A program made the position numbers and the translations under genes. A model generated the notes under the pieces. It saw nothing but the letters and a program-made list of their open reading frames with translations, was not told the DNA's origin and searched no databases. A stretch of 64,000 bases of DNA from Paraphysomonas bandaiensis (Eukaryota > Protista > Chrysophyceae): NCBI GenBank assembly GCA_965644295.1, contig CBFFRP010000378.1:310001-374000 (forward strand), written 5' to 3'. The stretch's first letter is position 1; each line of letters begins with the position of its first letter. This document shows positions 1 through 64,000 of the stretch, piece after piece.

Positions 1-1109
1 TTAGTAGAATGCAAGAGAATGACAAACGTACAATAATTTGACGAATATCATGCTTTATATGCGTGCCTGTACTTTGTGGATTACATCCATTGGTGTTAGG
101 TTCTATGCTTGTGTAGTGTGTGTGTACAGTGTATGTTACTATCTAGTTTAATTGGATATGATACAGGTTGTTTGCATTCTTAGTTGCCCCGTCGCTGTCT
201 ATGAAGCACTGTCTCTGTTTAACGGGCTATAGTATGTTCTCTTGGAACGTTGCACTGTTAGGATCGTATGCATTGGATACACATAGGGCCTATCTAGGAC
301 TTCATCCCAAAATTGCACTGGTTCTTTTCGGCATTCCCGCGGCTATTGCACAGGTATATGTTGCAGATATATCAATATATTTTGTTTTGCCCATCAAACA
401 CTTGCTGACATTGTCTGTGTGTATAGGGTTATGTATTTTGGCAATTCACCCCTTTGTCGATTAATCCGCGTCACCTTCCATCATCGTGGCAGCGACTCGC
501 TGATCAGCACAGTAGAGTAGCAGATAGAGTATTTTGGGCAATTCCAAAGGTATCCGAACTTATACTAGCTATTTCCCCCCTAATATTGTTGTTCTTGCAG
601 TTGGTTGTCCTAATAATAGTGGCAGGTACGTTATATACTGTATGTAAATTATTTTATACGTATTTCGAATGCTGTCTCAGAAGTTTTATGAATATATGTT
701 TGAATTTGATGAATAGTTTGATGCTACTGGTCTGTATTGTTAGGGATTCACATGTCCTTGCTTTATCATTGTCATGTGTTGAAAGTCTAATCTGTGATAT
801 GTAGTTACTCATTATCAATTCCTTTGGTACGTGGCAAGAGTATTCCTACCGGGTAGGAAACATTTCTGTCGCTTATCAGCCCTAATGAATCCAGCCAGCT
901 ATGCTGACATTTTGTCTCAAAAGGTAATTGAACTCTTTGTGATATATATTATATATGTCAGAGCTACATCTGATTTTATCATGCTGATATGAGTATATAT
1001 TGTGAAGCAATAGTCACGAATTATTTGTACGTTTCTGAAGTTGTGCTTTTAGGAATTACGACAATTTACAATGAATGTTCTGAAGAGGGGTGTGGAGAAG
1101 GCGTCATAG
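1..1109 (+). CDS. Multi-exon membrane protein, Yip1/YIPF3-like; 5' end lies outside the window
   Basis: Spliced hydrophobic exons (CLCLTGYSMFSWNVALL; LVVLIIVAG; HYQFLWYVARVFLP). Last exon ELRQFTMNVLKRGVEKAS* ends at TAG 1107-1109. The family call rests on weak motif resemblance. Confidence 0.45.
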
Positions 1110-1730
1110 TTTCGAACATGATCCGACAGTTTGTGAGTAGAATGGAGATAGTGTACAGTATATTTGCGAAATGATCGTAGTACCAAAAGAGCCTCCAGTA
1201 AATTTCGAATAGCAATAATAGATAAACTGGAGGCCGTAGTATGTATGTAACTGCAATATTACTATTGTAAAAAGACGTCATCAAGGACATCAGAGAACTA
1301 GCACTGCTATGGAAGAATTTTCTTGTTCTTGTCTTGACGTTAAACAGAGCAATTCTGCAGTAGTTATGTAGTTATTGACTTCACCGCTATATCTGTAATG
1401 CGTAGCTATATGAGAGCATAATTGATGAGTAGGTATTAATAACTCGTTTGAATAATTTACTGTCTTGGGAGACTAATCCCAATAATTTACTATGACGAGC
1501 CATTTCAACCAAATTGACTTGGTTCAATAATATATCTCAAATTTAACGCGCACCACACGAGCATCTAGAGGAACTACCGGGGACAATACCACAAAGCCAC
1601 AGGAACCACAAGTAGACAGTAATATGGATGATTTAGACCTGCTTTTACAGTCAGAAGTGTACATATATATAAAGGAATCGAGTCCCACTTACGAGTTGAA
1701 CGAAGTATTTTAGTTTCCACGACGCATACA

Positions 1731-3381
1731 TTAATAATTTTTCTTTCTGCTTACACCATAGTACCTGGCAGAAACAAAAATAGTTTAACACCAAATATAT
1801 TCATCTTAAACAGCACACGAAGTATATAGCAAAACTATAATGATAAGTGAAAAATATATCAAGAGCACGTGAATTCACCTACCACTGTGCAAGAGTATCG
1901 TGCGGCACACCAATGGATCTCCCGAATATTACTATCTATTAAAGTGTGCATAAATAAAGAGGAAGTACATCGTAAAACGTAATATAGAATACAGCGAGAT
2001 AAAGAAATGTACATATATCGGTACTGTGTGACCAGTAGGATGACAATGATATTGAATCCAGTACCCACTCAAAATAAAGAGCAAATGTCACGTTAATATA
2101 TATTTACAAGAATATATAATGATAGAAGTAGAGGCATACCTGATTAACGATTGTATTCCACCAAACGCCATTGTGTAACCATCTTCGATGAGATGTCAAC
2201 ACCTTACCAGTCACGACACAAACTCCCATCTTGCTGACCCACACACACCCATTAGGATTCACCGAGCCACTGCCTTCAGCCCCAAGAACACCAGTTCCAT
2301 CTGGAGATTGTAGCCTCGTGGGCGCGACCGAATGCACCAGTCGAACTAGATCGTAGTCTTCCATGAGAGGAACTGATGGAAAACCTCCGAGAGCTCCAAA
2401 AATTTCACGACGCATAAATAAGGCCTGGTCGCCGTACCTGTGAGTCATATACAGCGAATAAGTCATTGATATACACTCCGCCTGCACTAATATTTATTCC
2501 TATACTTACGGCGTAGCAAAGTAGCGACACCTCAGAGCGACCCATTGAGTGATGAACCCCATACCGGGAAGAGACTTGTCATCCACATCAAACGTAAAAC
2601 TTCCAACCAAATGCATCGGGTCTATCACAACGAAAGTTAAATCTCCTTTGTGTAAATGATCATACAATACAATGAACATAAAGTATACAATATAACTGTG
2701 TAAATATATATCTATAAGCATACAAACATAAGCTTCTTACTTGTGATTGCTTCGCGTACTTGAGCCCCGTATCCACAAGGAAGAATTGTATCTGCATGAA
2801 GGAAAAGCACCACATCTCCTGTCGCACGCTTTGCACCTGTGACCAAATTACATATATATATATTTTAGTATCTGACTATTAAACAGTGTTTACTCGAAAA
2901 TAATTGAAATTACAACACATTGCGTATATATATACCTAAATTTTGACAGGTAGCCCGATTGGTCCCACCTTAAAATATAATTACATGTTAGCAACATAGC
3001 AACACAGTTATCAATACTAATCCTCTTACCAGTAATAAATATTAAATCCTTCTTAAATTCTTTACATATTTCTTCAGTTTTATCATTACTGCCACCATCA
3101 GATATAATGATTTCAATATTTGGTTCTGTATTGACTGCATGTAAAGTTCTGAGAATATTCTTCTCTTCATTATATGTAGGAATTATAATAGAAATTTTTG
3201 ATACACCACGATTTTCTATTAAATAATAATACATAACATTTTGTATCTTTGATTGTATAGTTTGAATAGTTTTCTTATGAGTTGATTGTTTTGAGTTATA
3301 TATATGTATGAGATATGATGCAATGAATACTGGAAGATAGTATCCTATGTCTAGAATAATGCGATATAGTGGATATGACAT
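1731..3381 (-). CDS. GT2 glycosyltransferase, TIGR04283 (arsenosugar-biosynthesis-associated) family-like; multi-exon
   Basis: ISIIIPTYNEE...DGGSND, LFLHADT, YGDQALFMRREIF.ALGGFP.VPLMEDYDLV, VLTSHRRW and C-terminal GVPHDTLAQWYYG, assembled across GT-AG introns. Confidence 0.85.
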
Positions 3382-4004
3382 GGAGATTGATTGTGGTATA
3401 TGAGAGTATGTATATATGCATATATGGTTTAATCATTCCTGGAATAGTCTGCATGTTGGCTTATATACTTATATATGTATAGTAGTGTACAGCAGTGAAC
3501 ATGATCGTGGTATATGTATGTATATATATGGGTAGATACACCTTAGCTGGAAGTAACCAATCATATTAATGGAAAATTATATGATTTGTTAGATTGATTT
3601 CTTTAAGTGGAATGTATACAATCCAGTGTACAAGTAGGAGTTTTAGAATACCGATTTTCTTAAAACTCCGTTTTTTATCTCACCATCATTGAAATTCAGT
3701 ATTTTCCAAAGTCATCTTCTTATGAAAGTCGAGTTTTTCCTTCCATCATATAAATACGAGTAGTATATATTCTGTATGTACATATGTACTCAACTATAAC
3801 GTACTGTTGTACTCCTCTATGAGAGGCTGTAGTACTGTCCATTGCATGTTACTGGCATGTTCTGTACATACATGATCCATGCATACATAGACCACATATT
3901 GCAAATATTTCTGAGATTATTGCATATAATACATTCCAAATTCTTTATTATCATTATTCTAGTGTATATTCATTGCATTGAATTCAATTGAACAATAGAA
4001 ATCA

Positions 4005-4936
4005 ATGCATCAAAGTGATATTCGTTCTATTATTATACAGGTTGAATAGATACACTTGGATAGAGTTATATCATAACATATTTATATCTATAGGAGTTTA
4101 CTGGAGCCTTATTATTATTTATTATATCTTTTCCAGTATGCTTTGTATTAGGAGATACGTATTTTGGATGGGCATATCACTTTATAAGTATGGTTCTGGT
4201 GCGTATATACTGTGTGCTTATTTTAATAACAATTAATACTAAATTTATGTTTTATAGCATGAATTTATTGCTGGTGATGTCTGTGTTAATCCCAGTGTTG
4301 CTGTTGCATTATATGCTGGAGGATTAATGAAAGCTAAAGAAGCCTACGTCCGTGCGCTTTGTGACATGGCTGCTGGCAGCGTTGCGTATTTCATAATCGC
4401 CGCTGTAACTCCTTCTTATGCACCTATCGAAGGTCCTCACATGTCTACTGATGTTGTGTCAGCTTCTTTCATAGAAATTATTTTGACTTTCATTTTGATG
4501 TTTTTCATTCTGATATCATCTACTAAACCCGTTGTTGCTGTTTTCGGACGACCAATTGTGTTCATTGCTTGTGGTGTGAGACTGCTGATGTTCCTGGAAG
4601 GGGGGAAATATACGGGACCATCTATGAACCCAATGATTGCTTTTTCATACGCAGTTTATAAATGCCCCGGAAGTGATCTTGAATTGACACAGATGGAAGT
4701 ATTACGCATGAGTTTAGATTGGTTGGCAGTATATATAGTTGCCCCAACTGTAGGTGCTGTGTGGGCAGTAAAGCTGTATCAGGCTGTTAGAACGGAGAAT
4801 TCTACAGAAAGTTGTACGGCAAATGTGAAAGACGACACCAAACGTAGCAAGGTATGTAGTCCTATACTCGTTGATGTTACCGTACAGTACTACTTTTCTC
4901 ACATCTATGCAGGATCATAAAAAAAAAGTAGAATGA
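4005..4936 (+). CDS. Aquaporin/MIP with non-canonical NPS and NPM boxes (LIP/SIP-like); C-terminal KKxx ER-retrieval signal
   Basis: Spliced product MHQSDIRSIIIQ|EFTGALL...|HEFIAGDVCVNPSV...IEIILTF...GKYTGPSMNPMIAF...YIVAPTVGA...|DHKKKVE*. Confidence 0.85.
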
Positions 4937-5218
4937 GTGTGCATCACTATGGAGTTGAAAGATGTAGTGTATGCTGTGAGTTCTTTTTTTATGCACATGG
5001 AGTTGCAAATGCAACTACAGAATTATCTTTATACGTGGCATTCAGTATTGTAGGATTGTGTTTTATAATATGTATTTATAATATGGTATCCAACGACTTT
5101 GTGTTACTTGCAGAATGCGCGTATTGCCCATTCTGGTTTTGTTTTGGTTCATCCACTAAAATGCAGTATACTGTTATTATCACTTCTTCTACCCGATATG
5201 TATAAGTGTAGTAGATAA

Positions 5219-5538
5219 TGTTGGAATACGTATGGTTCTCTAAGATAGTACTGTAGAATACGTTAAATACAATGTGAAAAACAGTAATACGTAGTCAATA
5301 GTCAAAGGTGCTATATAGCTATAACTGTGAAACTGAAGTATTATATCATGACGATTCAAGATACGGAAGTTGAGCAGTGGTTGACATGAACGAAATAATT
5401 TATCATGTTGTTGACATGTGTTACATGACAACACACACAATTGTGTATACAATCATAATAAAGTAATCTATCTAGTTTGACTAACTTAAACTTCTCTTAC
5501 AACGATCTTAATCATCTGAAAATGGTCTTTAGTCAATA
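5219..5538 (+). repeat. 5' LTR (TGTTG...CAATA)
   Basis: Direct repeat of 10380-10699. Confidence 0.97.
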
Positions 5539-8500
5539 TGGTAGCGAATGCGGAGGAGAGAAGGAGGATAGAGCTGATGTTCCATGGTTCGACGAGAGCA
5601 ACGTTGAACAATGGATCGAAGACTTTGAGACGTTCCTTATGAGAAAGGAGCAGAGTGAGGTGGCTCTAGAAAGGCCACCAGAGGAAGAGGATTTCGGAAT
5701 TCAACCCCTGAATAGTCTTGAGACCAAGTCCTACAAAGAAGCGGTGGACAAGTATTGGAAGGCGAATGCAATTGCCTACTCATACTGCAGAGAGGCGGTG
5801 AAGCGATCTCCGAAGGCGCTGCAGAAGTTTCATCTGAAGCACAAGGTGTTCAAGGCAGCTGAAGGAAGAGTTAATAAGTTCAGCGCCAGAGAGATGGTTA
5901 GCACTCTTAAATCGTGTTTTGAAGGGGGAACACAAAACAAGATTAGTGCTCTGCTTGCTCAGTTTGGATCCTTCGAGATGAAGCCAGGGGAGACCGCGAA
6001 AGAGTATGTACTGCGTTTTGAGCTGCTTCTTCGTGAACTTCAGGCGCATAACCAAACGGTAACGGAAGAATCAAAAATTAGTAGGCTGAAGGAGGGAATT
6101 ATCAGTGATGAATATGACGGTTTGAATTATGCCCTGTATTTAATGCCCGATGATGTACCATATGAATTGCTATCCAAACGTATCGAACAGTTCGACGACA
6201 CCAAGTATGGGAGGAAAATCATAGAGAAGAAGCGCAAGAGCACGGAGGAGCTAAATCATATTGAAAAGCCTCGAAAGAAAGAGAGAGTATCTACAAAGAG
6301 GAAGTGCACTTATTGCTCGAAGAAAGGTATAATACACAATCATAATACAGAACAATGTAGGAAGAAAAAGGGGGAAACGAAGGGACAAAGACCGGGCAGT
6401 AAGGAATATACAGGATGCAGAGTATGCAAATCCAAAAACCATCGCGCGAACGAATGTCCCCGAAATTCGACTGGAAAGACCAAGAAACCCCAGAAATCTG
6501 GGAAGGTTTTCACATTCGAGAATATCCGCAGAGGAGGAACCGAGTCTGACTCGGAGTCCGAAGCGAATATGCTTTATGACTGCGCTGTTGATATATATGA
6601 TAAAAGTGACACATGTTGTATGATTGGTACTGCTGAACACTATACATACATAGATACATGCTGTTCATCATCAATGTTCTTGATGAATGATGTGACCATG
6701 CTTGACACTCATATGAATACATCAAAGGTGATAAACGGATCTAAGAAGGGATCAGAGATTCATATCACAAGGGTGGGTTCCCGTGGAGCATGGAGAGACA
6801 TAGAAATTTCAGATCAGATCAATCGATGCCTGTGCTCCGGACGTAAGCTGAACGAAATGGGCTATCGATTCACGGTGTGGTATGGGATCCAAATTTATGA
6901 CTGTAATACCGGTGAGCTGGTACTGGAGGGACCCATGAAGAATGGAATGACTGCAGTTCCAACTCAGCAGCTGTTGGAGCTTCCAGATGTGTCTACACCG
7001 AGTAATTGTGAAGTAAATCTTAGCGATAGGACTGGTGAGGACGAGCTGGAACTGCTGCATAGGAGAATGGGCCATTTCAACAAAGGGGCTCTAACGGAGG
7101 CACATAGAAGGATGTTGTTCACTGGCTCAAATCTGCAGAGGAAGCACCTATCGAAGACTGCATTAAAAAAATCTTGTCTCTGTAGCATATGTGCCAGATC
7201 AAAGATTACGAGAGTTTCGTTTCACACAAAGGAGGATACGGATGTCAAGCCGGACATATCGGCTGATGTGCAAGTATTTCTGAATACTCCCGCTCGAGGT
7301 GATGAGCGCTACGTGATCAAACTAACTCATCACCCGAGTAGGATGTTCTGGGTAAAAGGCGTAAACCAGCGTACTAAAGAAGAAGTGATTCAGTTTTTTA
7401 GAGAGGTGTTCGAAGGAGAGATTAGGCAATATAAGCTGAGAGTGGACCACTACCACGCTGATGGAGCTGGAGAACTCATAAATCAAGAACTTAGGAGCTA
7501 TTTGAGATCACAAGGCTGCTACAAACATACTTGGTCTTCAACAGATAGTCCGGAAATGAATGCAGTAGAGGAGCAAAAATTCAGGACTGCATCAGAGATG
7601 GCGTTGGCGATGTTGTTGCAGTCAGGCCTACCGGTTCCATTCTGGTTAGACGCGTATCATGCTGCTCGCTATACACTGATCAGACTCCCTACAAGGACGG
7701 ACAGAGGATACATGTCCCCATATGAGTATGTCACGGGTCAGCCACCCAGTTTGAAATATTTTAGAGTATGGGGGTGCAAAACTTATATATTGACACCTAA
7801 GGCGGACAGGCGAAAGGACTGGGACGATAAATCAAAGATTGGATACCTAGTGGGATATTCGGAAGATAAAGTTGGATACCAGGTGTATCTCCCAGCAACC
7901 GATAAGGTAATTACGTGTGTACACATACTCACAGATGAGAGTATACCTTCCCGCACCGAAGAATATTACGCAGAAATCGACGCTCTCCGAGTACGAACAG
8001 CACCTAGACCAAAGACGGTGAATGATTATCAGCATCTCGTGAAGACTTTTCACATAGACGATGAAGACGGGCTGTTGTACAAGACCACCAGAGTGGTAGA
8101 AAGAAAGGGTGTCATTGTTGGTTATCGGTCACTTGTAACTGCGGGGAGAACCCACATTGAGCAGAAGGTACCCATACATATAGAAGATGTTCAGGTAATG
8201 ACAAGGAATACGCCTGGATACACGGGATATACGGGAACGAGGGACGCCTCTAGTACCACTGATGGACGGAGTACGTCCACTATCCCAGCGCCTGAGAGCC
8301 ATCAGGAGCAGCTAGTTAACCATGGTATTATTCAGGGAGCACCTGATGAAGATATGACTCAAGGAGTACTTGATGAAGATGCAGCTCAGGGAGTACCTGA
8401 ATATACTGATACTATAAATTCTAACAGTACTAATACCCTACAGAGAGTATCTAAAAGGGATGCAGAGAAACGTAAGCGTTTACGGAGGAGGCTAGCTAAT

Positions 8501-10213
8501 GCTTCAGTGTTAGGAGAAATTAACATGATAGAGGTAATGGATGCCGATGTAAATGTCATGGATTCAGAGGAGAGTACTGAGAATAAACACGTCCATGAAC
8601 CGAACAGTTTTCTAGAGGCGGAGAGGTCCCCTCAAGCAGACGAATGGAGAACAGCCAGACGAATAGAGAAGAAAGCTCTTTTACGAAGAGGCGTTTTGAA
8701 GATAGTACGTCGACCATCTGGGGTCAAATTAATCAGATGTAAGTATGTTCACAAACTCAAGCGTGACATGCTAGGCAACATACAGAAGTATAAAGCTCGA
8801 CTAGTCGCACTAGGAAATCTTCAGGAGAAAACTGAGGAGGAGCCATCTACATTTGCACCGGTCGTAAAAGGGATAACTATCAGGCTCGTGATTGCAATTG
8901 CTTTTATGTTCCATATGCATGTACACCAGCTTGATGTCAGTTCTGCATTTTGTTATGCAAATTTAGATGAAGATGTCTACATGTACCCACCTCCAGATGA
9001 GGAGCTCAGCAATGGATGGTGCTTTAAACTCATCAAAGCACTATATGGTTTACGAGCCTCACCGCGTCAGTGGAATCGCCACATCGATAAATTCATAAAG
9101 TCAATGCAGTTTAGATCATGCGTGTTAGATACCTGCTTATATTATCGTTGGCACCAAGGAAAACTTACGTTATTACTCCTGTATGTAGATGACATCATTA
9201 TCGCATCTGTGGATTTTGAATTCCTTGTTTTTGTCAAGAACAAGTTCTGCCAAACGTTTGAAATGAGGGACATGGGAGAGTGCCAAAGTTTCCTAAATAT
9301 TCGAATCACGAGAGGCGAAGACTGGTTCAAACTAGATCAATCGAAGTATGCGGAGAAAGTGATTCAGAAATTCAACCATGTCATGGGAAACAGTAGAAAG
9401 AATAAGGAAGCTCCGTTGCCATCAAATGCACAAGAACTACTAGCTGCAGAACGGGAACTTACATCAGAACAGGAGGAATGGGTCTCAAAATTTCCGTATC
9501 GTAGTATTATTGGAGCAATCCTGTATCTCGCACTCCACACAAGACCAGATCTCGCCTATGCAATCGGACTACTATCGAGATACAGCAGTAATCCTACATA
9601 CGCATCGTGTCGTTTAGCTATTCATTTATTGAAATATTTGAGAGGCACCACCAGCAAAGGAATCAAATTCAGTGGGAGTAAGTTTGATTTACATGTATTT
9701 AGTGATGCGGACTGGGCAGGTGATATACTAACGAGACGTTCAACTACCGGTTATATTGTATTCTTATGTGCTGGAGCAATCGCATGGCAGTCCAAACTGC
9801 AGACTACAGTTGCAACTTCCAGTATGGAGTCCGAGTATATGGCAGAATATGCGGCCATGCAAGAACTGGTGTGGCTACGGGGGGTGTTACGAGAGCTAGG
9901 ACTCGCATTGACGAAGCCAACCCCATTCTTCATGGACAGCAAGAGTGCAAAAGATCTGTCAGAAAATCCAGTTTACCACAAAAGATCAAAACATATTCAG
10001 ATAAAGTACCACTGGGTTCGGGAACACGTAAATGGAAGGTTTCCTACAGCCAGATTGATTCATGTATCGACTAAGGATATGGCGGCCGACATATTTACAA
10101 AAGCGTTATCTACAAAGCTCTTTAAACTCCATGAAGAAACTATCACAGGGGAAAAGAGGAGCATTTCAAATGAAGTTGAGAAGAATCAGAAGAAGCGGTT
10201 CAAGAAAGGTTAA
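5522..10213 (+). CDS. Copia Gag-Pol polyprotein (Gag, zinc knuckles, protease, integrase, RT, RNase H)
   Basis: CRVCKSKNHRANEC knuckle, YIDTCCS protease, HRRMGH..CSIC, integrase ADV..HADGAGE..MNAVEE, RT LLYVDDII, RNase H FSDADWAGD. Integrase precedes RT (copia order). First in-frame ATG is at 5522. Confidence 0.97.
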   Translation: MVFSQYGSECGGEKEDRADVPWFDESNVEQWIEDFETFLMRKEQSEVALERPPEEEDFGIQPLNSLETKSYKEAVDKYWKANAIAYSYCREAVKRSPKALQKFHLKHKVFKAAEGRVNKFSAREMVSTLKSCFEGGTQNKISALLAQFGSFEMKPGETAKEYVLRFELLLRELQAHNQTVTEESKISRLKEGIISDEYDGLNYALYLMPDDVPYELLSKRIEQFDDTKYGRKIIEKKRKSTEELNHIEKPRKKERVSTKRKCTYCSKKGIIHNHNTEQCRKKKGETKGQRPGSKEYTGCRVCKSKNHRANECPRNSTGKTKKPQKSGKVFTFENIRRGGTESDSESEANMLYDCAVDIYDKSDTCCMIGTAEHYTYIDTCCSSSMFLMNDVTMLDTHMNTSKVINGSKKGSEIHITRVGSRGAWRDIEISDQINRCLCSGRKLNEMGYRFTVWYGIQIYDCNTGELVLEGPMKNGMTAVPTQQLLELPDVSTPSNCEVNLSDRTGEDELELLHRRMGHFNKGALTEAHRRMLFTGSNLQRKHLSKTALKKSCLCSICARSKITRVSFHTKEDTDVKPDISADVQVFLNTPARGDERYVIKLTHHPSRMFWVKGVNQRTKEEVIQFFREVFEGEIRQYKLRVDHYHADGAGELINQELRSYLRSQGCYKHTWSSTDSPEMNAVEEQKFRTASEMALAMLLQSGLPVPFWLDAYHAARYTLIRLPTRTDRGYMSPYEYVTGQPPSLKYFRVWGCKTYILTPKADRRKDWDDKSKIGYLVGYSEDKVGYQVYLPATDKVITCVHILTDESIPSRTEEYYAEIDALRVRTAPRPKTVNDYQHLVKTFHIDDEDGLLYKTTRVVERKGVIVGYRSLVTAGRTHIEQKVPIHIEDVQVMTRNTPGYTGYTGTRDASSTTDGRSTSTIPAPESHQEQLVNHGIIQGAPDEDMTQGVLDEDAAQGVPEYTDTINSNSTNTLQRVSKRDAEKRKRLRRRLANASVLGEINMIEVMDADVNVMDSEESTENKHVHEPNSFLEAERSPQADEWRTARRIEKKALLRRGVLKIVRRPSGVKLIRCKYVHKLKRDMLGNIQKYKARLVALGNLQEKTEEEPSTFAPVVKGITIRLVIAIAFMFHMHVHQLDVSSAFCYANLDEDVYMYPPPDEELSNGWCFKLIKALYGLRASPRQWNRHIDKFIKSMQFRSCVLDTCLYYRWHQGKLTLLLLYVDDIIIASVDFEFLVFVKNKFCQTFEMRDMGECQSFLNIRITRGEDWFKLDQSKYAEKVIQKFNHVMGNSRKNKEAPLPSNAQELLAAERELTSEQEEWVSKFPYRSIIGAILYLALHTRPDLAYAIGLLSRYSSNPTYASCRLAIHLLKYLRGTTSKGIKFSGSKFDLHVFSDADWAGDILTRRSTTGYIVFLCAGAIAWQSKLQTTVATSSMESEYMAEYAAMQELVWLRGVLRELGLALTKPTPFFMDSKSAKDLSENPVYHKRSKHIQIKYHWVREHVNGRFPTARLIHVSTKDMAADIFTKALSTKLFKLHEETITGEKRSISNEVEKNQKKRFKKG
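5539..5553 (+). promoter_or_regulatory. Primer-binding site, probably for initiator tRNA-Met
   Basis: TGGTAGCGAATGCGG lies immediately after the 5' LTR. TGGTA fits a tRNA 3' end U72-A73-CCA, typical of eukaryotic initiator tRNA. Confidence 0.7.
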
Positions 10214-10379
10214 GGGTGTGTTTTTAGTGGGTAAGAATCCCACATAACTGTGTTACAGCGAAGTGTGATGTTCACAGTATCTTTATGAAGATTTTCACAT
10301 CCGTTTTATCCAAAGATGACTAGATGATATATATAGCTGCAGTATAATGACGATTACTCGTTTCTACATTGAGGAGGAG

Positions 10380-10699
10380 TGTTGGAATACGTATGGTTCT
10401 CTAAGATAGTACTGTAGAATACGTTAAATACAATGTGAAAAACAGTAATACGTAGTCAATAGTCAAAGGTGCTATATAGCTATAACTGTGAAACTGAAGT
10501 ATTATATCATGACGATTCAAGATACGGAAGTTGAGCAGTGGTTGACATGAACGAAATAATTTATCATGTTGTTGACATGTGTTACATGACAACACACACA
10601 ATTGTGTATACAATCATAATAAAGTAATCTATCTAGTTTGACTAACTTAAACTTCTCTTACAACGATCTTAATCATCTGAAAATGGTCTTTAGTCAATA
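10380..10699 (+). repeat. 3' LTR
   Basis: Direct repeat of 5219-5538, preceded by a polypurine tract. Confidence 0.97.
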
Positions 10700-10745
10700 G
10701 ATAAAGCACAAAATTATTAATGCGAATAGCTTCTCTTAATAAATA

Positions 10746-11021
10746 TATTGAAGGAGAATCGTATGATGGAAACATGGAAACTATGCTATCCTTTCTTATG
10801 AATACGTATGTAGCAGAAAATTCTAATTTAATAATCATCATTCGTTCTTGAAGAACGTTGTGCAACAAGGCATGTTTATGGACATGTAATGCCCAATTCT
10901 GTAGACATGTATTACATGACAACACACAATTGTGTATGCAATATAATAAAAGAGTCTATATAGTTTGTTACTATAAGCTTTTCTCAACAATCTTAATTGT
11001 TAAAATGACCATTAGTCAATA
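10746..11021 (+). mobile_element. Diverged solo LTR/relic of a related copia family
   Basis: ~10904-11021 aligns with the 3' half of the neighbouring LTR (gacatg..ttacatgacaacacacaattgtgtat...aaaatg...ttagtcaata). Putative TATTGA...TCAATA termini. Left boundary uncertain and no TSD seen. Confidence 0.65.
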
Positions 11022-11983
11022 AATTCTAACGTTGTAAATGATTTAGTGAATTGTATCTCGTTTATACACGTGTATAATATAGAGTATATATACGCAAAGA
11101 GTTATACGTAAATTAGCGAATCTTAATGTGCAACATCACGACATCAGTGGGAGATATGCAGCTGAGGCGGTCGTAATAGCTACAGTACGCATAACAACAT
11201 AGCAATTCTTTTTGTAATGTATATTTACACACTACGAGTTAAAATTCATATTAGAGGTTGTTGGAATTGCTCAGTATTCACTAGATCACAGAGAGAATTT
11301 GTCGTAAGACTAGATAGATATTAATATCGTTTACACGAAGTTGTGATAAACAACACAAAGTCATTTTGTTCCACGCATAGTATCCTACATATGCGAACCT
11401 CTCGTTACTAAACATATCTTGAAAGATCAAACTATTTCAGTTTCTCAATATCATCATAGCATTTGTACATCACTATATTTCACTGTATTCTCGTACATTG
11501 TCTTCAAGTGACGTACTGAATATTGAATATACTAGAATAAGATCCATATTCTAATAGAGGTAAAATGTACTCCAAGAGCTTAATCTTGGAAGGTGTGACC
11601 TGTGTAGCGGTAATCACAATAATTCCATAAAGGAAACTAAGACAAGTACATTCATATGTAATTCAACTTTGTCGACACTTGTAGATTGTAGACGGAAACG
11701 TCTTTCTTGACGGTGGTATAGAGCTCCCCTCGCTTTTCTATCTACATGTTCCGCATATTTAATCTAATTTACCTAACTACAGCTCTTCGTAGCTTGCTTG
11801 CTTTACTTATACTTCATACATACATTCCATGGTGTAGCGATAGAACAGAAACAGTTAGTGGTACGAAATTAAATAAATACATCCTTATGTATCATTCTCT
11901 GTTCAAAACCCAATTGATAACCAGTAACAGAATCATCATGGTGAATCATACTTCTTCCCAAACGGATTGTAAATCTTGGTAGT

Positions 11984-13502
11984 TTATTTCATAAACTCCC
12001 AGTTAGTCACCATGATTTTGCTAATGCATTGCAGTGCATGTCTCTGGATCACCTTATCGCTGTGACCAATAAGTTCCATAGCAGAGTCTTTTCCACCCAA
12101 GCTCTTCACAACCCCACGACCATTGGGATAAAAACGGGTAAACTCACCTAGATCGTATAGTGCCACGGCGACTACAGTCTAAACAAAAAAGTAAAAATCG
12201 CACCACAACGTAGACACATCACTCACCGGTGAGTCGGACACCAACAGAGAGATGAGAACTTTTAGCATCTCAAAATCATTTCCTTCTAGTAGCTTTGCAT
12301 TCTCTCTCCAAAACTTCTCGGTGTGTACAATACCCCACCTATACAACATCAGAGACATAACACAAAACCATACATAAGATACCTCAGATTTCCAGTCTTG
12401 ACTTCACTCACCCACCGGTCGTAAGTGCTGAAATCTCTGTAGTTTCGCATCAAAACTTCGAAGAGGTTTCTCACGTCGTGCTCAACCTCAGGGTCACCAG
12501 CTTGCTTGTGTGCATTCGCATGGATCATGTTCTCAAGAATTTTAGTAAGGCCGCCTGTCAACATTTCTGTCAGTACGCCTTCGTCGTTTCCTGTAGTAAG
12601 ATTGAGAAGCGCAGCAATTGCCATCCTCACAACTTTTCTGCTGGGAGCAGCAAGAACCATCTCAGTTAGTGTCCCGATAGCGCCCGAATGAAGGAAAGCA
12701 GGAATGTCAGCAGCGTCGTCCAGAGATAATGTCCACAGACAGAAAGTCAAGTCATATAGTTGCTGTGCATTTCCATTTCGGCCAAGCCTGTTCATTACAT
12801 TAACAACAATTCCAATGCCACCTTTGGCTGCGAATGGTTTACGGCAAGATTCCTTACGCATTAATACTGTCAAGGCGGGAATGGATATATCCGTAGCACC
12901 CTGAGTGTCAGACGAGAGCATTTCGCAGAGCCATGTTATCAATGAATTGACCTCGCCTTTGCAAGCGGTGAGCAACAATGCAAGGCCGACAGAAGAAGAT
13001 TTCTGAATATAACTGTCATTTGAACGAAGGGCACGCAAAAATGGACCATCTTGGATATTAACACCGTCTACAGTAAAGAGAGCAGCACGAGAGGAAAATT
13101 CGGATTCGCTGCATTGCAATATTTCTTCCACACGGGTGAATACATACTGCTGTGCGGGAATACTTGCTGTACATTTATCTGCTAGCTTCATTAAAAGATT
13201 AGCAAGAGCCTTTGCAGATGTAGCATTGCCCATAGCGAAATCAATGTTGTCTTGAGCTCTTTCCAATAGTTGAAACTATATCATAATCTATTAATACACA
13301 TATATATATATATATATATAATTACTTCGCTTTGAGATAAAAATACTCCTGCACGAAGATATTCATCCCATCCAACTTGATCAAATAAATGTTTTGATGC
13401 CTCTTGTTTTTCCAATGCGGCTAAATCAAACACATGCTGCTCTAATGTTGGATCACCCACAGCTTCATCAAGTTCACCATATCTACTTCCAAATCTCGCC
13501 AT
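11984..13502 (-). CDS. ATP6V1H: V-type H+-ATPase subunit H
   Basis: Armadillo-like body with QQLYDLTFCLWTLS and KVVRMAIAALLNL. C-terminal VHTEKFWRENAK, ALYDLGEFTRFYPNGR and ALQCISKIMVTNW. Confidence 0.95.
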
Positions 13503-14379
13503 TTTTTTTAAATATAAGTTTTGTAACAAGTATGATATGTGTTGATATGATGCAAGAATAGTGTATGCAATGCTACTATAGGGAGATAGATGTGTGTTTA
13601 GTATGAATATATATGTATATAGAGATGTATTTTTCAATATGATATTACTGTATGTTGTTCTCAGATGGTGTATGTGTATGTGTTTAGGGTTCACCACGTA
13701 ACTTGAACAGACAAACTGAAATCAATCATTTTGAGTTTGTAAGGTTTGTATATAATACATGGTTTTGGATCAAAAATATGTAGAAAAACGGAAAAAATAG
13801 AAAATCTAGGCTTTAATCTATATAAATTAGGGATAATTAACTACAGAACTATCATTGTACTCTGGATATACAGAGTATACAACAGTATGTAGATTGAAAA
13901 TACAGGCTTCTCTTTTTCACACCAAAAATTGGTAATATATAGACCTAAAAAATTAATGCTCTAAAAACTGGTGAGATTAGAGAAAATCTAGAATGATATC
14001 CGAACAATCCAACCGACCCCACTAACCATTACAGCTATAATGCATGATATCACAATTGCCATTGCAACAACTATCATCGCCATTACATTCACAGCCAATT
14101 GTTTTTATATAATGCAAATGTATTATCTCTGACTCTCCTACTAAGGAATGGAATAAGATGTCACTATTACGGAATAATGAGCAAACGAGGACGTACTTTT
14201 GTTGGGGATAGTCAACCAATGATTGCAACCATAACGTATCATCGGAGTAACGGAGTGAGCCCTATTGCCTATACAATAGTTTCTAAAGCTGTCAACAAGC
14301 AGCTAAATATAGTGAAGAGCTCCTTGGTGTTAGATTTGAATTCTTGAAATCACGTGAATGTCTTTTGATAGAATGATTC

Positions 14380-14700
14380 TAAAGCGTTATCATATTGGAA
14401 AAAACAAGCTTTTCCAGCGCGTCTAGATTCTGCTGTCTACAATGGCTCTACTTGCCGTGAGTTGTAAACCATACCAATATGTTGATGCTGATTATTATAA
14501 GTTGTACACCAGTGCAACTTTATAATTATTGTTGATGAGCGAAAAGATTTACTGTATAATTCAGTTTCCTTTGCTGTTTGTTTCTTCTGACAACAAAGTG
14601 AACTGCTGTGCTTGTTTGAGACCCACAAGAGACATATGACTACAGCTCGGTGTGTGAATCAGTCCAATTTAATTTTTGTTCCAGGTCAAGATAAAGGTCA
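14380..14700 (-). pseudogene. Possible decayed hAT transposase fragment
   Basis: Minus-strand frames give IHTPSCSHMSLVGLKQA and, further on, TRWKSLF, resembling hAT CxAHxLNL and TRWNS motifs. Many stops. Confidence 0.3.
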
Positions 14701-15559
14701 ACATTTGTAATGTATTTTGGGACCCTCTCGATGGTCCAATTTGTTTCAATTACCACAATATTGACACGAAAACAACTTCAAAGGAAGTATTGAGATTAAT
14801 TAATAGCTGAAACTTCATGTTAATCGTACCACACTTCATGTCACTTACACTCTTGTACTTTCGAAACCTATGCTGCGTTTGTTTATTGTTTATTGGTAGG
14901 CACTTGAAAGCTGTTTCTTTTGAAATTATAACCGTTACTTGAAGACTAAAGCAATTGAAAAGTATTAGGAAAATTTAATGAAATAATATATTCTGGTTGT
15001 GAAAATGTCTCTTTAATTGTGGGTAATTAGGTGTCTATTTAATATCTAAGATCGGTATTATATTGATTGTTAATGGAGTACTGAAAGCAAAGTCAATTAC
15101 AAGTGATGATTGATGAGATATATATATCACAATTCACAATCATACTGAATAGAGAATTTGTTATTGCAGTGTTCAATTATTACTTGAATAGTAATTTGCA
15201 TCTAACCATCCTATGTATGTCAATTTCGAATAGGAAGCATCTACGTAATTACCAGGCAATCCTATATATCTATATATGTCAATTTAGGAATATATTCTAC
15301 AAATATCGTTTTTACATTGAACATCTAAAATTAATAACTCGAAAGCTGAAGAACGGGTTGCATATACACTGTGCTATTGAGACAATATTTCAACGAGATG
15401 TCGCCAATTAAAATTATTAAATATTTAGCAATTTTAGTATTGGCAATGTAATTCTTAAGACTGGCAGTATTATGTGCAATACCGCCAAATATTAAGACTT
15501 TTCAGTGTACACATGACATGTGCTTCACAACTCAGAATGTGAGTACGCGGTTAGTTTGC

Positions 15560-16395
15560 TTAGTAGTAGTTGTAGTCAACCCCGGCAGAGCAGTATGACA
15601 CATCACCCTTGTACTGTTTAATGGCAGGGGAGGTCCAGCCACCGAAAGGCACGAAGTCACTGAAGGATGAAACGCCGTCGTAGTGAGCGTACCTGTGCCA
15701 TGAAAAAATCAAACAAATGATTAACAATGCGTACTACAAAAATTATCATACCAGAGAGGGTACTTCTTGAACTGGGTTGAGCCGCCAGTGATGGGGTTCC
15801 ACTGACTGGAGCTTGTGTAAATACCTGTTCCGAAAACGTAAGTCAGAGACTTCAAAATTAAAAATACACATACCAAGGGTGACATTCTTCTTGAGGCCTT
15901 CATCAACCATGCCTTGGATGAAGTTGACGTTGTTGGAGGTGGAACTTGACCAGTATGATGTTCCCTCAACATCGATCCAGAGCATGCCATACTTAGCACC
16001 AGCATTCTTCAGTGCATTGACAGTGTCATCCATCTACGTCAGATCAGTCAGAAGGGTGTTATCATAATGATTTACACTGCAAACCTGCTTGGCTGGGTTA
16101 CCACAGGAGTAACAGGGGAAGATGTACCCATCGACATGCTTCATACCAGCGTTCCAGGCATTCTTAATAGTAGTTGGCCCTATTTATGTATCAGATATAT
16201 TTCACTTAATTCATATATCTTACCATTGGAATCAGTATGTCCACTGCTCTGATACACACGAACAACAGCAAAAGACTTTCCACCACTCACCATACATTCA
16301 AAAGAACTTTTGGATGTTGCTTGAGAGACATCAACTCCTTGTGTGGCACTTACAGCCGCAAATACAGTAGCAAGAATAGCAAGAACGTAAAACAT
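15560..16395 (-). CDS. Secreted GH25-type (protist-type) lysozyme, 5 exons
   Basis: Signal peptide, then [73 protein letters not shown]. Confidence 0.92.
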
Positions 16396-16698
16396 TTTCA
16401 ATTTGATAATATAACACTATCTGAGTCAATTACTATTAATTGAATGGTATCTTATATATAGAAATACACGTACATACGTGGTTTTTTAGGGGTTTCCCTC
16501 AGCTTGATGTCAATAAAACGCAGACACTGGCGAATGTAGTACAATGTGTGGTGTTTATACAATATATTTTTGAGTATGAGGAAACTACTAGTATGAGTAT
16601 GACATCTGTGATATCTCATATGTCATGTGGTAGGAATCTGAATCTACAGCATGAGCAGCAGGTACTTGAATGGTCCTTATGTTGATCATATCTTTCAG

Positions 16699-16825
16699 TT
16701 TGTGCATATGAAATCGATTTCATTGATTGAAAAATCATCGTTTTTAAAGTGAAAAAAAGTGACTTTTTAATGAAAAATGATGACTTTTCAATGAAATAAA
16801 CAATAAACAAATCAATAAAATCCAT
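16699..16825. mobile_element. Degenerate copy of the palindromic MITE at 41613-41783
   Basis: Shares gtgaaaaaaagtgactttttaatgaaaaa..gatgacttttcaatgaaataaa with that element. Termini eroded. Confidence 0.75.
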
Positions 16826-17001
16826 GTCCAAACTGACATTTGGCCATATCCATGTCCAGCAGTATACAGCCCACCTCTCTCCCAATCCACATATATTACC
16901 ACCATGCATATCTATTACCAAACAAGTTCCATTTACAAGAATAGAAGACTTCATATGAAACTATATCATAATTAAAGTTTAACATATATCAATATCATAC
17001 C

Positions 17002-18694
17002 ATGCAATTGAATATATCTACAGAGAAGCATCCAATATGGTTACAACTCTTATTTAATATTATTACTGTATTTTTATATCAGAAAATTATTAATTTCTTT
17101 TCAATATCTATTGAAGATAATAAACATACAGCACCATTTTGTTTTGTGATTATGTTTTTTGCAATCTATCATATCTGGCAATCAATGAATAATGTAAGAA
17201 ATATATATATATAATGATATGTAATATTGTAATGTTTATATTATGTAGTATTCAAATCGTTTTGGACAACTTGAATCATTTGTTGATTCCTCATTATATC
17301 TATTTGAATGTGTTATTATCGCCTGTATCAGTGTATCTGTTGAAGTAATGTCATTACGAGATAATCACAAAGAGCGTTTAGCGATGAGTGAATTTGCCAT
17401 TGGTCTTGCGTTAGCTCATGCAGGTATATTATTGGCAAACCTTCGAGTGTTCTACTTGGTTAAAGGTGCACAAGGGTTTCCCCTTATTCTTGTGATATCC
17501 GAATTAGTGAGCATCAGTGTGTGGCTGATATCGGGGCTAGTACATTGTGAAAAGTACATTGTTTTTGTTCTGTGGGCAGCAGCAGTATCTTGGGAGTTTG
17601 TACAGTGCTTTTTATATGAGTTGTATGTATCTTACTTCCCCTTTAAATATTTTGGCATTCAGTACAATGTAGTACCTCTAAATGTTAACCTTGCTGCGGA
17701 GCGACTGGGCTTACTTGTAATTATCGCCATTGGTGAAACTGTAGCGGTAGTATTTGGGTCTAACCTGACTGATCAAACCTATGGTGGTACTATTTTGACC
17801 ATTCTTCAAGGGTTTCTATTCAAGTTTGCGTACTTTGATGTCTATGACTGCACTGGTGATATAACTGGCCCCACTCATGCAATGAAAGTATCGAAATTAA
17901 ATGGTTCACTTTTCATGAAACTGCATGAGTGCTTAGTGGGTGCTATATTAGTGGCCTCCATGTATTTACGATACAATTTTTCGGGTGATCGTATTGGTGG
18001 CATTGCCTACTCCGAACTACAGCGAGAGGGAAAGATATATCGCCAATTGGTCTACACTATTTCAGTAGGGCTGGTGATGCTATTTTGTTACGGCCTTTCA
18101 GTCTTACACGTTCGCACCAAAGAACGGGTCAAGACGGAGGTAGCCCGCCTAACGGCTAGAGGTGTATTTACTTTCGGTTGCTCAGCGATTCTATGTCTTA
18201 TGGGGGGGTTTGTTGAGTTCGAGGACACATTGGAGCTCCAAGCGCTTGCTCTTGTTATATTTGGTATATGTATTTGTTTTGAGTTTATGTGCAAATGGTT
18301 ATTTCTGGATATTCCTGTTATGACTGAAGTTAATGGTCGAGCTGAGACTCATGTAGTTGATGGGTTGAAGATTGATAATCACAGCAACAATGGTTCTGGG
18401 TTAATTTATGCCGGTACGACCACTCACTTTTACCTATGTTATCTGTATAATCGTTATCTCTTGTACTTCACTGTTTTTGCAGGAGACAGTCAAAACTTCC
18501 AGTCGGCGTTACAACAAGTACCATCGACTTATTTTTTGAGCGAAAGGGTCTCGGAACGATGCAAATTCGAGAATAGCATCTATGTGGACGTATGCGATAG
18601 TGTGAATGATGGTCAGCCAGCATCTTCGAATACTACTTTTGTTCCAAGCCGAGACTTGGTTGATATGACAGAAGGAACTTACAAATCAGTTTAA
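17002..18694 (+). CDS. LtrA (low temperature requirement A)-like multi-pass membrane protein
   Basis: WLQLLFNIITV, FFAIYHIWQSMNN|YSNRFG and LAAERLGLLVIIAIGETV match LtrA-family motifs. Confidence 0.75.
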
Positions 18695-19114
18695 CCTTCA
18701 CTGTATTTGGCACCAACCACTCTTGTTTTTTCACGTCTGCGATTGTTTTCTCACTTCTGTTTTTTATCAAATTTGTATGTCGATTGCGTTTGTACATTAT
18801 CGAAGTTGTGTTCTATTGCTTTGGTCATCATTGCCAAATTTGTTTTTCATTGTTTTGGCTCTTTATGAAGTATATATCTATTGCTAGTAGTTGTAGGTAT
18901 AACTGTGCTTCCTTATTATAGAGTTGACCTTTTAATGATCCATACCGTAATTAATTTATTTCCTTCTTTTGACGATGCACTTTTTAACATTTCAGATACA
19001 CCAAAGCCAATCAATAAACATGCACGCCATGTGTATCATTCCAAGATTAAATGATTGCATAGCATATCTAATAACATATAGATATAAGCCAACACCTTAT
19101 TACACCAACTGAAT

Positions 19115-20340
19115 TTATCCTCTCGCCAAACGGACGTAGTCAATCACATGGTATGTTGGAGACACCGTACGGTCGTCTGGTTCGCCAGGCCACCCACCCC
19201 CTACAGCAGTGTTAAGAATCAAGTAAAACGGCTTTGGCCACAAAAGCACGTCAAGATCAGACGATGTGCTATTGATAAGAACTTTTCCGTCTATGCTGAA
19301 CGCGATGTAGTCCGCAGACCGCTCTACACCAAATTCATGAAAAGAATCCGCCCACGAAGATTCCATATCCAGCTCGGCATATATTTCTTCGTGCCCCTCG
19401 GGATATGCGCACGATTCCGCTGGCCAGTTAGATTGCCAGTGATAGGTTGCCCAATGCGTGCCATCGCCATTTACCATCTGTACTCACGATTAAACGTAGC
19501 ACAAAAAATGCCATTTAATGGCATAAAATCCATAGGCATATCATCAACACCCACGTTTCAAAGACAGCGAGTCGTATAGAGTATACGAATAATTCATCTA
19601 TACCTCCATGATGTCCATCTCTCCTTCATCTGGGTCACAAGAGTCATCATGTGGCATCATCCAGTGTGCAGGCCTGCATCGTACCCAAATTAGACTCGCA
19701 TATTATGTTAGGACAACTAGTTTACTAAAACAGACTACCAAACTACGAGCTGTAACAATATACAGATTCAAGAGAGCAATACATGAGGTTGACGTTTATA
19801 CTTTAACTACTGCGAACTTACCATATTCCTTGTCCGGCCCCGTCTCCACTTGCACCTCCAGGTAGCTTGGCGGAAATACACATTCTATACGGCCCGTCAT
19901 CAGTTGTCCACGCCGCCTTGTCCCAAGTCTTGACAGCTCCTGTGGTCCATGCCGATGAGTTGTTGGGATCGCGAGCAGATGTCAGTGTCAAGTAACTAAT
20001 CAGACAATATTTGTATTAGACAGCTGAGATATATTCCCCATATACAAATATACATACATATACATACATATACATACATTCATACTCACCCATCGCCAAC
20101 AGACACTGCCTCAGGTACACATACAGCAGATCGACATTCAGCTCCATTACTTGAAACATGTGTTAAAAATGGGAGACTTTCACATCCATTAGCTTCTAAA
20201 TCATTACAAACAACACTCCATTTCGATGTGTCTAGTTTATCATCCTCAAACTCATCAGACCATTCAATAGTACCCCAGTCATCACACCATCCTGCTAGAG
20301 TTTGGTAGATAATGAGAGCTGTGGTTATGAATCGTATCAT
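19115..20340 (-). CDS. Secreted GH16 beta-1,3-glucanase/laminarinase-like protein
   Basis: Signal peptide, EWSDEFE, PAHWMMP, catalytic GEMDIME, FHEFGVER, PFYLILNTAVGGGWPG, IDYVR. Confidence 0.92.
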
Positions 20341-20577
20341 GTTTTCTGGTTGTATAGGTTTGATATAGTAGAGTATAGTATTGATGATACTATAAGATGT
20401 ATATGGTATAACTATATGTACCTGCTGTGTGCATATCGACGTACTAGCACAGCTGTACATATACTCTTTTTTTTTTGCTATTACAGTACATTTTTACAAT
20501 CAACCTATATAGAAATACACTATGAATGTTTATGCATATTCACTTGGGCAAAAAAAATTTACGTCCTACATACATAA

Positions 20578-20727
20578 GGGCGTGTCTAAAACTTTTTGGG
20601 TAGGAAAGGTAAAAGGGTAAAAAGGTAAAAAAACGGCATTACCCATCGTACCTTTCGTGTTTTTCTTGCTAAAACTTTTTGGGTAAAGGTAATGGGGAAA
20701 AATTTTACCCATTTACCCTAAAAAAAA
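20578..20727. repeat. MITE-like remnant in a divergent promoter
   Basis: TAA-GGGCGTGT start. ctaaaactttttgggta occurs twice (20586, 20669). Multiple GGTAA/TTACC subrepeats. No second terminus found. Confidence 0.4.
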
Positions 20728-20916
20728 TCATGCAGTACATAGTATTGATTATACGTAGTCTGGTACCTGTAAATATATAAATACACATCATCATATCGCT
20801 CGAAGTGAACATGTTTACACTTCACTCACTTCTCTCTCATATAATCCCAGGTACTATCTATACACTAAGTTCATTAGCTATACAATCTTATCATCTATAT
20901 ACATTATTCACTGACT

Positions 20917-21834
20917 ATGAATGACGATACAACTACAAAAACAGAAGGTAAATATTCATATTCATATACTGTGTATACTTCTATAGAGTACTATACGTAT
21001 ATATATATATATATATATAGAAACAACTGCATACTAACATACTCTCATATTACAGAAAGTAAAGATCAAGATCATAATGATACATCTAAAGACACTGATA
21101 ATACATCATCTGAACCATCTAGAAAGAAATATCGTTTACGTCCACCGTCATCAAAATCTCTTATAGATACAGAAAGTAAAGAACAAGATCAGAATGATCA
21201 TTCAGAGTGTCCAAAAGAATTAATATGGTCACGTGATTATTTATTTAATGGTATTGATAAGAATATTCGTATGGGTATACGGATGGATACAGTTGCATCA
21301 TTCTCTGTAACAGAATCACGTATGGCAGATCGTATGACTGAAACTATTATGCGATATGTACCATATGGTAAAGATACGATTATATTTGATGGTATGTCAT
21401 GTGTTGGTGGTAACACAATATCATTTGCAAAATATTTTAATCGTGTTTTATCTAATGAGTTTGATAAGTCACGGTATGATATGCTTATCCATAATGTCAG
21501 AGATGTGATTGGACTAGATAATGTGGTTTACTTCAACGATTCCATTCTTACGTTGGCGCTCACTCAATCTTATGATGTTCTCTTTCTTGATCCTGAGTGG
21601 GGAGGTCCGGATTACAAGCACAAGAAAAATCTCCGCCTGCATATAGGGGATGAGCCCGTGGAAGACTTTTGCAGTCGAGTTCTTCAAGGCACTTCTGTTT
21701 CTATGATTGCTCTAAAATTGCCTGTAAATTATGACAATGATTACATGAGGCAGTTTGCTGAGGAAAACGATTGCAAGTATTCATTTTTCAGTAATTTTAG
21801 GAAGATGACACTGACAATTTTACGAAGAAAATAG
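20917..21834 (+). CDS. RNA cap guanine-N2 methyltransferase (Tgs-like)
   Basis: FSVTE, SAM motif IFDGMSCVGGNTISFA, LFLDPEWGGPDY, ALKLPVNY. Confidence 0.85.
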   Translation: MNDDTTTKTEGKYSYSYTVYTSIEYYTYIYIYIYRNNCILTYSHITESKDQDHNDTSKDTDNTSSEPSRKKYRLRPPSSKSLIDTESKEQDQNDHSECPKELIWSRDYLFNGIDKNIRMGIRMDTVASFSVTESRMADRMTETIMRYVPYGKDTIIFDGMSCVGGNTISFAKYFNRVLSNEFDKSRYDMLIHNVRDVIGLDNVVYFNDSILTLALTQSYDVLFLDPEWGGPDYKHKKNLRLHIGDEPVEDFCSRVLQGTSVSMIALKLPVNYDNDYMRQFAEENDCKYSFFSNFRKMTLTILRRK

Positions 21835-22646
21835 GCCACCATAATTGTGTCTACATGTCATAGTTGTTCGAATTTATTGTTGCCTCAGTAAGATACAAAG
21901 AGTTTAACTCATGTAGTTTCTACAAGACTATGGAGCGAAAGTATTCGAAGTATGTAAGAGTCCGAGTTAATGACACACGAAACCTAGTTTTAGCTAAAAC
22001 TTGCGTATGTTCTGATTGGAGTTAATTTGTGCAAATATTCTTATGGCATTCATACTCGAAAGTAATAAGCAGACTTGCGTAGCAACTGAATTGCTAAGTA
22101 AATTAATTGCTTTGAAAAAGATAATTGCAATTATTGTTATTGAATATCTCTCGCCTATTAATTGCACTTTATTGGCTGGCTTAATATGTAATAAAAATAC
22201 TGTATGGTTTATAATTCCCAGTTCCCACTACTACACGACACCTCATATGCTATATGCTACTCGCTGGGTATTCTGCTGCAGCTCTACAGTCCACTTCAAT
22301 GATACTGTCTCTAAGAATATATCAACTCTGTGTCATGAAAATCTCCTTCTTTCTTTCTTTGTCAAGATATGACACAATTGGATGATTTACTAAGTTAACT
22401 GGACGTGTATTCACTCATTAATCTTATTACAAAATTATAATCAATATCTCTTCTCATTCATCAATTTCATGTTATCTCTACGACCAATCATTTCTCGTAC
22501 GATCTTACATCGTCACTATCTTGTATGATCACTATATTATATTCAGTTTCATTACTACAATAGCCATCACGTTGTTAGTTCTCATAATACTGTTAACTGT
22601 TAATCACTACTGTATTCTTCGACTAATTATGTTAATAAGCTATATG

Positions 22647-23183
22647 CCCTCAACAAAGTCGGATTCGCACCTTTTCATGGTGTTCTGCGGGATAAGTACC
22701 GGAGATATTTCTCCGGGAAACTAACGTGAGCCGCAAACATAGTCAGTAGATAGCGTTCTGCCCACTCATAGCCGAATGCTTGTGTGTTGTGTGGTACATG
22801 AGACACTAATAAGTGTGTTTAGGCCTTGACGAATAAACAGGCATCCGGAAAGGGGCCCACCTCAAGGGTATCCGGGACATGCTAAGGGTAACCGGGAGTT
22901 TGTTCACCTTAAGGACTCAAAAAACCTGAAGTCAGCAGATGTCAGGTGTACCAACATTCTGCTTGCTCATGGCGTTAGCATTGACGATAGGGCGGAGGTG
23001 GTTGCACCTTGGAGCTTGCGGCGCCCACAAGCAGTCTCCGTAGCGTTAAATAGTAGGATAATAGAGTTTGTACTAGTTGGTTACAGGTAGACGTTTATCT
23101 AGCTTGACTATTTTTCTTCTAGCTACTATAAACTGGTGTTGATTAGTAACGCCTATTGCTAATAATAAGACTTTTAATAATAA
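22647..23183 (+). mobile_element. Non-autonomous non-LTR retroposon, copy 1 (5' HDV-like ribozyme module)
   Basis: Starts CCCTCAACAAAGTCGG and ends gactttTAATAATAA. 10-bp TSD aagctatatg at 22637-22646 and 23184-23193. Homologous to five other loci in the window. Confidence 0.9.
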
Positions 23184-23784
23184 AAGCTATATGTGTGTAT
23201 ACGTTAGGGGACCACTATTTGACGCTAATATCATCAGTAGTGTGTGCGCGCGATATTGATGCATGAAGCAATTTTAAATAGCACTACCACGAAATATTCG
23301 TTTTGCCTTCACTTCTATTGCTGGCTTTCTGAATACCTTTCTGAACAACAATCTCATCCTAAAGATGCTAATGATTTGCACGCATAAACATCAACCACAA
23401 AATTAATGAAGTTAACTAATTAATAAATCATACCTCGCAGTGTTTCGGATCTTATCACTTAATACATAGTGCAGCGAAGTGGAACAAAAGACGTGATATA
23501 CATGTGTGCATTATACTTGTTTATATATTTAGTACAAAATATAGCTTGCACTAATTCAGTTTCGTATATTTTCAAGTTCTGCTGAAAGCAGACATACGCC
23601 GTAAAATATATCACCCACCCGTTACTTTTGGCTACACAAGTTCTCAGAATAGGTAGTGATTAAAATGACTGAAAGTACCATACTTATATGTTATACTCTC
23701 TATTTGCTAATATCAACCAATCTTCAATTAAGTTGTGAGTAGCCGATATATATCTACGCATACCACTTAATCCAACTCAACGCA

Positions 23785-25727
23785 TTAATTCTGCGCAGTC
23801 CCCTCCTCTCCGTCGCTACTGTCCTCATTATTCTCATCTACTTCTCTACTGCCTTCTGCGGCGCTAAACTTCTTTTCTGGATGTTTCAAGGGAGCAACAC
23901 CGAGTTTGACCAGTACCTTCTCAAGCTCCTCTTTGCCAATCTTCCCAGAGTTGTCAGTGTCGTATTCCTTAAACAGAGATTCAAGAGCCTCTCTATCGAC
24001 ATTGTAGTTCTTCTGGAAGCGCCTATCAGGTGACACGACACCATCCATAACTTCCTCGTCCTCTTCTGCGGCGAGATAACGACATAATCTCCAAGCAACC
24101 TACACGATGACCGCAGAGATCACAATGGCGATAAAACAAATTAGTATCTGACCTTTTGTACAAACTGTTCTGTAGTAAGCCCCTTGGGACCAGCCATATC
24201 ACGCGTTCCCTGACCGTAGCGGAAAGTGTTGTACACTGCTCGCCGCAAGTGACTAGTAAACTTTAAGACAGCATTTGCCGACTGCTTATCTGAAAAAACG
24301 TATTGTAAAATACCACACCTATACACATCCAATATGACAATACCTTTGCCGTCATATAAGCGAGCTGAATGCTCAATAGCACCTACAATGAAAAGATGTT
24401 AACAATCCCTGAAAATTCCAGGTGTATACACACCGATCAAAGCTTCAGTCAGTCCAAGAGGATTTAAACTGGTTTCTTCTCCACGTAAGTGAGCATGATA
24501 CAAATCTGTTACTGTGCCATGAGAGGCTTCGAATTCTAAACGAATACTTGACATTAAACTAATAAAAATTGTTCAAGACATATACCCCTAATCACCCTCC
24601 CATCTGCAGTGCGGCCAACAAGATTCGAGGTGATAAACCCAGGAGAGCGGTGCACCTAATAGCATATCAGACAGAAATAGAATATCACTGACTGTCACCG
24701 ACACTATATCGCATTGCAATAAGTATATCTAAGTCATATGTAATTTTACCTGAGCAATCTCATCTGTGAGCATATCACCATCATAATTATGTGCGGCCAT
24801 TCCAAACCCTCCCTTTGTCCAGCGAATGATTTGCATGGTAGCGGCATCAGAGATGAGATGTTCCAATTTGCCATCAGGAATGATTCCGGCTTCTTTAAAT
24901 TTTGCGCTATAGTGTTCATCGAATACCTCCTTCATTTTCACCCAAAACCCTTCTTGCCATTTGAAGACAGTCTTCTTCGTGACAACATAGGGCACAACCT
25001 TGGCTTCGAGGCACCTGCTAAAGAAATGGTGTGCCATCTGGGGAACATTATCCAACGGGTTATGATATGTGACTGCGACATTTTCGTTGTCACTCAAAAC
25101 TCGGTCATCCACAAACACGGGTGAGCTACCGTCATCCGGAAAGAAAAGAGTGAGTAAACGACCTGCACCCACTTGCTTCCACCCTGCCCCATACTCTCCA
25201 CCCACTGCATGCCTATCAAAAAATACAGGCTTCTGATATCCAAGCTCAACATCTGGAATATGGATAGTATCTCGCGAAATTGAAATACCATTCCAACCCC
25301 TGCGCATAATACCGTTGGGACTACTGAGGGGCCTCTTCAGACCAAACTCCTTCACTTGTTTCGCAGATGGGGTAATTGTTGGCTCTTTAAAAATTGCACA
25401 TATTCTAGCCCCAGCCTCAACTGCATCAACTAACACTTGATCGTCTGTATCATCTCTGACTTTGCAACTTAAGTCATACATTTCCCAACGTGATATATCT
25501 AAATGAGGTCTTATCCAGTGCTCAAGAATAAGTTCCATTCCATAACGAGTCATTTCTTCACCAGATATATACACCATAGGTGTTGCTGTAACTTTCTCAT
25601 GTCCCGGATATATGTATGGATGTGAGGGTTTGTAACGACTTGTTCTCATGAATGAATATGGGCGATATGCTGCATTACCAGCCCTCCTGCAGCCCACTAT
25701 TCGATAGTTTACTGCTCTGCTAAGCAT
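23785..25727 (-). CDS. IDH: Isocitrate dehydrogenase (algal/stramenopile homodimeric type) with C-terminal EF-hand and likely mitochondrial presequence
   Basis: ISGEEMTR, KEPTITP, SPNGIMRR, DRHAVGGEY, KKTVFK, HNYDGDMLTD, EASHGTV. C-terminal EF-hand FKEYDTDNSGKIGKEEL. Confidence 0.93.
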
Positions 25728-26413
25728 TTCAACAGATTACAGAAGTTTTCTTTATATATATACACTTTAATAACACTATCAAGTTGATGGTGTTTTGCAA
25801 AAGAGTTTAGCGGATGGAGTGACAAGTCTCTTCGCCACCGTTAATCCACCTGCATTTGTATGCGGCTACGGGCACTCTAGAATTCCTAGATTTTCAAGTC
25901 AAAATTACATGAAAATTCCAGTAGAATGTACACTTTCATCCATTTGGGGAATTAAAAACCTACCTTTTACTAAAATTAACCAGCTTTTTCCCTTATTCTC
26001 CTATTTTAAGGTTTTATGCGTTGAAAATGGAGGTTATAATCGTGAAATGGTAGAAAACTCTATTTTTTTGTACTGGAAATTCGTATATCGAACTAAAAAC
26101 CATTCTAGCCAGTAAATAACCTATAAAAGAGTATAGTGTAATATGATTCGTCAGTGAGGAAGTAAAGTCATCGAATGCAGCAAGCTAATCGTCATTACAA
26201 TGAGATACTATGAGTGTTCCATCATATGGATATGGTAAATCACTGGTATGGAGATATAGTACTCCTCCCATGATTATGTCCAACCATATCAACACATACA
26301 TGACATATGAAAGAATAAACTGTAATCAATATAACTATACTCGCCATCTATAATATCTATCCATATATATATATATAGTCATCTACTATAAAACTCATAT
26401 AGTAAATTATTAA

Positions 26414-29400
26414 ATGGGTATATCAACTAAAAGTAGAAAAGAAAATTCTCCTAAAATTCTATTAAATAAAGAAAATGAAGTTCAACATATACCAAAATTC
26501 ATATCTGAGAAACATGGAAAGAAAAAAAAAACTTCACCAAAGAAATTAAAGAAAGTATCTCTACAAGATACACTTTCTGAAAGTAATCATGAAGATGAAG
26601 TATTAATAAATCGTATTATAGCAACAAAAATGGCATTAAATGGTGGATTTGGTGTATATGATTCAAAGTTATGGACGACACCTATATGGACATTATGTAT
26701 ATATGTATCATCTACTTTAACAGATACATATATAGAACGTAATATATTACAACATTTAACAACAATATTACGTCATTATGGTAGAAAAAATAATATTGAA
26801 GTCTTATTTGTTGATATGAGATATGGTCTATATAATCAATATGATAAGAATCAGAATGTATGGTTTCATTATGAACGTGAATTACGACGATGTTATGAGA
26901 AATCATGTGGTTTATTCTTTTTAAGTTTACAATCATCTAAATATGGGTATATGCCATTACCTCCTATGATATCACGTGAATCATATATGAAACTATGTCA
27001 TGAATCTGATGAAGTAGCTCAAATTGCTGAGAAATGGTTTCAATTAGATGAAAATTCAATTCCACCACGATATAGATTATTACAGTCCAATGGAAATGAT
27101 AATTCTGATTTTCATGCGGTTATGCCTATCTTGCGTAATGCTCTTATTGGGCAACCAATGGTGTCTTGTGGGCTGGATAGTCGTCTTCTTATTGGATGTA
27201 GTGTATCTGAATGGGAATTGAGAACAGCGTTGTCGTTAGGTAAAAGTCGGTGCCTATGGTCTCACAGAGTGTTTTCGGACCTTCCCCCGATATCACCTGA
27301 CCATTCCCTGCAGCAGACTGAAACAACAGAAACGAATACGACAGCTGACGTCATTGAAGAACTTGTAGATGAGGTGCCAGACTTAACGGACTACCGGGAC
27401 ACTCAAGAGCCATCCATCAAGTTGAAGTATGACGAACTATTAAGTACAATGGAGCGAGATATTCCGGCTGAAAATATTATGAAATTCAATGTGACCTTAG
27501 AGGATTATAAGAAGTGTTCAGTTGATACAGGCGCCTATTCCATACAATGGGCGGATACTATTAAGCAGCGATTGTTACATGAAATGGATGCTGTGGTGAA
27601 GCAAAAAGAAGAATGGGACAAAAACGGCCTCGGCGTAATGATTGCTGGTAGAGAATTGCAAGAGATGTTGAGCCATCTCGAGCTAGCAAACAGCAAAAGC
27701 CAGTGTTTTGTTGGTAGAGAAGATCTCATTAAAACGGCAATGCAGATGCTTTATGCAGAGCAGAAAGTCCTACCGGAAACGTCAGCCCATGTGAGGAATA
27801 TACAACGCCTCTCTAGTCCAAGAAATGAAGATCCTACGAATCCATTCGGCATATGTTTTTGTGTAGTGGGACGCTCAGGAGCAGGAAAAACAGCGCTAAT
27901 GGCGAGACTTGCTGAGGAGGCATTTGAGGAGGAGTTCAAAATATGGGCTGTCAAATCACAAGCTTTGATACCATATAAGCCCCCACCGGTGGAAAGAGTA
28001 ATCGAGAAACGAAATATTTGCGAAGGTCTGCGTAGGCCAGTTATTATTCGATTCTGCGGGACCACCGTCGGAAGCTCTGATGGTTTTTCCCTCGTACAGA
28101 GTCTCGTTAGACAGATGCGATATTTATTTGACGTGAAAGATGGGCTCATTCCCAGCACCTTTGACGAGGCAACAAAGGAGCTGCACAAGCTCTTGCACAA
28201 TTATGCTGTAATCCTTTTTATTGATAGTCTGGATCAGTTGACAGATATGAATCTTGCCCGCAGTCGGATCAGCTTTCTCAAAGGATGTAAGCCTCATAAA
28301 GATACTCGTATTATTGTCTCAGCTCTTCCTGACGAACGAGATGAATCTGGCAAGGTAATATACTGGTATGGGTGCGACACAACTCTTGCGGCATCGCATG
28401 TCCCAAGGCTTAATGTGCCTTTCTTCGAGGTTGCTTATGGAGCAGAAGAGAGAGGAGGTACCAGTGCGAATCGCGTTCTTGAGTTTCTGCTATCGCCAAA
28501 ATATCGCCGCTTGACATCATCACAATGGAGTACTGTACTGGATATGGTTGATGTGGAACCTACAGCGCTGTATTTAAATCTCGCATGTAGAGTGATTCAG
28601 CACTGGAAGAGCTCGGATGAATCTGTCAGGTTAGAGCCAGGCGTTGTCGGAATTATCAATCAGATTTTTGATTATGTAGAAGAAGAATATGGATACAAAT
28701 TTTGCCGCCTTGCATTTGGAGTTATCACGTACTCTTGCTATGGGGTGACGAACAACGAGATGCTTGATATGTTGTCTTTAGATGATGATGTATTAGAAGA
28801 TCTTTTTCAAGATGCAAAGCCCCATGTGTATCGTGTACCAAGTCATATTTGGCTTCGGCTACGAGAGGACATGGAAGGCTTGATTCTAGAAGGTGATGGT
28901 GAGTGCTTCAGTTGGTATCACCGTCAACTACAAGAAACCGCGGAAATTCGATACGCTGATATAAAGTGCAAAGTGCATGCATTATTAGGAAACTACTTCT
29001 TGAACAACTTTGACCCGACATTTCACGTATCGAGACAAATTTCCCAGCAGCAACTTACGTTAACTCCAGAGTGTATTTGGATGGACGTGGCAGTCATCAA
29101 CAATAGACGTTGCTCAGAGGGTGCACACCACCTCATCGAGGCAGGACTTTATATGGAAGCCATCGATGAGTTGTGTAATTTTGAAGTTATATGTGCAGCT
29201 GCGAAATGTGGAGAAGGATTTCGTACTATCTCTCGCCTGACAAGACTTATGCAACTGGTTATGGCAGATAAAGGTGTTCATGTTAAAGTTGTTACGCGTG
29301 TAGAACATTACGTCAAATGGCTTGCAGAATCCATGCATGCTATACTAGAATTTCCTGTTGTGAATATATTTGTTACCGCATGTGGACAGCCACTGGAGTC

Positions 29401-32400
29401 TATAGTCCGCAAAGAAATGTTAGTGTACCTCAGTGAGCGTAGACAAAATCACGGTGGAATTGAGAGCTTCAAATCGAATTCGTGGGTGCAGTGTGTTGCG
29501 CTGGGTTGCAGTGCAACGTTCGGACCTCGTCGCTCGGTCTTGCTAGGTCATACTGATGTGGTTTGGTCCGTGGCGTGGAGTCCTGATGGAAATAAAATTG
29601 CATCTGGCTCAAATGACAGCATTGTAGGTATATGGGATCCCGCAACCGGTGAGCGGCTGCTGATGTTAGAAAAGCACGCGGATGCTGTGAACTGTGTTGC
29701 TTGGAATGCGACTAGTACTCTTATCGCCTCCGCCTCAAGAGACAACACGGTATGTGTTTGGGACATCTGTGCGGGTGGTGCCGTTTGCGGAATGTTTGAA
29801 GGGCACACTGATGAAGTGAATTCTGTGTGCTGGTCCCCTGCGGGGGATCTAATCGTATCAGGATCTGAAGACCGTTCAGTGTGCGTTTGGCATCCATGTA
29901 CTGGCGCCCTTGATGTGTCCTTCAAAGAGCATATCGGGGGAGTAGATGTGGTGGCGTGGAGCCCGTGTGGAAGGAAGATTGTATCGTCATCCAGAGATAC
30001 ACTGAGTGTGTTTGATGTATGTAGTCATACCACCTTGTATAGCTACTCCATTGCGGGGGTACATTCGCTGGACTGGAACCCAGACAGTTTCGAGCTTGTT
30101 ATGGGTCTCGAAGATCATATAATGTCAAAGGAAGTCAATAAGGAAGCGTGTTTTGATTGGAAAGTTAAAACCGATGTTGTTTGGTCGATTGCGTACTGTC
30201 CAGATGGTAGTCGTGTGGCCTCCGGATCAAAAGATGCACTTTTAAAAATGTGGGACCCCATTATTGGCCAAGAAATGTATACTTTGAAAGTACACACTGA
30301 CTCTGTACGATGCGTTTCTTGGAATCCTGATGGACGAATGATTGCTACTTCGTCGAGTGACAACACGATTTGTATCGTGGACACTACAGTTGGAGATTTG
30401 GACCCGAGGTCTACTGTTCATACGGACGTTATCACATGCGTGCAGTGGAGCCCTGATGGAAAGAAAATCGCCTCTGCTTCGGTTGATGGAACGATAAGAA
30501 TTTGGAATTCAACACAATACCTTTACTTATTATCACTGGAGGGTCATACCCGAGGAGTGACGGCTGTGTCTTGGTGCACCAACAGTCACCAGCTGGCTTC
30601 TCGGTCTCGTGATAAAACCATTCGAGTGTGGGATACTAATAGTGGCAAAGAACTTGGATGTACCACAGTCGGCTTGGTTGCGAAATACTCTATCGCCTGG
30701 AGCCCAGATGGCTCTACAATTTCGTGGATTTCACAGGAATTGTCTCTCAGTATGTGGAAGTTTGCTTCTGACGAAGTACCTGTTGTTATTACCATAGACT
30801 CATGGTGTGAGTATCCGCTGTGCACCAGTACAGATGAGATGGTATCTCGAGACTACTACTTCAACTTAGTAAAATCTGGAGAGAGTGTTCTTCTTGGCCA
30901 AATATCTTCAGTTACCTGCTCTCCTGATGGAAAGATAGCTACTGGCTTTTTATTTGTAGATCAATGGTCGATACGCATATCTAACGAGACGGGAAAGAAG
31001 CTGCGGACGTGGCCTGTCTGCGAGGGGGAAGATGGGCTTTTAGGAGCTGCTCAGGCAAATGCGAAGGTGGTTTTAGCATGGAGTGCGGATGGTACGAAAT
31101 TAGCATCTGGCGATATGACGAACAAAGTCCTTATCTGGAATTCTAATTCCGCATCAGTAGCTCTGAAAATAAAACTTCCATCTAGTGGAGTGAAGTGTTT
31201 ATCTTGGAATTATGATAACACAATGCTGGCATGTGGTATTGCAGAGTCTGTAAGCCTCATCAACCCAGCCTCAGGTGTTGTGCTGCGTACATTACAAGGA
31301 CACAATGGGGATGTGACATCCTTGTGTTGGAAACCGAAATCTCATTCCTTGGCTACGGGATCAAGTGATAAAACGATTCGAATATGGGATGCAGCAAGTG
31401 GAGAAGTCAGTGCTATTTTCGAGGGCCATACATCATGTGTGAACTCCGTTTGCTGGCACCCAGACGGTACTCTGCTTGCTTCAGGTTCCAGCGATAATTC
31501 CATATGCCTTTGGAATGATGGAGATGTTGTATGTACCCTGAATGGTCACTACGATGATGTGATAGCTGTCGCTTTCAGTCCAGGGGGCAGTATGCTGGCT
31601 TCGGCTTCGAAGGATTCGACATGTCGAGTTTGGGATACCTCGAATTCTAACTTGAAGGCCGTTTACGTAGGTCATACAGAGAGTGTTAACTTTGTGTCAT
31701 GGAGCCCTGAAGGTAACCACGTTATTTCTGGGTCAGACGACAAAACTTTCAGTGTATGGTGTCCTGATGTGGGCGTGAAAGTGAAATCTTTTTCTCTAAA
31801 TTCGCTGCAGACACTCAGACTATCTGTCACGGAGGAATCACGACCTATAATCAGTACAGACGGAAACCTGATATCAATACGCAAACGCTTTCTTGACACT
31901 ATGCGATGCTTGTCTTGGAGTCCAGATTGTAAAACTTTAGCTATCGGGGTATCCGGTGGGGACTTAGGATTTGTGTGCATAGTGGATAACGCAGGGACAG
32001 AAAAGGCAACATGGGCGACAGGAACTGATCATGTGCAGTCAATTGCTTACAGCCCCAATGGTCAAATGATTGCCACTGGTTCACACGACAATTCTGTGGG
32101 CGTATGGGATGCCGTATCTGGGGCGTCCCTTTGGAAAGTTCAGTGTCACACAGGAAGTGTCAACTGCGTTGCCTGGAGTTTGGATAGCCTAATGGTGGCA
32201 TCTGCCTCCAATGACAGTTGTATACGCATCTGCGATGCGTCCAATGGGCAACTAAAGTCTACTTTACGAGGCCATTCCGGCGCGGTTAATTCTGTGTCCT
32301 GGAGTCATGAAAGTGATTGTCTTGTTTCCGGATCCTCTGACACATCTGTATACGTGTGGATATCATGTACTGGAGCTAATCCAAAGCAAATGTTTGCGTT

Positions 32401-32404
32401 ATAA
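26414..32404 (+). CDS. NWD/TEP1-like STAND protein: DUF4062-like + NACHT NTPase + many WD40 repeats; single exon
   Basis: IYVSSTLTDTYIERNIL, P-loop GRSGAGKT, IIRFCGTT, Walker B LFIDSLDQL, WYHRQL, and repeated GH...V..VAWSPDG..IASGS.D..WD units. Confidence 0.92.
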   Translation: MGISTKSRKENSPKILLNKENEVQHIPKFISEKHGKKKKTSPKKLKKVSLQDTLSESNHEDEVLINRIIATKMALNGGFGVYDSKLWTTPIWTLCIYVSSTLTDTYIERNILQHLTTILRHYGRKNNIEVLFVDMRYGLYNQYDKNQNVWFHYERELRRCYEKSCGLFFLSLQSSKYGYMPLPPMISRESYMKLCHESDEVAQIAEKWFQLDENSIPPRYRLLQSNGNDNSDFHAVMPILRNALIGQPMVSCGLDSRLLIGCSVSEWELRTALSLGKSRCLWSHRVFSDLPPISPDHSLQQTETTETNTTADVIEELVDEVPDLTDYRDTQEPSIKLKYDELLSTMERDIPAENIMKFNVTLEDYKKCSVDTGAYSIQWADTIKQRLLHEMDAVVKQKEEWDKNGLGVMIAGRELQEMLSHLELANSKSQCFVGREDLIKTAMQMLYAEQKVLPETSAHVRNIQRLSSPRNEDPTNPFGICFCVVGRSGAGKTALMARLAEEAFEEEFKIWAVKSQALIPYKPPPVERVIEKRNICEGLRRPVIIRFCGTTVGSSDGFSLVQSLVRQMRYLFDVKDGLIPSTFDEATKELHKLLHNYAVILFIDSLDQLTDMNLARSRISFLKGCKPHKDTRIIVSALPDERDESGKVIYWYGCDTTLAASHVPRLNVPFFEVAYGAEERGGTSANRVLEFLLSPKYRRLTSSQWSTVLDMVDVEPTALYLNLACRVIQHWKSSDESVRLEPGVVGIINQIFDYVEEEYGYKFCRLAFGVITYSCYGVTNNEMLDMLSLDDDVLEDLFQDAKPHVYRVPSHIWLRLREDMEGLILEGDGECFSWYHRQLQETAEIRYADIKCKVHALLGNYFLNNFDPTFHVSRQISQQQLTLTPECIWMDVAVINNRRCSEGAHHLIEAGLYMEAIDELCNFEVICAAAKCGEGFRTISRLTRLMQLVMADKGVHVKVVTRVEHYVKWLAESMHAILEFPVVNIFVTACGQPLESIVRKEMLVYLSERRQNHGGIESFKSNSWVQCVALGCSATFGPRRSVLLGHTDVVWSVAWSPDGNKIASGSNDSIVGIWDPATGERLLMLEKHADAVNCVAWNATSTLIASASRDNTVCVWDICAGGAVCGMFEGHTDEVNSVCWSPAGDLIVSGSEDRSVCVWHPCTGALDVSFKEHIGGVDVVAWSPCGRKIVSSSRDTLSVFDVCSHTTLYSYSIAGVHSLDWNPDSFELVMGLEDHIMSKEVNKEACFDWKVKTDVVWSIAYCPDGSRVASGSKDALLKMWDPIIGQEMYTLKVHTDSVRCVSWNPDGRMIATSSSDNTICIVDTTVGDLDPRSTVHTDVITCVQWSPDGKKIASASVDGTIRIWNSTQYLYLLSLEGHTRGVTAVSWCTNSHQLASRSRDKTIRVWDTNSGKELGCTTVGLVAKYSIAWSPDGSTISWISQELSLSMWKFASDEVPVVITIDSWCEYPLCTSTDEMVSRDYYFNLVKSGESVLLGQISSVTCSPDGKIATGFLFVDQWSIRISNETGKKLRTWPVCEGEDGLLGAAQANAKVVLAWSADGTKLASGDMTNKVLIWNSNSASVALKIKLPSSGVKCLSWNYDNTMLACGIAESVSLINPASGVVLRTLQGHNGDVTSLCWKPKSHSLATGSSDKTIRIWDAASGEVSAIFEGHTSCVNSVCWHPDGTLLASGSSDNSICLWNDGDVVCTLNGHYDDVIAVAFSPGGSMLASASKDSTCRVWDTSNSNLKAVYVGHTESVNFVSWSPEGNHVISGSDDKTFSVWCPDVGVKVKSFSLNSLQTLRLSVTEESRPIISTDGNLISIRKRFLDTMRCLSWSPDCKTLAIGVSGGDLGFVCIVDNAGTEKATWATGTDHVQSIAYSPNGQMIATGSHDNSVGVWDAVSGASLWKVQCHTGSVNCVAWSLDSLMVASASNDSCIRICDASNGQLKSTLRGHSGAVNSVSWSHESDCLVSGSSDTSVYVWISCTGANPKQMFAL

Positions 32405-33075
32405 ATATATACAATGTTATAAACATGTACTGGCGATATATACTGTACGTGCCAGAAAGCTATTTGATACTTGGTTTAAGTTTTTATGTTTTTTTTCAAA
32501 AGTATATAGATGTTGCTTTCTGTAATGCATGGGTACAATAGTATGGTGGTATTTATGGATGTTAAATAAATATAATGTTACAAGATTACAATTACTATTC
32601 TGCGGTTGCAATACCTGCCTATAATTCTTTCGCTAGTTGAACTAACATCATTTATTAGATACAAAAATATGCTCTGTTGGCAGTGTTACTTCTGTTAATT
32701 ACACACACAGTATATGACGACAAGGTGTGTACGTGGAATTACATAAGCCGCTAGTTATATAAACTTCAATCAACTAGCAACGAGGTGTTAAAATTCGTAC
32801 ATAAGTGTGATGATAAATGTGAACAGTTGTAGTCGCACGAGGCTTCTTCTTGCCCTCATGAGCATCATCATCACATTTATATACAATAAGCTTAACTTCT
32901 GCAAGTGTACCTGATTGAATGAAGTGTGTATCCTGATAAACACCAACACCCTAAAAGAACTGGGTGCCACTGCTCCTAACCACCTAATCATAATATTAGG
33001 AATTTAAGCTCTCGTGTAATATTCTTGAAGTTAGAACGCTTGCACTGACATAGTTATGATCTTCTACAGCAGACG

Positions 33076-33498
33076 CCATCAACAAAGTCGGACTCGCACC
33101 TTTTCGTGTCGTTCTGGGGGATAAGTACCGGAGAAATATCTCCGGTAAACTAACGTGAGCCGCATATAGTCAAAAGATATTGTTCGGTCCACTCATAAAG
33201 GGACACTAATAAGGCTCTCTGTAGACGGCTCTGGGCCTTGACGAATAAACAGGTATCCGGGGTATTGGGATGCCTGCTGAAGTCAAGAATCCGGGAAAGG
33301 GACCACCTCAAGGGCATCTGGGCTAGTTTTACTTAAGAACAGAGAGCGAAAGTAGTTGCACCTTGGTGCTTCGGGCAACGCACAAGCAGATTTCGCCGCG
33401 CTAAAATGGAGGATATCAGAGTTAAGCACTAGTTAGTTAACTTTTTTTTCTACATTAATTCTGACTCTTACACGCCTATTACTAATAATCAGACATTC
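33076..33498 (+). mobile_element. Retroposon copy 2 (diverged, internally rearranged)
   Basis: Starts ccatcaacaaagtcggactcgcacc and ends ctaataatcagacattc. The P3 3' strand is mutated. No clean TSD. Confidence 0.85.
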
Positions 33499-33502
33499 TC
33501 TA

Positions 33503-33590
33503 CTGACTTCATCAGTCACCAGGCAGCCCAGTACCCAATACCCCGGATGCCCTTGGGGTGGGCCCATTCCCGGATGCTTGACTTCAGTAG
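33503..33590 (-). repeat. Inverted internal fragment of the same retroposon
   Basis: Reverse complement of the gcatccgggaatgggcccacc...ggggtattggg.ctgcct segment. Confidence 0.75.
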
Positions 33591-33925
33591 AATATCTACA
33601 GTCTTATAGAAGCATTACCGAAGTGACGCGACTACAGATGTTGACACTTGAACCATAATGGCTAAAGGTTAAATAAACTACCCATTTTTCCTGCGAAAGC
33701 ATTGTACATTGACAAATATGAATATGCCCTTTCTTGTATATTGGTATTGTGCACTAGCAGAGTTTTCAAGCTGCAACTTGCTGCCAAGCAACCAGAATAA
33801 ATGCTTTTTATACTGTTATTTCATCACCTATATCGTGTTACAAAGGACTCAAATTACAGAAATAACCACATTGTTCAAGCTACAAGAATTACATTCAACT
33901 AACAATATCCACTCATTCACAAGAT

Positions 33926-36608
33926 TTATGAGGAGACGCCTATCTCTGCATCATTCTGATGTTCAGTGGGATCCATATCAAAAAACTGTCTCAAAATTTC
34001 TAACTCTTTATCACTAAGAAGTTTGTTGGCAAACTGTGCTCCACCACATATACCAGCAGCAAAAACTTCAAATTTTGACTGCCAGCTATCCTGCACTACA
34101 GCTGCCACATCACAATCAATGAACACTTTTTTGCGGAGGATTGCATCAACAAGAACCAGTCCAAGGAAAGCCCATTGCGTGGAAGTTAATGGTGGGTTGC
34201 ATTTATCGATACGGGCATAAGAAATTAGTTCGCGTTTCATCTCTGTGTAGTGTCCAAGTACAGATGGACTGCAGTTGAGTGTTCTAGACAAATTAATTAC
34301 TCCCTCTGCGGTACTGATACCTCGTTGTACTTGAGAGACAATGCTTTCACAACGATGAGTAGATCCCGCATCTACATGAGCACGATTCGAATTCTCTTCA
34401 TTCGAAGTCAAACATTCCTCCACTTCCTCATCTGAATAAGCTATAGAATTCGACGTAAATGTTTCTACACCATTTAACCATGATATCGCATCATATCCAA
34501 ACAAATCCTCCAATGACATCCACATGAGTATGAAAAATGTTCGACTAGTGGTCACATCAGTCTCTTGTAAATCAATTTCATCATCATCTTCCATATATCC
34601 TTCAGAGCTCGACGGAGGCAAACCTAATTCACGCAAAATTTTCTCATCTTCAGCCTTGTCAGCAGCCGAATATGTGTCGGGTCTAAGAGGGTTGAAAGAC
34701 AGCCCTGATATGGCTGTACGAGCATCTACTTGTATATGGGACAAGGGCACATAGCCTTCAATATCATCTGGTTCCGAACCTACAGTGACTGTGGTTTGCT
34801 TGACAGGTGCCGGATCTCTTTCAACTACACGGTTTTTGAGTGGGTATGCCTTACTGTCATTCGGGCCGCTTTTCTTCGCAGCTTTGCCATTGGAACTACT
34901 TCTAGACTTGGCACTGCTTTTAACGCTTTTATCTCCATTCCTGTTAACTACTGCCGGACACTTATCTCCAGATGTAGCATTCTCTGATGCCACGCAGGGC
35001 CGACGAGTCATCGGCGCTAGCTTTGTTGCTTGACTTTTGCATTCTCCTACAGATTCTGGTAAACATCTACCATTTGTGTCCGTCACTTTCTGCACAATTT
35101 GGGCTGTGCTTTGTCTGGGCGGTTCCACGCTATCCGTAGAGTTTCCAAGAATAATACATTGAGATCCAAGAGATTCTGGCTTGCCAGGACTGCCATTGCT
35201 ACTTTCATCACTCTCACTAGAGTATCCCACCCTACCTTCTTTCAGGTGAACAGATTTTTGATACATTTTCTCCGCCCATTCAGTTTCAGTGTACTGTTCA
35301 AAGGCTTTGGATCCACGTTTAAATACATGTACAGTGTCTTGGCCAAACGACAGTGCCTTTTTCTCCCGCCGATTCGACTTTGTTTTATTTTCACAATCAC
35401 CCGACGTGAAAGACGCAGGTCTATCACGAGAATTGGCCTTTAGAATGCCACTGATGATCATTTTATTTTCTGGATTCGGTGTACATGTTGATGTTGGCAC
35501 AGTGACTCCCTGGTCAACATGCTCCGATGGAGACTTGGCACTGACTTCGGATTGGATAGACGACAGTGGAGGTGATGGGGCAGTGGATGGGATATCTGCT
35601 CCTGAATCATAACTGAGTAATGTAGGGCAGAATGTGGTGTGGGCCCATCGAGATATATCGTTAATATCACTAATAATAAAGTTGGTTGCCTTTGTAGATG
35701 ACACGTCAGAATTGGAATTGACTGAGCACTCACTATTTCTGGCTTCACTCTCATTTCCACTAGAAGAAACCTGAGATTCAGTGGTATTCGATGTATTCGC
35801 GGTAGAGGGGTCAATGCCATATGCTTGGGGTTCTGGGGACATCTTCTCCTGAAGCTTTTGAACGGAGTGCAAAGGAACCGATAAGCCTCCAATGAGTGGC
35901 TTACTTGGTATCACGTTCAGTATGTCATCAATATCAGCATCAACTATATATTATAAGTTAGTGGAGTATGATACATATAGTAGTACAAAGACTTATATCA
36001 GACAATATGGAGTCATTCAGTACTAAAACGATTTCTACCTGTATCTGCAGCAGATTCACGAAGTGTATCTAAACACTTCCTTGTGAAGGGTGACGAGTCG
36101 TCGAGAGAGAGTTCATATAAACGACTTTTCTTAATACAAGTAGAAGAACAAAATCTTTTTGACTCTTCCAGATCATATATTTTATTTTTGCTATAAGATA
36201 ATCGCAATATTGAACCAGGTGATGAATTTGGTGGTCTATTACACAATGGAAATCCACATCGACCATTAATTGATCGTTCTATTACAATATCTTTATAATG
36301 ATATGGTTGAAACCATTTAATTCCATCATTTAAATGGATTTGTAAGGCATGATCTGATATTAAGGCAACTTGTAATTCAAATATCTGCAAATAGATTAAT
36401 AAATGACATAAATCTATGAGATTTTTATAAAAATGAAGATAAAAATTCTAAAAATTCGAATAAATTTATAATAAATTAGATATATATGGGTATATATGTG
36501 TATATATGTGTATATATGTGTGTATGTATGTATGTATGTGATTGTAGTGATTGATATGCTACATACCTTCCATTCTGTTGCTCTTTTAATATTTGTTGTA
36601 GTTGACAT
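33926..36608 (-). CDS. RPAP2: RPAP2/Rtr1 RNA polymerase II CTD phosphatase-like protein
   Basis: YKDIVIERSINGRCGFPLC...LSYSKNKIYDLEESKRFCSSTC zinc motif, long S-rich linker, C-terminal IEGYVP..TFFILMWMSL region. Confidence 0.85.
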
Positions 36609-37778
36609 GATCACAATGATCACTTTGATTACTTTGATGGTGTTTAAATCATATAGAAATAAGGAGATATCATCGTATATATATATATGTGTGTATATGT
36701 GTGTCTATATGCCACTTGTGTATGTAGATGTCCATATAGTATGTATGTATGTCCATATATATATATGGACCACTACAGTACATTCGTTTACGTAGATTGT
36801 CATATATAAGAATATGCTTGTGTGTAGAAGTGTATTTGTGTTTGAACTTCTTTTTCTTTTAGAACATGTTTCAGCCAACCAAATCAAACCAAACTACAGG
36901 ACTGTAGTCGCACTACACTGCGTACCTCCAGATATGTGTACTATTATAGAATGTGCAGCAGTACAGCAGTATATATACGTACTCCAGTACAACTTCATAC
37001 TTATGCACATCTCCTATGATGGCCATCTCTCAAGATCCACAGGTGTACTAACCATAAGATATTATACGTGATTTCACAGTATAGGTATACCATATGCATA
37101 GTTTCACTTATCTTTATATAGTGCTGATGATAAGGACTATCTGGAAGAGGAGTATACAGATAGTGAGAAGAGGAGATTGGGTGATACTATACACAGATAT
37201 TATGAACCTACGACTGCTGTTTAATGATGTGAGATTATAGTTTCTTATTAATGATAAGTTGTAAACTACAGATCGCTTATACATATCAATTCACATTGTA
37301 ACACTTCGGAGTAGAGGTGCCTAATCTTGATGTGAGTAAGTATAGAAATTAATGGACTATAGACAATACACTGTATCGGCATCCTTTGTATATTTTTGTT
37401 CAAGTATGCCTCTAATATTGAGGCAACAATTATGTGTATTCCAGCCGTAGTTGTATTGCAGCTATATAGAGTATTTTTACGCCACTTATCTTTCAACATG
37501 AGTACGACTGTATGATTTGTAAGTACGATGAAATAAACAGAACAACATACTATTCCATCAATTCAAGATTGCAGAAAACATACACATGTAATACATCACA
37601 CTTCTTCTTTGCCATCAAATAAGAAACGGGCAATCCCTTGCCAGTGAAGTTCCACAACCTCTTTTATCATCATGAGCATCGCACTAAGCGGTGTCGCTGC
37701 CATCAAATTTGTTTCTAAAATTTAGGCACTACGTACGCGGTAATTCAAGGTTATTCAGGTACTTGGGCTGTATATGTG

Positions 37779-37950
37779 TTAAAGTCTTATTATTAGCAGT
37801 AGGCGCCAAGAACCAACACCAGATAAATAGTTTGATGAAGACTAGTCACGCAAGGTCGACCACATATCTGTAACTAGCACAATTCTCATATCTTACTATG
37901 TAGCGCTACAGAAGCTGCTTGTGCGTCGCCGCAAGCACCAAAGTGCAACC
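37779..37950 (-). mobile_element. Retroposon copy 3: 3' module only, joined to unrelated GC-rich upstream sequence (to ~38430)
   Basis: Reverse complement of ggttgcactttggtgcttgcggcgacgcacaagcagc...gcctactgctaataataagacttt. Confidence 0.8.
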
Positions 37951-39582
37951 GTTTCCGTTCTTGTGTGTGAGGGAGAAATTCTCTGTGGGGGTTAGTCCTT
38001 GAAATACAGAAGGATCAGTCAGGGGGGCGCCCCTTAGGGTAGGGCTCCTCAGGACTTTGTGGAGGAGGATTCTGTATCAGTGAGTCTAGTGTCCTTAACC
38101 GAAGATACATAGACGAAGGGGTGTCTTAGAATGGCTCCAGCTGCGAGTTGGGCCTGGGGAAGAGGAGTAGCTGACGGAGTTGGCATCGTGGCTTTTCTGC
38201 TGAGGCGGGGTGGTGGAAGAGGAAGACGACTGAAGGGGCGCGTTAGGTCTCCGCTTTACACGTAGTAAGCGTAGAACCCGTGGCTTCCGCTGGGTATTGC
38301 TCGATTTTAATCGTGTATTGCCGCATTTTGCCGACTCTGCCAGCTGGGGGAAAACTGCCGACTCCGCCATGCTCTTTTGTATGTTGCTTCATGTGTGAGA
38401 TTTAGGGGGAGTCGTTGTGACCCCTTAGGGTTGACAGCATAATGCACACTACGATCTTGGAGCATTTGTTTGGCTGCAGCGTAAAGCGGTTGAAAGAGGG
38501 CAATACATATCTTACAGCCTCATTCGAGCGTACTAATGTTGTTGTTAAACTAAGCAATGCATAGATTTATTACAATCCCGACATATCCTTTGTGTTTGGT
38601 CCCAAGAAAGCTCCAGAGAGATATACACTATACTTGCATCTTGCATAGTCCTTACAATTACGCTAATCCAATAACATGTTAGGCTTTTACTGAGTCATGC
38701 ATGGTCATAAGAAACTCCATGTAGTCTTTGTTAGGGGATGGGAAAGTGAACATGACGATAATAAATCTGTCGACTTACATACATAAGTCATGCAAAGTTA
38801 TGAGAGCACGGAATCTTTGTGAAGGCGAACACGGATGGGGAAGTAGGGTGGCTTCTGCAGAATCTGCGTGCAATTTATATGGTCAGCAAAGTTGGTAAAT
38901 GGGTGAGTGAATGCGTCGAATCAGCGCAAAGTCTTGGTGTTATAAGTGGTGTACTGACGTGCCTTCACCCTACACTATGGCCACATTGCACACTGTCGCA
39001 TTGAGGCACTTGCATACCTCGGAAGTGATATTCATGTGCAAGTATCGAGTATCATTTGTGACTTTTTCTAACCCAAAGATAACTACTAGGCTGAATCGTG
39101 TATTATTATCACGAGGCAAATCCAATAACAACTATATCGACGTTTTACACCAGCCATGTAAACTATAGCTCACTAATTCATCTCATAATCAGTATAGGAT
39201 ATAGGATACCCCAACAAATTTTTATATATGCAAGAAATTTTTATTTACTGTTTCAATGAAATTGATATTAAAAGGTTGAAAAAACAAAAAACCGTGCAAT
39301 CTAGTATTCCAAGATGCACAGGCATGCAACCAGGTGTATATAAAACTGAGTGTATACAATATATAATGATAGTGATTGTGGTGACGCATGTTTCGACAAA
39401 TACTGACGACAACATTTCACTCAATCAAATTGGTCGTAAAAAAGGCATAATTGAAATACGCAAAATAATAGTAATCTGAAGAGTGAATAAAAGCCCCTTA
39501 AACGGAGTGTGCAGAAAGTGGTCGGCGGCTCCTCCAACAACTGCATAAAATATAGATTCTACTTATGTAGATTCATGGGATC

Positions 39583-40946
39583 TTATGGATCCACAGCCGG
39601 ACACCACATGGACGATTTGTGGACTCCTGTTTCAATGCACTTGGTAGATATTCCTCGGTATGGAGAAAGGTCACCTCTCTCCAGTGCCATTACAATCGAG
39701 TTCGGAGAATGGGCCGACGGTCTTGAAAAGCGATGAGAGGGAAATCGCCCATCAGAGGTTTGTGATTCTCCTGATGAAAATGGGATTGGGATTGATCTCG
39801 GTACATTGCTTGCACAACGTATCGAAAACAACTTCTTATCATTGGACAGTGCCCACACGGATGCAGAACACTGGTTCAAATCATAGTAGTTGTCTGTACG
39901 ATACATAAGAATAACACACTACTATTCAACATGCACGGACAAATATACCTGAATTCACAGACTGTAAAGCAAATCCATCAGACACTTCCCAGTCGTCAGT
40001 ACCAGACGACAAGGGACTAGACAATAAGTTTTGAAGGCTTGTAGACGAAGAGATGCTGAGTTCATCCAAGAATGACGACATAGAAGAAGAAGACTCAACA
40101 GACGTATTCGAATGACGCCTCACAGCATCTGCCGGCACAGGCTCATACTCCTCCTTATAGTTGTCCTCAAGACTAGCCAACGTCACAAACACCGGCAACC
40201 GCGCTTTGCCAGTGTGCTTGTTAATAACAGATAATGGGTCGTCATAAGCAGTCGGTTGCTCAGTGAAAGCTGTGTCGCGGGACTTCCCTTTTTGACCACC
40301 AGAACTCTTAGAGTGTCTCTTGCGAACTTTCGCTGCCACATCAATGCAAAAATCTACAAAGTGATTCCACCTGTAAACACGTATTACGACAAGGAATATT
40401 CTCTCATGTACACACTAGTCCCAAACCACTACGAAGTAAGTACTTACATACTGTACATTGCCTCGGCATCACTGTATCCTCCATTAGGGCAACAGGCGAG
40501 AGGAACGGAGTACGTGTTGCATGGGGTACCCTTGTGATGGGAAACCCGTGAAACAGTGGGCCAATAAAAACTGTCTTGAGAGTCTCTTTCTTCTTTATTC
40601 TTTTTCTATTGAATGGTTAGACACAAATTCTGGGTGGGGTACAACAAATTACCCTAGTCTTACTCTTGGCAGAGGGATGCATCAAGCGAGGATCGTGAAT
40701 ATAAACACCTACATATCATTAAGGTTGTAAATTTTTAGTGAATACATTCTTACATCTATCACGATAAGGGCAACAACCCACGGAGATAAAAGTTCTAAAG
40801 AAGAAAAGGGTTAACGTATGTGGTGATAGAAGTACCAATAGGAGTACGTACTTGCAAGGGAGCTGGCGTGTTTTATCACACCCATCATCAAACGGTACCG
40901 CAGCAGATGAACGATGAGAATTGTTATATTTCTCAACTGATTCCAT
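39583..40946 (-). CDS. CCCH zinc-finger protein, multi-exon
   Basis: Spliced TRQLPC|RTFISVGCCPYRDRC|VYIHDPR gives C-x8-C-x5-C-x3-H, followed by DSFYWP and RLPVFVTL. Confidence 0.75.
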
Positions 40947-41612
40947 ATGAAAATCTACAATATATTCATATATAAAGGGTACAGTATGAGGTGTACTGTA
41001 TGTACATACCATGATAAGCATATGTATTGACAGCAGTAGAGTTAGTAGTAGGATTAGTATGTCCTTTCTTCATATATTCACGTTTTCTTCTACAGTGAGT
41101 GATGTTTCCCTTTAAGATATGAGATAAGAGGGTCAGATATGTGTATATTATACCAGAGTATCGACGTGATCGACTATACCCTCTTGACCATATATATGGC
41201 CAGAATGAGAGGTATGAGAGGTCGAGTAATGTCGAGATTGACGAGGTAAATACATTTCAGTGTGCATAACAATAAAATAATGTTAACAATGTCTTAATCT
41301 TCATACAATATACATATGAAGAATCATGTTCATCTATATATATATATTCCCATATAGTGTTGACACTATGACTCTATCACAGTACGTACAATTGTGAAGT
41401 GTTTCTATATTTTATTGCTTACGTACTTCAATATTCCAAATATTTTGAGTATCTTCAAACAATATTTTACTGAAAAAGTTTTTCCCTTCAACCCACTATA
41501 GCTAAAAATCAGAGAATATAAGAGAAAAAACAGGAATTTTTCTATGAAATTTCAATTTTTATGTACTAATTTTTTTTGACTATTTAGAAAGTTCAAAGTG
41601 TTGTTGCGTCAG

Positions 41613-41783
41613 GGGGTGGTTGTGCATATCGATTTTATCCATTTTTTCATCGTTTATTTCATTGAAAAGTCATCGTTTTTTCAGTGAAAAGTGAAAAAAA
41701 GTGACTTTTTAATGAAAAAACGATGACTTTTCAATGAAATAAATGATGAACAAATCGATAAAATCGATATGCACAACCACCCC
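41613..41783. mobile_element. Palindromic MITE, PIF/Harbinger-like
   Basis: Long TIRs GGGGTGGTTGTGCATATCGATTTTATC / GATAAAATCGATATGCACAACCACCCC. 3-bp TSD CAG at 41610-41612 and 41784-41786. Confidence 0.85.
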
Positions 41784-42840
41784 CAGTTCATGGAATATTC
41801 ATACTCCATGGTACTCATCATCACCAGACTCTCTGTGGTGGTGAAGTGCTACGTAGTACTCATCACCAGCAGTATATACTCTGTATACCTCCCTGTAGAC
41901 AACAGTGCTGTACACGCACTCTATGTACATACAGCATCAGGAAGGAAGATCTTCACATACTGGCTGTACATACTTCACATTTAAAGAACACTCTTCATAC
42001 ATAAAACTCCACTTCCACTTCCCTTCCCACCTATCCACACTCCTTTGACATCATCATCAGCAACATACATAGACATAATACTCACCACTGCATATATACA
42101 TACATGTATATGCGTATGTTTACTATGATATCTCTCTCTATATCCATATATCCATATGTATGATCCAGTCAAGTATATAGTTCAAAAGATGTTCCATTAA
42201 ACTATATATAAGTCATTAGAGACAATCATACTATCCTTATTAGCATGAAGGTACACTGTATTGTTCTACTGTAACAGTATATGATCATATACACGGTGAT
42301 CTGTGATGGTAGCTATATCTGGACCTCTAGCAGCAATATATGGCTGTATGCTATACACTGGATACTAAATACCACATACACTTTCCCATATGGTGCATTA
42401 AGCGCTACTGGAATACTACTGTAGCTACTGAAACTGATGTTGGCTATACAGAGAAACTAATTCAGTCAGCTCTAAAAATGAAGGAATAAAAAGTTAAAAT
42501 ATCTCAGTACGAGTATAGTAGTATAAACTTCCAATACATATGAACGCCTGTAAAGCTCAATTAAACTTATTATCTCAGTGTAGCGCAAAAGTATACATCC
42601 TGTTGCTTATATGCTGTTGTGACCGGATGTATGGATATTTCAATAAATTTTGAATATATTCACTATTTCTTGGTAGAAAAATCAACAGTTTACTAAAGTA
42701 AAATCTATTATCGTTCACAGTATTTTGTGCTTTATATATACTTACAATAGTAGATTTTACCATTTCAATGTCTGTCTACATAGCACTACTAATACAATAA
42801 TTATATCATTACTTGCTCACTGGACGCCCGCACAATAAAG

Positions 42841-43970
42841 CAGGGCTAGGAAACAATATAGTGCAATACTATTGTTAGTTAGCGTTCCATCAATACTATT
42901 GATGGAGATTTTAAGCAGGCTCAACAATACAATTACAATATATTGCAATATATTAGTATGACTAATCAGTAAGTAAACACATCCGTAGATTCCATATTTA
43001 GCATTAGTCATTAAGATCATGTGGCAACCATACCCACAACTTCTTATAGCTAATAAAAATCCACCTCGTTCTCATCCTCTGAGCCATCATCGCTGACGTC
43101 AACATCACCATATTCATTCAAAATTAATTCTTAGGCTGCTTAAACTTTATTCAATAAAGTTACACTGCTAACTGCATGACTGGGATACATATCTACTGAT
43201 ATCTACTTATTACTTATACCAACTAACAAATATTTATACTTTGCTGAATGCTGAGGGTAGTAACAAACACCTGTGGCTATTCAAACGGTTCGTACTAATA
43301 TATTAGATGAAGTGCATTGTAGATATCCAAACACCAAAACAATAATTTTGCTGCGGACGAGAGAATTCAAGCAGGTTTTAGGAAGTATACTTAACGTATA
43401 ATGAATTTAATATTTATTTAGTGGGTGACGTACATACATAATATAGAGTAGATCAGGACCTCGTAATATCGATATAATCAGCATTAATTGTTGGAAACTA
43501 GGATCCAATTAAATTGAATTAATAGAAATCTAATTGCTCGCTGGAAGGTTTAATTATATTGCTATTAATTGGAAATTATTTCTCATATACATATACAACA
43601 AAACCCATATTAATATGATAGGATGTGCTTCGCACAAACTGAACTTAGCTGTGCTTCTATATTATGGTGAAGAGCATTTTCCTGGGGACTGGTGGATACC
43701 ATTACCAAATTGTGCAAAAACAGCTCCGCACAATGAAAAATGCAAGCAAATTGAGGAAACATGACTTGTCATATGTGGTCTTGTGAGGAATGACACTCGA
43801 TGGGTATACCGCTGTTTGAAGTACTACTAGTTGTGTAGAAAGGCTTTTCCGTGGAGCAAATATCAACATAAGTGATCTACGCAAATCCATGGCATCTCAT
43901 CAATTGGAGGCCCTAATGTTCTTGCGCTTCAAAAGACTTGTGTGAAATGCAAGTACAGTTGAAGATGCTA
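42841..43970 (+). mobile_element. Decayed hAT DNA transposon with transposase relic
   Basis: TIR CAGGGCTAGGAAACAATATA, shared with the MITE at 60438-61860. Relic peptides IGCASHKLNLAV, VRNDTRW and STTSCVERLFRGA...LEALMFLR (hAT dimerisation-like), interrupted by stops and deletions. Confidence 0.8.
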
Positions 43971-44058
43971 TACGTGCTTGTAATGAATAGCTAATTTAAT
44001 TAGACAATGATTGGCAATTGAAATACAATACAATTTTACTAATATATACTTATCGTCA

Positions 44059-44147
44059 CCCTCAACAAAGTCGGACTCGCACCTTTTCGTGGTGTTAAGG
44101 GATATAAGTACAGGAGAGATTCTCTCTGGGAAACTAACGTGAGCCGC
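44059..44147 (+). ncRNA. Candidate HDV-like (L1Tc/ingi Pr77-like) self-cleaving ribozyme at the retroposon 5' end
   Basis: P1 CCCTCAAC/GTTAAGGG; P2 CTCGC/GTGAG; P3 ACC/GGT with L3 TTTTCGT; P4 hairpin flanked by AGTA/GAA; J4/2 CTAAC. P1 and P1.1 are imperfect. Confidence 0.65.
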
Positions 44148-44563
44148 AAACATAGTCAGCAGATATTCTTCTGCCCGCTCAGAGCCGAATGCTTGTGTGG
44201 TACAAGGTACACCAATAAGTGTCACTTGTGTAGACGTCTTTGGGCCCTGACGAATAAACAGGCATCCGGAAGTGGGCCCACCTCAAGGGCATCCGGGACA
44301 GGGCCCACCTGAAGGTAACCGGGGTATTGGGCTGCCTGCTGAAGTCAAGCATCCGGGATGTTCACCTTAAGAACTCAGAACTGAAGTGGTTGCACCTTGG
44401 TGCTTGCGGCGACGCACAAGCAGCTTTCGTAGCGTTAAATAGTAGGATAATAGAGTTTGTACTGATTAGTTACAGGTAGAGGTCTAACTAGTTTGTCTAG
44501 CATTCATCTAGCTACTAAATCGGTGCAGGTTTTTAACGCCTATTGCTAAATAAAAGACTTTCA
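44059..44563 (+). mobile_element. Retroposon copy 4 (best-defined, 505 bp)
   Basis: Runs CCCTCAAC...gactttca. Perfect 15-bp TSD atatacttatcgtca at 44044-44058 and 44564-44578. Confidence 0.95.
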
Positions 44564-44589
44564 ATATACTTATCGTCAATCGTTTTTAC

Positions 44590-44713
44590 GAGGGCTGCGT
44601 ATCAATTAATTGCAATTAATTGTCAATTATTGAAATTGAGACAGCAAGTAATAATTGCAATTATAATTGAATTCAACCTGCAACCTGTGTCAATTAATTG
44701 ATACGCAGCCCTG
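44590..44713. mobile_element. Small hAT-like MITE
   Basis: TIR agggctgcgtatcaattaattg / caattaattgatacgcagccct. Imperfect 8-bp flanks gtttttac / attattac. Confidence 0.75.
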
Positions 44714-45197
44714 ATTATTACAGTACGATTAATAAGAGTACAACTCTATACTACTGTAATTTAAATACCTTATAACCACAGCTTTCAATTGCTCTCATAT
44801 AGCAGAACTCAACAGGCATTGGAGAAGATATAGTGACCAATTTATAGAGCAGCTAGGTCGAATATCTTAGCTCTCTGAAAATAGTAATGGCTATTGGCAT
44901 TAATAATCGAACTCTACTACTAGTTGGGAATGACACTATAAAACGGTGTCACGGACAAGTGAATGTATGAAGCTGATCCTAGGCTATTCCTGAAAAATAC
45001 ACTCCTGAGGCCAGAGTAGTATTGTTAGTCGAAAAGAGTGAGTAATTCGAAATAAGAAAGAAAGATTTATTAAGTATACAACAAGCCAGTTCTATTGCAA
45101 TTTAATATAGTTGCCTATACATACTTCAAGTGCTACTATACAACGCACCCTATGTACTTCAGCCTGTAATCGTTACTCAACTATACAACGAGTAAAC

Positions 45198-47687
45198 TTA
45201 AACAATAGGGACACTTGGTCTACTAAACGCGGACCTAAAAGATCGCTCTACTTTAAGGGCAGACACTGGTGCTGCAGCCTTGCTATCACTGTCATCAGAA
45301 CCATCCTCACCAGAGTAGAACACTGGATAGCGGGTCATAACGACTTCCCATGTAACTAACTCCTCACAGAGATCTCTTAACAGACCAACAAGGGCGGAAA
45401 TAGGAACACGCAATTGGGTCATAGTGTTTCTCTCTCGTACTGTCACTGCCTTGTCAACTAGAGACTGAAAGTCAACAGTTAGACCGAATGGTATACCAAG
45501 CTCGTCGGCTCTGGCATATCTTCGCCCAACAGTTCCCGAGCTGGAGTCCACCTTGCAAACAACACCAGCATTCTGTAAGTTCTCACGTATGCGCTCCACT
45601 ATGGGGTCGAACTGCGGGTTGTTTAACAAACGAAAGATGCCAACTTTAATTGGTGCCACACACGGTGGGAACATCATCACGCATCTTTGTTCATCCCCCT
45701 CACGCTGCATGAACGAATGCTCTAACACTGAGTACAATACTCGACCAATTCCAAACGATGGCTCAATCACACTTGGAGTAAATTTGACTTCGTGCATATT
45801 TTTCTTTTCCGCCCGAATGTCAACCATATCCTTCTCAATCTGGAATCCGTTTACAGTGGCAATGGAAAGATTTTCAAGGTCCTTTTGTAAGGCCTCAACA
45901 GCATCGTCATCAAGCTCTTCCAGAGCTTTAATCACCTCCTTTTGTTCCTTCTTGAACTTAGGACCAATCTTCTTGCGGTTAGGTTCGACAACCAGTCTCT
46001 CTACCAATACAGGTTCAGCAAGTTTCTCACTGGCCATCATGGGGACCCCTGATGCAGCACTGTGCTGCTGAAGATCATAACACGCCCTGTCAGCATGTCC
46101 AACACACTCGATCCACCCGTACGAAAGATGAATCTCCATATCCCAGCAATCACAGGCATAGTGAGCCATCTCAGTTCGAAGATGTTGACGAAACCTCATT
46201 CGATCCGGAAGGACACCAATTTTCTCCAAAAACATTTGTGTTCTGGCCATGAAATATCCTAGCGTTTCATTTGCCACTAAGCCAGATGACACAGCCTGTC
46301 CTATAGTCATTTTCTCTGTCCGACCTGATCCTAGCTGTGCATCAGCAGAAAATAAAACAACACTCTTGTCGGCCACACGCTTGAATTTTGGATGCGACTT
46401 CTTCTCAGGATGTACAAAATGTTCGATTTCAGCCATACAGAACTCTCTTACACGTAAAAGGCCATTGCGAGGAGCAATTTCGTTACGAAATCCAGTACCA
46501 ATTTGAGCCGCAGCAAATGGCATACGCTGCTGATTGAAATCCAAGAGACGCCTAAATGAAGTGTATATATGAGAAACAAGAGGAATGAAAAATTATAATT
46601 AAAAGTGATGAATATGGTGTGAAATTGTGCGCTGACAGCGAAAGATACATGAGCGGAATTGCATCATGCTCCATATAAGACAGTGCTCTATTTATTGTAG
46701 CGACAATCGGAGAGAGGTGCCCATAGAGTGGACACGTCTCTCTTGGCAGTCGCAGATAATATGATATTTGAACATGAAATCATCACTATACCTGAAGTTA
46801 ACAAACAATCCTTGGGCGGTTTCCGGTCGCAGGTACCCAACAGATACTCCTTCTGGTCCAATAGTTGTTTTGAACATGAGATTGAACGGGAATGGATCAG
46901 TAAGGTCATTGACACCGTTTGTGGGACTCTTAATGTTGTACTTTTTAATCATAGCACCCAACTCTTCTTGCGTGAATGCATCAGCTTGGCGCTAAAATAT
47001 ATAATATTAAACAATGACATTAGAAGTAAATGAAAAACATGAGCACAGCGGTATATATCAGTCAACGTACAGTGAAGGATGACAACATACTAAATATCAC
47101 ATTACCTGAATGATTCTGTGTTCGTTGACTTCTTCTTCAGTTAATTCAGGATGAGCTTGAATAAACTTATCGATTTCATCCTCGAGCAACTTATCAGCTC
47201 TATGGCACTCTCCAGTAATCGTATCGCGGACCATAAAGTCAGTGAATCTCTCAACATGACCAGAAGTTGCAAGTACATTTGATGGTGTAAGATTTGTACA
47301 TTCCATTTCTAACATTGACTCCTCATATATAAAATGTCGTCTCCATAAACTAAGTACATTGGCTTTTAATGCACTGCAAGGTGGTCCATAGTCGAATAAA
47401 CCAGCTGGTCCATTATGTATTTCAAATGATGGGACAACAAACATTTTCCTTAACATCAATTCATCAAAACTTTTTTTGTTAAATGGATTTTCTATAATAT
47501 TTGCTTTTTCAATATCAGCAAGAGTTGATCGTAGACTTAGTAAGGTAGCAACTTCAGTTGATATAGCAGTAGCATCAGCACCATCTTTCTTCATTTGTTT
47601 AACTAAACTAGCTTGTTTAGTAATACGTGCACGTAAAGCATATACATCATCATTATCATTCATTGAATTCATAGGTACAGTTGACAT
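45198..47687 (-). CDS. GARS1: Glycine--tRNA ligase (eukaryotic alpha2 type) with N-terminal WHEP domain
   Basis: [68 protein letters not shown]. Confidence 0.97.
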
Positions 47688-48084
47688 CCTTTAATGTATG
47701 TATGTATGTATAGATGAAGGAATGAGAATTGTGTTGAATTCTATGAATGAAATAGACAGAAATGAGAAACATTTCTCACCACATGATACATATGAGAGTA
47801 TCTTGAATAGACATATAGATAAGATTTAGTTTATATTTGACTCTTTGAACCAATTAAATATAAGAAAGATATCTTGAATAGACAGTATTCATTTTCAGTA
47901 TATGTAATACGGCTATAGGAATTCCAACTGTACGTGTATACACACCTGCTCCTTCTGTTGTTTTGTGTACATACATACACACATACATACATGCCTGATT
48001 GTCTGATTGTGCTATAAGTATATGCATATTATTCATATCAAGCAATCATCTGATTCATACATTAAGAATCAAATTAAAACAATC

Positions 48085-48398
48085 ATGCAATTTATTGTTG
48101 AACATGGTCGTGGATGAGATGGAGGGATGCAAGAAGCAGAAGTTGCTGCCTCTTGCATCCGTGAAGTATTCCCTGATGCAGATATAACAACCAAACCATC
48201 CGTAAGTCTCTCTCTCTATGTATATACTAACATCATATAATATCATAACTATAGAATGCTATGCAAGTTAAAATATTTGTGATAAGAGATGGAAGTAAAG
48301 AGGAAATATTTCGTTGTGCTCAACGTGATTTATTCAGAAAATATGGATGGCCTGCAAAGCCTGATATTATTGAAGCTCTTAAGGAGCTAGAAGAATAG
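48085..48398 (+). CDS. Candidate selenoprotein, Rdx/SelW-like fold, 86 aa, Sec (TGA) at codon 11; exons 48085-48201 and 48255-48398
   Basis: MQFIVEHGRG-U-DGGMQEAEVAASCIREVFPDADITTKPS|NAMQVKIFVIRDGSKEEIFRCAQRDLFRKYGWPAKPDIIEALKELEE*. Phase-0 GTAAGT...TAG intron with TACTAAC branch point. SECIS-like hairpin in the 3' UTR. Confidence 0.8.
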
Positions 48399-48419
48399 AT
48401 ACAGTGAATGATCAGTGTT

Positions 48420-48501
48420 TGTATGTCATAGGAACGGGATGACAGCTAGTAAGAGTACTACGAAAGTGTACTTTGAATGCTTGATATGTTCTTGATATAC
48501 A
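48420..48501 (+). promoter_or_regulatory. SECIS-like element with non-canonical long helix II
   Basis: Helix I tgtatgtca..ggaac / gttct.tgatataca. Core ATGAC (48439) / TGAT (48482). Upper stem agc/gct + AGTA/GAA loop + agagtac/gtacttt + GAAA apex. Confidence 0.7.
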
Positions 48502-49397
48502 CCAGAGCTGATTCAATCATTACTGGTACATGAATATGATAATAATATCACGTAATATTATATCTCCCAAGAATGCTATGTCTTGAATTTACTCAAGTCG
48601 TACATGACAATTTCACCTTTAAAGCATAACGACAGTTTCAGTATGCAGCCCATCATTTCATCCTCACTTCAATTAAGTTTTAGTCCCATTTACAGTTAAA
48701 AGCCAAGCAGCCCTCACAAATACAAACAAGACCTATGCATCACCACCGTGTAATTGGTTTAAACTAGCCCAATATTTCAACTGGAATGAGTTAATGTCAA
48801 ACGAATTATGTTGAGTCTAGCTGTTTGAGAGGAATTAGGAGCTACAGCTCTAAAGTCTTGAAGATTGAAGAATACAGTGGTGATAAACAGTATTACATGG
48901 GTCATAGAGATGATGGCAATCATTAGTAATGAAACTGAAATGTATTGGCTTAAAAGATATAAAAGCGTATGAAAATGATTGGTTGTTGAGAATCAACACT
49001 ATTGACGGAATTCCATCTAACAATAGTATATAGTATTGCAATATATTCTTCCTTATTATTGTTCCTTATCCTTGCTTGAGATAACCTAATTTTGGCGAAT
49101 GACAATGAATAAACTATAGCATATCTGAGACGGACATCCACAGAGCTACATAGATGAAAAGGGACAACTTATAACTTATAACTGATCCACGATTTTATAT
49201 TTAAATAATTGGACAAAATAAAATGACTGCAGACATGATGTTACTGCAACTCCAAATATACCACATGTAACACAATTTTTATTGTACAACGTGTCACATT
49301 TTAAAACACCGATTTAGTTTCAGCCGTTTTAAGTTGTTGGACAAACCTATAAACTATTCCAAAGCGTCGGTTACGGGGGCTTTTTACACAAAAACAA

Positions 49398-51206
49398 TTA
49401 CTTTCGTTTCGCTCCTGTCACACGCCGAGTATCGTCCGTTCCTATCGCAGAGTAGTCATCCATCACGGACACGGATATTCCAGGGGCACGATTGGAAGAA
49501 TACACTTGTGACTTCTTGTTGGCAACTTTCCATCGCTTTCCCCCTGGCACTGTACTATGTGAGCTCGATTCCGAAATTGATTCTATATTATCCGCACTCT
49601 TGGAGTTGTGCCGTCTGTTGGAGGACGCTATCGATATGCTATCAGGAAACAAGGAGTCGTCGTACAACGAAGAGCTGTCTGCAACCCAGTCTTGATCCGG
49701 TTCAGACCGTATTTTCTTCTCAAGAGAATATTCTTTCTCCACACTTTTAACTATTCCCTAAAAGATACGTATCATTATCATCGAAAAACTGTGTGATGAC
49801 CAGATAATTGCGTTACAAATAAAACGGCTACCATACCGCTTTGACGTTCTCCCAACGTTCTCTCTCCGATTTCTGGCGTTTCCTCCTTTTCTCTTCTTTT
49901 CGTCTACACCAGAATATATCCCATTACGAATAAATTATTGCATTGAACAGGCAGCACCCTCGCCACGCATGCAGGGTGTATAATATGTATACCAATACTA
50001 TTAATAACAAATCACAATCGTTGATTGTAGTCTATATACTGTCTAACACTCGCGCTAGAGTAAAAACTACCTCGCCTCCCTCTCTTCTCTCTGTCGTCGC
50101 CGTTTTTCCAGCATATCCTGAGTCTCTTTCTCCTCTTCCGCGGTGGTAACGATCGTGTGGCGAACCTCTTTAGGACGGTCACGCGGACCATCGGTATTGA
50201 CACCCCGCGATTCAAGATCAAGCAGTCTACGTATACATGTAAGAGACACTAAGAGGCAAACACATAGGTCACAGATATCAACATTACCCTCGATGGTTGT
50301 TGTAGTACCGACCTGTGCTGCACCATCTTAAACACGAGCTCGATGTCGCTATTCGTACACAGTTGGAATAGTGTATATATAGTTCTGTTGTATGCTCCTC
50401 TAGGTGAAAAAAGATAGTAGAAAAGACTGTATTTCCATGGGTACAGAAGCTTGTCTGGAACCTCATGTATATCCAAATGAATGTGGTGAGCCAAAATAAA
50501 CAGGGATATCTCGTAAGGACTCCTCTCACCACGATATACTTTGGCGCCCGCCAGAAGCAGTTCCCTGTAGATATAATATTATCAGAGTCGTAAAACGATG
50601 TATTAATAATTTAGGCTTATACCGAGTAACCCAAACGTTGTTTCTAAATATCGCATTAAGGAGCGGTGTATTTCCCCCAACATCACGAGCTTCTATTTTA
50701 CTTCCTGGAAAGCGGCAAAGAAATCTAATCACCCCTATATACCCGCTGTCCACACGTTTTGTATCACTAGCAATTATTAGTGCCGTTTGATTTCTTGCAT
50801 TTACAGCATTTATATCAGCGCCAGCCTGCAGTAAGTACTCTATAATCTTTGGTGAGCCTTTTTTGGCAGCACGATGTAACGGCCTCTCTAGTCCATCACC
50901 AATGATAGCATTAGGATCTGCACCATTCTCAAGTGCACGGACACAAAAATAAACATCAGGTTTCTTATGAGCTAACTCTTCTGCAAGTATTCCTGTTTGA
51001 TATGCATCATATTTAAGGGGATGTTTGAGGCTATAGTGCATATATTCCATACGGACATTATGAAATACAATACATACACGTCGATGAAAACCTTTCCATC
51101 TATCTCGACATGTTGGTATTAGATTATTATCTTTATCCTCATTTCTTATTTCAATGTCCTCATTTATATAAGTGTCCTCTGGACTCATATGTATGTTATT
51201 ACTCAT
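49398..51206 (-). CDS. Ankyrin-repeat protein with charged/low-complexity C-terminus, multi-exon
   Basis: ALENGADPN, RPLHRAAKKG, LLQAGADIN, QTALIIA, GNTPLLNA; downstream K/R/E-rich exons. Confidence 0.8.
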
Positions 51207-51909
51207 ATATACGTCTATAGAAGCCTGTAATCAACACACATGCACTTATTGAGCTTTCAACATGTTATATTCAATCATGAATCAATATCAAAACACATGG
51301 ATTAAAGGCGAGGTTGTCTATCATCTCTATTGAGCTATTCTTCTTATATATATATGTATGTGACATCTTCTATATGAATAAATACACTTAAAGACGTTAG
51401 ATTTACAGGACATAAAAATCCCATATTTTAGATAATTTCTAGAAGAATATATGACGGTATTGAGTGTTTGTTATTAGAAAAGTGGCAGTTTCTATGCGAA
51501 GCAATGAGGCATTTGTAAAACTTTTGTTGGAGATATTCTTCTTTAGGGTATATATTTAGGTGCTAAAATCGGGAGTTTTCAATATGAAAATTGAGAAAGT
51601 TGAGAAAATGCTCAATATTTTAATGTCCGCAAGTATAAAATAACCAGATATCATGCCTAAAGTCGGTCGTATCTTCCTTGCAGCCAGAACGTCAGCATGT
51701 GCTCCTAGTCCCTAGTCGAAAGGGGGGGGGCATATGCATATGTATCTGATAGTATATCTAGTGTTGAAATCTCCACTGCTGTCATGTCACAAGTGTTGGA
51801 TTATAAGAACTAAAGTGTAGTGATCAGTCAATATACAGACTAGAAAACATTGCAATCATTATTGAATAAAGCCATTAGAACAAAACATACAACGCATACA
51901 TCATCTAGT

Positions 51910-52671
51910 ATGGTCTCTATCATCCAGCCTCCTACATTAACATTCTTTCATATCATATCTGACTATGGTGATGATTGTTGGATATCCTCCATATCTCCTC
52001 ATGTAAATGATATCCACCACGAAATCACCCGAAAATTCCCAGAAATCTCCCATATTGAACTTTCACAAGAAAAGAGAATACTCGAATATCATGAAGTTGC
52101 AGATACCTCAAAAGATATTAAAATACAGTATTATTTATATGGAGGATCTAGTATGAAGTGTACTACTATAACAAACGTACCAGATGCACTACAAATTAAA
52201 GTATTATGTTTTAAATGTGGTATAAAAAATTTCCCTATATGGACTACAGACTGGTTATGTGATCATATGTGTTGCTGTGTATATCATAAATTTGGTATAC
52301 CTGAACTATCTACATTACAGTTGCTGTGTTTGGGTCCCTGTGTATTAGGTTCCAATATATCAACTAAACTAACAACTACTATACCTGTAAGTATGATTTC
52401 TAATCCAATATGTTAATATATATGATGAGTTTATATAGTAGTTAGTAATATATGTGTATAGGATCTTCTTACAGTGAATATCTTGTGCTGGAAATGTGGT
52501 ATTCAAAATTTTCCTGATTGGCGGAAAGAAGATTTTATACAAGAGAAGTGGCTGTGTTTGCACCAAGCGGTCGGGTTTCCACATTGCATGACAGAATTTC
52601 AATTCTTGTGTTGTCATGTCGCATGTGGAAACATACTGTCTTATACCCCATTAGCCGATTGCACCTCGTAA
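51910..52671 (+). CDS. Hypothetical protein: possible ubiquitin-like leader ending LYGG plus two Cys-rich repeats; 2 exons
   Basis: ...IKIQYYLYGG followed by PDALQIKVLCFKCGIKNFPIW... and P|DLLTVNILCWKCGIQNFPDW... Intron at ~52387-52461. Confidence 0.6.
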
Positions 52672-53091
52672 TTGCTTCACCATCATAAATACATTTTGTT
52701 CTTCGAGGTTATCTCAGTTCTCGAATGAGTTTTATTACAATGGTTTCGTCGATAAGATATACTCGTAATTAATTATCTCTATGGGATAAAGGATAAAGTA
52801 CGACTGTTGCTAATTCTTTCATCATGCTATTCGGTAAATTGCATAGAATTACAACTGCAGGTAGCATTGGCTCTCCTCTGACTATATCGGAAGCTGAACT
52901 TACCACTCCGTGTCCTTCGGTAATCTATGCATCAGGTCTAATACTCACAAACTAAATTTTATCAAACTACACGGAGAATATACAGCCATTTTCTTCGTAA
53001 AATACTATGCTACGCACAAACTGTGATATTCTTATTATGACTCTAAGTGTGATACTTTCACATTATTGTAAAATGAATGCAGTAAAAAATA

Positions 53092-56000
53092 TTACACTAC
53101 ATCTGTTGTTTGAGTATTAGGAGTATTCATCAGAACAACTTTTTTCAGTGCCATTCTAAACTCACTTTTTTCAACAAATAAGCTGTAATCAACATCAAAT
53201 AAATCCAGGTTGAATTTTAATTCAGATATACGCATCATATTAATTTTTTCCATTGTTAGAAGTTCTGGCGTTGGCGAGACATACGACAGTCCCATAAGCT
53301 TCGAAATGTTGACCATGCTGTGACAAACTTTCGTATACACATTATTTCGAACCTTTACGATGTCAGAATTCCTTGGATCCATAGGAATAGGGTCATGGTG
53401 GTGAATCCATAATGGCTGATTTCTATACTCGTTTAAATCGATTTGTCCTCCTTCTTGTGATACCAAAAACTCAACTTCCAAAAACGATCCATCGCTCTGT
53501 ATAGGCAATAGTAGCTTACGAGAATCATGCTCCGTTGTTGGTAACGTACTCGCAGAATTCATTTCGAATTTTTGAATGATACTGTTGATAGTAGAACTTT
53601 CAAGGGGCACCGTACACCATGCCACGACATCAGTGGCAGATCCGGAAGGCGTTCTGGATTGGGATGAAAAGCAGGAACCAAAAGTAGATTTCTTGCTACG
53701 AGATACAGTGCCTGGGTGTGGCTGGGAAAGTGGCGAGGGGATACGGCAGCGCATCTATGCCAACAAAATATGAGTGTACATCAATTTAAATACATGCATA
53801 CACGACGGGCGTCCACATACCTCGCTGATGGAGGCAGCACTTCGTAATTCTATCAACACAAAACTACCAGGCAGTAAATTTTCTAGCGGGGTCTGCATTT
53901 CCCATTCGCATGCCCACCACATATAAGATTCCCGACGTAAAATAGGAAGTGAGGTGTTCTGAGGGGCTTCTATTAAATCGTGGTGGGCGTTATACAACGA
54001 AACTGTCAGGTACGGAAACTGCATTTCTTGAAATGGAATTCTAAAACAAAGCATGATGATAATATACAAAATTGAAAAATGTACCTGTTACTCTGCCCCA
54101 ATGCTGTATCATCATGTCTCTGAAAATGCATTCTGAGATAAGAAAACCCATGAATACGCCTATATGGTGAGACGATGCCACTTCCCATATTAATGTTTTT
54201 CGCCAAGGTACCTGTATCATATGCAGTGTCAGGATGGGCCTAATCTGCAAATATTACTACATACCGGTATTCGATAAAGCCTTTGAAATTTCAGAAGTAC
54301 CCAAATCCATAACAGTGTCTCCATTATTGTTTCGAATAGTTATATCTGCTCCCTTTGCAACTAGGCACTGTGCGAGCTCTATATTTCCATATCGTACAGA
54401 TATGTGTAACGCGGTTTGACCCAAATTATTTTTTGCGTCAATATCACAACCATTTTGAATCAACCACACAGCTAATTGAAGGACTTTAGCTACTGGCACT
54501 CGAGGAGTGCCATTTGATGTTTTGTTTCGGTATCTTGCCAGCATGATCAAAGGAGTTTCCCCAGCTTTGTTACAGACATTTAACCAAGATTTCCTCAATT
54601 CATAATTATAGTTGTATAGAGCCTGCTCACAACTGACCCCTAATAGCTCATCATGAGCAGCGGAAGCAGAAAGAATTGAAATCATCCACTTTTGTAATTC
54701 GTTCTCACTGGTTGTTTTAAACTGCCTGACAGGAGATCTCTTATCATTGGTCGCATTCAAGTCGCTAACACAGCCCAACGAAAACACTGGATCTTCACAC
54801 TTAACTCTTCTCACAGGATAATCTGCAAGCGCTAAACTTCTTCGGGCAGATTTGCTTGTTCTTGATCGGAAATAATGCAAGTGTGTAGGGGTCAGTATTG
54901 CCCACACTTGCTTCCAATTTTGGCCCGGATATCGCTACAAATACATTATATTAAAATCATAAAAAACAATATAAGTTTCACAGTGCGCAAGCGTGAATAC
55001 GAAAATGTAAACTGACCTTCATAAGCCAGCCTTCCATAATTATCTCATCCACAGTTATCTGAAAATCATTCTGTGCTTCATAATTCTCATCATCGTCCGC
55101 ACTTCCAGTACGTGATTTCCCAAAGAACTCCGCTGAATGACGAGGAGTGTCCCGCTTGGACGACCAACGAATAGGAGACTTCACCGACTTATCCTTCGGT
55201 GTCAACGTCGGCTGACTCTGAGGAGATTCAATACACTCTACAGTACAACTTTTACCCAGTGGTGATGAACAACTATAATCTTTCGCAGAAGTGGTGTGAA
55301 TTTCATCTTTCGTAAGATCAGAATTTCGTAATGTTTTTTCAGGTTCGCGAGAGTACAGAAGGTGTTCATCGAAAGATTTCATGTCGTCACCTAATTATTA
55401 GAATGTTATCATACAGAATAATATATGGAAAACACAAACACACACAGTATATATTCGTCACACAACGTATTTACTCAATGACAGCATACTTACCAATAAT
55501 TCCACACTGGTAGAGTACATAAGGGTCATACTTCATTGTCACAGCTTCTGCCAGGTATCGAACCATATCTACTGATGGGTGAAGAACAGCATAGTGCGCA
55601 GCCGTATTTCCCATTTTGTCCGTGAGTAAAATATCAGCTGGGCCAGGCTGGAGTGCTCTCACAGCAGGTAGATTCCCATTGCTAATGGCGATATGCAGAG
55701 GAGAGCAGAAATTCAATTGCCTCACACGAATAGAAAGATATTGTCTGACATGGGATGCATTGTAGACAGCATAGGGGTAGTATTGACTATATGAGACATA
55801 TGACTTGATAGGTAACGCTAAGAGTGTCTTCATCTCTGACTCTGATCCATGTGCACAACATGCATATAAGACATTGACACAATGATATAAATACATTCTT
55901 CTTTGATATGAACGTATATATCTTTGTAATCGTATACATAGTGATCGATTATGATGATAAGTTTTCATTTCTTTATATGAACGATAATAAGACTGTATAT

Positions 56001-56565
56001 ATATAATCATACGTATCATACGTTGTTTTCTATAGTATTTCCAACGTTTATACCATAATTGTATAAATAAAATATTCTTTCTATTATGACAATATTGTTT
56101 ATAATTCATATATGATCGTATATAACTTTGTAATACTATACAACTATATTTATATTTATGATACAATACTCTCATAGTATATTGACGATAATAAGATTGT
56201 ATTCTTATAATTGATTGTATTCTATAATAATATCTACGTATAATATATTGACGATATGTAGATTGTATGATACAACATGATTTAGTATATTGTAGATATT
56301 GTTTTTGTATATGATATCTTCGTATATGTGATTGTATAAGTATTATAGCATTATATATATGTATTTTTTTGGTATGATATTTTCGCCATATTCTTTGTAT
56401 TAATAATGAAGATGAAGTATGAAGTGAAGTATGAAGTGAAGTAGAATTATTTTCATAGAAATTTCTTGTAATTCTTCGACGTGTAAGTAAACCTTTTTGA
56501 TGTATTATATATAATGCTAAAGTAATATTGAAATGGATTACTCCAATTCCCCATCCAATATTCAT
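53092..56565 (-). CDS. Multidomain protein: IQ repeats, ankyrin, PH, ankyrin, AIDA-type C2-like, SAP-like tail
   Basis: Many IQSxxRxY motifs; SPLHIA/GNTAAHYA; IMEGWLMK..WKQVWAILT..LHYF..ELQKWMISI; GQTALHISV; FPYLTVSLY..QTPLENL..FVLIELR; MRISELK..VEKSEF. Confidence 0.8.
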
Positions 56566-57133
56566 TAAAATATCCAGTTTTTCAATATAGTTATATATTT
56601 CGAAGAGTATAGAAGTTAATAAGAATGATATTAAATTGAGTGATTTGAGATATATATGATTCGTATGAATATGCCGATAGGGGTTCTTCTTTCAGGTCAG
56701 ATTTGTGAAGAAGATATGCTTATTTGTCGATATATATATATATGTATGCTATCATACTATCATACCCTTTGAAGGTATCTACTTCTATGTTGAATATACA
56801 GCATTACAAGTACATGCATGACACACATCTATACATCTCATCAAGAATACGTACCGGAATACTGACTACTGGAAATACTGCTGTATAGAAGCAGTAGTAC
56901 GATAAACTGTTCTGCTGTATTCCAAGTAAGTATTCCACCGTATACCATGGTATACCAACATCAGTCGCCAAAAAACTGGCGATGAGCATACATAAACATA
57001 CTACTGAATATATATATGCATGGGAGCGAAGCTATCATAGAGAGTGCAGTGCTATTATTGCTTATACTTAACAACTGTGTGTTTGTTACTGATTAACACG
57101 TAGGATTTATATTGAAATAATTGTTGGCCCATT

Positions 57134-58785
57134 ATGTCATATAAAATGCGTACAGTTCTCGTCCAGAGAAATATCTGGAGTGCATCATCAGCAAATGAAC
57201 ACTTTAACGACAGGCAAGGGAATGAACAGGTACTTGTACTCACTTATCCTAACAAACATCTTCATTACTTGCAAACAGTGCATTGTTCTTGTCCCTCGGC
57301 CTCCTGTTTTTCCACAACTCTTCTTTACTGTACCTGCGGGTCCATATGTATTGTGGCAATCATGGGGAAAAAATCGTGGGTTACTGTTGCCTGGACTCAA
57401 ACTCTGCTGGGCACCCTGGCACCGTGTTAGTCATATTGTAACGAGAGCAGCAATTACTTATGATGCCCCGACTTATAATGTGCCAACAGCAGACAATGTC
57501 ATGGTAACTGTTGATGTGTCTCTTACGTTCTCCATATCTGGTGGTGAGGACGCTGCGTCAGACTTCGTGTACAAGATCGGTGCATATAATTTTAATGACT
57601 ATCTCTCTTCTAAAACAGAGGAAGCTATACGAGGACTGGTGTATGGAGTAACTCATAACAAGGTCAATGACTTAAGGGAAGAATTCGCCGTATCTATGCT
57701 CGAAAGCCTCAAGTCTAAAATGATGGAATTCGGTGTTCGCATGATGAATGTGAAGGTTAGTTAAGATGTTGTAAAATTATTTAGTCAAGCTGATGTAATG
57801 TGATACGTTATCTAGGTAACTGACGTGAAGCTACCACCAGATCTGCAGTCTCGTCTTGAGAAGACAACCGCATTCCAGACCAAAATAGAGGAAGCTGCGG
57901 TATGAACACTATTGTCGGTGTATGCAGTAATGCCATGTAGCGTAATGTTGTGCACTACGTACTTTGCGTCTTCTATCCTACGTAACATTTGTGTTCAACA
58001 GAAAACGCAAGAGAACAAAAAACTCCTAATTGAAAACGATTCTGTTAAGAAAATCGAAGCTTTACGGAAAGAAAATCACCGCAAGCTTCAAGACCTCAAC
58101 GCAGAATGCCAACGATTCGAGATCGAGATGAGAGAAATGGAAGACGTTCAGAGAGGCGAGAATAAGGTAGGCAAAAAGGGCAGTAAGAATTGTGCGCCTT
58201 ACCTATCTCGTATGTAGGTTTTGGAAACCAAACGAAGAGCTGCCGCAGAGACTCGTATTACCAAAGCGAAAGGAGACAAGGACATTGCTACATCTCAGGT
58301 TAGTGTGACATTTGTGTGTGCTGAAACATGGCACACGTGTAGTATTGTTATTATAAAACCGCTTGTTACAGGGCCAGCGTGAGGCCGAGGAACTTCTTAG
58401 GAGTACAACAATTCGCTGCGAGGCGATGAAAATCAAAGCAGACCAGGATTACTCTACAATGGTGATGGCTTCAAAATCACGTTTAGCTGCGGCTAAAAAT
58501 ACCGCGGAAGGTAATTCAATTCTTTGTAAATTTTGTTGAAAATGATAAGAAGTTGTGTGAAATTGTATGTGTACTAATATTTTATTAATAGGAATGATTG
58601 CAACTGCTCAAGCCGAAGCCGCGGCGGCAGAAAAACTTAGAGAGAAGCGTAAATATGAAATTGAATGGAAGCGATTGGCTGTTATGGAAGAAATAGCAGG
58701 AAAAGGAAGAAGAGTTATATCTGGTAATGCTGCTGATGGTCTGATTGAACAAATAGTAGAATCTGGCCTAAAATCCGGCGCTTAA
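57134..58785 (+). CDS. SPFH/Band-7 (stomatin-like) protein with coiled-coil C-terminus, multi-exon
   Basis: PGLKLCW, VPTADNVMVTVDVSLTF, EEAIRGLV, FGVRMMNVK|VTDVKLP; AEAAAAE coiled coil. Confidence 0.88.
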
Positions 58786-58975
58786 AAATCAGAAGATCAC
58801 ATCAATGACTAAAATGTGATTATACGTTAGGATAAGTAATAGTTTGGTCGGATTAGGTGTTTTACGAATTGTCTCACATTGTTATTATGAAAATCAAGTT
58901 AAAAAAGAAGATACTGTGTTTTTATGTGACTGATTTTAATTTCTAGGACTATGAAACGTAGAATTCATAAAGTAG

Positions 58976-59451
58976 TGAATGTCCTACTATTAGCAACAAG
59001 GGTTTAAGAGACAGAACTAATTTAGCAGTGCAATTTAACTAACTCTGATATCGTACTGCTATTTAACGCTACGAAAGCTGCTTATGCGTCACATAAGCAC
59101 CAACGTTGCAATCACTTTTGCTCTATACTCAAAGCAAACGCAGCGAGCAAGCAGAATGTTGATACACCTGACATTTCGCTGACTTAGAGATTTTTGATCC
59201 TTAAGGTGAACAGCCCGGCAGGCAGTCCAATATCCCGGTTACCCTTCACGTGGACCCATTCCCGGTTGCCTGTTTATTTGTCAAGGCCCAAAGGCGTCTA
59301 CACAAGTGACACTTTTATATTAGCGTCCCTTGTACCACACAAGCATTTGAGTGGGCAGATCTAAATCTGCTGACTAGTTTTCAGGAGAAATATCTGCGGT
59401 ACTTATTCCCCGGAACACCGCGATAAGGTACGAGTCCGACTTTGTTGAAGG
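58976..59451 (-). mobile_element. Retroposon copy 5 (diverged)
   Basis: Reverse complement runs ccttcaacaaagtcggactcgtaccttatcgcggtgttccgggg...gctaatagtaggacattca. No long TSD visible. Confidence 0.88.
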
Positions 59452-60437
59452 TAGTAGTCCTATTACAAGATATATTATAGTCTCAATACTTACATGATTG
59501 TGAGGTTCAACACAAATATACTCCTGAATATATAAATTGTTGAGAACCATTACCTGATAGTTAAAAGATGTCATCGTGTTTGAGTAAAAATCTTGATGTA
59601 AACGAGGCGGTACCGTAAACACCTAGTCATATGTTGTTGTCAACTAGATTTTTATCTAGTTGACAAGAGTTATATACATACATACACAATATTTCGTTAC
59701 AAGCTAATTTAATCAATTTTACTAACGAATCTATTGTAATCCTTGTGTAAGCTACAAGCTATAGGCAGTCATTTAATTGATAGACACTGTAGCAGTTGAG
59801 TTTTATATTATACAGGCAGGAGACTAAAGAAGAAGAGAGTGTGTTGTGTATATGAAGAGCTACAAGCCTGGTATACGATTAGTGAGTATCATTGTTCAAC
59901 CAAGTGATACGGGAATAATGTAAGAATTAAAATTTACTCGTGTTACGTATGGAGAAAGGGTGGTGCGGGTACACCACCTAGATTGATTGTTTGAACTTAT
60001 GTGTTTGTCGGGTACCATATAATTAACAGTCTCCCTAACTAATTACTAAGCACCATACAAATAATAATTTGACGAGAGTAATATACTACAATATGAAATA
60101 TATAGAGATGAACCTTTATTTAGACTAGTAGGTTCGCGAAATTCATTGGAACACTCACCAGATATTTTATACACTAGCTCAACATCTCTCTTAATTATCA
60201 GCTACGGAAGTAATGTTTGTGTATGTTGGGTAACGTGACATTGCTTATGTACAACCGAAAGAGATGTTTCCATTGAATATTAAGTCATTCCAGAACATAT
60301 TAGATGAAAGGTTATAGAAGTATTATTTAAACTGTCGAAAGAGTTCACCATGAAGTTACAATTCTGCTTATTTGAAATTTTCTATTATCTAGCTCCCAAA
60401 TGATCTTACCTAGCAAGATCTAGCTAGCCGTATGTAG

Positions 60438-61860
60438 CAGGGCTAGGAAACAATATATTGAATTACAATACATTGATTGGTCGCCCTCAACAAAGTCGGA
60501 CTCGCACCTTTTCGTGGTGTTCTGGGGGATAAGTACCGGAGATATTTCTCCGGGAAACTAACGTGAGCCGCATATTATATAGTCAGCAGATATATTGTTC
60601 TGCCCACTCATAGCCAAATGCTTGTGTGGTACAAGGGACACTAATAAGTGTCACTTGTGTAGACGTCTTTGGGCCCTGACGAATAAACAGGCATCCGGGA
60701 ATGGGCCCACCTCAAGGGCATCCGGGACAGGGCCCACCAGAAGGGTAACCGGGGTATTGGGCTGCCTGCTGAAGTTAAGCATCCGGGATGTTCACCTTAA
60801 GAACTCAAAACACCTGAAGTCAGCAGATGTCAGGTATATCAACATTCTGCTTGCTCCCTGCGTTTGCTTTGAGTGATTGATGCTGAGTATGAGTTCACAT
60901 TATTCGGTATCTGTGTGGCCGGCCAATGACCGAGGTAATGCGTCAAACTTTCCTCATGGATGCATGGCAATGGCAATGATGTGATTAGACCTGTCATGTC
61001 TTCTCACACGTCTACTGCCTAGTCTTGGTTTCTCCTGACCCAGGTCATTGAGATTATATCAAGGCTCTGGCACTGTTCTCCAAGCAGTGTCAGGTACATT
61101 TGTGGTGCTTTTATGTTATTCTTGCTTAGTAGGTTTTCATCCGAGCGGGGAAGGTGCACGGTTTCCTACTAGTGTAAGTCACTCGGGAGAAGAGTGCAAG
61201 GTGGATGCATGTGCTGGATGAGTGCACACAATGGAGGGAAGACATTGGAGTCAGCTTGAATTTGTAACAGATTTTGGTAGATGTCTGTTTCATGCGTCAG
61301 TGTGCAAAATTGCACCAGTGAGACCGCTTCGTGACCGTGGGAGGACCCGGCGCTATAGCTACTTTATTCTCCCTTCCAGACTACCTGCTGCTGTGAACAC
61401 CACCTTGAAGAGGGCCCTAAAGATCTGCCGCATATACAGGAGACATATGCCGAAGACACCGACCGCAAGTTGTTTGTGTTAGGACAAGTAGATTGGGCAG
61501 GAGCGTATGATCCGGCTTAAACACGCAACTCGTCGTATGCCCATGTAGCTAACTAAATCGTGTTGTATAGTTGAGCACTTGTCGGTGCATGCAATAGTAA
61601 CTAGATGAGAGTCATGTTATGCATAGTGTCGCGCGAGTTGTTAGGTTGGTCGCGGCAACGCACAAGCTTGCGCTTCTTAATAATCAGATTTTCAATACAT
61701 TGATTGGTCGACCGGCCAAAAATCCTATCAATATTGTTTCTGTTAAAGTTGCTCAAAATATATTGTAATTGTACTGTTGGGCCTGTTCAATATCTCCATC
61801 AAAAGTATTGTTGGAGCGCTCTCTAACAATAGTATTGCAATATATTATTTCCTAGCGCTG
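60438..61860. mobile_element. hAT MITE interrupted by retroposon copy 6
   Basis: TIRs CAGGGCTAGGAAACAATATATTG / caatatattatttcctagcgctg. Perfect 8-bp TSD gtatgtag at 60430-60437 and 61861-61868. Confidence 0.92.
60484..61694 (+). mobile_element. Retroposon copy 6, long (~1.2 kb) variant nested in the hAT MITE
   Basis: CCCTCAAC start and cagattttca end. TSD (ca)atacattgattggtcg, 16-18 bp, at 60466-60483 and 61693-61710. Carries ~0.78 kb of extra internal sequence. Confidence 0.92.
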
Positions 61861-62080
61861 GTATGTAGTAGACAATCACAACTCAAAGAGTAAACTTTTG
61901 GATAACTAACAAGGGTATAGGCACCAAATATAAACCCGTTAATCAGTATACGTCGTTAAATTAGAATAGTCTCATAATAGAATGCAAAATTTCATGAGAC
62001 GATACTGAGCATACTTCATCATAATTACTGATAGCAATAGCGAAGAATATATATTCCAAAGAAATTGCTAACTACGCAAC

Positions 62081-64000
62081 CTATGACTGTTGCGGTTTGT
62101 AACTTTCACTCAACGACATGCCTCTTACTCTTTGGTTTGGTATACGAGCCTTGGCGCGCTGGATTAAATGTCGCAGTAAAGCACTGCGTTCCTCTCCGGA
62201 TGAAGTCCTACCGGAGAGGAGCTGGCCGTATGCATCCTCTGGACGCACCCTGAAATAAAAGTAATGACAATACAAACACTTCAGCACCAAAAATAATATT
62301 TCAACAGCAGAGTCTACTTTCCATGATACACAACGAGACACATCAAAGCGACATACTTGGATATAGTTGTGCTACCCAGGAGTTCCGGACAGGCCCTGTC
62401 TCCCTCACCGATCTCCTTGCAGGCAATCATAAGATCATATGCAATACTGGAGCTCACCACAGAGTCGTGCTTATAATCCGGGTGTTCAGTCACAAATTTA
62501 CGGATCCAGGATGCCGTTGTCATGAGCCGACCTGTGGCACGACTACAGCACAGTACAAATTACTCAAAAATTACTGAGGTAAGTCTTTCCGCTTACTCTG
62601 AGACAAACTTAAGATATTGGTCCACCTTAACAAACGTCTCTTGGTCACAATTGACGTAGTCTAGGTACGCATAGACCAGAGGTAGCAAGCCTGGGAAGTA
62701 ACAGCATTTGCCATTGAATATTTCATCTAAACTCATCTCCTCAAACGAGTTCTGTGCGTCCCACTTATTAGTGTTGGCGAATGTAGAGATCTATGACAAG
62801 AAACATTTGAGACACAGAAGTCATACCGCAGTAAAATAGAAGTAACTCGTCATATCAGTGTAATGCATAGCAATCATACATCTCATCAGTGGTGAACATA
62901 TACGTGGACGGCTTACATGATCCGTCAGATCCTGCTCCGTGAGCCCAGCGGTCGCGCAAGAAGGGTCTGTCATAGATCCACAAGTGTTATAAACCGCGGC
63001 AACTTTGGGGTCATTAAGATCTGGAGGTGATACAAACCGACGGAAAAAAAATTTCTGAGTATTGCAAGAATTTATCATATGCGCCCTCCTCATGTTTTCG
63101 TCCACCTGCAATAAATTCGTCAAACTCAATGCTGTACTCAAATAAAGACATCGGTGCACAATCTACTCTTCTATATAAGTATACCTTAGACAGAGGGATG
63201 TAGAGTGCAAGATCAAAGGCAAGGATAACACGGGTAATGAGCACAACGAAGACTGTAAAGGCTGCATTCTCAAAGTCTGTGAGGGAAAGCTCCATTGATC
63301 GGAACTCCGTACGCCACCCAATATGAGGATCGTCAGGTTTAACTCTAGGGGGGGGAGGCTTCCAACGTACAGTCTGCCAGTTGGTGGACTGAATATTTTC
63401 AAAGTGGTCCGTATGAGTAGAATCATCCAATTCAACTCCATCCTCGAAGATTACAAGAGGATCGCGAACGAACAGATGAGCGATATGGTGAGCAAGGTTC
63501 ATATCTACCCCCGCATCCAGGAGGGTCTGCCTAGTAGGTTCATCGATCTCACAAGGAATATCATTATACATCTCAAACGAGCGCTCACAGTTCTTATCAC
63601 CACTACAATGGTAAATGTAAGTGCTAATAGAATCATAACGACTCTTGTGTAGGCGTTGTACCCCTCTTCCAGTGAGATCAATAGATTCGTCTGACACGGC
63701 ACGCATCTCAGAGTCATCCACTAATCCCCTTTCAGCGTCGGAGCGATCATCAACAGACTGTGAAATAACTGTCCACCTCGCATCAATGTCTGCAAGGCGC
63801 CCTTTGAATATGGGTGTGGCAGCTGTGAGTGAGAGCATGATAGGAGCCAGGACAGCCAGTTGGTCGTACATGTATCTGCTCTCATCCACATCTCTGGCCT
63901 GGAAAGTCACTTGAAGACAACACATTCCCATTCCAAAGGCCATACAGTCCATGTCAATGTATGGTCGGTCGTCGGGAATCTCTCTTGGAAACCCATGCTG
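62081..64000 (-). CDS. GCLC: Glutamate--cysteine ligase catalytic subunit; 5' end lies beyond the window
   Basis: MDCMAFGMGMCCLQVTFQA, DARWTVISQSVDDR, KSRYDSI, HFENIQSTNWQTVRWKPPP, IGWRTEFRSME, WIRKFVTEHPDYKHDS. Confidence 0.97.

Follow-up and report, generated by a model that had tools for sequence, protein, structure and literature searches.

What fixes the 5' end of a short retroposon whose copies all begin at the same base? The question is raised by the window analysed here, a 64-kb stretch of DNA from the protist Paraphysomonas bandaiensis, in which five copies of a non-coding, TSD-flanked retroposon lie at the very sites named in a preliminary description of the locus (22647, 33076, 44059, 58976-59451 and 60484). 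Non-LTR retroposons with a ribozyme head are known chiefly from trypanosomatids (Pr77), insects (R2) and flatworms. The copies, together with one copy of a second family, B, are the following:

22647-23183, forward strand: older copy, with the 10-bp TSD AAGCTATATG at 22637-46 and 23184-93.
33076-~33499, forward strand: older copy with an internal deletion and a head that is 92% conserved.
37779-38503, reverse strand: complete copy of the non-autonomous family B, ~720 nt, without a Pr77-type head.
44059-44563, forward strand: full-length SINE-like copy of 505 nt, with the 15-bp TSD ATATACTTATCGTCA at 44044-44058 and 44564-44578.
58976-59451, reverse strand: decayed copy, in which a deletion removed J4/2 and the P2 3' strand from the head.
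60484-61694, forward strand: sister element of 1,211 nt, with the 16-18-bp TSD ATACATTGATTGGTCG at 60468-83 and 61695-710.

The TSDs of 10, 15 and 16-18 bp that the preliminary description had reported at three copies are borne out, as is its common start nucleotide: all copies of the family begin with CCCTCAAC or a one-base variant, and base -1 varies. The 3' ends read ...GACTTTCA, followed by a short AT/TAA run. Another 33 full-length copies were taken from the genome; in 22 of them the TSDs are exact, measure 7-18 bp and lie directly against base 1, and in most of the remainder the TSDs differ at one position. These TSDs of variable length, the lack of LTRs or TIRs and a 3' tail common to a LINE support the non-autonomous, target-primed type of retroposon that had been proposed. 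The body is non-coding and indel-tolerant. The copy at 22647 is 74% identical to a young copy overall and 94% in the head, and in old subfamilies the head is 90-99% identical without indels, compared with 83-90% for the body and 64-86% for the tail. In the genome, the head motif has 1,328 matches and the tail motif 1,779, with 0 for reversed-pattern controls; from these motif counts, the copy number genome-wide is about 1,300-1,800. The family is an abundant and recently active short retroposon. It also occurs in a marine polyA metatranscriptome and in RNA-labelled assemblies that carry three organism labels, as Logan contigs from which RNA starts, ends and cleavage are not readable. Some RNA-labelled contigs span the -1/+1 junction and must come from uncut RNA or contaminating DNA.

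The constant start directs attention to the first ~89 nt of the element:

44059-44147, forward strand: head, with a predicted Pr77-type HDV-like ribozyme fold (P1, P2, P3, L3, P1.1, P4 and J4/2); 30.1 bits with covariance model R1 and 35.7 bits with R2, both described below.

Compared by eye with published Pr77 sequences, the head has in common with the active ones a CCCT start, CACCT-N3-CGTGGT, AGTAC and GGAA-N-CTAA, blocks that match the L1Tco/NARTco, LiSIDER2A and TvSIDER1 sequences, and it carries all 24 specified core bases of the published active ribozymes. It sits where the Pr77 signature sits, at bases 1-89 with the TSD abutting base 1, and the invariant 5' end is exactly where an HDV-type ribozyme of the Pr77 kind would cut. 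The nucleotides of the Pr77/HDV core are present as well, namely U...CG. in L3 and an unpaired C ahead of NAA in J4/2. In this element J4/2 reads GAAACUAAC, and base 76 (position 44134) is its candidate catalytic C; this segment, with C76, and the L3 UUUUCGU are invariant or nearly so in 30 aligned heads.

In the SINE consensus the helices follow the HDV order, and a nested double pseudoknot (P1, P2, P3, P1.1, P4) is possible. The register given to P1 in the preliminary description, eight positions with two mismatches, fits less well than one with 8 bp around a 2-nt bulge, in which bases 1-5 pair with 45-41 (C1-G45...C5-G41), bases 6-8 pair with 38-36 (A6-U38...C8-G36) and C39/U40 are bulged; reading P1 in this way regains the canonical 3-nt spacer and a single P1.1 pair. 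Continuous registers give either 6 bp with a 4-nt linker or the eight positions with two mismatches. P2 pairs as had been proposed, but over a different length, as 8 bp with a one-base bulge (14-16 with 88-86, 18-22 with 85-81) that extend to G88. P3 joins 23-25 with 35-33 (ACC/GGT), and P4, of 7-8 bp, begins at 53-59. P1.1 consists of one pair, U28-A46, rather than two G.U pairs; 16 of the 17 environmental members introduced below are alike in this. The SINE has its own peculiarities relative to its class. P1 is imperfect in all SINE subfamilies, and its bulge (or two mismatches) is absent from the 17 environmental and the published Pr77 members; the segment from P3' to AGTAC has 13 nt rather than 10; and L3 reads UUUUCGU where the class has UCUACGU or UCAACGU. 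Four changes in the 3' strand of P1 (44097, 44098, 44102 and 44103) are confined to the copy at 44059, and the copy at 33076 has a damaged P3 (GGT to GTC). The conserved CGTG of the head might mark promoter function, not catalysis. Minimum-free-energy folding of the head without pseudoknots gave z = -0.74, by a method that says little for pseudoknots, and Rfam returned no relevant family at the gathering threshold on the window or at E <= 10 on the element.

Covariation of the helices is found for the sequence class, and the SINE's own copies, 92% alike, are uninformative on this point because they are too similar to each other. A family-neutral core pattern, derived from the head and the published active Pr77 ribozymes, retrieved 25 contigs with 17 distinct sequences from metagenomes. 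In these 17, 96% of cells are paired in P1, P2, P3, P1.1 and P4, compared with 40-52% (about 45%) in slid controls; both partners vary in 17 of 21 pairs; and covariation scores 0.669 versus 0.186, the observed value being reached in 0 of 500 shuffles. Compensatory pairs occur in P1, P2, P1.1 and P4, RNAalifold recovered P1, P3 and P4 unaided, and in three environmental groups the between-copy homology begins exactly at P1 base 1. On one environmental contig the head is followed downstream by ORFs for APE and RT. The covariance models R1 and R2, trained on environmental sequences only and on none from this genome, match four of the five window heads (R1 19-37 bits, R2 28-44 bits), best of all that at 60484 (37 and 44 bits), both missing the head at 58976-59451, and matched 45 heads in 258 kb; their scores are partly circular, since the environmental set was fetched with a pattern partly taken from this head. 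With a shared core, covariation in the class and four of five heads matched by the models, the HDV-like Pr77 reading of the preliminary description finds support as homology and as a fold, with self-cleavage as a prediction, and the head is supported as a probable member or close derivative of the Pr77/L1TcRz-type HDV-like ribozymes.

The opposite end of the element points to a LINE:

44373-44563, forward strand: 3' tail module, apparently LINE-derived, with the stem-loop motif TTGGTGCTTGCGGCGACGCACAAGCAG at 44397-44423 and the terminal AACGCCTATTGCTAA at 44535-44549.

LINE and SINE were compared by the coordinates of motifs and domains. In all four testable copies (C11, C15, C25 and C28), the RT domain (882-nt RVT_1 group) is followed 2,383 nt downstream by the exact 27-nt tail motif, and from there to the terminal 15-mer the distance is 137 nt in the LINE versus 138 nt in the SINE. 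The tail-sharing LINE is a giant single ORF of at most 3,021 aa, with APE and RT in the same ORFs, and neither of the two matches to Pfam RNase_H (PF00075) genome-wide falls in it. Twelve tail-only motif matches retrieved in the LINE search are all SINE variants. Judged by this correspondence, the SINE tail (~185 nt) is evidently copied from a giant APE-RT LINE. The Ingi/Vingi-like mobiliser suggested earlier is unsupported, since sharing with the LINE is seen at the 3' tail, and that LINE is a giant single-ORF element without a Pfam RNase H.

Two of the repeats in the window turned out to differ from their first characterisation. The copy at 60484, described as 0.4-0.55 kb long, is the 1,211-nt sister element, which has the head and the first ~390 nt in common with the SINE and consists of the common head (60484-60572), the SINE body and a distinct 830-nt 3' part ending in AGATTTTCA. 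Its family counts at least 40 copies, 97-100% identical to each other; in a partner search, the tail motif of this family stood 3.3 kb downstream of one RT match (C373), and the other RT matches were without it. The supposed 3' part at 37779 on the reverse strand is really a complete copy of family B, which has only the ~185-nt LINE-type tail in common with the SINE, at 76% identity. The start of family B (CCCTCTTTC...) was considered as an HDV layout and rejected as a poor fit by eye; R1 and R2 have no match to it either.

On balance, the explanation that we somewhat favor is a non-LTR retroposon of SINE type, ~505 nt long and accompanied by a 1.2-kb sister family; its parts are a Pr77-type head, a non-coding body and a LINE tail. 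The element would be transcribed as a section of longer RNAs of the host, or would use an internal Pr77/DPE-type pol II promoter. The head may then adopt the double pseudoknot and cleave just 5' of C1, so that each RNA, and hence each new DNA copy, would begin at the same base. The LINE reverse transcriptase would bind the common 3' stem-loop tail, whose sequence the two elements share, and target-primed reverse transcription at a staggered nick, a step that we regard as established, would leave the TSDs of 7-18 bp. We think it slightly the better bet that the head self-cleaves.

It is less probable that the head is of Pr77-ribozyme descent and has become mainly, or exclusively, an internal core promoter for pol II in which the CGTG is DPE-like; transcripts would then begin at +1, and the bulge in P1 would be a sign of catalytic decay. 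A start at +1 accounts equally well for the constant 5' end. In L1Tc the same 77 nt are a pol II promoter with an essential CGTG at +25 to +28, and the SINE has its CGTG at +30 to +33. The imperfection of P1 across all subfamilies fits this idea too, as does the fact that well-folded Pr77 variants can lack activity: in a 2014 paper, inactivity was seen in variants despite 'adequate folding', and a single P1 mismatch nearly abolished activity. However, P2 complementarity to base 88, P1.1, C76 and the L3 core were kept in masters that had diverged elsewhere, and the conservation of P2 counts against a promoter-only head because a DNA promoter needs no RNA helix from +14 to +88. Moreover, the promoter activity has been demonstrated in trypanosomes only.

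We consider it quite unlikely that the head represents part of the 5' UTR of an autonomous LINE, conserved for RNP assembly or translation, and that the short elements are RIME/NARTc-style internal deletions in which catalysis is unneeded. Origin by deletion is usual for ingi/RIME and R2 SIDEs, and the head here is common to two short families that differ in their 3' parts. Yet no head-bearing LINE was found among the copies checkable by coordinates: of the two termini that an APE-RT LINE had been expected to share, the 3' tail is present in the 4/4 testable copies, and no head motif was seen at the 5' sides of the LINE copies so checked. The sole head near a LINE, 8.4 kb upstream of the RT of C25, was rejected as a LINE 5' end, as it belongs to an adjoining 1.2-kb element, and the only two Pr77 cores with canonical 10-nt spacing in the genome are SINE deletion variants. 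A search of this genome at E <= 1e-5 with the RT of L065, the sole environmental LINE with a Pr77-type head, gave no relative. A classical pol III SINE, its head taken from a tRNA, 5S, 7SL or snRNA gene, is highly improbable even though most SINEs are so built and the 5' end here is precise, given that Rfam (no family at threshold, nor at E up to 10 on the element) and ARAGORN (no tRNA in the window) give no tRNA, 5S or 7SL similarity in the head, where no A/B box is visible.

The favored composite of Pr77-type head, body and LINE tail closely resembles the NARTc/RIME/SIDER1-2 elements of trypanosomatids, which carry the Pr77 hallmark and an L1TcRz-type HDV-like ribozyme (PMC3185411, PMC4035085). 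Like these, it is a short, non-coding, TSD-flanked and very abundant non-LTR retroposon, with an HDV-like ribozyme (here predicted) in the first 77-94 nt positioned to cut at base 1, the same blocks as listed above and a single-pair P1.1. Unlike these, it resides in a silica-using, LTR-retrotransposon-rich protist and not in a kinetoplastid, ends in a structured LINE tail with TTTCA and an AT run rather than poly(A), has a bulged P1 and a spacer 3 nt longer, and has as its partner a giant, RNase H-less APE-RT LINE with which sharing is seen at the 3' tail. The R2 SIDEs, non-autonomous R2 derivatives of Drosophila with the R2 HDV-like ribozyme (PMC3414825), likewise combine a 5' ribozyme (here predicted) that sets the RNA start with the protein-binding tail of the autonomous element, but they are 28S rDNA site-specific deletion derivatives with another HDV-like subtype, whereas the element here is dispersed with variable TSDs. 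As in classical LINE-tailed SINEs, head, body and tail form a composite, the tail is common to the partner LINE and subfamilies with the same head swap tails; those SINEs have a tRNA, 5S or 7SL head, whereas this head is without pol III-gene similarity and is a putative ribozyme/promoter module of retroelement type. Self-cleaving ribozymes (here predicted) also stand at the 5' ends of non-LTR elements, SINE-like ones included, in Schistosoma Sm-alpha, Perere-3 and SR3, where they are hammerhead or twister-variant ribozymes (PMC8501958), hence of another class and in another host lineage.

Cleavage activity apart, head homology, TSDs and LINE tail uphold the earlier view of a RIME/SIDER-like non-autonomous retroposon outside trypanosomatids, and a known retroposon design, the Pr77-type head with a LINE tail, evidently occurs outside trypanosomes too. 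A young, abundant family in a free-living marine protist and a covarying environmental set suggest that the Pr77-type module is far more widespread than its name implies. It is possible, though on the whole doubtful, that the Pr77 promoter-ribozyme module is a widespread eukaryotic 5' cassette, captured here by short elements with tails from head-less LINEs; if so, there would be a SINE class in which a self-cleaving ribozyme/pol II head replaces the pol III gene and which is able to swap tails among LINE partners. The near-identical 1.2-kb copies offer a tractable system for whether self-cleavage, internal promotion or both set retroposon 5' ends, and the bulged P1 is a natural variant that probes the tolerance of the HDV fold. 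The core pattern, with R1 and R2, forms an annotation resource for a ribozyme subtype that Rfam missed here.

The SINE, a non-coding retroposon of ~505 nt with a head formed by bases 1-89 and a LINE-type tail of ~185 nt, is a real, abundant and recently active SINE-like element flanked by target-site duplications (TSDs). The five dispersed copies named in the preliminary description are present in the window at the places it assigned to them, and the three TSDs it reported are exact (10 bp, AAGCTATATG; 15 bp, ATATACTTATCGTCA; 16-18 bp, ATACATTGATTGGTCG).

Retroposon copies in the window
22647-23183, (+), SINE copy, dispersed repeat
33076-~33499, (+), SINE copy, dispersed repeat
44059-44563, (+), SINE copy, dispersed repeat, query of the genome search
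58976-59451, (-), SINE copy, dispersed repeat
60484-61694, (+), SINE-headed copy, 1,211-nt sister element
37779-38503, (-), family B element, ~720 nt, non-autonomous, sharing with the SINE only the ~185-nt LINE-type tail (76%)

When the window's own genome (62.5 Mb, 669 contigs) was searched with the 44059 copy, 3,630 first-look candidates were obtained, and the best 40 of these 3,630 are full length and 93-98% identical. Pattern scans found 1,328 genomic matches to a 27-nt head motif and 1,779 to a 27-nt tail motif, and the reversed-pattern controls for both motifs gave 0 matches in the genome. Exact TSDs of 7-18 bp end right at base -1 in 22 of the 33 distinct full-length copies among the extracted loci, and the remaining 11 mostly have TSDs with one mismatch. 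The 5' end is CCCTCAAC in every copy, preceded by a variable base. At three loci (L005, L026 and L002), SINE copies with clean TSDs are inserted within the heads of other copies; the elements often land in one another.

Two of the window's copies turned out to be other than first described. The copy at 60484, taken to be ~0.4-0.55 kb long, extends to 61694 and belongs to a sister family in which the head and a ~390-nt stretch of body match the SINE but the 830-nt 3' part is different. Over 815 nt, at least 40 genomic copies of this family show 97-100% identity; such near-identity shows that elements bearing exactly the bulged-P1 head described below moved very recently. The sister family's tail motif has 119 genomic matches. 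The supposed SINE 3' part at 37779(-) is a complete element of family B, for which 128 first-look candidates were found in the genome. Family B starts with (G)CCCTCTTTC, and both it and the SINE family begin CCCTC.

An Rfam search found no family matching the head, and no tRNA was found. Compared side by side by reading, the head resembles the published Pr77 sequences, the ~77-nt 5' signatures of trypanosomatid retroelements, of which L1Tco/NARTco(78), TvSIDER1(94) and Li/LmSIDER2A(81) cleave in vitro (sequences in the supplement of PMC4035085). Like these active ribozymes, it has a CCCT start, C-ACC-U at the end of P2 and the 5' strand of P3, a 7-nt L3 with terminal CGU, GGU-G at the 3' strand of P3, AGUAC ahead of P4, and GGAA-N-CUAA past P4, which contains the candidate catalytic C and is followed by the 3' strand of P2.

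From the blocks common to the SINE head and these ribozymes we wrote a core pattern that leaves the helices free (CACCT N3 CGTGGT N8-14 AGTAC N12-40 GGAA N CTAA); it places no constraint on P1, P2, P1.1 or P4, and its 24 fixed bases are expected nowhere in the window by chance. One scan of a metagenome collection returned 25 contigs with 17 distinct sequences. Among them are six different 7-bp P1 helices, each fully complementary (CCCCAGC/GCTGGGG, CTGCTTC/GAAGCAG, CCCTAGC/GCTAGGG, GGGCGAC/GTCGCCT, CCCCATC/GATGGGG and CCCTCCC/GGGAGGG). A caveat here is that the 5' strand of each P1 was picked as the most complementary stretch of a 40-nt span; the probability of a perfect 7-mer in such a span is only about 0.03 per sequence, and the strands share one alignment register. 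P2 is represented by at least seven different helices, and P1.1, formed by base 3 of L3 and the first base after P1, is U-A in 16 cases and G-C in one, in contrast to A-U in the published Pr77 sequences. The double pseudoknot pairs 96% of the cells of this alignment, compared with 40-52% for slid partners; 17 of 21 pairs show change on both sides, and the covariation score is 0.669 versus 0.186 for shuffled alignments, with none of 500 shuffles as high. RNAalifold, unaided, recovered P1, P3 and P4. The preliminary description, which proposed an HDV-like Pr77-type ribozyme head, had named covariation across the genomic copies as a test of the fold; P1, P2, P1.1 and P4 covary in the environmental class (17 sequences), the SINE copies being too alike to show covariation of their own. 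Furthermore, in three environmental groups the upstream sequences are unrelated and homology between copies begins exactly at P1 base 1, and one metagenome contig carries APE and RT ORFs downstream of a Pr77-type head. Together with the covariation, these observations indicate that the motif class is truly an HDV-like ribozyme fold, located at the 5' ends of retroelements. The ribozyme with P1 CTGCTTC/GAAGCAG (metagenome contigs L066, L068, L069, L073, L074 and L078) has A-rich flanks conserved across samples both upstream and downstream; it resembles an orthologous locus or a tandem unit more than a dispersed 5' end.

Covariance models built from environmental sequences only recognize four of the window's five heads, at 37, 30.1, 25.9 and 19.1 bits for the model of P1, P3 and P4 and at 44, 35.7, 34.1 and 28.1 bits for that of P2, P3 and P4, although these scores are partly circular because the retrieval pattern was derived from the SINE head. 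In 258 kb of extracted loci, the second model found 45 heads and no other match. It is the structure that is informative. The SINE P2 comprises 8 bp (C22-G81 to C18-G85, an A17 bulge, and G16-C86 to C14-G88), and conservation of the head ends directly past it. P3 is ACC/GGU; P4 has 7-8 bp, among which subfamilies vary in G.U versus G-C and in the presence of an entire pair; and the candidate catalytic C76 lies within GAAACUAAC. For P1, the register proposed earlier sets bases 1-8 against 43-36, so that U4.U40 and C5.C39 do not pair and the spacer measures 5 nt. On the model alignment and the sequence we favour a better-fitting register, in which C1-G45, C2-G44, C3-G43, U4.G42 and C5-G41 would be followed by a C39/U40 bulge and then by A6-U38, A7-U37 and C8-G36. 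In this register P1 runs on from P3 without interruption, and both the 3-nt spacer of the class (AUA) before AGUAC and its U-A P1.1 pair, as U28-A46, are restored. Unlike the rest of the Pr77-type class, the SINE family alone has a P1 bulge and, between P3 and AGUAC, a 13-nt segment in place of the 10-nt one, and the host genome contains no Pr77 core of canonical spacing apart from two deletion variants of the SINE. The 44059 copy has four private changes in the 3' strand of P1, where almost all other copies have C, T, G and G.

We take the head to be a member or a derivative of the Pr77-type class of HDV-like ribozymes; its homology to that class is highly probable. As for activity, folding is not equal to cleavage: some well-folded SIDER signatures are inactive, and one P1 mismatch nearly eliminated cleavage (PMC4035085). 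We predict self-cleavage of the master sequence with only slightly better than even confidence. A head that serves solely as a pol II promoter, or as both promoter and ribozyme, would account equally well for the fixed 5' end. The same 77 nt of L1Tc also act as a pol II promoter with an essential CGTG at +25 to +28; in the SINE, CGTG lies at +30 to +33. In old, diverged copies, identity in the head is 90-99% with no indels; it drops to 83-90% in the body, which has large gaps, and to 64-86% in the tail, a pattern consistent with selection acting on the head in master copies. Assemblies labelled as RNA under three organism labels contain the element, as does a polyA marine metatranscriptome, with coverage confined to the element; these data are contigs, some crossing the 5' junction, and hence silent on RNA ends.

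The tail comes from a giant LINE. The SINE is homologous to family B and to many fragments consisting of the tail alone from near element base 315-326 onward. The LINE link is one of coordinates, drawn from an RVT_1 scan and motif listings; the scan revealed one group with a match of 879-885 nt scoring about 60 bits, in which the ORFs are up to 3,021 aa long. Four copies of this group are on contigs among the motif matches listed (C11, C15, C25 and C28), and each of the four has the exact 27-nt tail motif on the RT strand, 2,383 nt downstream of the RT domain, with the terminal 15-mer AACGCCTATTGCTAA 137 nt farther on, compared with 138 nt in the SINE. An APE domain is found in the same ORFs about 1.37 kb upstream of RT, and the only two Pfam RNase_H matches in the whole genome are outside the tail-sharing LINE. 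These results identify the SINE's partner as a giant single-ORF APE-RT LINE. Tail-motif matches extracted as possible LINE sequence all turned out to be SINE variants, and a head 8.4 kb upstream of the LINE RT on C25, considered as the LINE 5' end, belongs to an adjoining 1.2-kb element. On another contig (C37:30140-45771), the terminal 15-mer occurs five times on the same strand, every ~3.9 kb, which suggests a tandem array containing the tail.

The host genome encodes several silicon transporters and has numerous LTR elements of copia and gypsy type, so the host is not a trypanosomatid. A full-text literature search found ribozyme-headed (HDV-like or other) non-autonomous retroposons only in trypanosomatids, Drosophila R2 SIDEs and Schistosoma, and none in stramenopiles. 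New findings here are the covarying Pr77-type class from the environment, the model of a bulged P1, the sister family of 1.2 kb and the coordinate link from the SINE to an RNase H-less APE-RT LINE.

The window also contains a copia-type LTR retrotransposon at 5219-10679 (RVT_2, gag, integrase SH3), which is young given its identical 300-nt LTRs on both sides. A dispersed repeat of ~105 nt, present in inverted orientation at 42832-42944 and 61757-61869 and also in loci L001, L009, L024, L030, L054 and L058, may represent a MITE-like family. At 41612-41784 there is an inverted repeat of 81 nt whose arms are 94% complementary and 11 nt apart; one of these arms recurs 25 kb away (16764-16830). An ORF of 1,996 aa at 26414-32404 encodes at least 14 WD40 repeats in several beta-propellers.
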